The notes under the pieces: generated by a model
Told to the model about the DNA's origin: nothing
Database searches by the model: none
The model's input: only the letters and a program-made list of their open reading frames with translations
Made by a program: the position numbers and the translations under genes
In this document: piece by piece, positions 1 to 64,000 of the stretch
Layout: each line of letters starts with the position of its first letter
Numbering within the stretch: position 1 is the first letter of the stretch
Source: Stegostoma tigrinum
Taxonomy: Eukaryota
DNA: 64,000 nucleotides
Assembly (NCBI RefSeq): GCF_030684315.1
Contig: NC_081387.1
Coordinates: forward strand, 5,560,497-5,624,496
Reading direction: 5' to 3'

Positions 1-244
1 TTGGCCTTAGGCAAAGAGAAAGATGACAGAAAGTTTAGTGGAGGTTTGATCAAGGTTGTAAAGACCATTTTTATTTTTTCCACCTGTGAACTAAGAGTGG
101 GGAAAGGAATTGCTTCAAACAAGGAAGCTATGTACGAAGGTATTAGTAGCAGGTTACTAGAACACGTTCTGATTTGTATTTACAATGTTGCTTTTCCCAG
201 CGGTATGGTAGAATTCTAAAAACATCAGTGTGTGTGGTGTGTGG

Positions 245-989
245 TGTCATACGGTATGTGTTCAGGACAATTCTGCTCAGAGACAATCATTTGATTGCTT
301 TTTCTCAGTTGACTGGTTGTGTGGGTTCAGAAGAGCTCAGCATAGCAACAACTTCTTGATTAGTTCCTGTATAGGCTCTAGCCTTGTACATAGACAATGA
401 AGAAGCTTCCAGCCTGCAAAGAGAAAACACCTAAATCTTTCCTTCTCTGTCTCATATTCTCACTTATAATTTCCCCGCAAATTGTTCTCTCTGCAGATTC
501 TCTTGTGGAAAAGAAGAGAAAAAAAAACACCTCCAGATGCACAGAATTCTGAAAGCGTGAATGAAAGGTAGAGTCAATTTACCCACAACCTTATGTCATT
601 AGCACAGAATTGGAAGGATATCATTTAGGATCCAGACTGATGCCTGGATTGTGCTTCTCCGACAGTTTTTTTTTGTCTCCACCTATGATATTTGTGACTT
701 GTTTCTTTGTGTATCTGTATGTGTATGGGAATTTTAAAAGGGGGTAGAGTTTAAGTTATAGAATTATAAGTTAGCAATTGATATTTCTTTCTTGCTATTG
801 GTCAAAAAAAGTTTGATTATAATAAATAATTATTTTCTTGTTAATGAAAAACCTGATGTGCATAATCTTTTAACCTGTGTTACATGGTTAATCTGGGCAA
901 TTTGTGGTTTACTCAAATTTTCACGTTTGTGATGACTCTGGGAATATTGAGGCTTGGTTTCCAGCACGATACCCCTGTGACTCATGACA
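245..989 (+). mobile_element. Probable solo LTR (Gypsy-like)
   Basis: Inverted termini TGTCAT (245) and ATGACA (989), internal AATAAA at about 821, non-coding, 745 bp. Flanking TSD is only imperfect. Confidence 0.5.
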
Positions 990-1120
990 AGTTGTTCAAA
1001 ATCTGGAGGGGCATAGGTAGAGTGCATAGGGAGAAACTGTTTCCCATTCATGGAAAGATGAAAAACCAGGGGTCACCCATTTATTGGGACTGGCAAAGTG
1101 AGTGAAAATTGTGCCCATAA

Positions 1121-1535
1121 TGGCTCAGTTGGTAGCAAATCTTGCATCTTAGTCGCCCGGGGTTTGGCTTCAAGTTGCACTGTGGGCCTCAAACACAAAA
1201 CTCAGAGCTGATTGATGCTCCAGTAGAGTATTGAGAAAGTTTTGCTGCTGGCTGAAGGTGTCATCTTTTGAATAACATGTGAAACTAAAACCCCACCTGC
1301 CTATATGGATTTTTAGGCTCAATTTTGAAGAAAAATGGGGATATTTGTCCTAATATCCTGCCAAAATATATCCCTTATCTAGCATGACAGAAACAGATGA
1401 TCTGATATGGTCAAATTTCTGTCTGGGGAAGTTAGTTGGCTGCCACATTTTCCGCATTGCAACAGTTCTGCAATTCATAAGCACTTGTGCTTTTAGACAT
1501 TTGCTGGTTGCGAAAATCCCTATAAAAATGCAAAT
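1121..1535 (+). mobile_element. Degenerate tRNA-derived SINE (SacSINE1/DeuSINE-like)
   Basis: A-box tggctcagttggtagc and B-box-like ggcttcaagt, followed by a body resembling shark Deu-domain SINEs (from recall). Confidence 0.5.
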
Positions 1536-1614
1536 TTTTACTTTTAAAATTGGTGAGTAGTTATATTCTGGAAAGCGCTTCCAGAGGGTGTAGTGGAGAC
1601 AGATTTAGCTAAGG

Positions 1615-1985
1615 CACATCCACCACTTCCTCCGGATGTTCATTCCTCTGTGTAAAAAAACTTGTTCCCCCATCTTCTTTAAATTTCTCTTCTCACCTTA
1701 AAAACATGCTTCCAGTCATGAAATCTGCCGTCCTTGCAAAAAGACACCTACTATCAACCCTATCTATACCTTTTGTGACTTGTAAACCTCTAATAACATC
1801 ACTTCTCAATCTCCTACGTGCCTGTAAAAAAAGGTCCCAACTTATCCAGCTTTTCTTTATAACTCAAACCCGGCATCATCATCTCTTCTGAATTCTCAGG
1901 AGCTTAATAATTTCCTTCTTAGGCCAGGAAAATTAAAACTGGACGCAGAATTCCAGAAGAGGCCTCACCAATTTCCACTACATGG
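1615..1985 (-). mobile_element. CR1/HER1-like LINE 3' fragment
   Basis: Similar to other copies at 7005-7570, 9055-9398 and 25300-25770, which show the LGLFSLE..RLRGDL-type RT C-terminus and 3' tail. Confidence 0.7.
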
Positions 1986-2160
1986 CTTCCTTCTGTGTTG
2001 CAAACATTCCATGATTCTACAATTAGCTCATTAACTATACTGGATATCCAGGCATCTATTTTAAACATGTATCCATACTGTTATATTATCATGGCTGAGT
2101 AGCTTTCTGGTGCCTGATCAACAGGGCAGCTCTGGTGGAAATCTGAGTTGAGAATCTTAC

Positions 2161-2421
2161 CTGATGTTTGGTTTGTCCCCTTCATTATTGTGATGAGATT
2201 TTCCTTAGCCATTGCGGAAAGTTTATTCCCTTGATTTGTGAGGTATTCCCAGTAATCATCATCAAAAGAATCCATCATCCACTGCTGCCGGGGGACTGTC
2301 CGCCTGGCATCACTGTCATAATGGGTCACAGGAACTCCATTGATCATTGCTACACCAAAATACTCAGGTAGGTCAGCAATACCAGAGGTTGCTATAAATG
2401 CCGTAGTAATGGTATTGCTGT
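2161..2421 (-). CDS. Non-classical MHC class I-like gene A, alpha1 exon (rest of gene lies beyond the window start)
   Basis: Acceptor ttttacag| and donor |gtaaga, 261 nt, phase 1/1. Translates DSNTITTAFIATSGIADLPEYFGVAMINGVPVTHYDS...RQQWM...YWE...TNQTSG, with class I alpha1 YDS, YW and the NQT glycosylation site. Confidence 0.93.
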
Positions 2422-2738
2422 CTGTAAAACAAGTAAAGGAACAATTCATTTACAAAAAAACTACCAACTGAGCAGGTATATTCTCAGCCATATAATGACG
2501 CTGCCCCAGAGACAGACACAGGGCGATGGAGAGGAATACAAACAGAAGCAGGCAGATACACGTATACCCGCCACAGAGAAGATACAATTGTAAATACCAA
2601 TTCTTCTCCCTTTAATGAATATCGTGACACACATTTCCTGCCGATGCTAACATTTCTACTTCCAGTGAAAACCAGTCTACACCCAGGGCTGGAGAAACGA
2701 CAGAGAGAGAGGATGGAAAGCTGAATTCTTGTACTTAC

Positions 2739-2790
2739 CGGGAGAGACCCAGGAAAAACACAGGGAGATGGAGAGAATGATGAGCAACAT
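2739..2790 (-). CDS. MHC class I-like gene A, leader peptide exon (coding part)
   Basis: MLLIILSISLCFSWVSP + G|gtaagt, 52 nt, phase 1. Near-identical to the gene B leader. Confidence 0.9.
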
Positions 2791-3212
2791 TCTGGTAATC
2801 CACTGTGCCTATTCCAATCAGGGACCGGGAATAAAATAGTCTAAAATGGGGAGGGGGAAGACTGAACAAGGTTATTGAGACTCCATTTTACTGCTGAATT
2901 TGAAGACAGATCATTTCCTGGGCGAGAAACTCCAGAACCAGCGGACAGCAGAAGCATGTTTATAAAAGGATATCCAATTAAAATGACATATAGTTATCCG
3001 TCATGAGTTACTGAGAGGTCAAACTCGGGCGAAATAAATAGCAAGACAGAAGCTTAGGGGGGGCTTTCTGCGAATTCTTCAATGTGGGGGATGGAGAAGC
3101 GAGCGTGTGTTGTCGCTGGTGACTGACGCATTGCTCAGAGTATCACACGCCGGTCAGTGCCTGAGCCGCAGGGAGAATCTGCCCAGGAACAGAAACAGTT
3201 GGAGAAACTCAC

Positions 3213-3420
3213 ACGGTCTGGCAACTTCTTTGGGGAAAGTGAAAACAGAGGCCAGTAACCTTTCTTCAGGACTAGGTAGTGCCTGTCCTCTCAGTTCGTT
3301 CATCAATGGAGTAACGTGTTTCCTGAAAACGCCAGTCAGAGGGAGAGCAGCGGCATGCGACTACTGACTGCTCCTCCAGAACTGTTTTGTTTCGCTTTTC
3401 GCCTGACTGGAGTTTTGCAG
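3213..3420 (-). promoter_or_regulatory. Putative non-coding first exon and promoter of gene A with ISRE/IRF motifs
   Basis: Donor |gtgagt at 3212, IRF-type motifs GAAAGTGAAA (3235-3244) and GTTTCGCTTTTC (3389-3400), locally CpG-rich. Matching acceptor ccattttag| at 2841. Confidence 0.5.
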
Positions 3421-3723
3421 GGACATGGGATGGTGAGCTAAGTGGGGTGGGGGATGTCGGCGACAAGAGCAAGGGACTAGCTCTTAGCCCCCACGATTTC
3501 GGGCATCCGTGCCTCAGAATGGCACCATTGGATGTCAGTCCCCTAGCCTACCCCATATCTGACAAACCAGTAACCACAGTATCCCGGGGCTGATTCTTAT
3601 TGGAAATCTGCCTGTTGGTTTTAGTGGCTTGGGGATCACCGTCACCTAATATAGACGGTGGAACATTTATTGCAATTTTCCGATAGTTTATTAATTTCAT
3701 TGTGTTTGTAAAGAAGCAACAGT

Positions 3724-3950
3724 TTAGATTAGATTCCCTACAGTGTGGGAACAGGCCCTTTGGCCCAACAAGTCCACACCGCCCCTTGGAGCATCCCACC
3801 CAGACCCATCCCCGTATAACCCACACACCCCTGAACACTATGAGCGATTTAGCATAGCCCGATCCACCTAGCCTGCACATCTTTGAACTGTGGGAGGAAA
3901 CTGGAGCACCCGGAGAAAACCCACACAGACACGGGGAGAATGTGCATCTC
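3724..3950 (-). mobile_element. HE1-like V-SINE (5' truncated by a Penelope insertion)
   Basis: V-domain tgtgtgggtttcctcc...gctccagtttcctcccacag and a CR1-type tail with aatct repeats. Same family as 33530-33842. Confidence 0.75.
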
Positions 3951-4337
3951 CCCTCCCCCCACTGCATCCCAAAACCAGCCCAGCTCGTCCCAACCTGTTC
4001 TTCCTCTCACTTATCCCCTCCTCCCACCTCAAGCCACACCTCCATTTCCTACCTACTAACTTCACCCCACCCCCTTGACCTATCCATCCTCCCCAGACTG
4101 ACCTATCCCCTCCCTACCTCCCGACCCATACTCTCTTCTCGTCTAGCCATCTTCAGTCTGCCTCCACCCCCTCCCTGTTTATTTCAGAACCCTCACCCCA
4201 TCCCCCTCTCTGATGAAGGGTCTAGGCCCGAAACGTCAGCTTTTGTGTTCCTGAGATGCTGCTGGGCCTGCTGTGTTTATCCAACTCCACACTTTGTTAT
4301 CTTGGATTCTCCAGCATCTGCAGTTCCCATTATCTCT
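3950..4337 (+). mobile_element. Penelope-like element 3'/pLTR fragment with intact minimal hammerhead core (4210-4237)
   Basis: CTGATGA-A-GGGTCTAGGCCC-GAAACGTC. Same sequence as the ends of the GIY-YIG-bearing copies at 26173-27936 and 45085-46176. Confidence 0.8.
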
Positions 4338-5239
4338 ATTCAATATTCCAGTTGCAACCTTGCCAAACTTACAAACTAACCGTTGGGAAAACTCAACATG
4401 GAAACCAGTATGAACTTTTGGTGACTCCAGTTGTGTGAGGAGCCAAATGACAGCAGCCCACCACCTGTCTTTAAATCTTCCTGCTCAATGGCAAGCTGCT
4501 TTCCTTTTGGAATGAGGGACAGAGAGGCTGTATTATGAAAGTGGTTGACACTGTCATTACTATTGGTGTAAATGGGGATGTGTACCGAGTGAGTGAGAAG
4601 GCAGCAGAGAAGGCATGCAGGATTAGTGGTGACAGGCGTTTGGGAATGGTGAGCGCAGGTGAAACAAGATGTTACAGACATTAGTGAGAGCGGTCGAGCA
4701 TCAGTCTTGGTGTTAGCTGGGTACTGTCGGAGAACTAGTGCGAGTGTGAAGTATCAGAGAGAAGATGATAGACCATAGCCTGATGGAGGGGAGAAGCTCT
4801 TTGACCTGCTTCCTACATTCCTCCAGCTGGCTGAGATTGCTTTAAGTCAGGGTGCAACCCTGCAGACACCCCCACAGGACTGATCTCTCTGGACTGTGTC
4901 AAAGTTTTGAAGATAACACCTTTCAGCCTGCAGGTCATTTTCCAGTAAATGGTCAATCCCTTGCAAAGGTAAGTTTAAGCTCACACACAGCATTACTGGC
5001 CTATAATACTTGTTTTTGAAGTGAGCTTCATGGTGCCTCAATGCTTTCTGCTGTCAGTCTGTAAAAATAGTACACAGGAATTTGCAGTTAATACTAAAAA
5101 AAGTCTCGAGGCTATCAAGATTGGAGAAAGACATGCAAGTAAGAAATTAAAGAGTCAAAATAGAAATGATACTTCATTGGGATTATCTATAAACAGTAGT
5201 GCAGGGGAAAGTGGTTAAAAAAAGATTGGGAACAAATTT

Positions 5240-5900
5240 GGACAATGTTAGGGTTTCTGGATTACAGAGAACCATTGGGTGATGATGTATTTGTCTTAGC
5301 TGTTTCAGGTGATGCTATTCTTTATCTTTCACCAACAATTCCTGATTTGGTAGCTGCAAAACCTCTCCCCAGTTCTCTTTTCTCTCTCGTTTTCCTGAAA
5401 TTCTACCACATCTTTTCCAACTGTGTTTTAGTTAGAGTAACTGTGTTTGGTTACAATTCAGCTTTTTTCACCTGTTCCAAAATCTGGACTGAAATACTGA
5501 GTTCACATTTTTAGAATCCCCTCTCTTTGTCTGGTTGTGTATTTCAGTCTTACTGTTTCACTACATCTTTTAGCTGCTCTACACTTAAGGACACAAATTC
5601 TTACCAAATTAAGTCCTCTTGTTCTACAAACATCTCTGCATCAAAATTTAGCCATCTTAACTTTCTCATATGTTATCACTTCCTTAAAGCTTGTTGCTGC
5701 AGTATCTTGCTTGTTTTTTTTAAAAAATCATCTATATTATTATTCCTTCCATTTCCAAATTCTTTAAAGTTCAAGTTCAGTTCATTTGCAACGGATTTAA
5801 TTTCAGTTTGAAGCTTTCAGTTGTCATGGATGCTTTAAAATGCGTTTCACTAACAGTTGTAGATAAATTTGTTTATCTTCTCTTTAGGAGTGAGAAATTC
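5240..5900 (-). pseudogene. Decayed coding segment, probably the helical region after the GTPase domain of a GVIN1/URGCP-like protein
   Basis: One frame reads as protein for about 190 codons with scattered stops: LQTEIKSVANELNLNFKEF...QLKDVVKQ*...ILEQVKKAEL*...TQLEKMW*NF. The plus-strand ORFs here are its antisense shadows. Confidence 0.45.
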
Positions 5901-7004
5901 AATCTGTAATAACACAGAAGAAAGTCCCTTTATATTTAAAAGAAGAATTGATTAATGTTTGCACTACTCAAGTAACTTCCAGTGCTATAAGGTTACTATT
6001 TCATTCCCAAAAAAAACCCCATGTATTTACAGGTGAAAGCAAAAACTGAAACTGACTGGAATTGAATCAGATCAGTCTTCACTCAGATTGGGTACTTCAG
6101 CCATTTGACTGACATGAAGGATTTGTAATTGTAGGGTTGCTTCATCAACTGCAAAAGCGTCTATTGTCAGTGGCTGGGGGGATTATTAATTTCATAGGAG
6201 TGTTCAGCAGATCAGATTACAGGATGAAGACAGGGGATCTTTCACAGGTGTGGGACTTTTCAGCTGTTTGAAGATGTTTCATAAGGAAAGCTGTTTTCAA
6301 GTATGTCCCCTGTTGTCCCTCCCTGATGGAAACAGTCCTGCATGATGGAAACAGTCTCACATTAAAATGTCTCCTTCATGTTTCAAGATGGCTCTCCAGA
6401 CTGTGATGGATACCCTCTCTTTAGAGAATGCTCTGTGTTTGTTGAGTGCCCTGTTCTTTAAAGCGTACCGTCTTTGTCTTGTTTTCCTGCCTTTTTACTA
6501 TCAGCGTGACTACCTGCAATGCCAAAGCTCATCCCCTAACATGTACAGGCATAGCCGTGGCAACAGCTTGTCGTGGCAGACTGCAGAAGTGTCTGTTTAA
6601 ATGCACCGCTGGGCAGGAGATGGCGGAGAGGCTGAGGGCTGGTAAAGAGGTGGGCTTCCTGTCCCTGCTCATGTCTGAGGAGTACATCTTCTCAGCCGTC
6701 ACTATTTTGCTACATTCACCCTGTTGCCATCACCTCACTGCCCAGCCCACTTCAGCTGCCAAATTGCCCTTTCCAGAGTCAGGAGTCGATGCGTAGGAGC
6801 TGGCTGGCTGCTTCGGCCTCTGTTCCTCACCCTATTCACTGCTCCCCCTCAGGTGCCCCCTATTCAAACTCCCTCTTCCTTACCCAGATCCTCATTCAGA
6901 CGCTAAGGTGCCCAATGAAATGGCTGCTGGTGAATAGCAGCTTGCCAAGAAGCTGTATTCCTGGGTGTGTGTTTATTCGTCATGCCACTTATTCCAACTT
7001 TCCC

Positions 7005-7570
7005 AATAGAGTCATACATCATGGAAACAGACCCTTCAGTCCAACTGACACATGCAGACCATAATCCCAAAACAAAATCAGCCCCTTCAGCCTGATCCTG
7101 GCCTATGTCCATCCACACCTTTCCTATTCATGTGCTTATCTGAATGTCTTTTAAACATTGTAACTGTACCTACATCCACCACTTTCCCAAGAAGTTCATT
7201 CTACACACGATCTACCCCGTGTAAAAAAAAAAGTTGCCCCTCGTGTCTTTTTTAAATTTTTCTCTTCTTATCTTAAAAATATGCCCCTAGTCTTGAAATC
7301 CACAATCCTAGGGAAAAGACAACTGCTATTCACCTTATCTATCTATCTCATGGTTTTATAAACCTTCAAAAGATCACCCCTCAACCTCCCATACTCGAAT
7401 GAAAAAAGTCCCAGCCTATCTAGCCTCTCCTTTTCACTCAAACCCTCCTTTCTGATAAATGTCTTCTGAACCCACTCCAGCTTCATCATATCCCTCCTAT
7501 TACAGGGTGACCAGAACTGGACAAAGTACTCCAGAAGAGGTCTCAGCAATATACTGTAAAATTTCACATA
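7005..7570 (-). mobile_element. CR1/HER1-like LINE 3' fragment
   Basis: RPLLEYFVQFWSP...LEWVQKTF...RLDRLGLFSFEYGRLRGDL, the CR1 RT C-terminus, plus 3' tail. Confidence 0.85.
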
Positions 7571-7589
7571 ATATCTCAACTTCTATACT

Positions 7590-7975
7590 GAAAGGACTGA
7601 GCAATATCAGGATGGTCAGACAATGGCTGCCAGACTCAATGTTCCATATCAAGCATGTGGTAGTCATACTATAGGATTGATTTCTCATTTAGCACTCGAG
7701 GCATTCATTAAGAACAAGGCTGCTCTCAGCTTCAGGGAAACCAGATCCTTTTTATTTCCACTGGAGTGTATCATCGCCCATAAAGTTGTCTCATTCTGCG
7801 TATCATACTCCACGTAACCCTAGTGTATTTAATTTCTCCTTTGTCATTTCTTGCTTGAATTTAGAATAAAAAATGCTAGCATCAATTTCATTGAAGTAGA
7901 AATACTCGGGAGCGAGATAAGAGCAGGAATAAATGAAGCAATAATTTGAAAAGTGGTTGGAACAGATAAAATACC
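7590..7975 (-). pseudogene. Decayed coding segment, possibly the region before the GTPase domain of a GVIN1/URGCP-like protein
   Basis: EYFYFNEID...KEKLNTLGLRGV*...FPEAESSLVLNECLE...LTILILLS loosely follows the recalled family order (GLEH..., LP.LAA.L...PLEL, VLSVLG). Confidence 0.3.
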
Positions 7976-9399
7976 TACAGAAAGAGTTTAACTTCAATGT
8001 TTATTAACTTGTGTGCAGGCCTTTATGTCAGTGTGGAAGCAATGATTGAAGAAACGTTCGAAGGCCCAGATTCTGTGTCTGAAACAAAACGTTCAAAATA
8101 AAATGAGTGAGTTAACAGCTCATAGAGCAGTGAGTGGGGAGTTAACAACAGGATAAATTGAGGCCCAGGATTGGGGGCCCAACACTTCAGTGTAAAATGA
8201 GCAGGGAGGCAAAGTCAGCAACAGGATAAATTGATCCATGATATAATCCATTCCTTTGCCTAATTGCCTTCTCTCCCTCTGGGCTCTTTCTCCACCTATC
8301 CACTCACTCCTTTCCACTCCTCCCAATCCCCTCTATTAAGCATATACACCACCTTTGTCCACCCACTATCAATTCAGAAGAAGAATCACTGGACCTGAAG
8401 CATTAACTCTGCTTTCTCCCTGCGGATGGTGCCAGACCGACTGTGTTATGCACAATTTTCATTTTCTATTCCAGAATCCTGAATACTTTCCTTTTGAGGT
8501 AGAATGAAATGGGGATCTTTACCATTCTCACCCTTAGGTTATTTCTATCTTTGGTTCTATCATTTGACTCAAACTTCACATTCTGTTTCCAAATGCTGAC
8601 TGGTCTGTTGTAAATTGGTACGATTTTCTATGTTTTGTCTCTGATTTATGTTGAAGGTAGATAAGATTGCTGATGCTTAATCAGTAAATATCAATATTAA
8701 AAGGCATTCGGTAATGAACTTTGGAACCGGTTAGTAACTATAACCAGTTTCTAATGCTGTCATTACAAAGGCTAAATGTTACATGAACATGTTGTACTAA
8801 GTTATTCTTATAGTTAACAGTTATCAGTTTACTGTTTCAGATATATTTTTCAAATCATGAAATAAATTACAAATGATCTTCTATCCAATTGGATGGGACC
8901 TCTTTCCCAGGTTCCATTCTTAGCTATTTAATGAAAGCCAGAGAATCACCTAGGATTGTTTCTCTTCATGTTCGTGCGCTGCAACACCCAGTGTCCTCCA
9001 AAGATTTGTTCTTGGTCCTCTCTTATTTCTCAACAACTTGCTGCCCCTCCATGTCATAGAGGCATAGAGTCATACAGCACAGAAACAGACCCTTCCGTCC
9101 AAACAGTCCATACCAACCACAATCCCAAATTAAACTAGTCTCACCAGCCTGTGCTTGGCACATATTCTTCCCAACATTTATTATTCATGTTCTTATCCAA
9201 ATATCTTTTGTATGTTGCAACTGTACTCTCATCCACCACTTCCTCTAGAAGTTCATTCCACACACGTACCACTCTCTGTTGCCCCTCATGTCTTTTTTTA
9301 AAAATCTTTCCTGTCTCACCTTAAAAATATGCCCCCTATTGAAATCCCCCACCATAGGGAAAAGATACCTGGCATGCACCTTTATACCCTTCATAATTA

Positions 9400-10150
9400 G
9401 CGAGTTTTGAGAAGATTTGTAGCTCAGGTAGAGGCTCTGGATGTGAGTTTGCTCGCTGAGCTGGAAGGTTAGTTTTCAGACATTTCATCACCATTCTAGG
9501 TAACATCATCAGTGAGCCTCCGACGAAGCGCTGGTGTTATGTCCCGCTTTCTATTTATCTGATTAGGTTTCTTTGAGTTGGTGATGTCATTTCCTGCGTT
9601 GGTGATGTCATTTCTTGTTATTTTTCTCAGGGGATGGTAGATTGGCTCCAAGTCAATGTGTTTGTTGATGGAGTTCCGGTTGGAATGCCATATTTCTAGA
9701 AATTCTCGTGCGTGTCTCTGTTTGGCTTGTCCTAGGATGGATGTGTTGTCCCAATCAAAGTGGTGTCCTTCCTCATCTGTATGTAAGGATACGAGTGATA
9801 GTGGGTCATGTCGTTTTGTGGCTAGTTGATGTTCATTGATTGGGACAACACATCCATCCTAGGACAAGCCAAACAGAGACACGCACGAGAATTCCTAGAA
9901 GCATGGCATTCCAACTGGAACTCCATCAACAGACACATTGATTTGGAGCCAATCTACCATGCCCTGAGAAAAAGAACAGGAAATGACATCACCAACACAG
10001 GAAATGACATCACCAACCCAAAGAAACCTAATCAGATAAATAGAAAGCGGGACATAACACCAGCGCTTCATCGGAGGCTCACTGTTGATGTTACCTAGAA
10101 TGGTGACGAAACATCTGGGAACAAACCGGCAAGCTCAGTGAACCAGCTTA
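9400..10150. mobile_element. Penelope/Poseidon-like element, two arms in inverted orientation
   Basis: GIY-YIG C-terminus (DWDNTSILGQAKQRHAREFLEAWHS) on + at 9826-10098, mirrored on - at about 9400-9820. Hammerhead-like ctg(a/t)tgatgttacctagaatggtga(c/t)gaaa in each arm. Confidence 0.85.
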
Positions 10151-10313
10151 CATCTGGAACACAATAAAGACCCACTCTCTTGTGGACCGAGAGGAGGAGA
10201 GTGCTGTCTTGGAGGTGAAAGGAGGACGTCGGGTTGGCTGTGCACCCTTGCGACCAGTGGATCTTAATGCTGGCTTCGGCCTAACGCTGGTTTAGGGGAG
10301 CAGCCAACCTGCA

Positions 10314-11776
10314 ATGATGGCTGCGGCAAGTGCTCGTGCCCCAGGTCAGGGGGTCCGGAACACCATCCGTGTTTCCGTAAAGAAGGTGGATGAAGGTGCA
10401 CCTGTGGACCACACCTTCTTCGTGAAGAGGGTCCTGTTGGACTGTTGTGGGTTCGCTGCTGCGGACATTTACTGCCTGCAGGATTTCCACGGAGGAGGTT
10501 TTTACGACGTGACCTTCAGGAGTGCCAAGCTTTGCGAGCGCTTCCTGGAGGTTTTCAAGGAGAAAGGAGGTGACGGCCCCCTCTCTATATTGACCACTGT
10601 CCCGCTGTTTGTGATGCCAGCGCAGAGGAGCCGTATGGTGACTGTACACACGTACAACCTGCATGTGCCAGCAGTTGATGTCCTGACCTTCCTCGGAAGG
10701 TACGTGAAGGTGGAAGGGGACCTAAGTGACATCGTGGACCCCTTTGGCATCTGGACGAGTAAGAGGCAGGTCAAGGTGACGCTGAGGATGGGCGCAGACA
10801 GGAATGTCGTACACCCACCATCCAGCTTCGCGATCGGCGAGAGCAAGGGCTACCTGACCTATGCAGGGCAACCTAAAGTCTGCCATGCCTGTGGTAGGTC
10901 AGGTCACGTGGCGGCCGACTGCAAAGCCACCATCTGCAGGAACTGCAGGGAGGAGGGACACCTTGCAAAGGATTGCCCACGAGAGAGAAGCTGCAACCTT
11001 TGCGGGGAAGCGGGCCACTTCTATAGGGCATGCCCGCAGCGGGGGACCACCTACGCCCAGGTCGCCGGCAGGGGCAATGCGGGGCCAGCCCCCCGGAGGA
11101 GAGGAAGGCACCAGGGCCCAGCAAGGACCCCACTAATGTGCAGGAGGGCCAGGCCGTGCAGGAGGGCCCAGCCCCCGCAGGATTGGCCCGAGGCCAGCAA
11201 AGCACCCCTGCAGGCTCCGCTCCCCCCGACAACCCGGAGTCGATGGAGGCGACAGGCGACCCAGGGGAGTGGAGAACGGTCCGGAAAGCGAGGAGGAAGG
11301 TGCGTCGACGGGGCCAGGAACCGCAACCATCAGGCGGGAAGAGGCAGCTACAGGGGGGCTATAAGAGCTCCTCTGACGAGGAGGATTCGGAGAGGGCCCG
11401 CCCGAAGCAGAAGTTAAAGATCTCGAGGGAGAAGGAAAGCAGCACCACGCTTCCAGGTGACGGGAGGCGTCCTGAGGCTCCCTCCGACACCCAGTCAAGT
11501 GCCGCTGGAGCACTGGAGGGCCTCCCGGGACTTCCAGGCGGGAAGGAGGTAACAGCGCATCCCCAGCCTGACCCGGAGCCGGACCCTCCTGCCTCTGCAC
11601 CCCTGACGGGGGGATGCCACCCGGAAGGCAGCACGGATGGTTTCCTGAGCCTGGAGAGCGTCCAGCAGTTAGCCCGGGCAATGGGCATGAAGGGACAGAT
11701 GGAGGGGCTGGACCTTGGACTTGGGGAGGGTACTGCGGTCACTGCCCACAATGGGGGTACGAGTTGCGAGCATTAA
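10314..11776 (+). pseudogene. Tx1-like ORF1 (RRM-like region plus 3 CCHC zinc knuckles, ZCCHC3-like), one frameshift near 11090
   Basis: CHACGRSGHVAADC, CRNCREEGHLAKDC, CNLCGEAGHFYRAC. The frame switches from ORF 10314..11417 to ORF 11030..11776. Confidence 0.88.
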
Positions 11777-14700
11777 TGTGCGCAGCGTCAAGTCAACCGC
11801 GAGATGTGTGTCCACGTTGGCCTACCTGACCACCATCAAGGCGGACCTCCTGTTTCTGCAGGAGTGCGGGATACCGCACCTCGGCAGGTACGGGAAATGG
11901 TCCGGCGCCTGGACCTGTGGGCCTTCGATCTGGTCGGGGTTAACGACTGTCGCTCCTCGGGCCTGGCTATTCTGCTGCGGGGGCGCGACTTCACCATCTC
12001 TCAAGTTCAGGAGGTGGTGGGGGGGCGCCTCCTAGTGGCTGACATCACCTACAGGAACGCTCCCCTGAGGCTGATCATCGTGTACACCCCAGTGGTACGG
12101 AGTGAGCGGTTGGCCGTCCTGCAGCGGCTTCCACCCCTGCTGGCTACATCCAGGCCAGTCATCCTAGGCGGAGACTTCAACTGCATCATTGATGCAGATG
12201 GAAGGTTTGGCTTGGGGACAGCGGGTGGGGGGAGTCAACTGGACGCCACGTCCAGATTCCTGATGGGCACGGTGAAGGACGCCAAGCTGCTCGACGTCTT
12301 CAGCACCCCTGCAGACGGAGCGCAGCGGAGGTACACCTGGTCGTGGCCAGATGGGTCTATCCGCTCAAGGATAGACTTCCTGTTTGTGTCACGGGCGTTC
12401 TCGGTCAGGTCCACCGGCGTCGAGCCGGTGTTCTTCTCTGACCACTGCCTCCTGCTGGCCGACTGTCACTTACAGGACGACCAGCTGGCCGGCAAGGGGA
12501 CGTGGAAGCTCAACACGACTCTGTTGACCCCAGAGAACGTCGAGGAGCTTAAGAGGGAGTACGTTGATTGGAGAACCATGAAACCCCTCTTTGAGTCTCC
12601 AGGCGACTGGTGGGAGACGGTGAAGGAGAACATCAAGAGGTTCTTTGTCCTCAAGGGTTTTCGGAAGGCGAGAGAGAGGCGGGGAAAGCTGTCGCGACTC
12701 CAGAAAAGGGTGCAGAACCTGCTCCTTCTGCAGTTGATGGGGGTCGATGTCATGGAGGACCTCCGCGAGGTGAGGGGCCAGCAAGCCTCGCTCTTCGCCG
12801 CGGAGGCCTCCAGGATAATCTTCCAGTCCAGGGTCCGCTCCGTGGAGCAGGACGAGACATGCTTGCGTTTCTTCTTTCAGAAGGTGCACAAAGAGAGCTC
12901 TGTGCTTAGCCGGCTGAAGGAGGACGACGGCTCGATGACGTCGTCTCGGCCCGACATTTTGAGGATCAGCAGATCCTTCTATGCCGGACTGTATGACACG
13001 AAGCCCACGGACAGCACAGCCTCCGAGTCGTTCCTGTCGTCTATCACGGAGGTCTTAGATGACGGCACGAGGGAGTGGCTGGACCGGCCGATGTCCCTGG
13101 ACGAGCTGACCAGAGCCCTCAAGTCCTTGGAGAGGAATAGGACTCCCGGAAGCGATGGCTTACTGGTCGAGCTGTATTCCGCTCTGTGGGGCCTGGTCGG
13201 CCAGGACCTGCTGGAGGTGTACGATAGTGCGCTTTGGGCAGGGGAAATGTGCAAGTCCATGAGGAAGGGCATCATCACCCTCATTTACAAGAGGAAGGGG
13301 GAGAGGGAAGAAATTAAGAATTGGCGTCCCATTTCACTATTGAACGTGGACTACAAAATCCTGGCCAAGGTCAGAGCCAAGACAACAAAATGTGAGGCTG
13401 GATGAACACAGCAGGCCAAGCAGCATCTCAGGAGCACAAAAGCTGACGTTTCAGGCCTAGACCCTTCATCAGAGAGGGGGATGGGGTGAGGGTTCTGGAA
13501 TAAATAGGGAGAGAGGGGGAGGCGGACCGAAGATGGAGAGAAAAGAAGATAGGTGGAGAGAGTATAGGTGGGGAGGTAGGGAGGGGATAGGTCAGTCCAG
13601 GGAAGACGGACAGGTCAAGGAGGTGGGATGAGGTTAGTAGGTTGATGGGGGTGCGGCTTGGGGTGGGAGGAAGGGATGGGTGAGAGAAAGAACAGGTTAG
13701 GGAGGAAGAGACAGGTTGGACTGATTTTGGGATGCAGTGGGTGGAGGGGAAGAGCTGGGCTGGTTGTGTGGTGCAGTGGGGGGAGGGGACGAACTGGGCT
13801 GGTTTAGGGATGCAGTTGGGGAAGGGGAGATTTTGAAACTGGTGAAGTCCACATTGATACCATTAGGCTGCAGGGTTCCCAGGCGGAATATGAGTTGCTG
13901 TTCCTGTAACCTTCGGGTGGCATCATTGTGGCACTGCAGGAGGCCCATGATGGACATGTCATCTAAAGAATGGGAGGGGGAGTGGAAATGGTTTGCGACT
14001 GGGAGGTTCAGTAGTTTGTTGCGAACTGAGCAGAGGTGTTCTGCAAAGCGGTCTCCAAGCCTCTGCTTGGTTTCCCCAATGTAGCGGAAGCCACACTGGG
14101 TACAGTGGATGCAGTATAGGTCATAGCCAACCGGGTCAGGTCTGTCCTGGAGTCAATGATTCACCCTGAACAAACCTGTGCTGTGCCGGGCAGGAATATC
14201 GCTGAGAGCCTCGCGCTCATCAGGGATACGATCGCCTACGTACAGGACAGGCGGGTGGACACCTGCCTCGTCAGCCTGGACCAGGAGAAGGCCTTCGACA
14301 GGGTCTCTCATGCTTACATGAGGGACGTCCTCTCCAAATTGGGGTTCGGGGAGGGCATCCGCAATTGGATCCGGCTGCTCTACGCCAACATCGTTAGCAC
14401 AGTCTCGATCAACGGGTGGAAATCAGACAGTTTTCCTGTTAGATCTGGAGTCAGGCAGGGCTGCCCGCTCTCTCCTGCCTTGTTCGTGTGCTGTGTGGAG
14501 CCCTTTGCCGCATCCATCAGGAAGGACGTGAGCCTGAAGGGCGTGACTATCCCAGGCAGCGGAGGCCTTCAGGTCAAGACCTCCCTGTACATGGACGATG
14601 TCGCCGTCTTCTGCACTGATCGTCGGTCGGTGAGTAGGCTGTTGGACATCTGCGGCCAGTTTGAACTGGCCTCGGGTGCCAAAGTCAATAGGGGTAAGAG

Positions 14701-15895
14701 CGAGGTCATGTTCTTCGGGAACTGGGACGACCGCTCCTTCATCCCCTTCACCGTCAGGACAGACTACCTGAAGGTGCTGGGTGCTTGGTTCGCTGGAGCT
14801 GGGGGGTGCACGAAGACTTGGGAGGAGCATATCACCAAACTGAAGCAGAAGCTGGGCAGGTGGACGCTCTGGTCCCTCTCCATTGCGGGTAAGAACCTTG
14901 TTGTCAGGTGCGAGGGGCTTTCGGTACTGTTGTATGTGGCACAGGCCTGGCCTATTCCCTGGGCCTGCGCCGCTGCAGTCACCCGGGCCATCTTCCACTT
15001 CATTTGGGGATCGAGGATGGACCGGGTCCGCAGGGATACCATGTACAAAGACCTGGAAAATGGGGGAAAGGACATACCGAACGCCACCCTCGCCCTGACG
15101 GCTACGTTTGTGTGCGGCTGCATCAAGCTGTGCGTAGATCCTCAGTACGCAAACACCAAGTGTCACTACTTACTGAGGTTCTACCTGTCCCCGGTGTTGC
15201 CGCGGAACACTCCGAGTAGTTGGACCGTTCCGTACCACCTGTCCTTTGCGGAGAAATTTTTGAAAGGAAACACCTTTGACCATAAGGACGTCAGGCAGTG
15301 GTCAGCACATAGTATCCTCGAGACCCTTCGGGAAAATGAGAGGGTGGATCCCGTCGTGTGGTTCCCCACGCAGACTGCCAAAGTCATTTGGCAGAATGCC
15401 TCATTGCCAGAACTTTCAAACAAGCACGAGGACATTGCTTGGCTGGCGGTGAGAGGGGCTCTGCTAGTGAGATCCTTTATGCATGCCCGGAATCTCTGCA
15501 CCACCGCACGCCGCCCTCGAGGTGGCTGCGGGGGGGATGAGACTGTCGATCACCTCCTTCTGGAGTGTGCCTATGCGCAGGAGGTCTGAAGGGGGATGCA
15601 GTGGTATTTGTCGAGGTTCGTCCCGAGCAGCTCCGTGACGCGGGACTCCGTGCTCTCCGGGCTGTTTCCCGGGACGCACACCAAGACCAACATCAACTGC
15701 GCCTGGAGGACCATCAATGCGGTGAAAGACGCTCTTTGGTCTGCCCGCAACTTGCTGGTCTGCCAGCTGAAAGAACTGACCCCGACCGAGTGTTGCAGAC
15801 TGGCGCACTCCAAGGTCCAGGACTATGTGCTGAGGGACGCGCTAAAGCTTGGGGCAGCCGCCACCAAGGCACGATTGGGAAAGACCACCGTATGA
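11751..15895 (+). pseudogene. Tx1-like ORF2 (endonuclease-reverse transcriptase), disrupted
   Basis: MGVRVASINVRS, LQEC, GGDFN, RIDF, SDH (APE); WRPISLLNVDYKILAK, DQEKAFD, GVRQGCPLSP, YMDD (RT); ETVDHLLLEC. Frameshift near 11940, insertion at 13381-14117, stop at 15587. Confidence 0.93.
13381..14117 (-). mobile_element. Penelope-like element inserted into the Tx1 RT domain
   Basis: 13-bp TSD aggtca(g/t)agccaa at 13368-13380 and 14118-14130. GIY-YIG C-terminal fragment (RRLQEQQLIFRLGTLQPNGINVDF) and hammerhead-type end. Confidence 0.92.
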
Positions 15896-16159
15896 AACCC
15901 CTCGTCCAGAATGGAAACAAGGGCCCTGTCTGGTAACTGGGCCCAACTGGTCAGGGGGCCAACGGGGACTGTGTGGGGTGACGACTGCCGGGGTGTTTTC
16001 TTTGCTTTGTTTTTTTTTCTCTGTTTTGTTTTGTTTTTCCTTTAGTTGGTGTATGTACCCCCTGGGTAACCCGGAGCGGCTTGCATGACTGGGTAGGTGT
16101 ATAAATATGTTTTATTTTTTTGGACATCTTATGAATAAAGTATATTTTTTTCCAACAAT

Positions 16160-16322
16160 CAACAATGGATTCATGGTCATCATTAGACTCTTAGTTCCAG
16201 ATAATTATTGAATTCAAATTCCACCCTCTGCCATGGCAGGATTTGAACCTGGGTCCCCAGAACATTATCTGAGTCTCTAGATTAACTGTCCAGCAATAAT
16301 ACTACTAGGCCATTGCCTCCCC
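16160..16322 (-). mobile_element. tRNA-derived SINE fragment
   Basis: Minus strand has A-box-like tggcctagtagt and B-box ggttcaaatcc. Confidence 0.55.
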
Positions 16323-17044
16323 ATAGAATATGAAGTGTTGTACCTCCAGTTTTCAGGGGCATCTTTGTGCAACTGGAGGAGGACCAGGATGGACATGTCG
16401 TCCAAGGAGTAGGAAGGGAAGTTGAAGTGGTTCGTGACTGGGATGTGTTACCGTTTGTCACAAAACGAGTGTAGGTGCTCCACAAAGCGGTCTCTCAGCC
16501 TCCGCTTGGTTTCCCCAACGTTGAGGGAGCCACATTGGGAACAGTGGATACAATGCACCACGTTAGCAAATGTGCAGGTGAACCTCTGTTTAATATGGAA
16601 GGTTTTCTTGGGGCCTGGGATGGAGGAGTGGGGGGAGGTGTAGGGGCAGGAGTAGCATCTCCTGCAGTTGCAGGGAAAGGTGCTGGTGGTGTAGGAGCTA
16701 GTGGGACCATCCAGTATAAATTCCCAGCTGAGTAGAATGTCATTGCTTCATCAGAGAGTCCACTGGAGATGTCACCGAGCAAAATGATGAAATGTCTGAA
16801 TGAGAACAAGCCAGCTCAGTGAGCAAGTCAACAACCTCAAGGGGAAGTGAATTAAGGAAAATGGAGGAGAGGACATGGAAATTGTAAGTTGGGTGGAATT
16901 TGAAGTTGGGGAACTGGAGGGTGAAGTGGAGCTGAGAAGTAAAATGGCTGGGGGAGGTGGAAATTGGCAAACGAGAGCAGAATTGAAAGGGGGGAATGGA
17001 AGGGCAGTAGTGTAATGGGGGGAAACTGATGAAAAAAATGGTAG

Positions 17045-17267
17045 ACAACAAAATGTGAGGCTGGATGAACACAGCAGGCCAAGCAGCATGTCAGGAGCAC
17101 AAAAGCTGACGTTTCGGGCCTAGACCCTTCATTCAGCTCTCTGATGAAGGGTCTAGGCCCGAAACATCAGCTTTTGTGCTCCTGAGATGCTGCTTGGCCT
17201 GCTGTGTTCATCCAGCCTCACATTTTGTTGTCTTGGATTCTCCAGCATCTGCAGTTCCCATTATCTC
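17045..17267. mobile_element. Palindromic miniature Penelope-derived element
   Basis: About 85-bp near-perfect inverted arms around a short spacer. Exact 15-bp TSD tgaaaaaaatggtag at 17030-17044 and 17268-17282. Confidence 0.88.
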
Positions 17268-19347
17268 TGAAAAAAATGGTAGTGTTGGAGTCAAGACTGT
17301 TAGTGACATGTCCTTGCTTTCATTTTTTTCACAGGAGGCACAGGGCAATTGATATACTAATTGTAAAATTTTGGAGTTAAAGTCAACAACCCACAGGATA
17401 TGATGAAAGAAGACAACTACTTTTCATCAGGTTTTAGTTATTTTTACTGCAGAGTGGCAGATGCCCAGAACCTACTTCTTGAGCAGTCCAGAGTATGAGC
17501 ACTGCCACACCAATGACCTGCCCCAAGTGTGACAGAGCATTGCAGTAGCTGTATCAGACTTCATGGCCACCTACAGACTCAGCCTGAGATTAGAAGAGAG
17601 TCATCCTTGTCTGTGAGGGACAGAATGCCCAGCTGCCTGCAATGGAAAGGGGGATACTGGAGATACAACAACAACTGTGTGAGGCACTGATAGTCCTGTG
17701 TTTGTTGCTGTCCATTTCATTACCCCATTTTCCATTCTCAGCCCCACAAAGTTTATCTATTTTTGTTAATCAATTACATTAGTTTGAGTCATGTTTACGC
17801 ATTCATTAAAAATTGCCTTAAACTTGATGGTCACTATTGCCTTGAAATGCTCTTACTTTCAATCTTATTATCCGCTCTGGTTCGTATACCATTACTCAAT
17901 GTAGTGGTCAATCACTGTTCTTGGGCTTTCTATGTGCTGGATAATAAGAGTTTTCTACATACTGTAGGGATTCCATATTGCATCTGTTCTGTTTCCTCTT
18001 CTACCCAAATAAATATCAGAGTGGTTCAAACCCCTCATTATTATTATTCTCTACTTTATTCTCATTTTCCTAAATTTTGTGCATTGTTTTTCCTCCTACT
18101 TCCTTCAATTACTGTTAGATGACCACAACTACCTTTCAAATTCACCTCCTTGACCAATGCCCCCTCCAAATCTCTTGTTCAAAGTCTTTTTCGCTTTTCA
18201 TCAGTCCTCTTACGTTTTTTGAGAGCTTTCCTGAAACATCAGAAGGGTCTCAACCCAAAACGTCAGCTTTCCTGCTGAAGGGTCTCCACCCGAAACATCA
18301 GCTTTCCTGCTCCTTAAAGCTGCTCGGCCCTGCTGTGTTCATCCAGCTCTACACTTTGTTATCTCAGATTCTCCAGCATCTGCAGTTCCTACTATCTCCA
18401 TCTAAATGTGCATTGTTGTTGTTGTGGTTTGATTTGCTTCAAAGTTTATAGTGCAACCTCACGGCTCGATAGGATTTATACTCAACCATTTTTTTTTCCA
18501 AAGTCCACAGACTGTTTCTTAAACCTCGGTTTGGTGGCAAGATTTCCTTTCAAGTGGAATTAGAAATATTGATCTCCTCATGGGAATGGTTACCCTAGGT
18601 CAAATCAGAAAACATGAGGCCCTTCCTTATATTTATGGCCCATTGTTTGGGATTCCCTGCATTCCAGTTTTATCAAATTACCAAATGAAGAATGACCACA
18701 AACCACCCCCACTTTGACCACCAGATGGCACTTTTCACCAGCCAGTGGAAACAACAGTCTCCACATCTTACACATGAAATTGTTCAGGAATTTTTTAGTA
18801 ATAATGAATTTCCTTTAAAAATATAATGAAATTGGGGTGAATCATATCCCCTGGGTGCATCGTAGCTTTAAATGTAAGATGCAGTTTTTGACAACTTTGC
18901 TTCACAGCATACACGCCAAACCTCCATCTGATAGGAAGTACATCTTGCATTTTTTAAAAAAGCCCACGGGTTTCCCAAACACACTGAAGACCAGAATTAA
19001 AGATCCAGTTCAGTCTCTAGGTCAGAATACATTTCTAAATATTATGCAGTGAAAATCAAAACCTCACTTAGGGGCAGCAAGGACCACCAGTGGATCTTTG
19101 AGCTTTTATTTTGACGTAATTAAGATGGGTCAGAGCAGTATATCTCATTTGCAGGAAGATCTCAGAGTAAAACAGGAGGCACTAAAATAACAATACTATA
19201 TTTTACTCAGTAATATTAGGCACCTGTCCTCCAGTAAAAAAACGTGGACTGCAATTTCCGTACCACAATTTTGCTTTCTTTTGTTTGCAATTTCAGCCTT
19301 AATTTTATTTTTCTTACCTTTGTTTTGGGATGCTCATAATTCATCAT

Positions 19348-19379
19348 TCATCCTCCTGTCGACTGCACTGAGGGTTTGC
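19348..19379 (-). CDS. Probable cytoplasmic-tail exon of MHC class I-like gene B (exon 19379-19318, stop inside)
   Basis: Acceptor ccttattgcag|, phase 1, GKPSVQSTGG*, then donor AAG|gtaaga at 19317. Confidence 0.55.
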
Positions 19380-19949
19380 CTGCAATAAGGTGTTTTTATT
19401 GGATACTGCAAGCTTATGTTGTCTCCCATAACAGAAGAAACTGAACACGGATATTGTGATATTGAAAAATACAACACATGCTGATTACAGCTGACTATTA
19501 TGTACAATTATTGCATTCTCAGGCACATAGGTGTCTGGCCTAACATTAAACTCTTAGATTACAGCAGAGGAGCAAACTGCCCATCCATGTCATGCTTCAA
19601 GTCATCTGAGGTAAGATGGAGTATGAGATCTTTATACCCTAAAGATACAAGCTATGAAACAGCAACATTTTCTTAAAAAAAATGACACAGTGTTCATGAG
19701 GCATATACAGCAGACTCACTTCTTACTTCTTTACTCAGTACTATTGCGGTACTCTTTGCAACACAAATTCTTTTGTCATTTTATGTCTCCTACTTTACAC
19801 CCCATCACAGATTTTCCCACCTTTTCCATTTCATCTACATAAAAATATCACGTCAGACTTGCCCCAGTTTAGATGAGAAATAATCTCCTGAGACTTTAAC
19901 ACTGTTTGTCTTCCCAGTGATGCTCCCAGATCGGCTGAATGTTTTCTGC

Positions 19950-21470
19950 CTTTCTTCCAAAAGGCTGATGTTTTGATGCTGCTATCAGAAGGCACATTCC
20001 AGAGTCTGCACTGGTCACTGAGATCTCTGAAGGCCTTATCAAAAAGCAGATTCCATTTGATGTCCTTATTTATGAAACTGGCAACAGTAGTATAATTATC
20101 TGAAATTAACTTCTCATTAATGTTGCTTCCGTATCCATTTAGCCCTTAGTTCTGGTGATATTCAGCACTGTGCTGTGAGTGCTCCCTGTTTGTACAATCA
20201 CACAGGACACCACAGAAAGGGCACTGCACCCCACAGCCACATAACATTGTGTACAATTCACTGGATGGATCTGTAGGGAAAGAAGTGATTTTCTCAGCAA
20301 TGTCCTACTCCTAATCTTTTAACGCTTTCAGTCAGATCATTTGTTCTGATAATATTTTCAGCTTCTTTTTTAAAGTCCTCGAGTTAATTTTTTCAGACTG
20401 AAAAGCAACAGGTCCCAGTATCTCCTGTGGAATCTGTATCTTGTCTTCCAGTTTTGTTTTAAATGCCAGAATGATCCCGGTCATTGACTTCTCATCAATT
20501 GGAGGTGTTATATCCTTCAGTGTTGCCCTCTCATGGGTGATAATCCCAAGGAGAATGTTCAGTGTGAGAGAGCATAGCAGAGGGACATATTCATGGTTTG
20601 TGGCTTCACAGTGTTGGTGAACTTATTCTTTCAGGCAACCTTTCTAGAATGACACAGTGTGTTGCATATATCAGTAATATTTATCAAAACTGTCTCTCCT
20701 TCAAATGCAGCATTGGATTCAATCTCCTACCTTCCAAATGCTTGTGGTTAATCATTTTTCACCACTGATTGAGACATTGAAAACCACATTTTCTCCAAAC
20801 CTGTATTGGAAATGACTTCTATTTTAATACCATTGTAAATGTTTTCAGACCTTCCTTTCCTTTGTGAACCAGCTTGTTATTCTCATTCATTATTCTCTCC
20901 TTGCAATTGCTCAGCTCCTCCTAATTCTTGAGGATCTGATTTTCTTCCCTTTCTGGGTTAGTTCCAGGAAGCTTTTCAATATGACCACAGTGACTCAGTA
21001 AAATCAATGTTATTCCCCGTTCTTTGCAGTTGATTAGCAGAATATTACCGGGATTACTTGTTACTGTAATTACATCATCTACAGAAATTGTATTGTCTGT
21101 CAGAACCAGACTCAGTTCTCGCTCACTAGGAGTTTGGTTACCTCCAAATGGGTCAGATTTCAGGTTGTGAATCTCTCTGAGCAGGCTCAGTTTCGAGCCA
21201 TGTACGGGATTAGCTCCAGTCCCACATTATTATCCGTGGCTTCCTATTGATGGAGGGTGGGCTCTGTTTCCAGAAATGGTTGCGTGGGAACTAATAAAAA
21301 CAGTAAATAGGTCAACTGCGCAACATTTGAAATAAGTGTAAATGTGGTACTAATATAACAATGATTTAAATGGTTTTTACTAAAATTTGGAATCTCACTT
21401 GTTTGATGTTCTTCCTCAGAATTCCTCTGGCATTGTTGCTGTAGGTTTCGAGTTTTATCTATGGGCAAGA
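19950..21470 (-). pseudogene. GVIN1/VLIG/URGCP-family very large GTPase pseudogene, C-terminal part
   Basis: One frame from about 20700 to 19950 reads SFDKYY*YMQHTVSF*KGCLKE*VHQHC...KITSFPTDPSSELYTMLCGCGVQCPFCGVLCDCTNREHSQHSAEYHQN*GLNGY...EKLI...TTVAS...WNVPSDSSIKTSAFWK. This matches the recalled family signature GC..QCPFC...C...H..H...HRP.GL.GY...W.I..D.S....YWK. The part above about 20700 is less certain. Confidence 0.8.
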
Positions 21471-24400
21471 ATAAGGAGTTTTAACTGTGGGCAAGAATAA
21501 AGAGTTTTAGCTGTAAATGCATTTTAACTGCATGTTCTCCACTTACATGTAGCATCTCTGATGTATCTTACACTATTATTTTATTCACCCTGCTTTTAAG
21601 ATGTGCTGGGGCCTGAGGAAAAGCAGGAGAGAAGCTACAATGGGAAACGGCAAACATAAGAGAAAAAGAAACAAAAAAACAGAAATTACTGGAAATACTC
21701 AGCAGGTCTGGCAGCATCTGTGAAGGGAAATCAGAGTTAACATTGTGGGTCCAGTTACCCTTCTGTTCTGTAGGAGGGAGCATATTATCAGGGTTAGAAG
21801 ATGAGCTAGTGAACAGGAAAAAGAGAGAAGGCATAACTGGGTCATCCTCTGGCTGACAAGAAGTAATGAGTGATGTGCTACAGAGTTCAGGTTTTGGGAT
21901 TTCAACATTAATAGCACGTAAAAGTAATTTCAATGAAGGGACAGAAGGTATGGTTGCTAAATTTGCTGATGCCACTAAGATAGCTGTGGGGAAGAAAATT
22001 GAGAAGGAGATGCAATGAGGCTACAAAAGGATATTGATACGTTAAATGATTGAGCAAAGATGTCTAAAATGGTGTCTCATGAAAATATTGTCCATTTGGT
22101 CAGGAAGAATAAATGTAGTATATTATCCAGGTGGTGAGAGGTTGGACATCTGACATGCGGAGGGATCCGGGCATTCCAATGCACAAATTACAAAAGGTTA
22201 CTATGCAGATAAAAGTCAAGTCACCATAGTCCCACTGGATCATAGGGCTGCTTTCTCATTACAGACAGATGACTGGTGGTGATTTAATCTGAAGGGCACA
22301 ACAGCTTAGGCAATGGGAGACGTCTAGAATAAGAGTCCTTCATGGCAATCTCAGCCAATGTGGGAACTTTGCAAAGTCAGCAGAATATTATTGTTCACTG
22401 CAAGGGGACTGGAATACAAAAGTAAAGAAGTTGTGCTTTATTTATACAGGGATTTGGTGAGACCATGTCTGACTATCGTGTACAATATTACTGTTGTGCT
22501 TGGAGAGGAGAAGGCAGAGAGGAGATTTAATTGATGTTTCAAGATCATGAGGGTTCTGAACAGAGCAGATAAGAAAAACTAATTTCCAATTGTAAAAGGA
22601 ATGAGAACCAAGGGGAATATGGTATAAAGTGTTTTGCAAAATAAACAAATGATAAAAAATAACTTTTCAAACACCAAGTGTTTAGGGTCTAAAATGCCCT
22701 GCCTGGAGACAGGTTCAACTGAAACATTCAAGATGGTGTTGAATAGTTATTTAAACAGGAACAATGAGCAGGATTTTGGGGAAAAGGAAGGAGTTTGGCA
22801 TTAAGTCAAAATGCTTAGAGAGCTGGTACAGACATGATGGGTTGAATGGCACCATTCTGAACCATATGCCTCTGTATCACCCTTTTTTTTTAATGATGGA
22901 AGAAAGTAAATGTGTTGGAAGCAGTTCAGAGATGGTTTACTAGACTGAAACCTTGAGTGAACAGGTTGTCCTTTGAGTGAAGATTGGACAAGTTAGGTTT
23001 GTATTCACTGGACTTCAAAATAATAAGATTGAAACACACAAGATTATGAAAGCTTTTGACAGGGTGCATTAGAAAGGATGCTTCCTCTTGTGGGAATATC
23101 TAGAATACAAGGACAAGGAAGAGTAGGCCATTCAGCCCCTCAAGCCTGCTGTAATATATAGGAAGATCGTGGCTAATCTGATTATGACCTCAAACCACGC
23201 CTGCCTGTCTCTGATAATTGTTCACTGCCTTATTAACAAAGAACCTAACCACCTTTGGTCATAAAAATATTAAAAGACTCTGCTTCCATTGCCTTTTTCA
23301 GGAAGAGAGTTCAAAAGACTCAACACCCTCTGTCATGAATGGTGATCACATTTTTAAACAATGACTCCCTTGTTCAAGATTCTCCTGTGAGACAACATAC
23401 TGTTTTTAAAACCTCATTTGTGGGATATTGGTGGTGCTGGCCATGCCTGTACTTATTGCCCATACCTTGCTGCCTTGACACAGTGGTGGTGAGCTGCCTT
23501 CTTGAAATGCAGCTGTCCCTGTGCCGTAGGTTGACCTACAATGCTCTTAGTGACAGAGTTTTGAATCCTGGAGGTGGTGTGAAGGTGTGGTGGGGGTGTG
23601 GATGGGGTGGGAGTGCGAGCCCAGTATGGCTAAGCACTTAAGAAGGACTACCATGTTGAACTTTAACTTTATTTCTCTATTTTTCTACTTTCTACTGCGA
23701 AGGACTTTAATGTTGAACTCTAATTTTTCTACTTTGTACCTAGGCACCTATGTACCTTAGACGGCACTGGGAATGCGACATTGTACACTCTTCACTGTGC
23801 TCCTGTACCCTGTACTTGAGTACACATGACAATAAATCCAATTCTAATTCTAATTTTAATTCAACACTGAAGGATAAGCAATAGATTTCCAAGTCAGGAT
23901 GCTGATTAGCTTGGTTAGTGGTGTTCCCAGATAACATCCACATTTGTCCTTCCAGATGGAAGTGGTCATGTGTTTGGTAGGTGCTATATAAGACTGTTTC
24001 TTGACTTTCTGCTCTGCATCCTGCAGGTATTGGTATTATGTATTAACAAAATAGGAACGTAAGAAATAGCAGCAGGAGTAAACCATTTGGCCCATCAAGC
24101 CTGCTCCGTCATTCAATAAGATCATGGCTGAACTTCTCATGGACTCAGCTCCACTTAGCTGCTAGCTCACCATAATCCTTAATGCCTTTACCGTTCAAAA
24201 ATTTATCCATCTTTTCCGTAAAAACATTCAATGAATTTTCATGCTGGAGGTTCATGTTGAATGCTTGTGGATGTGGTGCCAAATCAGGCTACTTTGTCCT
24301 GGATGGGGGTCGAGATTGAATATTGTTGGAGCTGCATCCATCCAGGAAAGTGGGAGGTATTCCATCACACTAATGACTTGTACCTTGTAGATGATGGACA

Positions 24401-24599
24401 GGCTCTGGGGAGTCAGGAAGTGAGTTCTTTGCCACAGGAGTCCAAGCCTCTGAGCTCATCTTGTAGCTATGTATTAATATGGGTTGAGTGTCAGTTAGCT
24501 GGGTTGGTTGAACCACTGGTTTGCTGAGTGATGCCAACAGCATAGATTCAATTCACGTCCTGACTGAGGTTACCATGAAGGACTCTCCTCAATCTTTGT

Positions 24600-25770
24600 G
24601 GCATCCTAGAGGTGACTATAGAACAGTCTATGGATTTCATAGAGGCCTTTGATAAGGTTCCACATGGTAGGCTGCCATGGAAGGTTAGATTGCATGGAAT
24701 CCAGGGAGAGCTGGCAAATTGGATACACAATTGGCTTGATGGTGGCATGCAGAGGGTAATGGTGGAAGGATCCTTGTTGGACTGGAGGCCCATGACTAGC
24801 GGTGTGTCTCAGGGGTTGGGCCCATTGCTGTTTGTTATCGATATCAGTGTTTTGGATGAGAATGTACAAGGCATGATTAGCAAGTTTGCAGATGACACTA
24901 AAGTGGGCGGTATCATCGATAGAAATTGCAGTAGGATCTCAATCAGCTGGGGAAGTGTGCCAAGCAATTGCAAATGGAGTTTCATCTTGATAAGTGTGAG
25001 ATACTGCATTTTGCAAAGTCAAATCAAGGTAGGAGTTTCATGGTGAATGGTAGGGCCTTAAGGAGTGTACTGGAACAGAGGGAACTTGGGGTTCAGGTAC
25101 ACGGTTCTCTGCAAGTGGAGTCACAGGTAGATAGGGCAGTGAAGAAGGCTTTTGCCACACCAGTCAGGGCATTGAGTATAGACGTTGGGAAGTTATTTCG
25201 CAGTTGTACAGGACTTTGGCAAGGCCGCACTTGGAGTATTTTGTTTAGCTTTGGTCACCTAACTATAGGAAGGATGTTATTAAGCCAGGAAGAGTGCAGA
25301 AGAAATGGCCAGGACTCAAGGGACTGAGTTATAGGGAGAAGTTAGACAGGCTAGGACTTTTCTCTTTAGTGCATAGGAGCCTGAGGATGTATCTCATAGA
25401 AGTGTATGTGATCATGAGGGGCATGGATAGGGTGAATGCACTCAGTCTTTTTCCCAGGGTTGGGGAATCAAGGACTAGAGTGCACCAGTTTAAGGTAAGA
25501 GGGGAAAGAATACATGGGAACTTAAGGAGCAACTTTTTTTTTAATACAGAGGGTGGCAAGCACATGGAATGAGCTGCTAGTCTAAGTGGTTGAGGCGGGT
25601 ACATTAACAGCATTTAAAAGACATTTGGACAAATACATGAATAGGAAAGTTTTAGAAAGATATAGGCCAATTGCAGGGAAATGGGGTTAGCATGGATGGA
25701 TGTTTTGGTCGGCATAGACCAGTTTGAGCCAAAGGGCCTGTCTCCATGCTGTGGGACTCTATGACTATAA
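24600..25770 (+). mobile_element. CR1/HER1-like LINE, RT-to-3' fragment
   Basis: MDF.AFDKVPHGRL, SGVSQGLGPLLF, KFADDTK, LDRLGLFSL, 3' tail ctctatgacta. Confidence 0.9.
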
Positions 25771-25918
25771 CTCCATAACAGAAACTGACCTGACTACCAT
25801 ATAAATAAGTGAAGTCACCATAGTCCCAGAGCACAGTAGGGATGATCTGTCATTACGGAAAACAGTTGGTGATGGTTGAGCTTGCCCAGTTTGACATTCC
25901 ACTCCCTCTGTTACTTAC

Positions 25919-26035
25919 CTCTCTGAGTCCTTTTCCACATTACTAATATAATTATTCCGACTATAACAGCCAGGGGAATGATCACAAATCCTGTTATTTC
26001 AAGATGCAAGTGTCTGGTGCCATTTCCTGGGTTTT
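25919..26035 (-). CDS. MHC class I-like gene B, connecting peptide and transmembrane exon
   Basis: Acceptor tgtgtttcag|, donor G|gtaagt, 117 nt, phase 1/1. Translates ENPGNGTRHLHLEITGFVIIPLAVIVGIIILVMWKRTQRG (hydrophobic helix then basic stop-transfer). Absent from the ORF track. Confidence 0.88.
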
Positions 26036-26172
26036 CTGAAACACATTTGAATAAGATTATGATTATTACTCTGTTCCTGAACCCATACCCAGTTCTGAGT
26101 TAGCCTGTTTGTGTGTGGTCATTGTTCCCAGGATTACATTACAAAGAGGTGGCAGAACTAATTGTTCTCAAA

Positions 26173-27936
26173 GATAACAAAGTGTGGAGCTGGATGAACA
26201 CAGCAGGACAAGCAGCATCTCAGGAGCACAAAAGCTGACGTTTCGGGCCTAGACCCTTCATCAGAGAGGGGGATGGGGAGAGGGAACTGGAATAAATAGG
26301 GAGAGAGGGGGAGGCGGACCGAAGATGGACAGAAAAGAAGATAGGTAGAGAGGAGAGTATAGGTGAGGAGGTAGGGAGGGGACAGGTCAGTCCAGGGAAG
26401 ACGGACAGGTCAAGGAGGTGGGATAAGGTGGTAGGTAGGAAATGGAGGTGCGGCTTGAGGTGGGAAGAAGGGATGGGTGAGAGGAAGAACAGGTTAGGGA
26501 AGCGGGGACAGGCTGGGCTGGTTTTGGGATGCAGTGGGGGAAGGGGAGATTTTGAAGCTTGTGAAATCCACATTGATACCATTGGACTGCAGGGTTCCCA
26601 AGTGGAATATGAGTTGCTGTTTTTGCAGCCTTCGGGTGGCATCATTGTGGCACTGCAGGAGGCCCATGATGGACATGTCGTCTGAGGAATGGGAAGGGGA
26701 GTTAAAATGGTTCACGACTGGGAGGTGCAGTTGTTTGTTGCGAACCGAGCGAAGGCATTCTGTAAAGCGGTCCTCAAGCCTCCGCTTGGTTTCCCCAATG
26801 TAGAGGAAGGATCGCAGAGGAGCATGATGAGTTGTATCCGGAGGTTGGTGGGGTGGTATGCGAGAACGAGGGGGATCCTCCGGAGGTTGGTGGGGTGGTA
26901 TTGAGAACGAGGGGGATACAACGCATCATCCTCCGACACTTCCGCCATCTACAATCCGACCCCACTACCCAAGCTATTTTTCCATCCCCACCCCTGTCTG
27001 CTTTCCGGATAGACCACTCTCTCCACGACTCTCTTGTCCGCTCCACACTCCCCTCCAACCCACCACACCCGGCACCTTCCCCTGCAACTGCAGGAAGTGC
27101 TACACTTGCCCCCACACCTCCTCCCTCACCCCCATCCCAGGCACCAAGATGACCTTCCATGTCAAGCAGATGTTCACCTGCACATCTGCCAATGTGGTAT
27201 ATTGTATCCATTGTACCCGGTGTGGCTTCCTCTACATTGGGGAAACCAAGCGGAGGCTTGGGGACTGCTTTGCAGAACACCTCCGCTTAGTTCGCAATAA
27301 ACAACTGCACCTCCCAGTCGCGAACCATTTTTTAACTCCCCCTCCCATTCCTCAGACAACGTGTCCATCATGGGCCTCCTGCAGTGCCACAATGATGCCA
27401 CCCGAAGGTTGCAAAAACAGCAACTCATATTCCACTTGGGAACCCTGCAGCCCAATGGTATCAATGTGGATTTCACAAGCTTCAAAATCTCCTCTCCCCC
27501 CACTGCATCCCAAAACCAGGCCAGTTCTTCACCTCCCCCCACTGCATCCCTAAACCAGCCAAGCCTGTCCCCGCTCCCCTAACCCGTTCTTCCTCTCATC
27601 CATCCCTTCCTCCCACCTCAAGCCGCACCTCCATTTCCTATCTACCATCTCATCCCGCCTCCTTGATCTGTCCGTCTTCCCTGGACTGACCTATCCCCTC
27701 CCTACCTCCTCACCTATATTCTCTTCTCTACCTATCTTCTTTTCTCTCCATCTTCGGTCCGCCTCCCCCTCTCTCCCTATTTATTCCAGTTTCCTCACCC
27801 CATCCCCCTCTCTGGTGAAGGGTCTAGGCCTGAAATGTCAGCTTTTGTGCTCCTGAGATGCTGCTGGGCCTGCTGTGTTCATCCAGCTCCACACTTTATT
27901 ATCTTGGATTCTCCAGCATCTGCAGTTCCCATTATC
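26173..27936. mobile_element. Penelope-like (Neptune-type GIY-YIG) element with long inverted arms
   Basis: TCTSANVVYCIHCTRCGFLYIGETKRRLGDCFAEH on +. About 26173-26810 is an inverted copy of about 27230-27905. 16-bp TSD actaat(tg/ca)ttctcaaa at 26157-26172 and 27937-27952. Confidence 0.92.
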
Positions 27937-28409
27937 ACTAATCATTCTCAAACTTCAGCTAATGACAAACACCTCATTCCCACTGAAATAAAGGCCACCC
28001 TTTAGTTGTATTGCTAAAGACTTCTGGCTCATGGTTCTATCCAGCATCAGTCTCTTCTTTGTAATCTGCGACAGGTAATGGTTTCCCCTTTACTTATTAA
28101 TGACTGCTGTCTGTCTCTAATAGGTTTTTGCAAACTTTTTATGTACACTATTATATGAAATAATGTTCTTTGTACATACATCTGTTACTAGTAAAAATTA
28201 TTACATCATTTTTTCATCATCTTGTGCATATAACTGATTCGACATCAACATCTTCATCATCATTTTGTCTTTACACTACAGTCCCCCACCCACCCTGAGT
28301 TCCTCTCGATTTTTACATGAATACATTTAACTATTTCTTTAAACTTTAAACATCTCCCACCATTAACACAACCACCTAGCACCAACATCTGAACTTCACA
28401 GGTTAAGTC

Positions 28410-29125
28410 TGTAGCCAGAGGGGCACTCAAAACGGTAGAATCGGATAATACACCAAGCAGTATCGGTGCAAAGATACTGAAATAAACAAGCTGCAGACCC
28501 AGACAGGCAGCACGGTACACAATTGACTAAGCCTATTTACCAGGACAATAGGAAACATCGAGCTGTATCCGGAACAAAGGGACACCTCGCACTCTTATCT
28601 GGGAAGCCTGACTTACATGTCCCTGACCCTTTCAGAAACAGAAAACCTAAGACCAGCTCACCATCTGCTTGGCAATGCCTGATTGGCTCTGATCAATTAG
28701 GGTAATCAATTCTTGATTGATCCATTGGTGGGAATCGAAGATCCTCCCAAAGGGGTGCGGAAGCTTTCAAGGATAAGAATCACCGCAACAGCACCTTCAG
28801 GACTTGTAACTTGAGACCAACCACCATAAGAAGAGATGCCCCTAGGAACCACAGACAGGAAGACCAGACACCCACCACCACATGGATCAAGGCCAAGGTC
28901 TAGTGCGGTGATGTTTGATCATTCCAAGTTATGCTAAAGTACAAGATACTGATTTAGACATACAGTATTAATTGTCGAATTTATAATGTTAATTGTTAAG
29001 CTTGGCATAATTGCTATCATCGTATTAATTGTGTTATAATCAATAAAGATCATTTCATATTGTTTTTAAGAGTCTACTCACGGTCCTTTGTGGAATATAC
29101 TAAACAGTGTGTGGCGAGCGCAACA
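28410..29125 (+). mobile_element. Solo LTR
   Basis: TGTAG...CAACA termini, exact 4-bp TSD agtc (28406-28409, 29126-29129), gattgg motifs, AATAAA at about 29042, 716 bp. Confidence 0.8.
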
Positions 29126-29155
29126 AGTCTTTGTAGCATCTTACAATTTATTCTG

Positions 29156-30969
29156 AGATAGTAGGGACTGCTGATGCTGGAGTCTGAAATAACAAGGTGT
29201 GGAGCTGGATGAACACAGCAGGCCAGATAGCATCAGAGGAACAGGAAAGCTGACATTTCAGGTCTTTTCTGAAGAAGGGTCTCGACCTGAAACATCAAAC
29301 TTTCCTGCTTCTCTGCTGCTTGGCTTGCTGTGTTCATCCAGCTCCATACCGTGTTATTTCAGGTCTGGACCCTTCTTCAGAAATGAGGGTGGGGAAGGGG
29401 GCTCTGAAATAAATAGAGACAGCGGGGCGGTGATAGAAGGAGCAGATAGGTGGAAGAGGCAGCTGGCAGGTCAAGGGGGCGGGGATAAGCTAGTAAAGAT
29501 GAGTGTGGGTAGGAAATGAGGGTGAAGGTGTTGGCCAGTGAGGTGGGAGGAGCAGGTAGGTGGAAGAGAAAGCAGACCGGTCAAGGAGGCAGGTTGAGAG
29601 GGGGGCGCGGGTCTTGGGATGAGGTCAGGGATGGGGAGATTTTGAAGATTGTAAAGTCCACATTGAGGTCATTGGGTTGTAGGGTTCCGAGGTGGAACAT
29701 GAGGTGCTGTTCCTCTAGCCTTCAGGTGGCATCGTTGTGACACCGGATGAGGCCCAGGATGGACATGTTGTCCAGGGAGGGGGAGTCGAGTGGTTCATGA
29801 CTGGGAGGTGTTGTCGTTTGTCATAAACCGAGCGCAAGTGCTGCACAAAGTGGTCTCCAATGCCCTGCTTGGTCTCCCTGATGTGGAGGAGGCCACATTG
29901 GGAACAGTGGCTACAGTATAACACATTAATGGATATGCAGGTGAACATCTGCTTCATGTGGGAGGTTTTCTTGGGGCCTGGGATGGAGGTGGGGGGTGGG
30001 GGGGGGAGGTGTAGGTGCAGGTGTAGCACCTCCTGCGGTTGCAGGGAAAAGTGCCAGCAATGGTGGGACTAGTGTGGAGTGTGGAGTGAAGGACGGAATC
30101 ATGGAGAGAGCAGTCTCTCCAGAAGGCAGATAAGGGTGGGAAGATAAATATATCCTTCGTAGTGGGGTCAGATTGCAGATGGCGGAAAATGATGTTGAAG
30201 GAGAAGTTGAATCTGGAGGTTAATGGGGTGATACGTGAGGACAAAAGGGGAGTTCTGTCTGTTTTTATTGCGGGGAGGGGGTGTGAGGGCTGAGGTGGGA
30301 GAAACGCAAGAGATGCCATCGAGGGTATTTTTGACCACTGGGGTGGTGTGAAATTGCGGTCCTAGATAAACGAGGACATCTGGGGACATCCAGGAGTTGA
30401 ACGCCTCATCATGGGAACAGGTGCGGTGGAGGTGGAGGAATTCGGAATAGTGGATGGCATTATTGCTGGAAGGTAGGTGAGAGAAGGTGTAGTCTAGGTA
30501 GTTGTGGGAGTTGGTGGGCTTGAAATAGATATCAGTTTCAAGGTGGTCACCAGAGATGGACACAGAGAGTTCCGGGAAGGTGAGAGTTGTATCAGAAATG
30601 GTCCAGGTGAACTTGAGGTTGGGGTAGGAAAGTTGATGAACTGTTTGAACTCCTTGTGTGAGCACAAGGCGGCACGAATGCAGTCATCGATATAACGGAG
30701 GAAGAGGTGGGGAATGGGGCCAGTGGAGCTGCAGAAGAGGGATTGTTCCACATATCCTACAAAGAGGCAGACATAGCTTGGGCCCATGTGGTTCCTCATG
30801 GCCATCCCTTTCATCTGTAGCAAGTAGGAGGAGTTGAAGGAGAAGTTGTTAAGGGTAAGGAGGAGTTCGGTTAGGTGGATAAGGATGTCGGCGGAAGGGG
30901 ACTGGTTGGGGCTGCAGGAGAGGAAGAGGCGGAGTGCTTTTAGGCCATCTGCATGGGGAACGCAAGTAG
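29156..30969 (-). mobile_element. Penelope-like element, RT and GIY-YIG fragment
   Basis: KGMAM...MGPSYVCLFVGYVEQSLF...LRYIDDC (PLE RT), TDIYFKPT, LLHIRETK. 9-bp TSD tttattctg at 29147-29155 and 30970-30978. Confidence 0.88.
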
Positions 30970-31229
30970 TTTATTCTGTTCTTGTTAACATCACCACTGA
31001 TCAAGGGTGAGAGTCTTCAATCATTTCTGTAACATAATTATAATTCTGTAAAATAGCCAATATAGTTCTTTCTCAGTATCTCACAGTTTATAGATATCAT
31101 ACTCATTCAGTTTTGTTGTTCCAAGTAGTATTGATACTTTTTGGGTCCTTCTTAACATTCCCACCTGGTTTGTCAATATAAGAATGCAATTGCTCTGCCT
31201 GTTTGAGGACTGTCTTCTAACTTCCCATC

Positions 31230-33300
31230 TCTGATCTATATTAAGTTGGACACTTACATGACTGCACGCAGCATTCGCAGCAAGACAGATGGTCTAAAGT
31301 TACTGAAATAACTCCACAGAAGCCAGTATCCCATCACCAAGTCACCCTTTATTTACATGTGGAAAGTCCTTGGCACTAATCCAGCTCAGAGCGAACAGGG
31401 TACCTGGCTCTCCCGTTTTTATCTGTCAGCCACATCTCCCTGATTGAACCAAATTAACAGTCCCAATTAGGGAACTTTATATTCTATGAGGTCCACTTGA
31501 CTGACCTTGTTGCAATCACTGCAGGTACAAATACAAGGTTATAAATACAAATACAAGAGTACAATTGAATGACAATTACAGCAACATGGTTGCATGGTGA
31601 CCAGAACTGGCAACTGAATATTCAAGATATTTGATATTCAGCAAGGGTCGATACAAAGGAAACGGAGGTAGTGTTACGTTGATGGTAAGGAATGGGATTG
31701 GTACATTAGTAAGGGAGGATCTCAGATCAGAAGAACAATGTGCACAACCTATTTAAGTATTTAGAAAACAGCAAAGGGTAGCTGATACTGGTTGGATTTG
31801 TTTATAGGTCACCAAATAGTAGTTATTGCATGGGGAATGTTGTTAATTGGAGATGAGAGAAGCAAGTAGCATGGCCACCACAGTTATCATGGTGGCTTCT
31901 TTCTGCATATAGACTGGGTAAACACAGCACCACAGCTGTGGAGGATTGTAGAGCTTCTGGATTGTGTTTGGGATGATTTTCTAAAGCAGTATGTTGTGGA
32001 GTCAATGAAAGGGTTTTAGGTCTAGTATTCTGTAATGAAAAATAGCTAATTAATTATCTTTAGAGATGATGTGAAGGATAAGAACAGTACTTTTGAAAGT
32101 GAGGTGGTTAATTTTGAAGCCAGAGTGTTAAATTTGAATGACAGAAAAATGATGGAGGCATGAGGCCCAAGTTGGTTGAAGCAAACTGAGCAAATACTTT
32201 AGAAGGCATGATTATACAAAGGCAATGGATAGTCTTTAAAAAATTATGATGTAACTTATAGCAACTATCCATGCCTTCAAACTTAAAAAAAGTCAGTCAT
32301 CATGACAAACAAAGAAAGTTCAGGATTGTATAGGATTATAATCAATGATTCATAAATTTTCCCGACACAGCAGTAATTCTGAGGGGATTTGGAGGTGCAC
32401 AGAGGAGCAAGAAACTGCTGATAAAAAGGAAGAATAAATTATAAATTTAATCTTGCAAAAATATAAATATGAACTGTAAAAGTTTCAGAAGATATGTAAA
32501 AAGGAAACACTTGTCTACAATGAATAGGGGTGCATTAAAGACAGAGTCAGGACAAATTAAAATGGGGAATGTAGAAGTGGCAGAGAAGCTAAGTAATTAT
32601 TTTATGTTAACAAAGTATGGAGCTGGAGGAACACGGCAGGCCAGGCAGCATCAGAGAAACAGAAAAGTTGACGTTTCAGGTTTGGACTCTTCTGTCAGCT
32701 TTCCAGTTTCTCTGATGCTGTGTGTCAGGCCTGCTGTGTGCCTCCAGGTCCAGACTGTGTTAACTCTGACTCCAACGTCGGCAGTTCTTGCTATCTCACT
32801 CATTATTTTGTGTCTATTTTGACTGAGTAAAATAGCATAATTCTCCCAGCAACAGAGATCCAACTGACTAGGGAGAATGAGGAGTTGAAGGATATTAGAA
32901 TGAGTGACGACGATTGTACTGGGAGAAATAATGGGGCTGAAAGTACATGAATCCCCAGGATCTGATGGTCTACATCCTGAGTGTTAAAGAAAGTGACTAT
33001 AAGAGCTAGGCTTCGGGTTAGGCATTGACGATTACCTTCCAAAATTCTCACATTTCTGGAATGATCCCTGCAGATTGGACAGTAGCAAATGCCACCCTAC
33101 CATTTAAGAATGAAACAAGAGAAAATGGGGACTGTAGACTGGTTAGCTTTACAAAAGTAGCAGGAAAAATGCTACAATCCATCATAAAGAATGAAATAAA
33201 TAGATACCTGGTTGATAATGATCTGATTGGGCAACGCTAGCTTGGATTTGTGAATGGAAAATCATGTTCAACAAGCTTATTGGACTTTTTTGAAGCTGTC
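31230..33300 (+). mobile_element. Old CR1-like LINE (endonuclease to RT start) with nested insertions
   Basis: Degenerate CR1 motifs: KSFRRYVKRK, SPGSDGLHP, IPADWTVANATLPFK, RLVSFT. Confidence 0.7.
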
Positions 33301-33529
33301 ACTATTTTTGATTTAATACTAAGGGTGACTGTAATGTTTAACTTTTAACTTCATTCCTTCATTCTTTCTATCTTGTTCTTAAGTTTTTCTACTTGTACCT
33401 AAGATGGCACCGTGTGGGGTGACATTGAAAAGTTTTCACTGTACTTTGTACTTGAGTACATGTGACAATGAAATTGAAATCTAAATCCACAGTGGTTTGA
33501 GACAAGTGAAATCTGAGCTTTTCTTGTTT

Positions 33530-33842
33530 CATAGAATCCTCAGAGTGGAAACAGGCCCTTCAGCCCAACAAGTCCATGCCAACCCTCACAGTATCCCACC
33601 CAGACCCATCCTGCATAACCCACCTCATCTAAACATCCCTGAACACTATGGACAATTTAGCATGTCAATCCACCTAGCCTGCACAGCTTCGGACTGTGGT
33701 AGGAACCAGAGCACCTGGAGGAAACCCACACAGACACAGGGAGAACATGCAAACTCCACAAAGACAGTTGCCTGAGGGTGGAATTGAATCAGAGTCCCTG
33801 GCACTGTGAGGCTGCAATGCTAACCACTGAGCCACCTTGCCT
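33530..33842 (-). mobile_element. HE1-like V-SINE, essentially full length
   Basis: tRNA head ggtggctcagtggttagc...ttcaattcc, V-domain and CR1-like tail. Confidence 0.85.
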
Positions 33843-35237
33843 TGGACATAACTTGGACATACGCTTCTTGGAGATGTAGCAAAAGGTCTGCCCAGATTGT
33901 CACACCAGCACTGGTGCTTATCTTAAATTCTTTTTGCGAAGCCTGTTGCTTCTAGTATGATTGAACATAATCTCTGGTTTTCTCCGTAACCACTCATAAG
34001 AGGTATGTTTTTACTTATTTTTCTTTCCTTCCAATTTCTTGAATCATCTGGTTTTCAGAGGCGTCATCTTCCCATTACCTTTTGTTTCATTTTTTTGATC
34101 TGTGAAACTAACTGAGGTGTCAAGTCTTTCTTCAACAGTCTGCCTTTCCTCCATTGCTCCTGTATTCTGTGGTTTGCTCAGCTCCACAAGGTGAATGCTA
34201 TTAAATGGCTGCTGTACTGCTTTCGAGAACCAGGGGCCAAAGTCTAAGAACACTTGGTTAAATCATTTAGGACTGAGATGAGGAGACATTGCTGCACCCA
34301 GAGAGTGGTCAGCCTGTGGAATCTGCTACAACAGAAAGCTGTTGAGATCAAAACATTGTATGATTTCAAGAAGGAGTTGGATATCTCACTTAAAAGGTAC
34401 CAAAGAATATTGGGGAGAAGCAGGAAGAATAGGATAATGAGTTGAATAGGCATCCATGGTTGTAATGAATAACGAAACAGGCTGGAAGGGCCAAATGAGC
34501 TTAATCCGACTGCTCATTTCTGTTTTCCTGCTCTTTCCCAGTGTCCACAGGCTTTTGAGTGGTCAGGGCCATTTCACAGGGTCATAGAGAAATATAGCAT
34601 GGAAATAGACACTTCAGTCCAAATTGTACATGCTGACCAAATATCCTAAATTAATCTAGTGCCATTTGGTCCATATCCTTCTACACCGTTCCTAATCATA
34701 TACCTATCCACACGCCTGTTAAATATTTACTGCGCCAGCTTCGACCACTTCCTTCGGCAGCTCATTCCATACTACCCTCTGTGTGAAAAAGTTGCCCCTT
34801 AGGTCCCTTTTAAATCTTACCCCTCTCACCTTAAACCTATGCTCTCTAGTTCTGGATACCCTCACCCCAGGGAAAAGGCCTTGTCTATACATCCAATCCA
34901 TGCCTGTCATGATTTTATAAATCTCCTCAGGTCACCCCTCAGACTTTGACACTCCAGGGAAAATAGCCCCAGTCTACTCAGCCTCTCCCTATGGCTCTTC
35001 AACCCTGGCCCTTTTCATATACCTGACTAACTGAAACATCTAAAGCTGTAGCATTTTTCCACATTACTGCCCAATTCTGTGCTTTGCTTTTGGCTCGAAT
35101 ATTGTAACCTATTAAACGTTGTTGCTTATTTAGATATTAAATCCCAGTGTTCAGCTGTTTCTTAAAAAATAACTAATACTTTTTCATGGCAGACTCTGAT
35201 GACCTGATTAGGGATAAACTCAACTCTCAATGCTCCA

Positions 35238-35402
35238 GAGATAGTAGGAACTGCAGATGCTGGAGAATCTGAGATAACAAGGTGTAGAGCTGGATGAACA
35301 CAGCAGGCCAAGCAGCATCAGAGGGAGCAGAAAGGCTGACATTTCGGGCTTAGACCCTTCTTCAGAAGAAGGGTCTAGGCCTGAAACGTCAGCCTTCCTG
35401 CT
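35238..35402 (-). mobile_element. Short Penelope-derived element with back-to-back hammerhead motifs
   Basis: Exact 13-bp TSD tctcaatgctcca at 35225-35237 and 35403-35415. Confidence 0.8.
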
Positions 35403-37099
35403 TCTCAATGCTCCACACTTGCATCAACTAGCAAAATCACACAGGTCTTTACGAACTGATCGAATGGGTTTCCCTGGAATCAGGGATCTCTGAATAAATC
35501 ACATTCACTTGATTGCAGGTTTTGCTCTGGGATGAAATGGTCTTGAGTGCCTTTATGGTAGATTCAGAATCGGCAGTGCTCTCTTCCAACCCCTGTCTCA
35601 CAGGCGTGACTTCTAAGTCAAATATAAAAGCTTGGTGTCTCTGTTCATTGGCACACAACTTGATACCGTTCTATACAATTGTTTGTTCAATAACTTGCAA
35701 CATTAATATGAGGAGGCTATCTGAGTTTTTGAAGGGCTGATGCTCACATTGTGTCTGGCTTGCCCCAGTCTGATATTTTTCTTTACCTCATTCAAAGTTC
35801 TCTGCTAATGTTTTCCTGTGGATTTCACTGGATGGCACCAATATACGATTAAATCAGAATCTTTACTACTGCTACCATGGTTTGTCTTATCATGAGACTT
35901 GTGGCTCAGTGTTCTGCTCTGCGCATTGAAGTGATAGCTATTGTAGCTCCTTCTGCTTGTGTATGGGCTATGATGATTTCCCTTGTCTTCAGACTGACCC
36001 TGGTAGGTTTCGACAAACCCTACAAATTACACCAATATACATGACACTGCAAGTTCATCTCTCAGGAGTACAGAATGTTCTATTCTGTCTTCACAAGCTC
36101 TTGCCCATGACAGCTGATGTCATTGTTAAATTATATTATAAATTGCCATCTCATTGTCATATCCACTGTTATTATACTATAAACTCTATATATGTTAATA
36201 ATCCACTCCTACATTTGGATTTGCTGCCTGGCAATGTAAGATTAATTGTTGATGGGGGAGGGTAGAGGAGTTTGGAGTTGAGACTGGTCATGGGCAAGTA
36301 GCAGTGAGCACATCTGAGACACAGTTGGGACTTAAGTACTAAATCTAGGCTGTCATTTCACTGAAGCACTCTGTGAACACTGGACTGTCTCTGTTGGTAT
36401 GAATTGCCTTATTGTTTGCTCTTTGGTCACTCCCTATTTCTGGAATGTAATCTGTTACCTTTTTTTATAAAGATAGAGCCAAGCTATTTGTACAAGGTCT
36501 CTCATTCTTACATCACTCATTGTAATTGTTCTTGCCTCTAAGTGATCAATGTTTACTTAAGCTGATTTCTTCTATGCAACATACTTGTAAAACATCTGTT
36601 TTTATAACACTGGTTCATTTTCTTTTCTGTTCTATCTTTTTCCCTAGCTTCCTTAGCAGGTCACAAATGGATTTTTCTTGCTCAGTTCTCTTTCTCAATC
36701 AGATGTATTTCTATTGAACATTTTAATTTGCAGTTTTAAATGTTTCCCTCCGTTGATTAAACATCATACCTTGTAATTTTATTTACACATTTCATTTTAG
36801 TCAACTTTCCCTTCACACTGATTTAACTGGATTTAATTAAGATTCTCATTTGAGACTGGAATATGCTTGTTCCCAAAATGAATATGCAATTCAGTTGTAT
36901 TATGAATACCTTTTATCATGGAGTCAATTAATACATGATTACTAATTAAATTGTGGTTCATTGCATAACTCAAGCTAGAAAGTACTTTGGATCTGACTTT
37001 TTCTGTTTCAGAAATCTACTGTAATACTAATAATACTGAAATTACTGCAGTTAAGGTTAGAAGGGATATTGGTTGATGGCTGTTAATGGCTGATTTGAT

Positions 37100-39250
37100 T
37101 GATTTTCTGGATTTTTACAGGGAGAAGAGCTGGGATTGAGAGACAAAGTTGTTAGACTGATATAGGAGCTTGGATGGAGAGCAATTTAATAGATGTGTCC
37201 AGGAAGGCTTTGTGAGACAGTATGTTGACAATCCAACCAGAGAGGAGGCCATACGAGACTTGGTATTGGGGAATGAGCTAGGACAGGCGATTGATATTTC
37301 AGTACGACGGCATTTTGGGCTTAGTGACCATAACTCCATAAGATCTTGAGTAGTCATGGACAAGAACAAGAGAGGCCCTTGGGTGAGGGTACCTAATTGG
37401 GCAAGACATCCAAATTAGACAGGAACTGGGAAAGATGGATCTGCAGCAGTTATTTGAGGGCAAAGCTATGTTTGACATGTGGGACACTTTTAAAGACCAG
37501 TTGATTAATGTGCAAGACATGCATGAAGGATAGGAATGGCAGGATTCAGGAACCATGGATCATAAGGGAAATTGTAAGTTTAGTCAAAAGGAAAAAGGAA
37601 GCATATGATAGGTCTAGGCAGCTACAAACTGATGAAGCCCTTGAGGAGTATAGAGAAATTAGGAAGGAACTTAAATGCAGAATTAGGAAGCTAAAAGGGG
37701 CCATGAAATATCTTTAGCAAGCAGGGTCAAGGAGAATCCCAACGCTTTTTTATTTATTTAGGAGATGAAAGATGGTAGCAAGGGAAAGAGTAGGCACACT
37801 CAAGGACAAAGGAGGGAATTATGGGTGGAGACACAGGAAATGGGAGAGATTCTGAATGAGTGCTTTGTATCAGTATTCACCAAAGAGAAGGCCATGGCTG
37901 ATGTTGAGGCCAGGGATGAGTGTGTGAATACTCTAGAAAATGTCAATATATTGAAGGAGGACGTTTTGGGTATCCTAAAATGCAACAAGTCCCCACGGAC
38001 AGATGGAATCTATTCTAGGTCTCTGTGAGACGGAAAGAAAAAAATATCTGGGGTGCCAGCAGATACCTTTACATCCTCTTTGACCAGAGGCCAGATTCCA
38101 GAGGTCTGGAGATTAGCCAATATTGTTCCCTTGTTTAAAAAAGGAGGTAAGGATAATCCAGCAAATTATAGGCCAGTGAGCTATGTATCTGTGATGGGGA
38201 AGCTTTTGGAGAAGACACTGAGGGATAAGGTGTATGCACATTTGGAAGAAAATGGATAAGTTACTGACAGGCAGCATGATTGAATTTTTCGAAACAGTAA
38301 CAAAGATAATTGAAGATAGTAGGGCTGAGGATGCAGTTTATATAGATTTTAGTAAAGCATTTGATAAAGTCCCACGTGGCAGATTGGTACAAAAACTAAA
38401 ATCACATGGGACTCAGGTTGGACTGGCTAGATGGATACAAAAATGGCTCGGTCATAGAAGACACAGGGTGGAAGGATATTTTTCAGAATGGAAATCTGTA
38501 ACTAGTGGTGTTTCTCATAGATCAGTCTTGGGTCCTCCGTTTGTAGTATTTATAAATGATCTCGAGTAAAATGTGGGTGGTCTGACTAGTAAGTTTGCAG
38601 ATTACATGAAGATTTGTGGAGTTGCTGATAATGCTGATGACTGTGAAAGGTTACAACAGACTATTTTTAGCTTGGCAACTTAGACACAGAAATGGCAGAT
38701 GGAGTTTAATCCAGACAAGTGCAAGGTGATGCATTCTGGAGGATCAAATTTAGGTGTGACTCATACTGTTAACGGCAGAACCCTTAGGAACACTAACATA
38801 TAGAAGGATCTGGCAACACAGGTGGCCAAGATGATTAAGAAGGCATATGGCATGCTTGCCTACATTGCCTGTGGCTTGGAGTACAAGAGTTGACAAACCA
38901 TGTTATAGCTATATAAATCCTTTGTTAGGCTACATTTGGGGAGTATTGTGTGCAGTTTTGGTCACCATACTACCAGAAGAATGTGGAAGCTTTTGAGAGA
39001 GTGCAGAGAAGGTTCACCAGGATGTTGCCTGGTCTCCAGGGAAATGGCTACGAGGAAAGGTTAAAAAGTCTAGCATTGTTTTCACTGGAAAGACAGTAGC
39101 TGAGAGGAGACTTGATAGAGGTCCACAAAATTGTGAGAGGTATAGATAGGGTAGATAGTCAGAGGTTTTCCCAGGGTTGAAATTTCAATTAAAGGGGGCA
39201 CAGGTTAAATGTAACAGGGGAAAGTTTAAGGGAGATGTGCGAGGAAAATT
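37100..39250 (+). mobile_element. CR1/HER1-like LINE ORF2 remnant
   Basis: PTREEA..DLVLGN, SDHN, IPEVWRLANIVPLFKKG, NYRPVS, DFSKAFDKVP, SGVSHRSVLGP, with many stops and frameshifts. Confidence 0.9.
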
Positions 39251-39532
39251 TAACTGATGTGTAGAATTAGCTGCTCGTCTGTTGTCTTTATACAAACAGC
39301 TAAGTGGCCTTATTAATTGATTCCAAGATCCTCCAGCCAAACCATTGGAAAAATTGCAAAATATATCAATATATAACTTGCTTAGTGATGTATTTCATTT
39401 TATTTTTCCAAGTTTCTCTTCCTTTTGTTCCTTCTTTGAATCTGTTTCCTTGGCACAGTCTCAGTTTCTCCTGCTTGTTACCATCTGTATCTCATTCATT
39501 CTATCCTTTCAGTCACACACATTTTCCCTGTT

Positions 39533-39565
39533 TCTCTCTCTCTCTCTCTCTCTCTCCCCCCCTCT
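39533..39565. repeat. (TC)n microsatellite in intron 4 next to the alpha3 donor
   Basis: Direct inspection. Confidence 0.85.
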
Positions 39566-39593
39566 CGCATGAATATCTAATACAGTTCCTTAC

Positions 39594-39872
39594 CCCACTG
39601 ATAGAGCTTGGCCTCTGCCAGGCTGCTGTGTTCAATTCGACAGGAATATTGATCCTCATCCCCAGCACTGATTTCAATCTCTTTCTGGATCTGATGGGTC
39701 CCATCATGGTTCGGTCGAATCCCCGAGGATTGTATCTCAGACACAACCTCTCCATTCCTTAGCCAGGTCACCTTGATGTCTACAGGATAAAATCCAGTGA
39801 CCAGGCAGGAGAGAGTGAGCGGCTTGTCCTGATGATTGGGCTCATTTCTGGAGATGAACACTTCAGGCTGAA
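39594..39872 (-). CDS. MHC class I-like gene B, alpha3 (Ig C1-set) exon
   Basis: Acceptor cccatcacag|, donor G|gtaagg, 279 nt. Translates VQPEV...LSCLVTGFYPVDIKVTWLRNG...PNHDGTHQ...YSCRIEHSSL. Confidence 0.96.
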
Positions 39873-39976
39873 CTGTGATGGGAAAGGGTGAGAACAGAAA
39901 CAATAGACAGACACTGAATGGAATGGGACAGCAGTTACATAGATCAGTGAGGTTAGATCAGAACTGAAATATATAC

Positions 39977-40252
39977 CTTTCCTTTTGAGATATTCCTTTC
40001 CAAAGTGTAAGCGTAGTTTTAAACGCTCAACAAGTTCTATTTCCAACTGCCATTTCCAGTATTTGTTCCAGGCTTTGTCTGAATTCCATTTTTCCGCAGT
40101 CTTCACTGCAAAGTGATTTGATGCGACCCATCTCATTCTGTCTGGATCTAAACTAATAAGATCATTTCCATCAAATCCAAATCGCATTGATGTCTTAATG
40201 GAGCCATCGTCATTTATTTCAACACTCCTTATCCATTGGAAAATGTGAATTC
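39977..40252 (-). CDS. MHC class I-like gene B, alpha2 exon
   Basis: Acceptor tattgtcag|, donor G|gtatat, 276 nt. Translates GIHIFQW...FGFDGNDLISLD...WVA...AVKTAEKWN...LHFGKEYLKRK. Confidence 0.94.
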
Positions 40253-41719
40253 CTGACAATAATGAGCAGGAAATAAGGAGCTATTATTGGTTGAAATGTC
40301 TTTTTATTACATGATAAATTTCTCTGTGGGTTCTATATTGCTATACCAGATTATAGTAAACCTAAAGTAGCTCAGTATTACAACAGATTCCTTTATTGGT
40401 TCATTCACAGCAGGATTTATTACTGTAAAACTGGTTCTGTACACAGTACTGAAGGAATATTTGTGTGAAAATATCTACTGCCTGTGAATATCTCCATTTT
40501 GTGAAACCCAGGTTGCTCTGCAGAATTTGCACAGTGTATACTACTTTTGATGGTGCACAGGAGATAAATCCTGACCCCCCCCCAATGAAGCCATCCAGGC
40601 AATACCTACATTGTCAAGTGAAAGTGGGTCGGTAAGAAAATCAGTGTAAGGAACTCAGCTCCTGGGGTCTGTAGCTATGATGAAGAAAGTTCAATAAACT
40701 CACGAGGTAGGTTCACAGCTCCAGCCTCACTGCTACAATATTCCTGCGCTCTTCTCCCTGCTGGGTCATACAATCATTGCTCCGCACTTCACTATGTCTG
40801 TTCACGTTTCAAATGAAATGCCAAACCTGTTCTCCCTTCTCATATAGATAAAGTCATAGAGATGGACAGCACGGAAACAGTTTGGATGAGTTTGGTCTAA
40901 CTCATCCATGCCGAACAGATATCTTAAATCAGACTAGTCCCATTTGCCAACGTTTGGCCCATATCCCCCTAAATCCTTCCTATTCATACACCCACATAAG
41001 ATTTACAGTAAACACAAAATCAGAGCCCAACTTCACTTCAAAACAAAGAAGAGATTTGCTGAAGCAGTCTCATATTATATGACATCATCTCCAAGGTGAA
41101 GTCACTCATAGGCTGCTCTCCCATTATAGAAAAAAAAAACTGGTGGTGGTTTAACCCAGGGGTATTGGCTAGCTCTGTTAGCTGGATGGCTGGTTTGCAA
41201 TGTAGAGTAATGTCAACAGCATAGGTTCAACTCCCACACTAGCTGAGGCTACCATAAAGGATTCTCCTTCTCAGGCTGACCCCTTGCCTGAGCATGGTGA
41301 ACCTCATGTTACAACATCAGCAGTGTTTTCTCTCCCTAATGAGAGGTATCAAAGATTCCAAAGCATTATTCTGAAGAAACACTGAGGAGTTATCCTCACT
41401 CTGTTGACAAATATTTACTCCTCAGTCAACATCATAAGAAGTGTTGTATTGTCACATGTTGTTGTGGGAACTGGCTGTGTTCAAGCTAGTTACTCTATTC
41501 CCCACACTGCAGTAGTGACCACTTTGTGACTCTGAAGATAAGCTGTTCTGAGTTTGAGAAAGGTCTTATGTAAATCTATATTTGCCCTCTTTTCCCTCAT
41601 GCTCATCACAGCTACATTCCTCACTTCTCGACAACTCATATATCTCCTACACTGCAAACAAATTAATTCCTCTGTGACAGGCATCTCAGTGAATATTATC
41701 ACTAATTTAATCCAATCAC

Positions 41720-43040
41720 TAAGGTTTTAGAGTAGATTTGTAGCTTGGTTTGTGGATGTTGTGGTTGGTTGGTTCGCAGAGCTGGTTTATTGTTCCGCAG
41801 ACATTTCATTACCCTGCTGGATAACATCATCAGTGCAGCCTCCGAAGAAGCGCTGTTGTGTTTTCCCACCTGTTATTTAAACTCTGGTGTTGGATTACCT
41901 CACTTCCGGTTTTCCTGCACAATGGAGTGAAAACAGGCTCGAGCTGTATGTGTTAACTGATGACTTTCTTAGTGGAGTACAAGACTTCTACGAATTCCAG
42001 TGCTTGTCTCTGCTTTGCCTGTCCCAGGACCCCAGTGTTGTCCCAATCGAATTGGTGGTTTTACTTATCCATGTGGATGGAGATGAGCGAGTATTGGTTG
42101 TGTTTTTTTGTTGCCAGTTGATGTTCGTGACTTTATTTGTGTGTGTTAGGGTGGTTGCTGTTGAAATTCCAAGGGTGAAGAGTAGAGGAGAAGAACAAAC
42201 AGCTCCCATTCCTGGACGTCATGGGCAAAACAGGAACAATGGGGAATTCCTAACAAAGGTGCACAGGAAAGCCACACATACTGATCAAGTACTGAATTTC
42301 AACAGCAACCACCCTAACACACACAAACAAAGTTGTGTGGGAACATTGTTTAAATGGGCAACGATACACTGCAGCAGCATAGAACTATGCCAAAAAGAAC
42401 AGTACTCTTCCACATATTCCAAGACAATGGAAGCCTGAAAAACTGGGTCAGAAGATGCCTGTCACACAAACACCACCAGGAAGATACTACATGCCCTGAC
42501 AAACTCATCACGCTACCTTATATCAGGAACACATCTGAACTGACTACAAGACTGCTATGACCACTGGGCGTCAGAGTAGCATACAAACCCACATCAACCC
42601 TATGACAACTGCTCACCTGGACCAATACCCACTATGGACAGGACTAATGTCATATACAAGATTCCCTGCAAAGACTGTGACAAACACTACATTGGACAAA
42701 CAGGAAGGGAGCTAACCACAAGGGTACATGAAAATCAACTGGCAACAAAAAGACATGACCAATACTTGCTCATCTCCATCCACATGGATAAGGAAAACCA
42801 CCAATTCGATTGGGACAACACCAGGATTCTGGGACAGGCAAAACAGAGGAGCCTGGTAGTCCATTAAGAAAGCCATTAATAAACACATACAGCTGGACCC
42901 AATAGACACTCCACTGTGAAGGAAAACTGGAAGTGAGGTAATCCAGCTCATCAAACACAACAGCGCTTCATTGGAGGCTGCACTGGTGATGTAACCCAGC
43001 AGGGTAATGAAACGTCTGCAGAACCACTAACCAGCTTGGC
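41720..43040. mobile_element. Penelope/Poseidon-like element with inverted 5' arm
   Basis: KVHRKATHTDQVLNFNSNHP (RT thumb) and NVIYKIPCKDCDKHYIGQTGR (GIY-YIG) on +, inverted copy at about 41720-42155. Confidence 0.88.
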
Positions 43041-45084
43041 GAGCCAACCAACCTCAACAGAATCCAACCACACTTATTGGACAGGGTTGGGATGCTGTGT
43101 GACTTGGAAATGAAGCTGAAGGTGATGGTGTTAACAAACATCAACTTGTCTTTCTGGATAATGGAGTTTGCTAGTTTGAGAGCTCTGTGAAAGAAGTCTG
43201 AGTGAATTGCTGCAGGGCGTCTTGCAGGTAGTACACATTGTAGCCATTGTGTAGCATGAAGGTGCAGTAAATAGGGAATTATGCAGTATGGTAGTGGGAT
43301 GAATTTTGAAAGTTGTGGATTTGATGTTAATTAAGCAGCCTGCTTTGTCCTGGAGAGTGATAAAATCAGAAATATGAATGTTGGCGGTGAAACTATCAAT
43401 TGTAATATCAAATCAATTCATCTGCTTCAATATATGTCCTTAAGAACAGGAAATCTGCCAACATGTGACTCCAGATGCTGGTTGACTCATGACTGGCCTC
43501 TGAAAAGGCTGAGTAATTCACCCAGTTCATGTCAAATTAGGGACAGGCAACAAATATTGGCCTTGTCAGTGACATAAACATCCCACCAAAGAAGGAATTA
43601 GCCTGTCTACCTGACTGAATGCTGCACTGTACATTGTCTGTACATCTCAGGGTCATAGACAGTAGTGTAACGATATATGGATGCCCATCTGGCACTCACT
43701 GAAAAGAGCAGTCAGGAGAGATAATAATAAACCAGGTAGCATCCACAGACAGGGGAAGAATTTCAGGTTGATGACCGTTGTCAGACGGGGGAAAATCTTT
43801 CAATATGTAACAGGTTTTGAGCAAGTGAAAAAGGGAATTTAGAAATGGATTAAGGGAGAAGATCAATGACAGACTGGAATGGGGATGGGTTAAATGACAA
43901 AAGAGTTGGTGTTGCAGAGCCAAAGGGAGTGACAGTGTGTAAAGTAGAGAAACAGAAGTTGAGTGTTCAGAGGAAATCCACAGGATTGCTGGCACCGAAA
44001 GAGGTTAAACCAGTCCCTGCAAGTGCTTATGCTCAACCTGAGCTCCTCCCATCCTAATTGCTGTAAATCTATGTTAGTAATCTTCTATTGCCTTTTCCCT
44101 CAAATATTGAACTATTTCTCCTTAAATGCATCAATACTATTTACTTTAATGACTGTGCGGTGGCTCCTCAGGGAAAAGAAGTTTAAATTCCCTGTTGGAT
44201 TTCTATTGCTATTGTATATTAGGGCTTTGAATAATTTTCCCTAAATGTGGAAATGATCTCTCTGCATCCAAGCAATCAAAATCTTTAAAAGTTATTAAAC
44301 CTCCAATTGACACACCTTAGCCCTTTTCTCCCCAAGGCAGAATGGATTCCAAATTCAGTTCCTTTTGCATATGTATACCCACAAATACATTATTATAAAT
44401 CCTCTCTGTGCCATCTCCAGTGCCCAATGCTTTATTCTTATCATAACATGAGGACCAAAACTGCAGGCAGTATGTAGTCTAAGTAACTGTTAAACACAAA
44501 TTTAACGTTATTTCCTAATTTTCAAAGCAATTCCTTTAGATATAAAGCCAAGTGCTTGGTTCATGGTTTTTAATGACTTTGCTAAGCTGTGACCTAGGTT
44601 TTGGTGATTGATGTATTTGGAACATAGAACATAGAACAGTACAGCAGAGAACAGGCCCTTCAGCCCGCGATGTTGTGTCGACCATTGATCCTCATGTATG
44701 CACCCTCAAATTTCTGTGATCATATGCATGTCCAGCAGTCTCTTAAATGTCCCCAATGACCTTGCTTCCACAACTGTTGCTGGCAACGCATTCCATGCTC
44801 TCACAACATTTATATGACAAGATCTACTTTACTTCTCCCCCATGTAGATCTGCAGGTTTGAACCAATAAATAATCTCCCAATTTCCAAGAAACACAGCCA
44901 ACCGCTACAATTTGATGTCAGCTGCAATTTTTAAAAGTTTTGATTCCAAAGACCAAAACATTGCTGCAAATTGCGAACAGCAGTAGTCCCACTTCTGAAG
45001 AATTCTTACTTTCCGCAACTCTGAAGAACTCTCTTTTACTCTCGTTCTCTATTTTGTCTTGAAGCCAATTTTCAATCTGTTCTG

Positions 45085-46176
45085 GAGATAATAGGGACTG
45101 CAGATGCTGGAGAATCTGAGATACTAAGGTGTAGAGCTGGATGAACACAGCAGGCCAAGCAGCATCAGTGGAGCAGGGAGGTTGACGTTTTGGGCCCAGA
45201 CCTTCTTCAGAAATGGGGGAGGGGAAGGGGGATCTGAAATAAATAGGGAGAGAGGGGGAGGTGGATAGAGGAGAAGATAGGCGGAGAGGAGACAGGTTGG
45301 TCAATGAGGCAGGGATGGAGCCAGTAAAGGTGAGTGTAGGTGAGGAGGTAGGGAAGAGACAGGTCAGTCCAGGTAGGACAGACAGGTCAAGGGGGCAGTA
45401 TGAGGTTAGTAGGCAGGAGATGGGGGTTGGGCTTGAGTTGGGAGGAGGGGACAGGTGGGAGGAAGGACAGGTTAGGGAGGCGAGGACGAGCTGGGCTGGT
45501 TTTGGGATGTGGTAGGGGGAGGGGAGATTTTGAGGCTTGTGAAGTCCACATTGATATCGTTAGGCTGCAGGGTTCCCCGGCGGAATATGAGGTTGCTGTT
45601 CCTGCAACCTTCAGATAGCATCATTGTGGCACTCCAGGAGGCTCGGGGAGGACATGTTGTCTGAAGAATGGGAGGGGGAGTTGAAATGGTTCGCGGCTGG
45701 GAGGTGCAGTTGTTTAGCGAGAACCGAGCGGAGGTGTTCTGCAAAGCAGTCCCCAAGCCTCCGCTTGGTTTCCCCGATGTAGAGGAGGCCACAACAGGAA
45801 CAGCGGATGCAGTATTCCATATTAGCAGACGTGCAGGTAAACATCTGCTGGATGTGGAAAGTCTTCTTGGGGCCTGGAATGAAGGTGAGGGAGGAGGTGT
45901 AGGGGCAGGTGTAGCACTTCATGCGGTTGCAGGGAAAAGTGCGAGGTAAGGTGGGGCTGGAGGGAAGTGTGGAGTGGACAAGGGAGTCTCCACTCCAGCT
46001 ATCTTCTCCTCTATCCATCTTCTATCCGCCTCCCCCTCTCTCCCTATTTATTTCAGATCCCCATTCCCCTCCCCCATTTCTGAAGAAGGATCTAGGCCCG
46101 AAACGCCAGCCTCCCTGCTCCTCTGATGCTGCTTGGCCTGCTGCGTTCATCCAGCTCTACACCTTGTTATCTCTTG
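45085..46176 (-). mobile_element. Penelope-like (Neptune-type) element with short inverted end, nested in a CR1 remnant
   Basis: TCTSANMEYCIRCSCCGLLYIGETKRRLGDCFAEH. TSD caatct(g/a)ttctg at 45073-45084 and 46177-46188. Confidence 0.85.
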
Positions 46177-46648
46177 CAATCTATTCTGCCACCTGGATTG
46201 TGACTCCATATTCACTGGCCTTGTTCATTTGTCTATTGTGATCCAGCTTAGCAAAGGCCTTTTGAAAATACTTCTATCAATTTACCACTGTCTACTCTCT
46301 CTGTAACCTCCACAAAGTTATCAATAGGTTGGGCCAAATATGGTTTTCTTTGGTGAAATCCATACTGACTGCTGCACAAGCTGGCTATCAGCTTCTTGAT
46401 TAGCTGCTTCCAACCTCTTTTGGGATAGGGATCTACAGGGCTTGCTTAGTTTAGCGTAGAAGAGGAAAACACTTAGCAATTGAAGTGTGAGGAGACCACA
46501 TTGTGAGCAATGAATAGAATACACTAAATTGAAATAACTGCGCATCAATTATTCTATCTCAAATAACTGTATCACATGGAAATAGAACCTTGGATGAAGA
46601 GGAGACAAAGAAAAGGGCAAACGGAAGCGTATGCATTGTTGTTCTTAC

Positions 46649-46909
46649 CGGATGTCTGGTTTGTACTCTTCATTATCGTCTTCAGGTTCTCCTTTGCAAT
46701 GGCACAATGTTTATTCCCTCGATTTGTGAGATATTCCCAGTATTCCTCATCAAAGGCATCTGTCATCCACTGCTGTCGGGAGACTATGCGAGGGGCACTG
46801 CTGTCATAATAGGCCACCGGAACTCCGTCGATCATTCCCACTCCAACATACTCAGGTAAATCAGTGGTGCCAGAGGTGGCTAAGTACATTACCATAAATT
46901 TATTCCTGT
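46649..46909 (-). CDS. MHC class I-like gene B, alpha1 exon
   Basis: Acceptor ctttctacag|, donor G|gtaaga, 261 nt. Translates DRNKFMVMYLATSG...YYDS...RQQWM...EEYWE...TNQTSG. Confidence 0.94.
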
Positions 46910-46979
46910 CTGTAGAAAGTAAAGATTAACAAATTCAAGGCACACTTGAATAAACACTCACAAACACTACCAGCTGATC

Positions 46980-47170
46980 AAGGGGAACCATCCCCTGAGA
47001 AAAAGAACAGGAAGTGACATCACCAACCCAAGGAAACCTAACCAGATAAATAGAAAGCGGGACATAACACCAGTGCTTCGTCAGAGGCTCACTGATGATG
47101 TTACCTAGAATGGTGATGAAATGTCTGAAAACTAACCTTCCAGCTCAGCGAGCAAACTCACATCCAGAAG
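46980..47170 (+). mobile_element. Poseidon-like pLTR fragment with hammerhead motif
   Basis: Matches 9960-10150; ctgatgatgttacctagaatggtgatgaaa at about 47092-47121. Confidence 0.75.
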
Positions 47171-48529
47171 CTCATCTACATAGTGACAATCTCCAATTTA
47201 ACGATAGGAATGCTCAAATCCGGATAGAGCATTCACACCAGCAAATACCTATAATAGCTTCAATAGCAGCTAAAAAGGTTCCGAAGACAGTAACCCAGAT
47301 CTTCTGGTCAGGTTCAGGGATGATGCTGAGTGCATTGACTCTACTGGTGGAGACTTCTGTAACCCAGTCCTTTTCTGATTTTTCAGCTATTTCTTTCAAT
47401 TCAAGAGGTGGGGGGAGAGTGACTGCCCTTGACATCGAAACATAGGAATTAGGAGTGGAAATAGGCAAATTTGGTCCTTTGGGCTGCTCCACTATTCAAC
47501 ATGATCATGACTGATCTAATCTTGATCTCAACTCCATTTTCCTGCCTGTTCCCCATAGCCCTTTATCCTGCATTTCACAATTGTGGCATCAGGAAGGGTA
47601 TCAGAGGGAAAACCTTTTGCTGGTTGGAGCACACACGAAGATGGTTGTAGTTTTTGGAGTTTGGCCATCTCGGATCCTTGACATCGCTGCACGAGTTCCT
47701 CAAGTTAGTGTTCTAGGCTATGGGCTGTTTGGTTGTAAAGATCAGCTGATCACTGTTAGACTGTTAGATATTAAACTGTTTGACTCTTCCTGGCTCAGTG
47801 TGCAAATAGGGCACATATATCTGACCCAAATCTCTGATTCTGAATTCCATGTCAGGAACAGTTGTGGAGAACCCCAGACAATCCCAGAATCCTGACTTGC
47901 ATCTCCCAATTCAGATCCCAAATCTGATGATCTGGAGACCTGAAGATTTTTATCAGTGAATATCTGAAGAGGCATCAAAAGATTTCCTGGCAGGAAATAA
48001 ATGCTTCTAGAAACTGCCTATTCACTATCCAACATTCTTTCAGTTCAATCATTAAGAAAGCACCTGTAAGTATTTTGAATCAGCCCGTTGTGACAAATAT
48101 CCAGACTGGGACTCAAACCCGGACCTTCTGACTCTAGGTGTAGAGCTGGATGAACACAGCAGGCCAAGCAGCATCACAGAAGCAGGAAAGCTGATGTTTC
48201 GGGCCTAGACCCTTCATCAGAAAAGGGTCCAGGCCCGAAACATCAGCCTTCCTGCTCGGCCTGCTGTGTTCATCCAGCTCTTTATCTTGTTATCTCAGTT
48301 TCTCCAGCATCTGCAGTTCCCATTACTTTCTGACACTGCCGCAGGAACCTTAAAAAGAAAGCAACAGCTGGTATATACAGTCTCCTATCCAAAATCTGAA
48401 GCTGCCTACGAGAGCAGACAAGATCAGGCATTTTCAGACTCGTGACAACTGGTCTTCAGAAACCAACAGCTCATTTTAGATCTGTTGGGAAGTGCAAGGA
48501 GAGAGAAACGGCTGTTTCCCTCTAATGCA

Positions 48530-48990
48530 AAACTTGCAGGGAGAGAGAAAGGGAAAGACTGTTGGACAGAAAGAGGCAAAGAAACAATGGGATCGAGAGA
48601 GAAACATATGCACGGGCAGAGGCAGGATAGCAGAAAAAAAGAGACAGAGAACCAGAGACAGAGATAATGAGAGAAAGAGAGAGACAGAGGGAGACATTGA
48701 AGAAGAGACAAAGAAGAAACAGAAACACAGGGACACAAAGAAAGGAAGACAGAGATCCTTAGAGAGGACAGAGATAGAGGGATAGAGGAGAGAGCAGACG
48801 GAGAGATGGAGACCAAGAAGAAAAAATCCGGAAGGAGACAGGCAGGGATCCAGACAAAGACAGACACACACACATACAGCCACACAAGCACAAACAGACA
48901 CATGCACACAGACTGACACGAAGACACAGATTGAGGCACACTGAGGCACAGAAGGACAGAGAAAGAACACAGACATACACAGCGAGACAG
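48530..48990. repeat. GA/CA-rich low-complexity expansion in gene B intron 1
   Basis: Purine-rich gaga/gaca/caca mosaic that produces the spurious hydrophobic ORFs in the track. Confidence 0.8.
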
Positions 48991-49157
48991 CCATGAAAGG
49001 AAATTCTCCCCTCGGCTCCTCATCGGTACAATCGTGACATTAATTCCTGACAGACACCGACGAGCATTTCCACTCCCACAAAGTCCCAGGAAAGTTCCTG
49101 TCCTCGCCGTTTGCTGGAGGAGTGAGTGTGAAATGGAAAGCTGAATTCTATACTTAC

Positions 49158-49209
49158 CGGAAGAGACCCAGGAAAAACACAGGGAGATAGAGAAAAGAAT
49201 CAGCAACAT
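49158..49209 (-). CDS. MHC class I-like gene B, leader peptide exon (coding part)
   Basis: MLLILFSISLCFSWVSS + G|gtaagt, 52 nt, phase 1. Confidence 0.92.
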
Positions 49210-52200
49210 TCTGGGAAGTCACTGTCCTTATTCTGATCAGAGACTTAGAATAAAACACTCTGAAGCGTAAATCAAACGGCGTTAACACACTAGGAAATGC
49301 CGTAAGCCAAGTCAATCTATTAAATTCTAATTGTTCACCTCGAACTTTGATCATTTCCGGAACTCAAATTCCAGAAGCAGATTGGTTCGCCTCAGCAAAA
49401 CGACCAATTAAAAAGATGAACAGTCACGAACTGTCTCAAGTTTCCAGTAAAGTGACTCATACAGCGTGACAGTGAGAGTCAAGAGTCCTCCACCAGCTCC
49501 AGGGCAAAAAATAGGACAACATGCTAAAATCTTTGACCCAACAGTAAACATACTGACACTAGCCCCAATCCCCCTAGAATATGTTAAACTTGATGCAGCC
49601 CAGGCTGGAGTTATACCACAGTAGATTAAATGTGTTACAGTTAGACATATTCTGTAATATTGAGACCACCACACAGAGAATTCACAGTGAAATCCAAGCA
49701 GCTGGAGAATGAGGGGAGGGAGTCACATTTAGCTCCATAAAATTAAAGGTTTACCAGTGAAGAAATAGTTCATTGATCAGAATCAAGGTGAACAGCCCAA
49801 ACCAAAGAAAGTAAGCTCTGGGTAAACTGTGAAATGCTCAGGTCATTTGTTGCCCTGTAGGAATGGACTGGATAATTTAGCAGCAGAAATAGGGGAACCA
49901 GAGGAGCCAAATGTAGATATGCCTCTCCGACAACAAGGAGACAGCCACTTGGACAACAAGTAATCATTATTTACATTTTGCAAATAAGATACTTGGGGAT
50001 GTAAGAATTGGGTCACCAGTAAATAATTCTGTGGGAGCAACATGAATGTATAATGGGTAGCTATAGGCTAAAAAGCTTGAGGGGAGATTCTATATAAGGT
50101 AATGATTCAGAAGGCATTAATGTTCATGTTACGTTGAGCTCCACCCAATCTGATGAGGTCACACACAGTCTTTGGCTGGAGGCAGTTGAATTCTATATCA
50201 ACACCTTCTGGGAGCAGATGTATTCTGTACAACTCCTAACAGCCTTGGCAACCATGTCTAACTCGTAATGCAAGTTATACGTCTTGCTTTCAGGCAATAA
50301 ATCAGTTAACCAAGACCAGTCCCTCTTCTTTTAAATGTCTTCAACGGTCTATCCATAATACTATACCAGGATAGGCCCTGGACACTGATAGAAAAAGGAG
50401 GATTTGTGACAGCAAACTACCTCAAAGAACCATTACTTTGCACCACACACTGGCATAAGTGATGGGTATCACATTGGTACCAGCAAAGGCCAACATAGTA
50501 ACACTTGATTCTAGTAATGAGAGGTTTTAAATACAAATATATCAGACTGTAAGTTGTTTTAGATTGGGTGGCTCAATTAGAAAAGATGAAACAGGAGAAA
50601 AATTGCATTAAAATATTCAAGAGCTCATCATGGGTATAATTAAGGAGTCAAAAAGCATTTAGGACATTAGTGGGATTTGCCTACAGACCTGATACCAATG
50701 ATGAAGTAGTGGGAAGTTTATAATGGAAGAAGTTTTGTGTAGAGGAAGAGCGGTTATAATGAGAAAACTATGAAATTTGTTGAAAACTATGAAAAAAACC
50801 ATGAATTTGTTAGATATAACCAGGATAGCTTTTTTGAACAATGAGAGATCTTTTAACATGGAGAAGCCTGTGAATTGGGGACAAAATGGTGAATTTGACA
50901 CCATGTCAATAAATATATCATCAGTTTATATTGAAACCCATTATTAAAACTCTTTAGGGAAGAAAATTGTTCATCCTAACATGGATGTTTATTGTTCAAT
51001 CCTTTATCACTTTCATTAACTCCACACACAATCCTACATCGTCTTTGTCCCAAACTCCCAGCTGAAGTGCCTCCAAGGTTTGTCACTACTCCCTGGAAGA
51101 GAGCACTACAAATCAAGGCCCACTATTCTTGGCGTTGGCACAAATGTGAAAATTTGATTAAATCATTGAACTGTCCAAATTAACTGAACAGTTGAATTCA
51201 AATTACGCAACACTGTAAAATTAAAACTTTCAAAAGACCCTCAAAATTAACCTCAATAGTTTCTAACCAAACTTTTGAAATAACCAGTCCTAGACTCTGC
51301 AAATAATCAATTCTAAACACACATTTGTATTTTAAACAAAAGACTTTGCCGGTTATTAACAACACATCAATGTTGACAGAGCAAAATTAAAGAACAAAGT
51401 AATCTAGTTATTGTCTCTGCTTTAAACCCTTTGTTTTCAGCCTCATTCATACAAAAGACAACTAGACAGACAAACAAACAGTTAAGGGATAAATAAAACA
51501 AAACTGGCCAGATTACTTAAGTGGTTTTCATAATGCATTGATTCACACACACAGATGATTCCTTCTTGGTCGATCTTCTGAAGATGCCAGTCAGAGTCAC
51601 CTTTATAGTTCCCTCAGATAAGAACAGTAATACATATAACGCAGTTTTTTATTCTCTGAGCTTCCAAGAACTACTCATGGAGGTTAGGCAGAAAGCTTTC
51701 AGAACTTCATTCTGTAACATCCACAGCCAGACTCCTTCTTACAGAAAACACATTCCAAAATCTAACTCAAACTCTAACCACTTCCTGACAGATTGATCAT
51801 TTCTACCACAGGGTCCCAATCAACATTCAACCTCTGCCATCTGCTTTAGCACAAGATCTTTTGCAGACTTCCTGGAAACAATTCCCAGATACTGACCTCA
51901 TTAATAGCCAACTTTTACTGTCTCTTTAAACGTATTGCTCTTCTCCAGTGATTAAGCAACTAAACAACTTTTTGATCAGGGAACCTACCTGCAATTAACT
52001 CTCAGCCTGGCCTTGTGAATAAGCAGAAGTTTGTTTGATCTATTTTCCTTTTAACGTAAACCATTACCCACAGCTCCAAACTAAAATTGATAAAAGGATA
52101 AAATATAACTAACAAAAATGTCAGCAAATGTTCTGACAAGAATTGCTAACTTTTAAATTTAAATTCTAACCCTTTGAAAAAGAATCCCATATACATGTAG

Positions 52201-55200
52201 ATACAAAGAGACAAGAGACAAATATTGTGGATGAGAAAGTAACAAAAATGTCTTTGATGGATAGTTCAGGCACCAGTCCATATTACAGAAATCAATGAGT
52301 TGTTTTCCTTCAGTCCGATTCTGATTCTTTTCAACTCTAAGAGCACGAGGTTGTGGACACACAAAATCTCAATCTTCCATTCACTGATTGAGGATTTATC
52401 CTTTCAGTGTCTCTGAATGAGTTTTTTCCCCCCTTTTTCTTCCAAGAAGGGCATTTGCAAAGAGAGGGTGAGAGATAGAGGAGCTAGCTCCTTGGGATTT
52501 TCTTTTACTTTCCACTCAAAAGATACAGAGAAAGAGAGAAAGAAAAAGTGTGAGAGAGAGATTTAGGTGCTCTCTCTCTCTCCTACAGGGTGAATGTTTG
52601 TGCTATAATACCACCTGCCCAGGAACTAATCAAAAAGTTGTTACTACACTGAATACTCTTGAACATAACTGTCCTGTTTGAATCAAACACAAAAGTAAAA
52701 TTGGCCGAAATGGACCCCCATGGAACGGAAACATCCAGCATCCTCCCCTGCTGCTGTAAATAAGGTGGATACAACTCACAAGGAGTTCCAGTCGCTCAAT
52801 TTTTTAACACTGCAGCATCATCTTCCACAGTACCTCGATTTATAGCAGTATCTTTTCCTATTTCTTAGCCCACAGTACGTGGGAAAAGGGTCTTTACAGG
52901 CATTACACTATGATCCACTTGGTTTCATGACCAAGTAAGCGTGTATCTACAGGATCAGAGATAATGGGAACTGCAGATGCTAGAGAATCCAAGATAATGA
53001 AGTGTGGGGCTGGATGAACACAGCAGGCCAAGCAGCATCTTAGGAGCACAAAAGCTGACCTTTTGGGCCTAGACCCTTCATCATTTTCTGAAGTCAAGAA
53101 CATGAAGAATGATTTGTGTGACTTTATTCATGGTCACAGAATTCATTTGCAGTTGGACCTAAATCCTCAACTCCATAGAGATATGGGTTTAAATCCCCCT
53201 CCAGGACCTCAGTAGAAAAACTCCTTGCTGAAATCCCAGTGGAGTACCGAGGGTAAGAGACAGGAGCAGATGGAGGGATTTGAAAACTGACTCAAAAGTC
53301 TCAGTAATGCTGAGCTTTCTAGCGAACATCGGGATATTCCTCAAGTTTAATTCCCGACACACTGAGCTATGACAATATAACTTTCCGTGTGAATGAAAGC
53401 AGAATGGTCTATCAGCAGTGCCAATCGAAGACAATCAAATGGCCATTCCAGCTGACACCAGGGACTTTTCCACCTTTCATGATTTCAGGAACCCAGACAC
53501 AAAGACAGCAGTGACACCTACAGCTCTAACTAGTTGCCAGCTTAAATCACATCAAAACTACCTACATTTTTAAATTCATTCATGGGATTTGGCATTTCTG
53601 GCTGCAATCAATTTGATACATGTAGACCCAAAGTGCTGCTATGAAGGGAATTCTAGAACTTGACATGAACAGTGAAGTAAGGATGATGTGTGGTTTGGAA
53701 GGTAACTTGTGGGTATATGTGTGTTTTAGGTAACTGCTGCCCTGGTGCTTCTAGGTGGCGAGGTTTTGAATTTGAAACATGTTGCCTTAGCAAGTTAATG
53801 CACTGCATCTTTTAGACAGTGACACTGCTGCTACTCAGCATTAGTAATTAATAGTACATATAGTGCTAATCCAGTGGTCTGCTTTAATCTGGATGTTGTC
53901 AAGCTTGTGGAGTGTTGCTCAGATTTTATTCATCCAGTCAAATGAAGAGTATTCTGTCACATGCTTCACTTGTACATTGTAGATGGCGGACATGATTTGG
54001 AGAGTTACTCACTGCAGGATTTCTAGCCTCTTACCTGCTCTTGTAGCTGCAGTAGTTACATAGCAAGTCCAACTGTGTTTCCAGTCAATTCCTGGTTTGG
54101 TGATGGTAATACCATTGAAAAAAATCAAGGTGCAGTGGTTACATTCTGTCCTATATGGTTATTGGCTTGTCTGGTGTGGTGCGAATAATACTTATTAGTT
54201 GTCAGTTCAAGCCTGGATATTGTCCAGGTCTTGCTGTACGTGGACGCGGTTTGTTTCAGTGCCTGAGTAGCGGTTAATGGCTTGGCCCAGCATGGCGGTC
54301 TCTCAGCCCAGCATTGCAGTCTTCTGGCAGTTCATGGTTGTCTCTCAGCCTGGCATGGCCTCAGCATGGACTGATGGTCATGAGGTGATTACTCTAAGTA
54401 TGGCCCAATCATGGCTAAGCATGTAAGGCTGTAATGTCTGAAATTTCAGCTTTCTTAGCTTTAAGTAATAAAGAAATTAAGTAATAAAGAAATAAAGTCT
54501 AGTGTGTAACTTTTAACCTTATTTCATACATTTTACGCGATTCCATAATTACTGCAATGCTTAAATTTTTTCTCTCTACCTTGTTCTTAAGATTGTGTGC
54601 TTAGTTACAATTATCTAAGATTTGGCCTTCGTAACAAAGTTATGCACGTTCCACTGTACTCCTGCACTGCTAGCCTGGAGTACACATGACAATAAAATCA
54701 AAATCAAATCAAATATGATGATGGAAGATCATTGACAGAGAAGCTAAGATGAGTACAGTATGCTGAGGAACTCTTGCAGTGATGCCCCGGAACTGAAATG
54801 ATTGATGTTTAACACCACAGCCATCTTCTTTTGTGCTCAATATAACTCTAGTCACTGAAGAGTCACCCCAATGTCTGGTGGCTATACATCCTGACTACGG
54901 GCAGATACCATCAATTGACATAGACCCATGGGCAGCAAGATAGCAGCCTGTGCTTGCAAATCCCAGAACACTGCGACTAACATTAGATCTGATTCTGCTG
55001 TCAGTCAACTTTTATCAAAGAACTTGAATTGTATTATGAATTATACCAAAAAGCAGGAAAGGATTGTCAGTCAGACTTGCAATGTGATGAATTTGCACAT
55101 GCCAAAAGCTACACTGGTCTGTTTTACAGAGGTGGAGGGAATATATATTGCACCTTTTTTTGACGAAAAATGGGTCAAGATTCTGCCAGTCGCCACCACA

Positions 55201-56849
55201 TTCCCATGGCAATAACCTGACCAACCAGTTTATTTGCATAGTTGAGAGTGAAGATGGACTCTTCTTTCTGCCTCTCTGTCAGCGATAGCTCAACCAATTA
55301 CCACCTTCTTCTCTTACTGTACAAATTGTTCTCCTTTCTCAAGTGTTTCTTGTATTCCAGACCTGACGAATGCAATACAAAAAGCCTCAACTTCATTCTT
55401 CCTTTGAACTCTGAAAGTAGGCTCCTGAGTATTTCAGTGAGCATGAAGACAGTGCGCTGACAAATCAGATATTTTGGGTTACAGTAAGAATTTGAGTTAT
55501 AAATCTATAGAGGAGATTAATAAAAATCACAGACAAACAAGACATTGTTCAGCTTACCACAGTTGTTCAACCAAACAAAATAAAGCGCTTGCAATGACTC
55601 AAAATCTGCCTGCAAGTCCCAAGTTTGATATCTTTCTTTTGTCAGGCAAAAGGATCAAGTGTGACAAAACTAAGGCTGGTAGAAAGAGTGCAGACATGGA
55701 TTAGCTATGATCTAATTGAATGATGTAACAGTCTCAGGGGATTACTCCAGTTCCTACATTCTTAACTCCTTCTCCACTTATCATCTCCAACAATCAAACG
55801 GTCATTGTCAACCACTTCATTCTCCAGCTCAGTTTCTGACTGGAAATGGAGAGAAATTAAATTTAATGGTTAGTTTAAGTTTACTTATGATCAAATAACC
55901 GAAGCACGGTCATCAGTTTACAATATTATGTTTAATTGTAGCTCATTTAAAACAATTATACACAATATATCATGGCTCAGCTTGTAACACATCTTTAGTT
56001 AAAAGGCACACCCCCTGCGACACATTGACCGTGTCTCAAAGTGAGAATTTCCACTATCTCACGGTTGAAGCAGCAAGCTCCAACAACTGTGCATCCCACT
56101 ACATCCCCATTAAATCCTTACCAAGCACTTGGCTTTATGACCATCAGCGAAAAGTTAGAAAGACTTATTATGCAAAGTAGAAAACAGCAAAAGATTAATT
56201 CTACATTAGTTTAGTATGAATTTATAGCGTTTGAGAACATAAGCCACATTTTGCTAAATCACACTATTATTTTTCTTTGTGTTTTGCTCGGTAATAGTCT
56301 TTACAGTATAATTCTTTTTGACCTTTATTCCATAAGACTGTGTATTAACCAAATCTTTAAGTATACTGATCAACAACAACTCATCCTTCATATACTGATT
56401 GTCATCATGCACATAGTTTATATACACTCTATACAGGTTAAGTATTATCTAGTTTGCAATCTCTATTTTTTAGGTTATATGCAAATTTACCACTGACCAT
56501 TTGATTTTAAAAAGTAATTTGATCCAAGCACCAACTGTAGTTAGAATAATCCCTAGCAGATGACCTCTACATCAAAACGGTCACTGAGATAGGATTCTAT
56601 TTAATGAGAATGCTCAGTTAAGTAAGTTTGAGACAACACGTTCATGGTATCAATCAGGAGGGCATGACAGCACACATCTTCTCCTGAGCAAATGGGTCAG
56701 TAACATACTGTAAAATGTGTCATTTTGTTTGTGGGAAGTTATAAAAAGAGGTCAAATAAATGACATCATAGAAAAAAGTCAGAAGATAATGGGCAGTCTC
56801 ATTAGGAGCTAAATATGATTAAGAGCCAGAGATTGATCATGCATTTAGA

Positions 56850-59450
56850 TTCCAGCCTCATCTCGGTTGGACCTCTCTCTTGACTCCTCTTGTACACCAA
56901 GATTTTAGGAGGGTTGTATCATTGGTCAGCTCCCCGTACAACACAATCCTGAGTCAGCAACTGTGTCCAGCTGGGCAACGTCTCCCACACAAGTCAGTTG
57001 GCCTTGCAGGAGAATGGTGATGTTGGTTGCTTCCAGGAGTTCAATGGTTGTTGTGTAGCCCTCTCAGGATCCACCATGAGGGTGCTGCAGAGGTGATGCT
57101 AATGGAAGCATTGAAGAAGGTGTACATGACTGCAATGTTGAATGCCTAAATGGGCATCATAAAGGAGATTGATGAGGATTAAGTGTTTGTACATAGAGTT
57201 TGGTCCTCGCATTGAATTTACAGTTGCCACACGCTAGTCAAGTATACTAAATGCACTATTTGCTTTGGAAAGCGTGTTTGTCCACTTCCTTATCTATGAC
57301 GACATAAAAACTCTCCAAATTGGTAAACTGCTCAAGAGCATTCAGCTGGGTTCTCTCGATGATAACATCTAGTACATAATTGTCTTGAGGTCCAGTGCTT
57401 CAGTTCTGATTAAACTAATTTTTAGTTTGAAGAGTTGCACCATTTCGGAGTGACATGTTGTTACACACTGCACGTGAATAATTAAGGATACAGTCATCAG
57501 CAAAAGGTAGGTCACGGATGAGGTTTTCCCATGTCTTTGTGCATACCCGAGGCTGCCCAAGATGTAAGAGACACCCCCTCATTCATCCAGAGGCACATGA
57601 AAACTCCTCCTGGAGGTGTGTTGTGCTTGTGGCAGCATCACACTGAAAAAGATGGTGCATAAGGTCAGGACCAGCTCACATTCCTGCTCAACACCACATG
57701 GAGATCTGTAAGAGGTTACTGCCGTGCTTGACTAGCCTGTATGGACTTATGGACTGCTTCACCGTAACCAAGTGGGCATCAGGGGTTTGTCAAGAATTTT
57801 CCAGAGTCCATCTCTACTCACAATATGAAATGACTTTGCAAGGTCTATGAAACTGACTTAGAGACAATATTGTGTCTGTGATGCTTCCCTTTGTCCTGAA
57901 ACTGTACAACATCTCTGGAAGATTTCCTTCAGCAATGGAAGGCATAAGTGAATTCACAGATTCGTTACCCAGAACCTTTCCAGAAATAGGAAGGAGAATG
58001 ACTCCACAGTAGTCGGAATAATAACATTTTTCTCTTTGTGTTTGTACAAGGTGATGACAATATCACAAAGTCCTGATGCGTCCTGGAACACCTTTACTAA
58101 TTCATTGAGCGTCATGTAGGGTCATCATGCTTCAAACTCTCAGGTGGAGTTCAGAGAATCACAGAAGACCTACAGTGTGGAAGCAAGTCATTTGGCCTAT
58201 TGAGTTCACACTGGTCCTCTGAACTGCATTCCACTCAGACCCACCCCTCTACCCCTACGGCCAATCCAGCTAACTGGCACATTTTTGGGCTGTGGTAGGA
58301 AATCCCCACAGATGTGGGGACAACATGCAAAGCCCACACAGGCAGTCATCAGAGGGTGGAATTGATCCTGGGCTCCTGGCATTGAAGTACCAGTGCTAAC
58401 CACTGAGCCAACAAACTGCCTCAGAATCAGAGGGCTTTGCTTCTCATCATCTGGTTGATGGTGTCAGTTTCTCCCAGATCTGTGCTCTCAGCTAGTTCTT
58501 CTAGGAGTCTGCTGTTGGAGGAGGCTGATGTGCACGTGGCACCAAGGAATATTTCATAGCGCTCAGACTGGTGATTCAAGAGTAACTCCTCCTCAGTGTG
58601 TTTGTGTCTGAGTGACAGTATTCTGCCTGGTACTTTTGGGTTTGACATATTGCTCTGCAGATAGATTTTAGTGCTTCAGTGAAATTTACGTCACCAATAT
58701 CAGTGCTTGTTCCCTACAAAGCATGATCCATCTGTCATTCCCAATTCTCAGTTTGCAATGAAGGATAGTGTATGCTTGATGGCAAGCTAAGTTTTTCCCC
58801 AATGGGCTCACCTTTTTATTGGTAGCAGATCTTGGATTTCCTGGTCACTTTCTTTAAACTAGTCCCTGTTTCTTTTGTACTTTGGTCTGACCTCTTCTGT
58901 AGTAGCCAGTGCTGCAGTTTAATAGCTATCTCTGCACAATGAGATTTGCAAGATTCTGATCTAAAGTTCCTTTGAAGGGTTGCCTTTAATGTTTGTGAGC
59001 TTAAACATGAAATGGAATTTCAGCTGGTTTACATGCTAGTTAGCATTGGGAATGTACGACATCCTTGAGGTCAAACTGGGGCAGCAAAGACTAGTCTATC
59101 AGGTTTTACTGTTTAGAATGACTGCACCTCCATGTATGCGTGAAATAATGCTTTTTTTCTGGAAATAAGGTCTTAATTATGGACAGCTGCTTTTCTGCAT
59201 AGAATTCCCAGATTAGAACCTGTTTTCATTGCAGTTTCCAACTCCCGGCTTCCAAGACTTCTTTCCATGCCAGGCTGTGATGGGAATTGTGATGTTGAAA
59301 TTGTCAAGGACAATTCTGGTTGAGTTTAGGCAGAACTGTGTACAATATGTCTTACTCAGCTGCATCAGTCTGCAGGGTTGGAGTGGAAACAGTGGCGGGA
59401 GTTGCACAATGCTGGTGTTAGAGCAAGAAGCCAAGGGACGTGATGAATTT
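56850..59450 (-). mobile_element. Old RTE-clade LINE remnant
   Basis: IRDLPFADDC (RT, about 57490-57520) and IVLDNFN...GVGNCNEN (endonuclease, about 59220-59310). Confidence 0.65.
58160..58410 (-). mobile_element. HE1-like V-SINE nested in the RTE remnant
   Basis: tggctcagtggttagcac head and degenerate V-domain. Confidence 0.7.
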
Positions 59451-62068
59451 GAGGTTGCTGATTGAAAGACTTGGAAGCTTTATGGCAACAGTTTCCTTCA
59501 TTGTGCAACTGACCCTTTGTTTTCACTTACACTGAAGTTTAGTAATATCACTGCATGTGCCTGTGTTAACAAAGCACCATCTTTCAGGGGTCAAAGCACA
59601 CATAAAACTTGAAACTGAAGACCAGAGACCATCGTCCAAGACAGAAACAGAAGACAACAGCAGGGACCAAGGGAAGTAAGGCTAGGGTTGCCGGCACTCT
59701 AGGTTGAATATAGAAAGAGACCTCGATGAGGCAATAGATTTCCTACCTAGACTTGTTAAGTATTACTTCTGGTAGTTGACAAACATTTCTTAAGTTACAT
59801 CACCACAGTATCTCCTCCTGATTGAGTGGTTAAAGTCTCTAGTGAAGAAATAGATATTCAATGACTAAAAAGTCATGGGCAACATGTTTAAACTCAAACT
59901 CCATTTTCAACACCCTCCCTTCAACTTTAGTCCATCTCCTGTTGTAATCCTCATCCATGTTGCAGGTGCTTCTAGACAGGACTAATGTGTTCCTGTCCAG
60001 GTTCCCGTCCAGCTTCCCATCTTATACCTTCCATAAACTTTCTCTCAGCTAAAACTGTGCACTCTCTATCCTAACTTTCACGTCCATCACTGCTGTGCTC
60101 ACTGAACTACATTAGTTTCTATGTCCCTAGTGCCTCAAATTAAAAATTCTCATGTTCAAACACAAATTGCTCTACGGCCTCACTCCTTCCTTATCTGTGT
60201 CATCCTCCGATCTACACAGTTCAGTTCATCAGTAGATGTGGCCCACTTCCTTCACGTCACCAAGATGGCTGGATCCTATGCTCATGAATTTCCACCTCAA
60301 AACTCTTTTTCTCTCTTCTCACTTAACCACCATCACCACAGCCCCTAACTCCTCCTCACCTATCCTTAATCATAGAGGACATCTATTCAGGGTTGAGAGT
60401 TACAGCAACTGATCTTTATGGGTCTGACCGTGCGGATTCGTGACCCACAGATTTTTGGGAACGGGGGTATAATTTTCAAAAGGATCTAGAGAGCAGGAAT
60501 TGCTTCATTTTTTTAAAAAACTAAGCTACTGCCGTACGTCATCACTAAGCCATTGAGACTCAAAAGTATTATATACAAGTTTTTGTCATGGTGGCTCTCT
60601 GTCACTAAGGTCAATATATAAACAACTCCGAAGCTGTGAAGGGGAGCTGATACCTTCCAACCTATCCCAATCCCAGCAATCAGATGAAATAAAAAAGCCT
60701 ACAGTCACAATGGTATTCTGGCTGAGCTCAAAGCTGGCAGACATTTGCTCACATGAAGAGTCCATTCCCTCATTCCACGGATTTCCGAAGCAAACGAGTT
60801 TCCCTTTGCTTCAGGAATGTCAAAAGTGTAACTATATTCAAGAGATAAATCATGCTGTGCAAACTACTAAGATGTTTCCAGCTTGACCATAACTTGGGAA
60901 ATACTGACACATTCTTCTGAATTACCCACATCTTGTGGTTGAGGAAATCCTCCTCGGAGATGCAGCGCTATTCCTTATCATATCTTTCTCGTTTCAGTGT
61001 CAATTTCTATACGATTGTAGTGATGTAAAATACCTCAGGATGTATTACGGTATTGGTGCCGTATAAATGAAAGTTGTTGTTTTTGTAGGGGGTGGGGGAA
61101 ATTGATGTCCTTTTTCCCCATTCCCTCCAATACACAAGGTATTAACCCGGGGGACAGACTGGATGTTGACTGGCCACTAGTGCTCTCTGTTTGAGCGGCC
61201 AGTCAGCATGTGAGACAATGGAGACTTTCACAGCCAAGATACATCCTGCCTTCCCCTAACCTCCCAGATGGGCTCAGTGATGAGGAACAGGATTCCTGGC
61301 TGACTGTCTCCCTGCACAGACCAGAGACATTGAGGCTAATTGGAAGTACCACCAATACCACTCGAGGAATGGCTCTTGTCCCAGAGTTCATGCTGGTCAA
61401 TCAGAAGCTGAAGCCTTTCTAACCACTGAGTATTGGATTGTCTTCTTGGTCAGATTGAGAGTCAGTGAATGACATGTACCTGGCACGGCACCGAAAAGAT
61501 GTTGCGTTTATACAGGAGCCTCTATACATAGAGGTATCTTCTTTTGGTGATTCAGTCAAAGGTTAAATTGACCTTCTTGAAGTGATTGGACTGATGGTGG
61601 GAAAGTTTTGAGACACACATTGTTGAGGCAGATGGTGCTTTGGAATGACAACTGCCCCGTAAGAGCACTGGAGGGTAAACAGCACAGACAGCTCTCAGTG
61701 CAACAGAAGCAGGTGACTCAGCTCCAAGTCTGTATGGAGACATTGGTATGCGGTGAGACCAGTAGCAAGTAAACCATTGTGGTTGACTTCACACAGGAAC
61801 AGGAGTGTACCCCCTGAATGAGTTCACCTGGTGTTCCACAATAGCCGAGAACCGACTAAAAGCCTTATTACTGAATTCACACTGAACAGGTTTCTCATGT
61901 GGAAGGGGCCAGGACTTACACTGACAGCGTGAAAGTTATGTCACATGGCTCTCGCCTGAATGGTTTCTCACCGGATGGATCCCCCTGGTTTTAGGAGGTC
62001 AGAGATGTGGCTGAAAGTCCTGTTGCAAACGTCACAAAAGTCTCAACAGAAACCTCTCGTTTGAAGGG

Positions 62069-63160
62069 TTACTCTCCTGTCTGGGCATCCTGTGGGAGCA
62101 GTAAGTATGACGACTCAGACAATGATTTGTTGCACACCCCGTATGTTAACTGTTTCTCCCCTGCATGAATGCGCTGGTGTTTCCGCAAATTTGAAGAATC
62201 TGAGAATGATTTGTCACACACCTCGCATGTGAATGGCTTCTCCCCTGTGTGGATGCGTTGGTGCAGAAGCAGGGTCCAAGACCGTGAGAATGACTTCTCA
62301 CACACCTCACAGGTGAAGGGGTTCTCCCCAGTGTGAATGCGCTGGTGCTCGAGGAGGGTTGATGAGCGCAAGAATGATTTATCGCATACCTCACAGATGA
62401 AAGGTTTCTCCCCAGTGTGTATGCGTCGGTGCTGCAGGAGGGTCGATGATCGTGTGAATGATTTATCACACACCTCACATGTGAATGGTTTCTCTCCAGT
62501 GTGAATACGCTGGTGCACAAGCAGTGGCCAAGACTGAGAGAAAGACTTGTTGCACACCTCGCATTTGAATGGCTTGTCACCGGTGTGGATGCGTTGGTGA
62601 GTCATGAGCGTCGCTGAGAGTGTGAATGCCTGATCACACACCTCACACTTGAACGGTTTCTGACCAGTGTGACGGTATTGGTGCTTGCGAAGATTTGATG
62701 GGTACGAGAATGATGTGTCGCACACATCGCATGTATATGGCTTCTTCCCAGTATGAATGCGTTGGTGCGCACGGAGATTTGATGACTGTGAGAAAGATTT
62801 GTTGCACACGTTACACGTGAATGGCTTCTCCCCTGTGTGAATGCGATGGTGCACACGGAGGGTTGATGACTGTGCAAACGATTTGTGGCATACCTCGCAC
62901 GTGAATGGTTTCTCCCTGGTGTCTGTGTCTCCCTGGTTGAGGAAGGTTGATAACTGTGAGAATGAGCTATTGTATGTCTCACATGTCACTGATTTCTCCC
63001 CTGTGTGAATCTTCGGGTAGGACAAGAGGTGGGAGGATTGAGTGAAAGGCATTTCAGAAACATCACAGCTGAAGGGCTTCTCCCAGGCATGCATCATCTG
63101 CCTCGGAGACATCACAATAGCTTCAGTACAAACCTCACACTTGAATGGTTTCTCTTCCAT
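62069..63160 (-). CDS. Tandem C2H2 zinc-finger protein (9 intact and 4 degenerate fingers)
   Basis: Repeated CxxC...HxxxH with TGEKP linkers in a 363-aa ORF. Confidence 0.88.
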   Translation of the reverse strand: MEEKPFKCEVCTEAIVMSPRQMMHAWEKPFSCDVSEMPFTQSSHLLSYPKIHTGEKSVTCETYNSSFSQLSTFLNQGDTDTREKPFTCEVCHKSFAQSSTLRVHHRIHTGEKPFTCNVCNKSFSQSSNLRAHQRIHTGKKPYTCDVCDTSFSYPSNLRKHQYRHTGQKPFKCEVCDQAFTLSATLMTHQRIHTGDKPFKCEVCNKSFSQSWPLLVHQRIHTGEKPFTCEVCDKSFTRSSTLLQHRRIHTGEKPFICEVCDKSFLRSSTLLEHQRIHTGENPFTCEVCEKSFSRSWTLLLHQRIHTGEKPFTCEVCDKSFSDSSNLRKHQRIHAGEKQLTYGVCNKSLSESSYLLLPQDAQTGE

Positions 63161-64000
63161 GTGCCTATCTGTGTGTTCACAACTGAAGCACCTTGCGTGA
63201 GAGGTGGTGTCAGGACTCTTGAGCCTTCCACGAACGCCTCACATTTGAATAGAACTGAGTCAGTGGCTCATGAGGCTTGATGAATGGATGAAGCTCTTAC
63301 CACACTTGGATCCACTCACACTTCTTCAGCCTCCACTCTGACCGAACATCCACAGCCAAATCTTCAGATGGGCTGGTTCTGATGGAAGGTTCCACACTCT
63401 GATCAATTTCAGATGATATGTCAAAACCTCCCCTGACCCAAACAAACAATTTCCAGATGATGGTTTCACCGCCCAACCTTCTTTGTGTCAAGCAATTTAA
63501 AGGGACTGGATGTCTTCCCACTTTTGTGTAGTTGTTCCTTGGATGATGGTCAGGATCTCTGTGGTATCTATCCTCTCTGTATTCTCTGGTATAGTACAGT
63601 GCAATCCTTCTGTAAAACAAGAAAAGGAAACATGATTTATCCATCTCCATTTCCATCTCCTCCTTTGCTGAAGGGGCTGGCTCTCATTTGGAGACTGGCA
63701 CTCACTGTGGAACAGTTTGCTAATTCCCTGTGTGGAGGAGTCAGATACAAGGTCTTTCTGTTCCCTCACTTGTGTGATATCCTGTTTCCAGCAGGGACAC
63801 TGGATAGGGACAGTAATAGACAATGTCGCTACTTTCTTTCCTCACTCAACCTCCTCCCAAGCACAGTGAGGGCACAGAAAGAGAGAGTGGATATCGCGTG
63901 AACTGGCTTTCAATTCATGATAAGCTTGAGTCTTGACCTTTAGGAAATGCACTTGACAAAGTGATGCTCAGGTGAAAACGTTGATTCAATACGTTGAAAA

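Follow-up and report, generated by a model that had tools for sequence, protein, structure and literature searches.

A decayed copy of a GVIN/URGCP giant GTPase gene, located about 20 kb into a stretch of shark DNA, is the terminal exon of an MHC class I gene, to which it contributes the tail end and a 3' UTR of ~2 kb or more. The exon is a doubly deleted GVIN giant exon, likely captured once in an ancestral shark and copied thereafter with the class I sequences. The probability of this reading, taken as a whole, is set at about 0.85. The locus had been viewed in a preliminary description as a class I gene flanked by a co-duplicated GTPase relic; very probably it is a different object, a chimeric class I gene lineage which features GVIN as last exon.

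The window (64,000 nucleotides of Stegostoma tigrinum DNA) corresponds to C44 5560497-5624496, and 985,504 bases of C44 around it were assembled and examined. Two class I genes, called B and A, were identified on the minus strand by Pfam and protein matches. Gene B is whole, and is made of a leader exon (49158..49209; 100% identical to residues 1-17 of the database protein P0124, and provided with a GT donor), an alpha1 exon (46649..46909; Pfam MHC_I, P0124 match), an alpha2 exon (39977..40252; Pfam MHC_I, 100% to P0124), an alpha3 exon (39594..39872; Pfam C1-set, 100% to P0124), a transmembrane exon ending in phase 1 (25919..26035), a short cytoplasmic exon of phase 1-1 (21399..21458; P0124 residues 329-348), and the terminal exon (19955..21290), recognized by acceptor alignment, tblastn, HMM, nhmmer and contigs of a relative as an internally deleted GVIN giant exon. 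Only the first two exons of gene A reside in the window, the leader (2739..2790, similar to the gene B leader) and alpha1 (2161..2421, Pfam MHC_I). The other exons of gene A precede the window, at C44 5544-5558 kb, and the last of them is likewise derived from GVIN.

About 17 related class I copies are found at C44 5.52-6.38 Mb. A UGA-like gene at 6.25 Mb and a UDA-like gene at 6.41 Mb, compared by eye with queries from the supplement of PMC10751288, and a BET-domain (brd2-like) gene at C44:5340736 mark the surroundings of the array. C2H2 zinc-finger genes occur at its low end, and a minus-strand C2H2 frame of 389 codons is found at window 62072-63238. The alpha3 exons of B, A and a further class I gene, Z, show 93-97% identity among themselves and with other copies, and their alpha1 exons only 61-79%; judged from sequence, alpha3 exons are strongly homogenised or constrained across the array (C44 5.52-6.38 Mb). 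An inverted duplication of ~70 kb (C44 ~5860-5933 versus 6024-6099 kb), mostly 95-99% identical and with class I genes inside, is recent. A near-complete non-LTR retrotransposon, encoding a ZCCHC3-like ORF1, an endonuclease and a reverse transcriptase, spans window 10296-15892 on the plus strand, and is split by a ~700-base repeat at 13.4-14.1 kb.

According to the preliminary description, decayed GTPase segments occur on the class I strand at three places, 5240-7975, 19950-21470 and 52590-53500. The window was queried by tblastn with 18 cartilaginous-fish GVIN proteins, fetched starting from a neighbouring GVIN GTPase frame (PF25683, E 3e-104), the reversed window serving as control. Only 19954-21175 aligns to GVIN. 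Scores of 280-286 bits were obtained at 20697-19954 (P0006 residues 1357-1608, 252 aa, 58-60% identity), the best score in the reversed window being 28.5 bits; two profile HMMs concur, the profile score of the 20-kb segment is 316 bits, and none of 25 random segments of the same length equals the segment. The best tblastn scores at 5240-7975 and 52590-53500 on the minus strand are 23.1 and 21.9 bits, values reached by 17 and 16 of 25 random same-length segments, respectively, and with the --max option the profile HMMs detect in both intervals nothing above the reversed control. The DNA matches at 7079-7598 and 52946-53083 are multi-copy in the window and map to insertions which interrupt the coding alignments of GVIN pseudogenes, and are therefore repeats. 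On the basis of tblastn, the two HMMs, nhmmer and the random-segment controls, relics at 5240-7975 and 52590-53500 are ruled out. An upstream cassette common to genes A and B was similarly rejected, self-blast revealing leader and alpha1 similarity plus repeats only. Pfam assigned no family to four relic fragments and a read-through translation.

Of the three segments, that on the minus strand at 19950-21470 thus stands, and the other two score as random DNA. Relics had been placed upstream of the class I genes; the real one is downstream, as the end of gene B. It had been taken as a C-terminal piece, which it contains, along with N-terminal and mid pieces, and the mid-protein pieces assigned to a second copy at 8-5 kb find no GVIN match above random there. 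Inside the window only the 20-kb segment aligns to the family, an outcome named in the preliminary description as refuting its proposal; further copies reside outside it, at C44 5513-5516 and 5544-5546 kb. The notion that class I and GVIN sequences expanded together survives in a different anatomy: the array is interleaved with decayed GVIN sequences and co-duplication occurred, but the relic is part of the gene.

The relic is made of three collinear pieces, all on the minus strand, separated by two internal deletions. The linker piece of the GVIN N-terminus, from which the class I tail originates, spans 21012..21290 (weak alignment from 21300; significant in DNA by nhmmer, E 6e-8, and matched in blastp of tails against GVIN). 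The mid piece, between deletions 1 and 2, spans 20769..21017 and matches P0008 residues ~456-549 (nhmmer E 1e-12). The C-terminal piece, at 19955..20718, corresponds to P0006 residues 1357-1608, features in-frame stops, and is detected by tblastn, HMM and nhmmer. Missing coding sequences measure ~0.95 kb (deletion 1) and ~2.6 kb (deletion 2). Residues ~150-455 and ~550-1420 of P0008 are deleted, and the URGCP and VLIG-type GTPase domains, which sit at 230-530 and 561-963, are almost wholly gone. The open frame of ~1600 aa is absent, as four stops interrupt the best frame of the relic, and the frame is shifted at deletion 1.

P0124, which is identical to the gene B exons of the window, ends in two exons, 21458-21399 and 21290-21244. 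The latter is the start of the relic, and provides 15 codons and a stop; the remaining relic is 3' UTR. The acceptor AG of the relic and the sequence following it align with two fuller GVIN copies, G6009 (6009 kb) and G5758 (5765 kb), at their acceptors. All three acceptors are in phase 1, which is also the end phase of class I transmembrane exons. Three sequence runs were compared with the locus: X1 and X2, guessed to be RNA, come from one study and one relative (~7% different), and X3 is DNA-like. In contig 10 of run X2, 21458-21399 and 21290-21244 are joined without the 108-base GT-AG intron that separates them, and the contig continues through the relic to 19520. Run X1 covers 21460-19300 with the short intron retained, and includes 202 further letters not fitting the locus. 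In run X3, no joint between the short cytoplasmic exon and the relic was detected. The P0124 exons, the aligned phase-1 acceptor and the X2 contig identify the relic as the terminal exon of gene B. Gene models and splice phases indicate that the transmembrane exon is probably spliced to the tail exons.

The two relics found outside the window carry the same two deletions, and end the next two tandem class I genes, Z and A; each begins with the tail of the corresponding gene. Past deletion 1, all three relics resume at G6009 6010802-6010807, and collinearity holds across both junctions. Since the same two deletions end B, A and Z in tandem, class I gene and relic have been duplicated together as a single gene. 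The repeat-masked dot plot suggested in the preliminary description reveals a collinear diagonal running through relic, spacer and class I exons of the Z and A units, at 69-82% identity. Class I and relic trees agree as far as alpha1 is concerned: the relics of the neighbouring genes (r1, r2) group to the exclusion of the window relic (r3), as ((r1,r2),r3), in all three pieces, and the alpha1 tree is ((Z,A),B), with 93% bootstrap. The topology of Z, A and B is without resolution in alpha2 (40%) and alpha3. In its C-terminal piece, the window relic shares 75-77% identity with full-length GVIN copies versus 65-69% with the sister relics, and therefore either a later gene conversion or uneven rates are needed; conversion from a GVIN donor is the likely explanation. 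The second junction of the window relic lacks ~34 bases kept in r1 and r2.

GVIN-derived tails mark class I gene models in eight shark genera besides Stegostoma tigrinum. Tails of Heterodontus, Scyliorhinus, Mustelus, Carcharodon, Chiloscyllium, Hemiscyllium and Rhincodon match GVIN N-termini at E values from 1e-49 to 1e-6, and the Cetorhinus tail matches GVIN by HMM. In a tree built on a 43-row alignment of alpha1-alpha2, B, A and Z fall in a clade of 14 rows (support 100/98). The GVIN-derived exon was found in 13 of these rows: in nine database rows by an HMM made from GVIN N-termini only, in B and P0132, whose tails are too short for this HMM, by their first residues, in Z and A by their relics. 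The remaining row is the sevengill shark P0140, whose 6 full-length isoforms all end in an ordinary tail. The exon was found in none of the 18 database proteins outside the clade. Carriers belong to four orders (horn, carpet, mackerel and ground sharks), and the capture is hence no younger than galeomorph sharks, which date back roughly 200 million years. MHC-linked GVIN genes and the class I lineage reside on the same chromosome-scale record in 8 of the 8 sharks that could be checked, which denotes a shared record and not a distance; outside the eight are Pristiophorus, and Carcharodon, Rhincodon and Heptranchias, which have no GVIN among the matches listed. Accession numbers of GVIN and class I proteins are interleaved, and hint at interleaved genes, accession order not being a map.

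Deletion 1 shifts the frame after ~90 GVIN-frame codons, and an out-of-frame stop terminates the tail 15-20 residues further on. The last residues of the tail and the stop are an alternative-frame reading of codons of the GVIN mid region. Tails reach this end, which contains a Leu-Leu, in Heterodontus, Scyliorhinus canicula, gene A of the whale shark, and genes A and Z of the epaulette shark. Elsewhere they stop earlier, as in all three local genes: the B tail ends at codon 16, the Z tail at ~codon 39, and the A tail via a 1-base deletion near codon 78. Differences between Z and A tails, sorted by codon position (10/12/17), provide no evidence of selection. A once-functional mini-GVIN made from the deleted exon was considered and rejected, as deletion 1 shifts the frame and third-position changes are not in excess in the relics, the latter being a weak test. 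From their sequences, the B, A and Z proteins are predicted to be without possible GTPase activity, and may function as class Ib molecules provided with a new acidic tail, ending in Gln-Ser/Arg-Leu-Leu where intact.

The history starts from what is observed today, GVIN genes inside a class Ib array, whose giant exon has a phase-1 acceptor at its start, matching the end phase of class I transmembrane exons. A class I gene would have lost or bypassed its own short tail exons, and begun splicing into a downstream GVIN exon. The ~0.95-kb deletion shifted the frame, creating the short out-of-frame tail end, and a second deletion removed the GTPase domain. Tandem duplication of the chimeric gene gave rise to B, A and Z, with both deletions in common, and each copy in Stegostoma tigrinum then further shortened its tail. 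Such a history has to be weighed against the possibility that the dead GVIN fragments are passive neighbours, lying outside the genes and co-duplicated with them. Tandem co-duplication is real, and in the relic branches the fraction of third-position changes in mid and C-terminal pieces is 0.23-0.33, with no third-position excess, which indicates a non-coding mode of evolution for most of the relic. This codon test is of low power, however, as the same measure is only 0.36 and 0.43 in fuller GVIN copies. Both upstream fragments on which passive co-duplication relied fail the random controls, and the relic starts encode class I tails in eight other genera and are spliced to a class I exon in the contig of the relative. 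Passive neighbours are hence a very improbable explanation.

Alternatively, different class I genes could have captured, or converted, nearby GVIN exons on several occasions. The window relic is mosaic-like in its C-terminal piece; the tail of a Heterodontus class I protein (P0134) is 89-94% identical to the N-terminus of GVIN P0008 of the same species up to the deletion point, which suggests gene conversion between the two families, or a separate event; and a class I-GVIN fusion model of the epaulette shark, P0328, is built on a different ectodomain. Against these points stands the frameshifting deletion-1 junction, common to Heterodontus, Scyliorhinus, Hemiscyllium, Rhincodon and the three local copies. 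Independent events would not repeat the same junction, which argues for a single origin of deletion 1, and multiple captures are considered unlikely, if somewhat less so than passive co-duplication.

A stronger competitor reverses the order of events. A full-length class I-GVIN fusion receptor would have come first, and still reside in some sharks, B, A and Z being its truncated descendants; we rate this as quite possible, at somewhat below even odds. Splice phases permit in-frame joining, and XP_060706692.1 (P0328), a RefSeq model of 1932 aa from the epaulette shark, features class I and an intact GVIN in one frame (MHC_I, C1-set, transmembrane stretch, URGCP, URGCP_GTPase). In P0328, part of alpha1, alpha2, alpha3 and the transmembrane region are joined to an intact GVIN of 1670 residues at the same acceptor as the tails. 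The near-full-length pseudogene G5758 (5758-5765 kb) begins with almost the same residues as the GVIN part of the fusion, with broken class I exons 16-40 kb upstream on its strand; a transmembrane exon of the free-GVIN type was not detected in it. G5758 could be a dead counterpart of the fusion. A transmembrane-like exon of phase 1-1 is found at C44 5992.7 kb on the plus strand, 17 kb upstream of the 6009-kb GVIN pseudogene, and matches GVIN P0008 of Heterodontus at its N-terminus; membrane anchoring is thus predicted for some free GVINs of this clade.

P0328 is, however, the only class I-GVIN fusion among 398 proteins screened, and is devoid of the leader and of half of alpha1. Its ectodomain is nearest to another class I sub-lineage (76% to g6340), so that P0328 is not the direct ancestor of B, A and Z. 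Gene models from the same arrays often chain neighbours (P0336, P0397, P0358), and annotation treats the remaining long proteins in the 90% cluster of P0328 as free-standing GVINs of 1578-1656 aa. A second fusion was found neither in a search for longer class I proteins (up to 2000 aa) and a search by GVIN N-termini (948-3019 aa), nor among the best 150 of 3037 representative matches; these are weak negatives, since P0328 itself is hidden inside a cluster. No open frame leading from class I to an intact GTPase was found in the 985 kb of C44 examined. Because of the missing leader, the different class I sub-lineage and the neighbour-chaining models in these arrays, the odds that P0328 is real are put at about even, and those that it is functional are lower; it may be an annotation read-through. 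The wider proposal that in some sharks a class Ib ectodomain is fused to an intact interferon-type giant GTPase in one membrane receptor, of which B, A and Z are a truncated remnant, and that GVIN is an ancient part of the MHC beside beta-2-microglobulin, is less likely than not. The same odds, below even, are given to the existence of a working full-length class I-GTPase receptor.

UEA genes have reportedly lost conserved peptide-anchoring residues. The nurse-shark label UCA is taken by us to denote the UEA lineage, partly also on the main text of the study of the shark MHC-Ib cluster. The gene B alpha3 matches the nurse-shark query labelled UCA in the PMC10751288 supplement at 84 of 93 positions, and differs at 9, as counted by eye. 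The UDA/UEA MHC-Ib cluster of sharks is described, in the parts of PMC10751288 available, as flanked by brd2 and b2m, and the array around the window fits this cluster. As in UEA, genes are organized in a multicopy array with UDA- and UGA-like genes and a BET gene nearby (PMC10751288), and the alpha1-alpha2-alpha3-transmembrane exon plan is present in gene B. In contrast, a GVIN-derived tail is found here and none is described there. In the parts available, the main text of PMC10751288 mentions neither GVIN nor GTPase, and the supplement names GVIN only in the reedfish tables; two of its three elasmobranch tables carry LOC ids only, in which GVIN rows could hide. On reedfish chromosome 12, the same supplement places a five-gene GVIN/URGCP cluster ending 117 kb from two b2m genes, and a second GVIN/URGCP cluster beside zinc-finger genes at 10.8-11.1 Mb. 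The proximity of reedfish GVIN to b2m in these tables raises the possibility of an older MHC link. A literature search, which extended to few subscription papers, retrieved no report of a link between shark GVIN and MHC class I, or of a class I-giant GTPase fusion.

Immune chimeras made by exon capture include TRIM5-cyclophilin A fusions and the integrated domains of plant NLRs. The class I genes resemble both, as a foreign C-terminal module is acquired by a sensor gene from its neighbourhood; unlike in those cases, the acceptor gene is an MHC class I gene, and the gain in B, A and Z is a truncated, partly out-of-frame tail with no folded domain. In respect to GVIN1/URGCP (Pfam PF25496, PF25683) the relic represents direct sequence descent from the giant coding exon, but has lost almost all of the URGCP and GTPase domains, has a broken frame, and serves a class I gene. 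Intracellular bacteria are reported to be coated by human GVIN1 (10.1101/2025.03.24.645074). Database proteins with Ig plus GVIN and CARD plus GVIN indicate that N-terminal domains of several kinds can precede the GVIN exon. In the turtle model P0055, butyrophilin-like Ig domains precede an intact GVIN. Two frames of at least 760 codons, featuring FN3 domains and a septin/AIG1-like GTPase, reside inside the class I array (L046:4500-6782, plus strand; C44 6042.6-6045 kb, minus strand), and the same GTPase piece also heads the catshark GVIN model P0021. An intact GVIN-family frame of 2292 codons, with a long N-terminal extension, is found at C1 188.73 Mb; a copy on C58 is broken, and a C-terminal fragment resides at C44 2.079 Mb.

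The unusual long tail of a widespread shark class Ib sub-lineage would thus have its source in a GTPase gene of innate immunity, acquired by exon capture inside the MHC, where a GVIN clade shares its record with the class I lineage in all the sharks that could be checked. The common deletions provide a marker of duplication order in a class Ib array with homogenised alpha3 exons. P0328 is a specific candidate for an MHC class I molecule that carries its own enzyme effector, of a kind for which the literature searched holds no report; if true, ligand recognition would be coupled to a cell-autonomous effector in one chain.

What the first reader, a model, noticed from the sequence alone, without database searches (positions are those of the whole stretch)
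19500..21620. Fossil very-large-GTPase (GVIN1/VLIG/URGCP) gene inside an MHC class I intron
Seen: one minus-strand frame from about 20700 to 19950 keeps protein-like character across several stops and contains LCGCGVQCPFCGVLC...HSQHSAEYH..GLNGY...WNVPSDSSIKTSAFWK. A possible continuation EFNVRPDTYVPE sits at about 19555-19515, beyond an intervening repeat. Known: this Cys/His block is the C-terminal signature of interferon-induced very large GTPases and URGCP, whose ORFs lie mostly in one exon. Inference: an innate-immunity GTPase relic lies on the same strand between the TM exon (25919) and the proposed cytoplasmic exon (19379) of a non-classical class I gene. The ORF track misses this frame.
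Basis: partly seen in the sequence, partly recalled or inferred. Interest (0 to 1): 0.8.

Follow-up and report, generated by a model that had tools for sequence, protein, structure and literature searches.

The report
Dead giant-GTPase gene tail near shark MHC
This is the decayed last eighth of an interferon-type giant GTPase gene (GVIN/URGCP family) lying a few kilobases downstream of a shark MHC class I gene's membrane exon; it is an ordinary pseudogene fragment, and whether it sits in an intron remains unproven.

Summary
One minus-strand frame, 20703-19834, reads as protein through eight internal stops and carries CGCGVQCPFCGVLCDC..H..H....H at 20241-20155.

The identity also holds, now on tool evidence:
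- A degenerate scan for the block fetched metagenome contigs with uninterrupted ORFs of 2527 and at least 2525 aa. These carry Pfam URGCP_GTPase (E 3e-124 and 6e-118), with the block about 140 aa before their end.
- Their relatives include two NCBI-named 'interferon-induced very large GTPase 1-like' proteins.
- 105 of 106 family proteins hit the relic with their C-terminal region (best E 9e-11; bird GVIN1-like E 8e-7). Elsewhere in the window the best E was 0.009.
- A family profile aligns 20703-19954 colinearly at 67 bits with no frameshift.

Only profile positions 2238-2492 of 2535 survive. The window holds no GTPase domain.

Two parts of the reading fail. The proposed continuation at 19555-19515 is in another frame, inside a repeat and past the family's natural stop. 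No homology is seen in 20720-21620.

Two related species carry the same block, and it has diverged as much as its flanks.

Intron nesting is untested. Three 3' models remain: intron, 3'UTR and downstream of the gene.

Verdict: a real, ordinary pseudogene fragment of low interest.

The parts
19954..20703 (-). Core of the GVIN/URGCP-family relic: one frame, colinear with family profile positions 494-745 of 788 (full-length profile about 2238-2492 of 2535)
   Evidence: 67.1 bits, single domain, no frameshift. (only chunks in 20949-19900 score above background). (105 of 106 family proteins hit here).
19834..19953 (-). Last 40 codons of the same frame, up to the terminal TGA at 19833-19831, which lies where the family's natural stop is expected
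   Evidence: alignments of P0071 (2501 of 2511 aa), P0009 (2117 of 2122 aa) and P0096 reach 19858-19867. One search lists the stop.
20155..20241 (-). Cys/His block CGCGVQCPFCGVLCDC(5)H(2)H(4)H
   Evidence: In one search it aligns to GCWEQCPFCGSVCTNT..H..H....HRPQ of P0099 and to GCWEKCPFCGAVC of P0100; p52 against the 96-protein profile gives E 1.9e-9.
20146..20148 (-). In-frame TAA that splits the block from the WNVPSD...FWK part; it aligns with Q of the HRPQ motif in P0099. Seven further internal stops start at 20703, 20673, 20646, 20625, 20334, 20313 and 20307
20131..20376 (.). Stretch that also matches a second, paralogous contig at about 82% identity in organism A (45 other letters, 2 gaps), and again in organism B
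   Evidence: table 8, records 4 and 30.
19400..19800 (.). Limits are approximate, read from 200-base bins
   Evidence: table 2: word depth 341-1278, against about 10-40 in the relic.
20720..21290 (.). Single-copy DNA upstream of the relic, shared with organisms B and C, with no detectable family homology. It includes a 101-aa open piece at 21226-20924 in another frame
21600..21800 (.). Very-high-copy short interspersed repeat
   Evidence: table 2: word depth 1e5-1e6 in X1, X7 and X15, and 1.9e4 in X20.
25919..26035 (-). Connecting-peptide/transmembrane exon of the class I gene. It has a tttcag acceptor and a gtaagt donor, enters and leaves in phase 1, and reads NPGNGTRHLHLEITGFVIIPLAVIVGIIILVMWKRTQR
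21245..21290 (-). Alternative terminal coding exon (inferred). Acceptor ctgtttttattag|TT; in phase with the TM exon it reads VPTQPFLETEPTLHQ then a stop. The organism C contig stops fitting at 21287
   Evidence: record 11.
19337..19379 (-). Acceptor ttattgcag|GC; in phase it reads GKPSVQSTGG then a stop; donor gtaaga. Unverified
39619..39858 (-). Class I alpha3 (C1-set) match, for context
   Evidence: PF07654, E 1.5e-18.
39987..40253 (-). Class I alpha2 match, for context
   Evidence: PF00129 positions 91-179, E 3e-12.
46647..46871 (-). Class I alpha1 match, for context
   Evidence: PF00129 positions 15-90, E 1.5e-9.

Best explanation
Window 20703-19834 (minus strand) is a non-functional, 5'-truncated pseudogene fragment. 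It is the last ~290 codons, about one eighth, of a giant GTPase gene of the GVIN/URGCP family. It still lies in one frame and ends at what looks like the original stop codon. It is broken by eight internal stop codons, and every upstream domain is missing, the GTPase domain included.

The fragment lies 5.2 kb downstream of the transmembrane exon of a class I gene, on the same strand. It does nothing as a protein. It drifts at the same rate as its flanks and is shared by at least two related species, so it predates their split.

Shown: the homology, its extent, the stops, the presence of an orthologue in two related species, and the existence of a paralogue.

Inferred: that it is functionally dead. 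How it arose is not resolved, and neither is its relation to the class I transcript. It could be a leftover of a resident gene or a 5'-truncated copy.
For: -: a scan for the block (C-x-E-Q-C-P-F-C, back-translated) gave 119 metagenome stretches.
- among them, L036 holds an uninterrupted 2527-aa frame and L056 one of at least 2525 aa, with the block about 140 aa before the end.
- both carry PF25683 URGCP_GTPase (E 3.2e-124 and 5.7e-118) and PF25496 URGCP.
- 99 relatives were found. P0099 and P0100 are named by NCBI 'interferon-induced very large GTPase 1-like' (Rhea pennata, Pseudophryne corroboree).
- P0099 residues 2284-2396 of 2439 match 20289-19954, 30% identity over 117 aa, E 8e-7. Its next hit has E 0.52.
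- 105 of 106 family queries hit the relic on the minus strand with their C-terminal region (best E 9e-11). The best hit anywhere else in the window has E 0.009.
- Motif-free support on both sides of the block: 10.6 bits against a background maximum of 2.3 among 1818 chunks; rank 1 of 2714 pieces, E 0.09.
- one colinear 67.1-bit domain, 250 codons against 252 profile positions.
- a full-length profile (2535 positions) matches only positions 2238-2492, and only at 20949-19900.
- organism B contigs differ at 60 of 989 places over the relic (records 28, 29, 31) and at 108 of 1774 places over the flanks (records 25, 26, 27, 32). Both are 93.9% identity. The organism C contig covers 19056-21287 with 154 other letters and 28 gaps.
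Against: - With the pieces alone, no search found the family. Pfam gave 0 of 9 pieces. A scan of 1.84 billion representatives returned only a spurious tandem-repeat protein. Two word-index searches found no candidates. The protein atlas returned unrelated bacterial clusters.
- The family set was fetched through the motif itself. Scores that include the block are therefore inflated by ascertainment.
- The motif-free scores are modest (E 0.013 and 0.09).
- No shark or fish family member could be obtained. The 5' limit at about 20703 could therefore reflect weak conservation rather than true truncation.
- Whether the stops are shared with organisms B and C could not be read. 545 difference rows were not shown.
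Confidence: 0.9

Rival explanations
1. One reading: the relic lies in the intron between the TM exon (donor at 25918) and a cytoplasmic exon at 19379-19337 of the class I gene.
For: - The TM exon has a consensus gtaagt donor and leaves in phase 1.
- 19379 has an AG acceptor. In that phase it gives a 10-residue tail and a stop, followed by a gtaaga donor.
These are unchecked AI notes on DNA outside this window.
Against: - No RNA run holds the stretch on record, so no junction was seen.
- The acceptor's pyrimidine tract (ccttattgcag) is weaker than the one at 21291.
- The organism C contig runs unbroken from 21287 to 19056, across both ends of this exon (record 11). If that contig is RNA, this argues against splicing there.
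Confidence: 0.35
2. The relic lies in the terminal exon. The TM exon splices to 21290, the tail reads VPTQPFLETEPTLHQ then a stop (21247-21245), and the relic is part of a long 3'UTR that runs to about 19056.
For: - Strong acceptor ctatttactgtttttattag|TT at 21291/21290, in phase with the TM exon.
- In organism C one 2889-nt contig with word depth 41.2 covers exactly 21287-19056. Neighbouring contigs are 151-250 nt long at depth 3-7. The run has only 293 million letters, too few for whole-genome contigs of a shark.
- AATAAA at 19110-19105 lies 49 nt before the contig's end.
Against: - The run's kind is not on record.
- The presumed DNA contig of organism B (X7; its kind is guessed, 'DNA?') also ends at about 21300, and depth in 21400-21599 is 0.98. 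The break may therefore be genomic, such as an insertion in this species, rather than a splice.
- 49 nt is long for a poly(A) site.
- The first 637 nt of the contig could not be seen.
Confidence: 0.2
3. The relic is intergenic. The class I transcript ends before 20703. One route reads through the TM donor (…KRTQRGK then a stop at 25913-25911) with ATTAAA at 25545. Another uses the 21290 exon with ATTAAA at 20828.
For: The stop two codons past the donor is visible. The poly(A) hexamers are listed.
Against: - The gtaagt donor is a full consensus, which suggests it is used.
- Hexamers like these are frequent in 39% G+C DNA. One search found 14 in 8.1 kb.
Confidence: 0.3
4. The block is a chance Cys/His-rich stretch or belongs to another protein family, for example a transposon ORF.
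For: - The 8-residue motif alone also occurs in unrelated bacterial ORFs: L053 and L087 show no further similarity.
- Pfam and the large protein scans gave nothing for the pieces.
Against: - Colinear similarity runs over 250 codons, including the motif-free flanks.
- 105 of 106 family proteins hit this spot with the correct end of the protein.
- The stretch is single-copy in the window and low-copy in reads.
Confidence: 0.03

Closest known systems
Interferon-induced very large GTPase 1 (GVIN1/VLIG) and GVIN1-like proteins of vertebrates
   Same: The C-terminal region matches. This covers the G-C-x-(E)-Q-C-P-F-C-G-x-x-C block, the spaced histidines ending in H-R-P-Q in P0099, and the W-x-(I/V)-P-x-D-x-S...(Y/F)-W-K stretch about 60 residues later. 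The order and spacing are the same, about 140 aa before the end.
   Different: - Only about 12% of the protein is left.
- Eight stops interrupt it.
- There is no URGCP_GTPase or URGCP domain anywhere in the window.
- Identity to the bird protein is only 30%.
- Interferon induction could not be tested.
URGCP (up-regulator of cell proliferation) family as defined by Pfam PF25683/PF25496
   Same: The full-length relatives that carry the same block (L036, L056) are members by Pfam score.
   Different: That URGCP itself has the block is recalled, not tested. The relic cannot be assigned to the GVIN or the URGCP branch.
Human GVINP1/GVIN1, long catalogued as a pseudogene
   Same: It is a member of the same family recorded with in-frame stops. 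I saw passages of bioRxiv 10.1101/2025.03.24.645074 through a term search.
   Different: According to that preprint the human locus keeps a long ORF and makes a working 209-kDa protein. Here only a short tail survives.

Membership tests
GVIN/URGCP giant GTPases | C-terminal Cys/His block (C-x-x-Q-C-P-F-C-x-x-x-C, then spaced His) about 140 aa before the C-terminus | tested here: met
   CPFC, the block's core, is present in 96 of 99 family proteins. The block aligns to the relic at 20241-20155. The ascertainment caveat applies: the family was fetched through this motif.
GVIN/URGCP giant GTPases | Similarity outside the block, colinear on both sides | tested here: met
   The upstream-only part scores 10.6 bits against a background maximum of 2.3 among 1818 chunks. 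The downstream piece ranks 1 of 2714 at E 0.09. Read through, the whole gives a single 67.1-bit domain.
GVIN/URGCP giant GTPases | URGCP-like GTPase domain (PF25683) and URGCP domain (PF25496) | tested here: not met
   None of 9 pieces hit Pfam. The full-length profile matches only positions 2238-2492 in the whole window. The locus is a fragment, not a gene.
GVIN/URGCP giant GTPases | Open reading frame of about 2000-2600 codons in one exon | tested here: not met
   Eight internal stops fall within 290 codons. The surviving part is in one frame without introns, as in the relatives.
GVIN/URGCP giant GTPases | Induction by interferon | not testable with these tools
   No RNA run on record holds the stretch.
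Intronic (nested) pseudogene of the class I gene | Spliced reads joining an exon above 20703 to an exon below 19834 | not testable with these tools
   All four runs laid are contigs and none is on record as RNA. The one read-laying run is used.
Processed (retro-copied) pseudogene | 3'UTR followed by a poly(A) tract and target-site duplications | tested here: inconclusive
   A repeat starts at about 19800, directly after the stop, and hides the 3' flank. No A-tract was seen in 19830-19400 on reading.

The most novel reading that the evidence does not exclude
The 2.2-kb block that carries the relic (21290-19056) is not silent intron. In a related shark it would be part of a mature RNA, most simply the terminal exon of the class I gene. 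The non-classical class I mRNA would then carry a 3'UTR built from the remains of an interferon-type GTPase gene. The evidence is thin: the coverage step and the contig limits in organism C, and the in-phase acceptor at 21290.
Probability: 0.15. Interest if true: 0.4.

Novelty: new member of a known kind. Interest (0 to 1): 0.22.

Why it matters
The finding adds one dated molecular fossil to a shark MHC class I region. A GVIN/URGCP-family gene, or a copy of its 3' end, once lay next to a non-classical class I gene, before the split of three related species.

This is of modest use for reconstructing gene content and duplication history of the region, and for annotation. The stretch should be masked as a pseudogene fragment and not called as small ORFs.

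It does not by itself show a functional link between giant GTPases and the MHC.

As a by-product, the family's C-terminal block is conserved from uncultured organisms in metagenomes to birds and frogs. The Pfam copy used here has no model for that block.

Tried and rejected
- **Direct searches with the stop-free pieces all failed.**
  - Pfam gave 0 of 9 pieces at E up to 1. The likely reason is that relatives carry precomputed PF26772, PF25974, PF26773 and PF26771, which the local Pfam copy did not report even for full-length L036 and L056.
  - PDB sequence searches gave nothing for the 104-aa piece. The 52-aa piece gave only a chance Dph3 match at E 1.2.
  - The scan of 1.84 billion representatives with the 104-aa piece gave one hit, P0001. 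This is a tandem-repeat protein matched in 29 stretches, which I reject as spurious.
  - Two word-index searches found no candidates. They are length-limited, so the blank says little.
  - The protein atlas gave bacterial DUF3800 clusters at recognition 2226, below its 2300 mark. I reject this result.
- **A second relic in the window was sought and not found**.
- **Homology upstream of 20703 was sought and not found.** tblastn of 96 upstream segments against 20290-22000 gave only scattered hits on both strands, best E 0.031. Two exactly colinear weak hits, P0040 and P0048, fell in 20697-20476. No chunk above 20949 beat background.
- **The 101-aa open piece at 21226-20924 is not remarkable.** By my own arithmetic, about ten such pieces are expected by chance in 64 kb of this composition. 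It has no Pfam hit.
- **A paralogous TM or cytoplasmic exon inside the window, to test the gene model, was not found**.
- **Literature.**
  - 0 papers hold 'interferon-induced very large GTPase', 'shark' and 'MHC class I' together.
  - The main text of PMC10751288 has 0 occurrences of GVIN, GTPase, URGCP or pseudogene.
  - The GVIN1 preprint has no mention of zinc, cysteine or URGCP.
  - The early papers on VLIG-1 and on the evolution of interferon-inducible GTPases are recalled only and were not seen.
- **The spliced class I protein was not searched as a joined sequence.** Its exons were searched apart.
Full report
**What is in the sequence.** On the minus strand one frame between 20724 and 19831 reads as protein through stops.
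- The stop-free pieces are 20622-20335 (96 aa), 20304-20149 (52 aa) and 20145-19834 (104 aa).
- The 52-aa piece holds ...LCGCGVQCPFCGVLCDCTNREHSQHSAEYHQN.
- The 104-aa piece holds GLNGY...WNVPSDSSIKTSAFWKK... and ends at TGA 19833-19831.
- In-frame stops start at 20721, 20703, 20673, 20646, 20625, 20334, 20313, 20307 and 20148.
- The stretch 19000-22999 is unique in the window. The single exception is a 53-base match at 22213-22265.
- The pieces find only themselves by tblastn. All other hits have E of 0.21 or more.

**First attempts at identity failed.**
- Pfam gave no family for any of 9 pieces at E up to 1.
- PDB sequences gave nothing usable.
- A HMMER scan of 1.84 billion representatives with the 104-aa piece gave one hit, a 1605-aa tandem-repeat protein matched in 29 stretches. 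I reject it.
- Two length-limited word-index searches found no candidates.
- The atlas returned bacterial clusters below its recognition mark.

**Reads from public runs.** Four runs were laid on 18000-23999 at 80% likeness. All four are contigs and none is on record as RNA.
- Organism A (X1) reproduces the window exactly over 18000-21706 (records 1, 2, 3, 5).
- X1 also holds a second, 1149-nt contig. It matches only 20131-20376, with 45 other letters and 2 gaps. This is a paralogue of the Cys/His block. Organism B has the same (record 30).
- Organism B (X7, guessed DNA) has orthologous contigs over 18000-21300.
  - Over the relic (records 28, 29, 31) they show 60 other letters in 989 places.
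  - Over the flanks (records 25, 26, 27, 32) they show 108 in 1774.
  - Both are 93.9% identity, so there is no sign of constraint on the relic.
- Organism C (X15) has one 2889-nt contig over 19056-21287, with 154 other letters and 28 gaps.
- Where the paralogue, B and C agree against the window, the window's residue is the odd one. Examples are V for E in G-x-Q-C-P-F-C, and N for S.
- Only the best-supported difference rows were shown. 545 rows were withheld, so I cannot say whether the stops are shared.

**Getting the family by a tool.**
- I compared the window pieces with 118 of the loci, leaving out L010.
  - The 52-aa piece matched 15 loci at E of 1.6e-4 or better, over 27-51 residues. 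That is well beyond the 8 seeded ones.
  - The 104-aa piece, which has no seeded residue, matched L039 (E 1.8e-4) and L024 (E 2.5e-4).
- L024 and L091 gave the best matches. They are short low-coverage contigs that may be host DNA, possibly human. I set them aside and did not use them again.
- L053 and L087 are unrelated ORFs that merely share the 8 residues.
- Around the motif, L036 has an uninterrupted 2527-aa frame and L056 one of at least 2525 aa that runs off the contig end. The block lies at residues 2387 and 2395.
- Pfam places both in the URGCP/GVIN family: PF25683 URGCP_GTPase at E 3.2e-124 and 5.7e-118, and PF25496 at E 2.8e-70 and 1.4e-76.
- A search with residues 2090-2525 of L056 returned 99 proteins.
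  - All 99 carry PF25683 in their precomputed domain lists.
  - Two are named by NCBI 'interferon-induced very large GTPase 1-like': P0099 (Rhea pennata, 2439 aa) and P0100 (Pseudophryne corroboree, 2409 aa).

**The homology test.**
- P0099 against the whole window gives one hit. Residues 2284-2396 match 20289-19954, with 35 of 117 identical, E 8e-7. Its next hit has E 0.52.
- P0100 hits 20256-20152 at E 0.001.
- In that alignment the TAA at 20148-20146 stands opposite the Q of H-R-P-Q.
- Of 106 family queries (99 proteins plus 7 locus ORFs), 105 hit the relic on the minus strand with their C-terminal region. The best is P0098 at E 9e-11. The best hit anywhere else in the window is E 0.009.
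- Several alignments run to 19858-19867 and to within 5-10 residues of the query's end. The TGA at 19833 is therefore about where the original stop should be.
- The family was fetched through the motif, so I looked for motif-free support.
  - A profile cut after the motif ranks the 104-aa piece first of 2714 window pieces, E 0.09.
  - The part upstream of the block, 20724-20305, read with X at stops, scores 10.6 bits at profile positions 494-608. That is directly before the block at 633.
  - The best chunk that does not overlap the relic scores 2.3 bits, among 1818 control chunks from all six frames.
- Read through as a whole, 20703-19954 aligns as one domain of 67.1 bits. This is 250 codons against 252 profile positions, so there is no frameshift.

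**Extent.**
- A full-length profile was built from 50 proteins and has 2535 positions. It matches only positions 2238-2492, and only in chunks between 20949 and 19900. Nothing else in 64 kb beats background.
- Upstream segments of 96 proteins against 20290-22000 gave scattered noise on both strands.
- So the relic is the last ~290 codons, about an eighth of the protein. It has no GTPase domain.
- The available relatives are distant, at most 33% identical. A shark family member might push the 5' limit somewhat further up, and I could not obtain one.
- The 'continuation' EFNVRPDTYVPE (19555-19520) is in another frame and lies in a bin of repeat-level depth (341-583). It also lies beyond the natural stop.

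**Context and nesting.**
- The class I gene is real. On the minus strand it has alpha1 (PF00129, E 1.5e-9, 46871-46647), alpha2 (E 3e-12, 40253-39987) and alpha3 (C1-set, E 1.5e-18, 39858-39619).
- The exon 26035-25919 has a tttcag acceptor and a gtaagt donor, and enters and leaves in phase 1. It reads as connecting peptide, 23 hydrophobic residues and KRTQR.
- The relic lies 5.2 kb further on, on the same strand.
- What follows the TM exon is open. Three models fit.
  2. A better acceptor at 21291/21290 gives VPTQPFLETEPTLHQ then a stop, in phase. This would put the relic in a 3'UTR.
     - The organism C contig fits exactly 21287-19056 at depth 41.2. Its neighbours are at depth 3-7, in a run of only 293 million letters. 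AATAAA lies 49 nt before its end. All this looks like a transcript.
     - Against this, the presumed DNA contig of organism B ('DNA?') also ends at about 21300. The break may therefore be genomic.
  3. The transcript may end earlier, which leaves the relic intergenic. A stop lies two codons past the TM donor with ATTAAA at 25545, and another ATTAAA lies at 20828.
- No RNA run was available. I cannot tell.

**Origin.** A C-terminal-only fragment could be what remains of a resident gene after deletion and repeat insertion. It could equally be a 5'-truncated copy of a transcript. The place where a poly(A) tail would lie is occupied by a repeat that starts directly after the stop. This stays open.

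**Literature.**
- No paper in the library holds 'interferon-induced very large GTPase', 'shark' and 'MHC class I' together.
- The main text of the cartilaginous-fish MHC paper PMC10751288 has no occurrence of GVIN, GTPase, URGCP or pseudogene.
- Of the human GVIN1 preprint I saw passages only.
- An earlier AI note calls this genome zebra shark. I did not check that.

**Verdict.**
- The 'fossil gene' is a tail fragment.
- The continuation is rejected.
- The nesting is unproven.
- It is a new member of a known kind, a pseudogene fragment, and of low interest.

Noticed in passing
window 10296-15586 (+): A LINE-like retroelement. ORF1 has two ZCCHC3-type RNA-binding domains and zinc knuckles (10296-11414). 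An endonuclease/exonuclease/phosphatase ORF follows (11777-13402), then a reverse transcriptase ORF (14120-15586). The element is interrupted at about 13400-14150 by a minus-strand ORF of another element.
   Followed up: partly
window 14152-13700, 16747-16451, 27013-27579, 30068-29718, 46021-45614: Repeated ORF fragments sharing a C-x-x-C-x-x-C-G...Y-I-G-E-T-K-x-R-L stretch. From memory this looks like a GIY-YIG nuclease of a Penelope-like element. The one copy tested had no Pfam hit at E 0.001.
   Followed up: partly
window 63238-62072 (-): A 389-aa open frame full of C2H2 zinc fingers. zf-C2H2 matches at E 1.5e-58 in 9 stretches.
   Followed up: partly
window 2449-2084 (-): The alpha1 exon of a second class I gene (PF00129, E 6.7e-8). 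The rest of that gene lies before the window's start.
   Followed up: partly
window 18200-18400 and 21600-21800: Two very-high-copy short repeats. Word depth is 2e4 to 4e6 in all four runs, including the small run X20. Many contigs join one to the other (tables 2 and 5).
   Followed up: no
The full-length family profile scores only at 20949-19900. A copy outside the window was not testable.
   Followed up: partly
window 20420-20443: In organism A's own run a second contig (depth 10.1 of 18.2) differs at 20420, 20442 and 20443, and agrees there with organisms B and C. The simplest reading is a second allele that keeps the older letters (table 3).
   Followed up: no
P0098: A 2321-aa family member labelled by NCBI and UniRef as a hypothetical protein of Nostoc sp. 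FACHB-190 gave the best match to the relic, E 9e-11. A giant GTPase of this animal-type family in a cyanobacterial record is odd. It could be contamination or gene transfer.
   Followed up: no

Follow-up and report, generated by a model that had tools for sequence, protein, structure and literature searches.

An intact MHC class I heavy-chain gene of Stegostoma tigrinum, likely of the shark UEA lineage, without the C101-C164 disulfide

The window, a stretch of 64,000 nucleotides of Stegostoma tigrinum DNA on the contig here called C44, carries on its minus strand a seven-exon MHC class I heavy-chain gene that runs from 49209 to 21244 with canonical splice sites; its translation is exactly that of RefSeq XP_048376311.1 (P0003), a protein labelled Stegostoma tigrinum with the precomputed Pfam domains PF00129 and PF07654. 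Exon 1 (49158-49209) encodes the leader peptide, matches residues 1-17 of this protein exactly and ends in a GT donor. Exon 2 (46649-46909) encodes the alpha1 domain and has Val in place of Y7, a conserved Y59, the N86 glycan site and an unpaired Cys71 (codon at 46706); all residue numbers follow the HLA-A2 scheme and were read off alignments. Exon 3 (39977-40252) encodes an alpha2 domain without any cysteine, exon 4 (39594-39872) an alpha3 C1-set domain with a normal cysteine pair (39807 and 39642), exon 5 (25919-26035) the connecting peptide and transmembrane helix, exon 6 (21399-21458) a cytoplasmic segment and exon 7 (21244-21290) the cytoplasmic end; exons 5 and 6 are part of the match to P0003. 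Thus, the gene has the leader, alpha1, alpha2, alpha3, transmembrane and tail exons of a class I heavy chain together with a platform-plus-C1 fold, and both the alpha3 disulfide and the N86 glycan site are present.

The tail is short: a TAG stop at 21244-21246 (minus strand) stands where the orthologues have Gln, the orthologue frame is still recognisable past this stop, and the tail is at least 32 residues shorter than in the five orthologues shown. The truncation removes an acidic, di-leucine-like stretch that is found in bamboo and epaulette shark. Two RefSeq isoforms skip alpha2 (39977-40252) in frame, X3 (P0042) partly, by use of an internal AG at about 40148, and X4 (P0103) wholly.

Elsewhere in the window, a long open frame at about 62000-63250 (minus strand) encodes about a dozen C2H2 zinc fingers, and non-LTR retroelement-like frames lie at about 10300-15900 (plus strand), which a short repeat interrupts near 13400-14100; by their motifs, we take these frames to be a zinc-knuckle ORF1, an endonuclease and a reverse transcriptase. 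The leader and alpha1 exons of the next family member lie at 2790-2162 (minus strand) and continue outside the window (G000:C44:5557390-5557659); its alpha2 exon (L005), just beyond the window, also has Val101 and Leu164.

The alpha2 exon (40252-39977, minus strand) is 276 bp long, has an AG acceptor, a GT donor and phase 1/1, and translates into 91 whole codons with no stop and no cysteine. In gap-free alignments to the solved class I chains 7cpo and 9eb3, C101 is replaced by Val (GTT at 40223) and C164 by Leu (CTT at 40034), and the residue equivalent to Cys in the motif QWIRSVE is the Val and not the Ser. The original prediction of an open, well-spliced exon that has lost both partners of the alpha2 disulfide, a typical if not universal class I trait, is thereby confirmed. 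The mature ectodomain has three cysteines, the alpha3 pair and Cys71; a replacement bridge is impossible, since Cys71 is the only ectodomain cysteine outside the alpha3 pair.

A search of the same genome, in which 36 candidates were scored, identified 29 alpha2 exons as a lower bound, all on C44. At least 19 of these belong to the same family as the gene described here (53-100% identity, 5.53-7.07 Mb) and none of the 19 has C101: 18 have Val and one has Ala. Among the 14 family exons that align as far as residue 164, this position is Leu in six, Phe in six, Tyr in one and Cys in one. The paralogues thus share the loss of C101 throughout, and C164 is kept in 1/14. Outside the family, all ten alpha2 exons have retained both cysteines; with the exception of L028, they resemble the published UAA, UBA, UDA and UGA queries. 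L028 (G000:C44:6718136-6718393) has both canonical cysteines and two more, groups loosely with the UGA-like exons and has no close match by eye among the published queries. A midpoint-rooted tree of 24 rows, 14 from the family and 10 from other lineages, separates the two groups with 100/99 support. As to the placement by tree that had been proposed for the gene, this exon tree sets the family apart, and the published queries were compared by eye, outside the tree. Chance or a sequencing slip was considered as the cause of the cysteine loss and is ruled out by the codons for Val101 and Leu164, which are each two changes away from TGT, by the identical RefSeq XP_048376311.1, by a contig of run X19, possibly the source sample, that has no differences to the window over 39930-40320, and by the presence of both cysteines in all ten exons of the other lineages.

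Two database searches returned 53 and 77 proteins, and all named matches are from sharks (13 species), in a shared-word search that would miss distant ray genes. These proteins yield 82 distinct alpha1+alpha2 units, which include isoforms and orthologues and are thus not independent (the alpha2-truncated isoform P0042 was left out): none of the 82 has C101 and only six have C164. Unpaired Cys71 is present in 13/82 units and 29 others have an unpaired cysteine at about position 45 instead; the two never occur together, and a compensating disulfide is ruled out for the family as well. On these sequences, the loss of C101 is a trait of the lineage and not of this gene. A single change of C101 to Val probably preceded the radiation of the family (and probably that of the dogfish UCA line), and the orphaned C164 would then have drifted to Leu, Phe, Tyr, Cys, Ser or Gly.

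Could the missing cysteines be a sign of a decaying gene? Several paralogues are indeed broken, with stops in the alpha3 of L010 and in L012, L013, L018 and L019, and the tail of the gene itself is shortened by a stop codon. However, the seven-exon frame is open with canonical splice sites, pairwise dN/dS of alpha2 is 0.24-0.47 against all 13 paralogues compared and thus below 0.5, a sign of purifying selection, orthologues in 10 shark species are 79-95% identical over alpha1+alpha2, and the cysteine loss is common to intact family members too. We consider decay highly improbable, and the original prediction, which had argued against decay and proposed the dN/dS estimate, is borne out. A contig of run X1, a run from another organism that we guess to be RNA, differs from 40130-40253 at 2 of 124 positions and continues into letters that match the end of the alpha1 exon (28/30); it appears to be the spliced alpha1-alpha2 join of a close relative, which is not proof of expression in Stegostoma tigrinum. 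An expression search turned up no RNA record with the sequence, a result that speaks neither for nor against expression. Between the paralogues L001-L016, dS is 0.03-0.25 in alpha3 and 0.53-1.06 in alpha2; the low alpha3 values suggest that these alpha3 exons were homogenised by gene conversion.

The gene likely belongs to the shark UEA lineage, a name that rests on its neighbourhood and on by-eye identity to a query labelled UCA. According to PMC10751288, single-copy UDA and the multicopy UEA genes form one large class Ib cluster that has brd2 and beta-2 microglobulin on one side and hsd17b8, rxrb, slc39a7 and col11a2 on the other, while UBA forms a cluster of its own; PMC12562908 names UEA as an expanded, ancient shark family. 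C44 has a corresponding arrangement: the at least 19 family exons match the multicopy class Ib state of UEA, the contig carries a BET-domain gene (5.34 Mb), a UDA-like exon (6.41 Mb) and a ZIP gene (9.14 Mb), and UBA-like exons follow at 10.7-11.1 Mb. UDA, the brd2 side and the slc39a7 side are thus all represented, the names brd2 and slc39a7 being assigned from gene family and place. The suggestion that the gene is part of a multigene non-classical lineage such as UEA is supported by this multicopy state and neighbourhood. UCA proper is reportedly confined to dogfish, and UEA reportedly occurs in sharks but is absent from rays and chimaeras (Almeida et al. 2021). The query file of PMC10751288 contains no sequence named UEA, but its nurse-shark query 'Gcirratum_UCA' matches, by eye, 63/91 residues of this alpha2 exon (69%), 85/91 of the paralogue L002 and 84/93 of the alpha3 of this gene. 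We infer that this nurse-shark 'UCA' is UEA under an earlier label.

The predicted model of the protein has a class I fold with a pLDDT of about 92-94 over most of alpha2 (70-sequence alignment), and its best PDB matches are class I molecules and MR1; model and matches speak for the fold, not for stability. H93, Q96, D119 and G120, which we take to be beta-2m contacts, are kept. Eight anchors of classical class Ia (UAA) are Y7, Y59, Y/R84, T143, K146, W147, Y159 and Y171 (list from PMC4364491). Four are kept (Y59, T143, K146 and W147) and four are replaced (Y7V, Y84S, Y159Q and Y171R), in addition to W167R: the gene does not have the anchor set of a classical molecule, and these five replacements support the remodelled groove that had been predicted. 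Whether this groove is also more flexible, as first proposed, is another matter, as the Val/Leu pair beside the near-invariant Leu160/Leu168 and the Trp-rich wall could equally be rigid. Across the family, M114, W133, W147, W152, W156, L160 and L168 are invariant or near-invariant, with Trp152 in 82/83 and Trp156 in 83/83 sequences. The most variable sites include 158, 159, 162-164, 166, 167, 170 and 173, and residues 158-174 have a mean entropy of 1.74 bits, compared with 0.69 and 0.78 bits elsewhere in alpha2 and 1.68 bits in the alpha1 helix. Positive selection beside the lost bridge was not found among nine paralogues: dN/dS in 158-174 is 0.43 and dS is raised too. This estimate covers 9 of the 14 full-length family exons and omits L002 (a near twin of L003), L010, L012 and L013 (stops) and L014 (an insertion). 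Since entropy is high in 158-174 and dN/dS is yet only 0.43, relaxed and divergent change cannot be told apart in these sequences.

Our main reading, to which we give a probability of roughly 0.5, is that the window holds an intact non-classical gene for a class I heavy chain, likely UEA, in which a bridge that is missing family-wide is replaced by hydrophobic residues, and that the gene product, together with beta-2m, likely displays on the cell surface a conserved ligand that is non-peptide or amphipathic. Packing of Val101 and residue 164 with Leu160 and Leu168 would substitute for the bridge. One half of the groove would be aromatic and constant (Trp97, Met114, Phe116, Trp133, Trp147, Trp152 and Trp156), and the residues 158-174 by the lost bridge, which vary among paralogues, would set the ligand of each gene. 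Groove shape and side-chain directions are here taken from HLA-A2 geometry and not from model coordinates.

The retained T143, K146, W147 and Y59 fit peptide binding equally well and count against a non-peptide ligand. The molecule might thus present a narrow set of peptides, as HLA-E and H2-M3 do, held mainly at the C-terminus with the N-terminal end open or altered, and it is also true that peptide-binding class I molecules are its best fold matches. However, Y7, Y84, Y159 and Y171 are replaced, and K146 and W147 are present throughout the family and may have a structural role. Mutation of C101-C164 in HLA-A2 abolishes TAPBPR binding (PMC6926029), which is a further argument against narrow peptide presentation, and we regard it as unlikely. 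As HLA-A2 bridge mutants lose TAPBPR binding, loading outside the classical route is suggested, and ligands of the shark molecule would likely bypass classical peptide editing.

Within the same lineage, the gene could also encode a molecule that binds nothing because its own Trp side chains occupy the groove, and that acts on an NK-type or other receptor as a fixed ligand or else serves outside immunity; MICA, HFE and FcRn are precedents for such class I molecules. The near-invariant Trp152 and Trp156 at groove-facing positions are compatible with a closed groove, and the conservation across 10 species resembles that of single-function molecules. In contrast, no deletion narrows the platform, and paralogues differ above all in residues 158-174 and the alpha1 helix, which is expected if the groove surface matters. 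We consider a closed groove possible, if doubtful.

Returning to the reading of a displayed ligand, the gene itself is strongly conserved: a quick tree built from the 82 units places it in a 12-row clade with short branches (SH-aLRT 96) that covers 10 of the 13 species, and all these orthologues have the unpaired Cys71. For Cetorhinus, Pristiophorus and Heptranchias no clear orthologue was found among the 82 units, but the Heptranchias protein P0075 is the only unit with Cys71 beyond the 12 orthologue rows. The form that this gene has at the end of the lost bridge, with Arg66, Arg99, Arg167 and Arg171, has been constant across the 10 species and suggests one conserved ligand or receptor. A more far-reaching version, which we consider rather improbable, would be a gene, near-fixed across four shark orders within a family of fast turnover, for an MR1-like molecule that is basic at one end, lined with Trp at the other and uses a conserved free Cys71 to capture its ligand covalently or to form dimers through a disulfide; the loss of the bridge would have freed helix 158-174 for paralogue-specific ligands. 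Position 71 presumably faces the outer flank of the helix and not the groove, judged from HLA-A2 geometry, and covalent capture through Cys71 is the less likely for it. The conserved orthologue would be the best family member for expression and crystallisation to find the ligand of the family.

PMC8236899 describes the C101-C164 bridge as well conserved and credits it with stabilising that region of the platform which lacks Ig-domain support. A family that has managed without this bridge from a time before cow sharks and galeomorph sharks diverged is a natural test of the purpose of the bridge; the trait belongs to a described lineage and is not particular to this gene. In fact, the published alpha2 sequences of both 'Gcirratum_UCA' and 'Sacanthias_UCA' (PMC10751288 supplement) have Val101 and no C164. 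Novelty, which had been made dependent on the absence of the trait from known lineages, is thus largely gone: the whole lineage shares the loss, which published reference sequences already show, while an explicit printed description was not found. Our literature search yielded no statement that UEA or UCA lacks the disulfide, and nothing on it in the teleost H-lineage paper; the two primary papers, their supplements and Wang et al. 2003 may well state it. The disulfide loss is largely an ordinary trait of a described multi-gene family.

UAA, UBA, UDA and UGA share exon layout, predicted fold and contig with the gene, but keep C101-C164 (in the ten exons of this genome and in the published queries) and are only 26-37% identical to it in alpha2. 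Dogfish UCA (Squalus acanthias AF515705) has Val101, no Cys at 164 and the strand motif FQW-x-x-x-VE, as here; however, only about 33/91 alpha2 residues (about 36%, by eye) are identical, too few for UCA in the strict sense, and it lacks T143, K146 and W147, all kept by this gene. UEA resembles the gene in being multicopy class Ib, clustered with UDA between brd2 and the genes of the slc39a7 side. The nurse-shark 'Gcirratum_UCA' has the same Val101/Leu164 pair but corresponds to another paralogue, while this gene belongs to the conserved orthologue group with Cys71, Arg167 and Arg171. MR1 and chicken YF1, with aromatic or basic grooves for small non-peptide ligands, share the class I fold and are comparable in the way they may work only: MR1, although among the fold matches, is about 31% identical and no orthology is claimed, and YF1 keeps both cysteines (9eb3 alignment) that are absent here.
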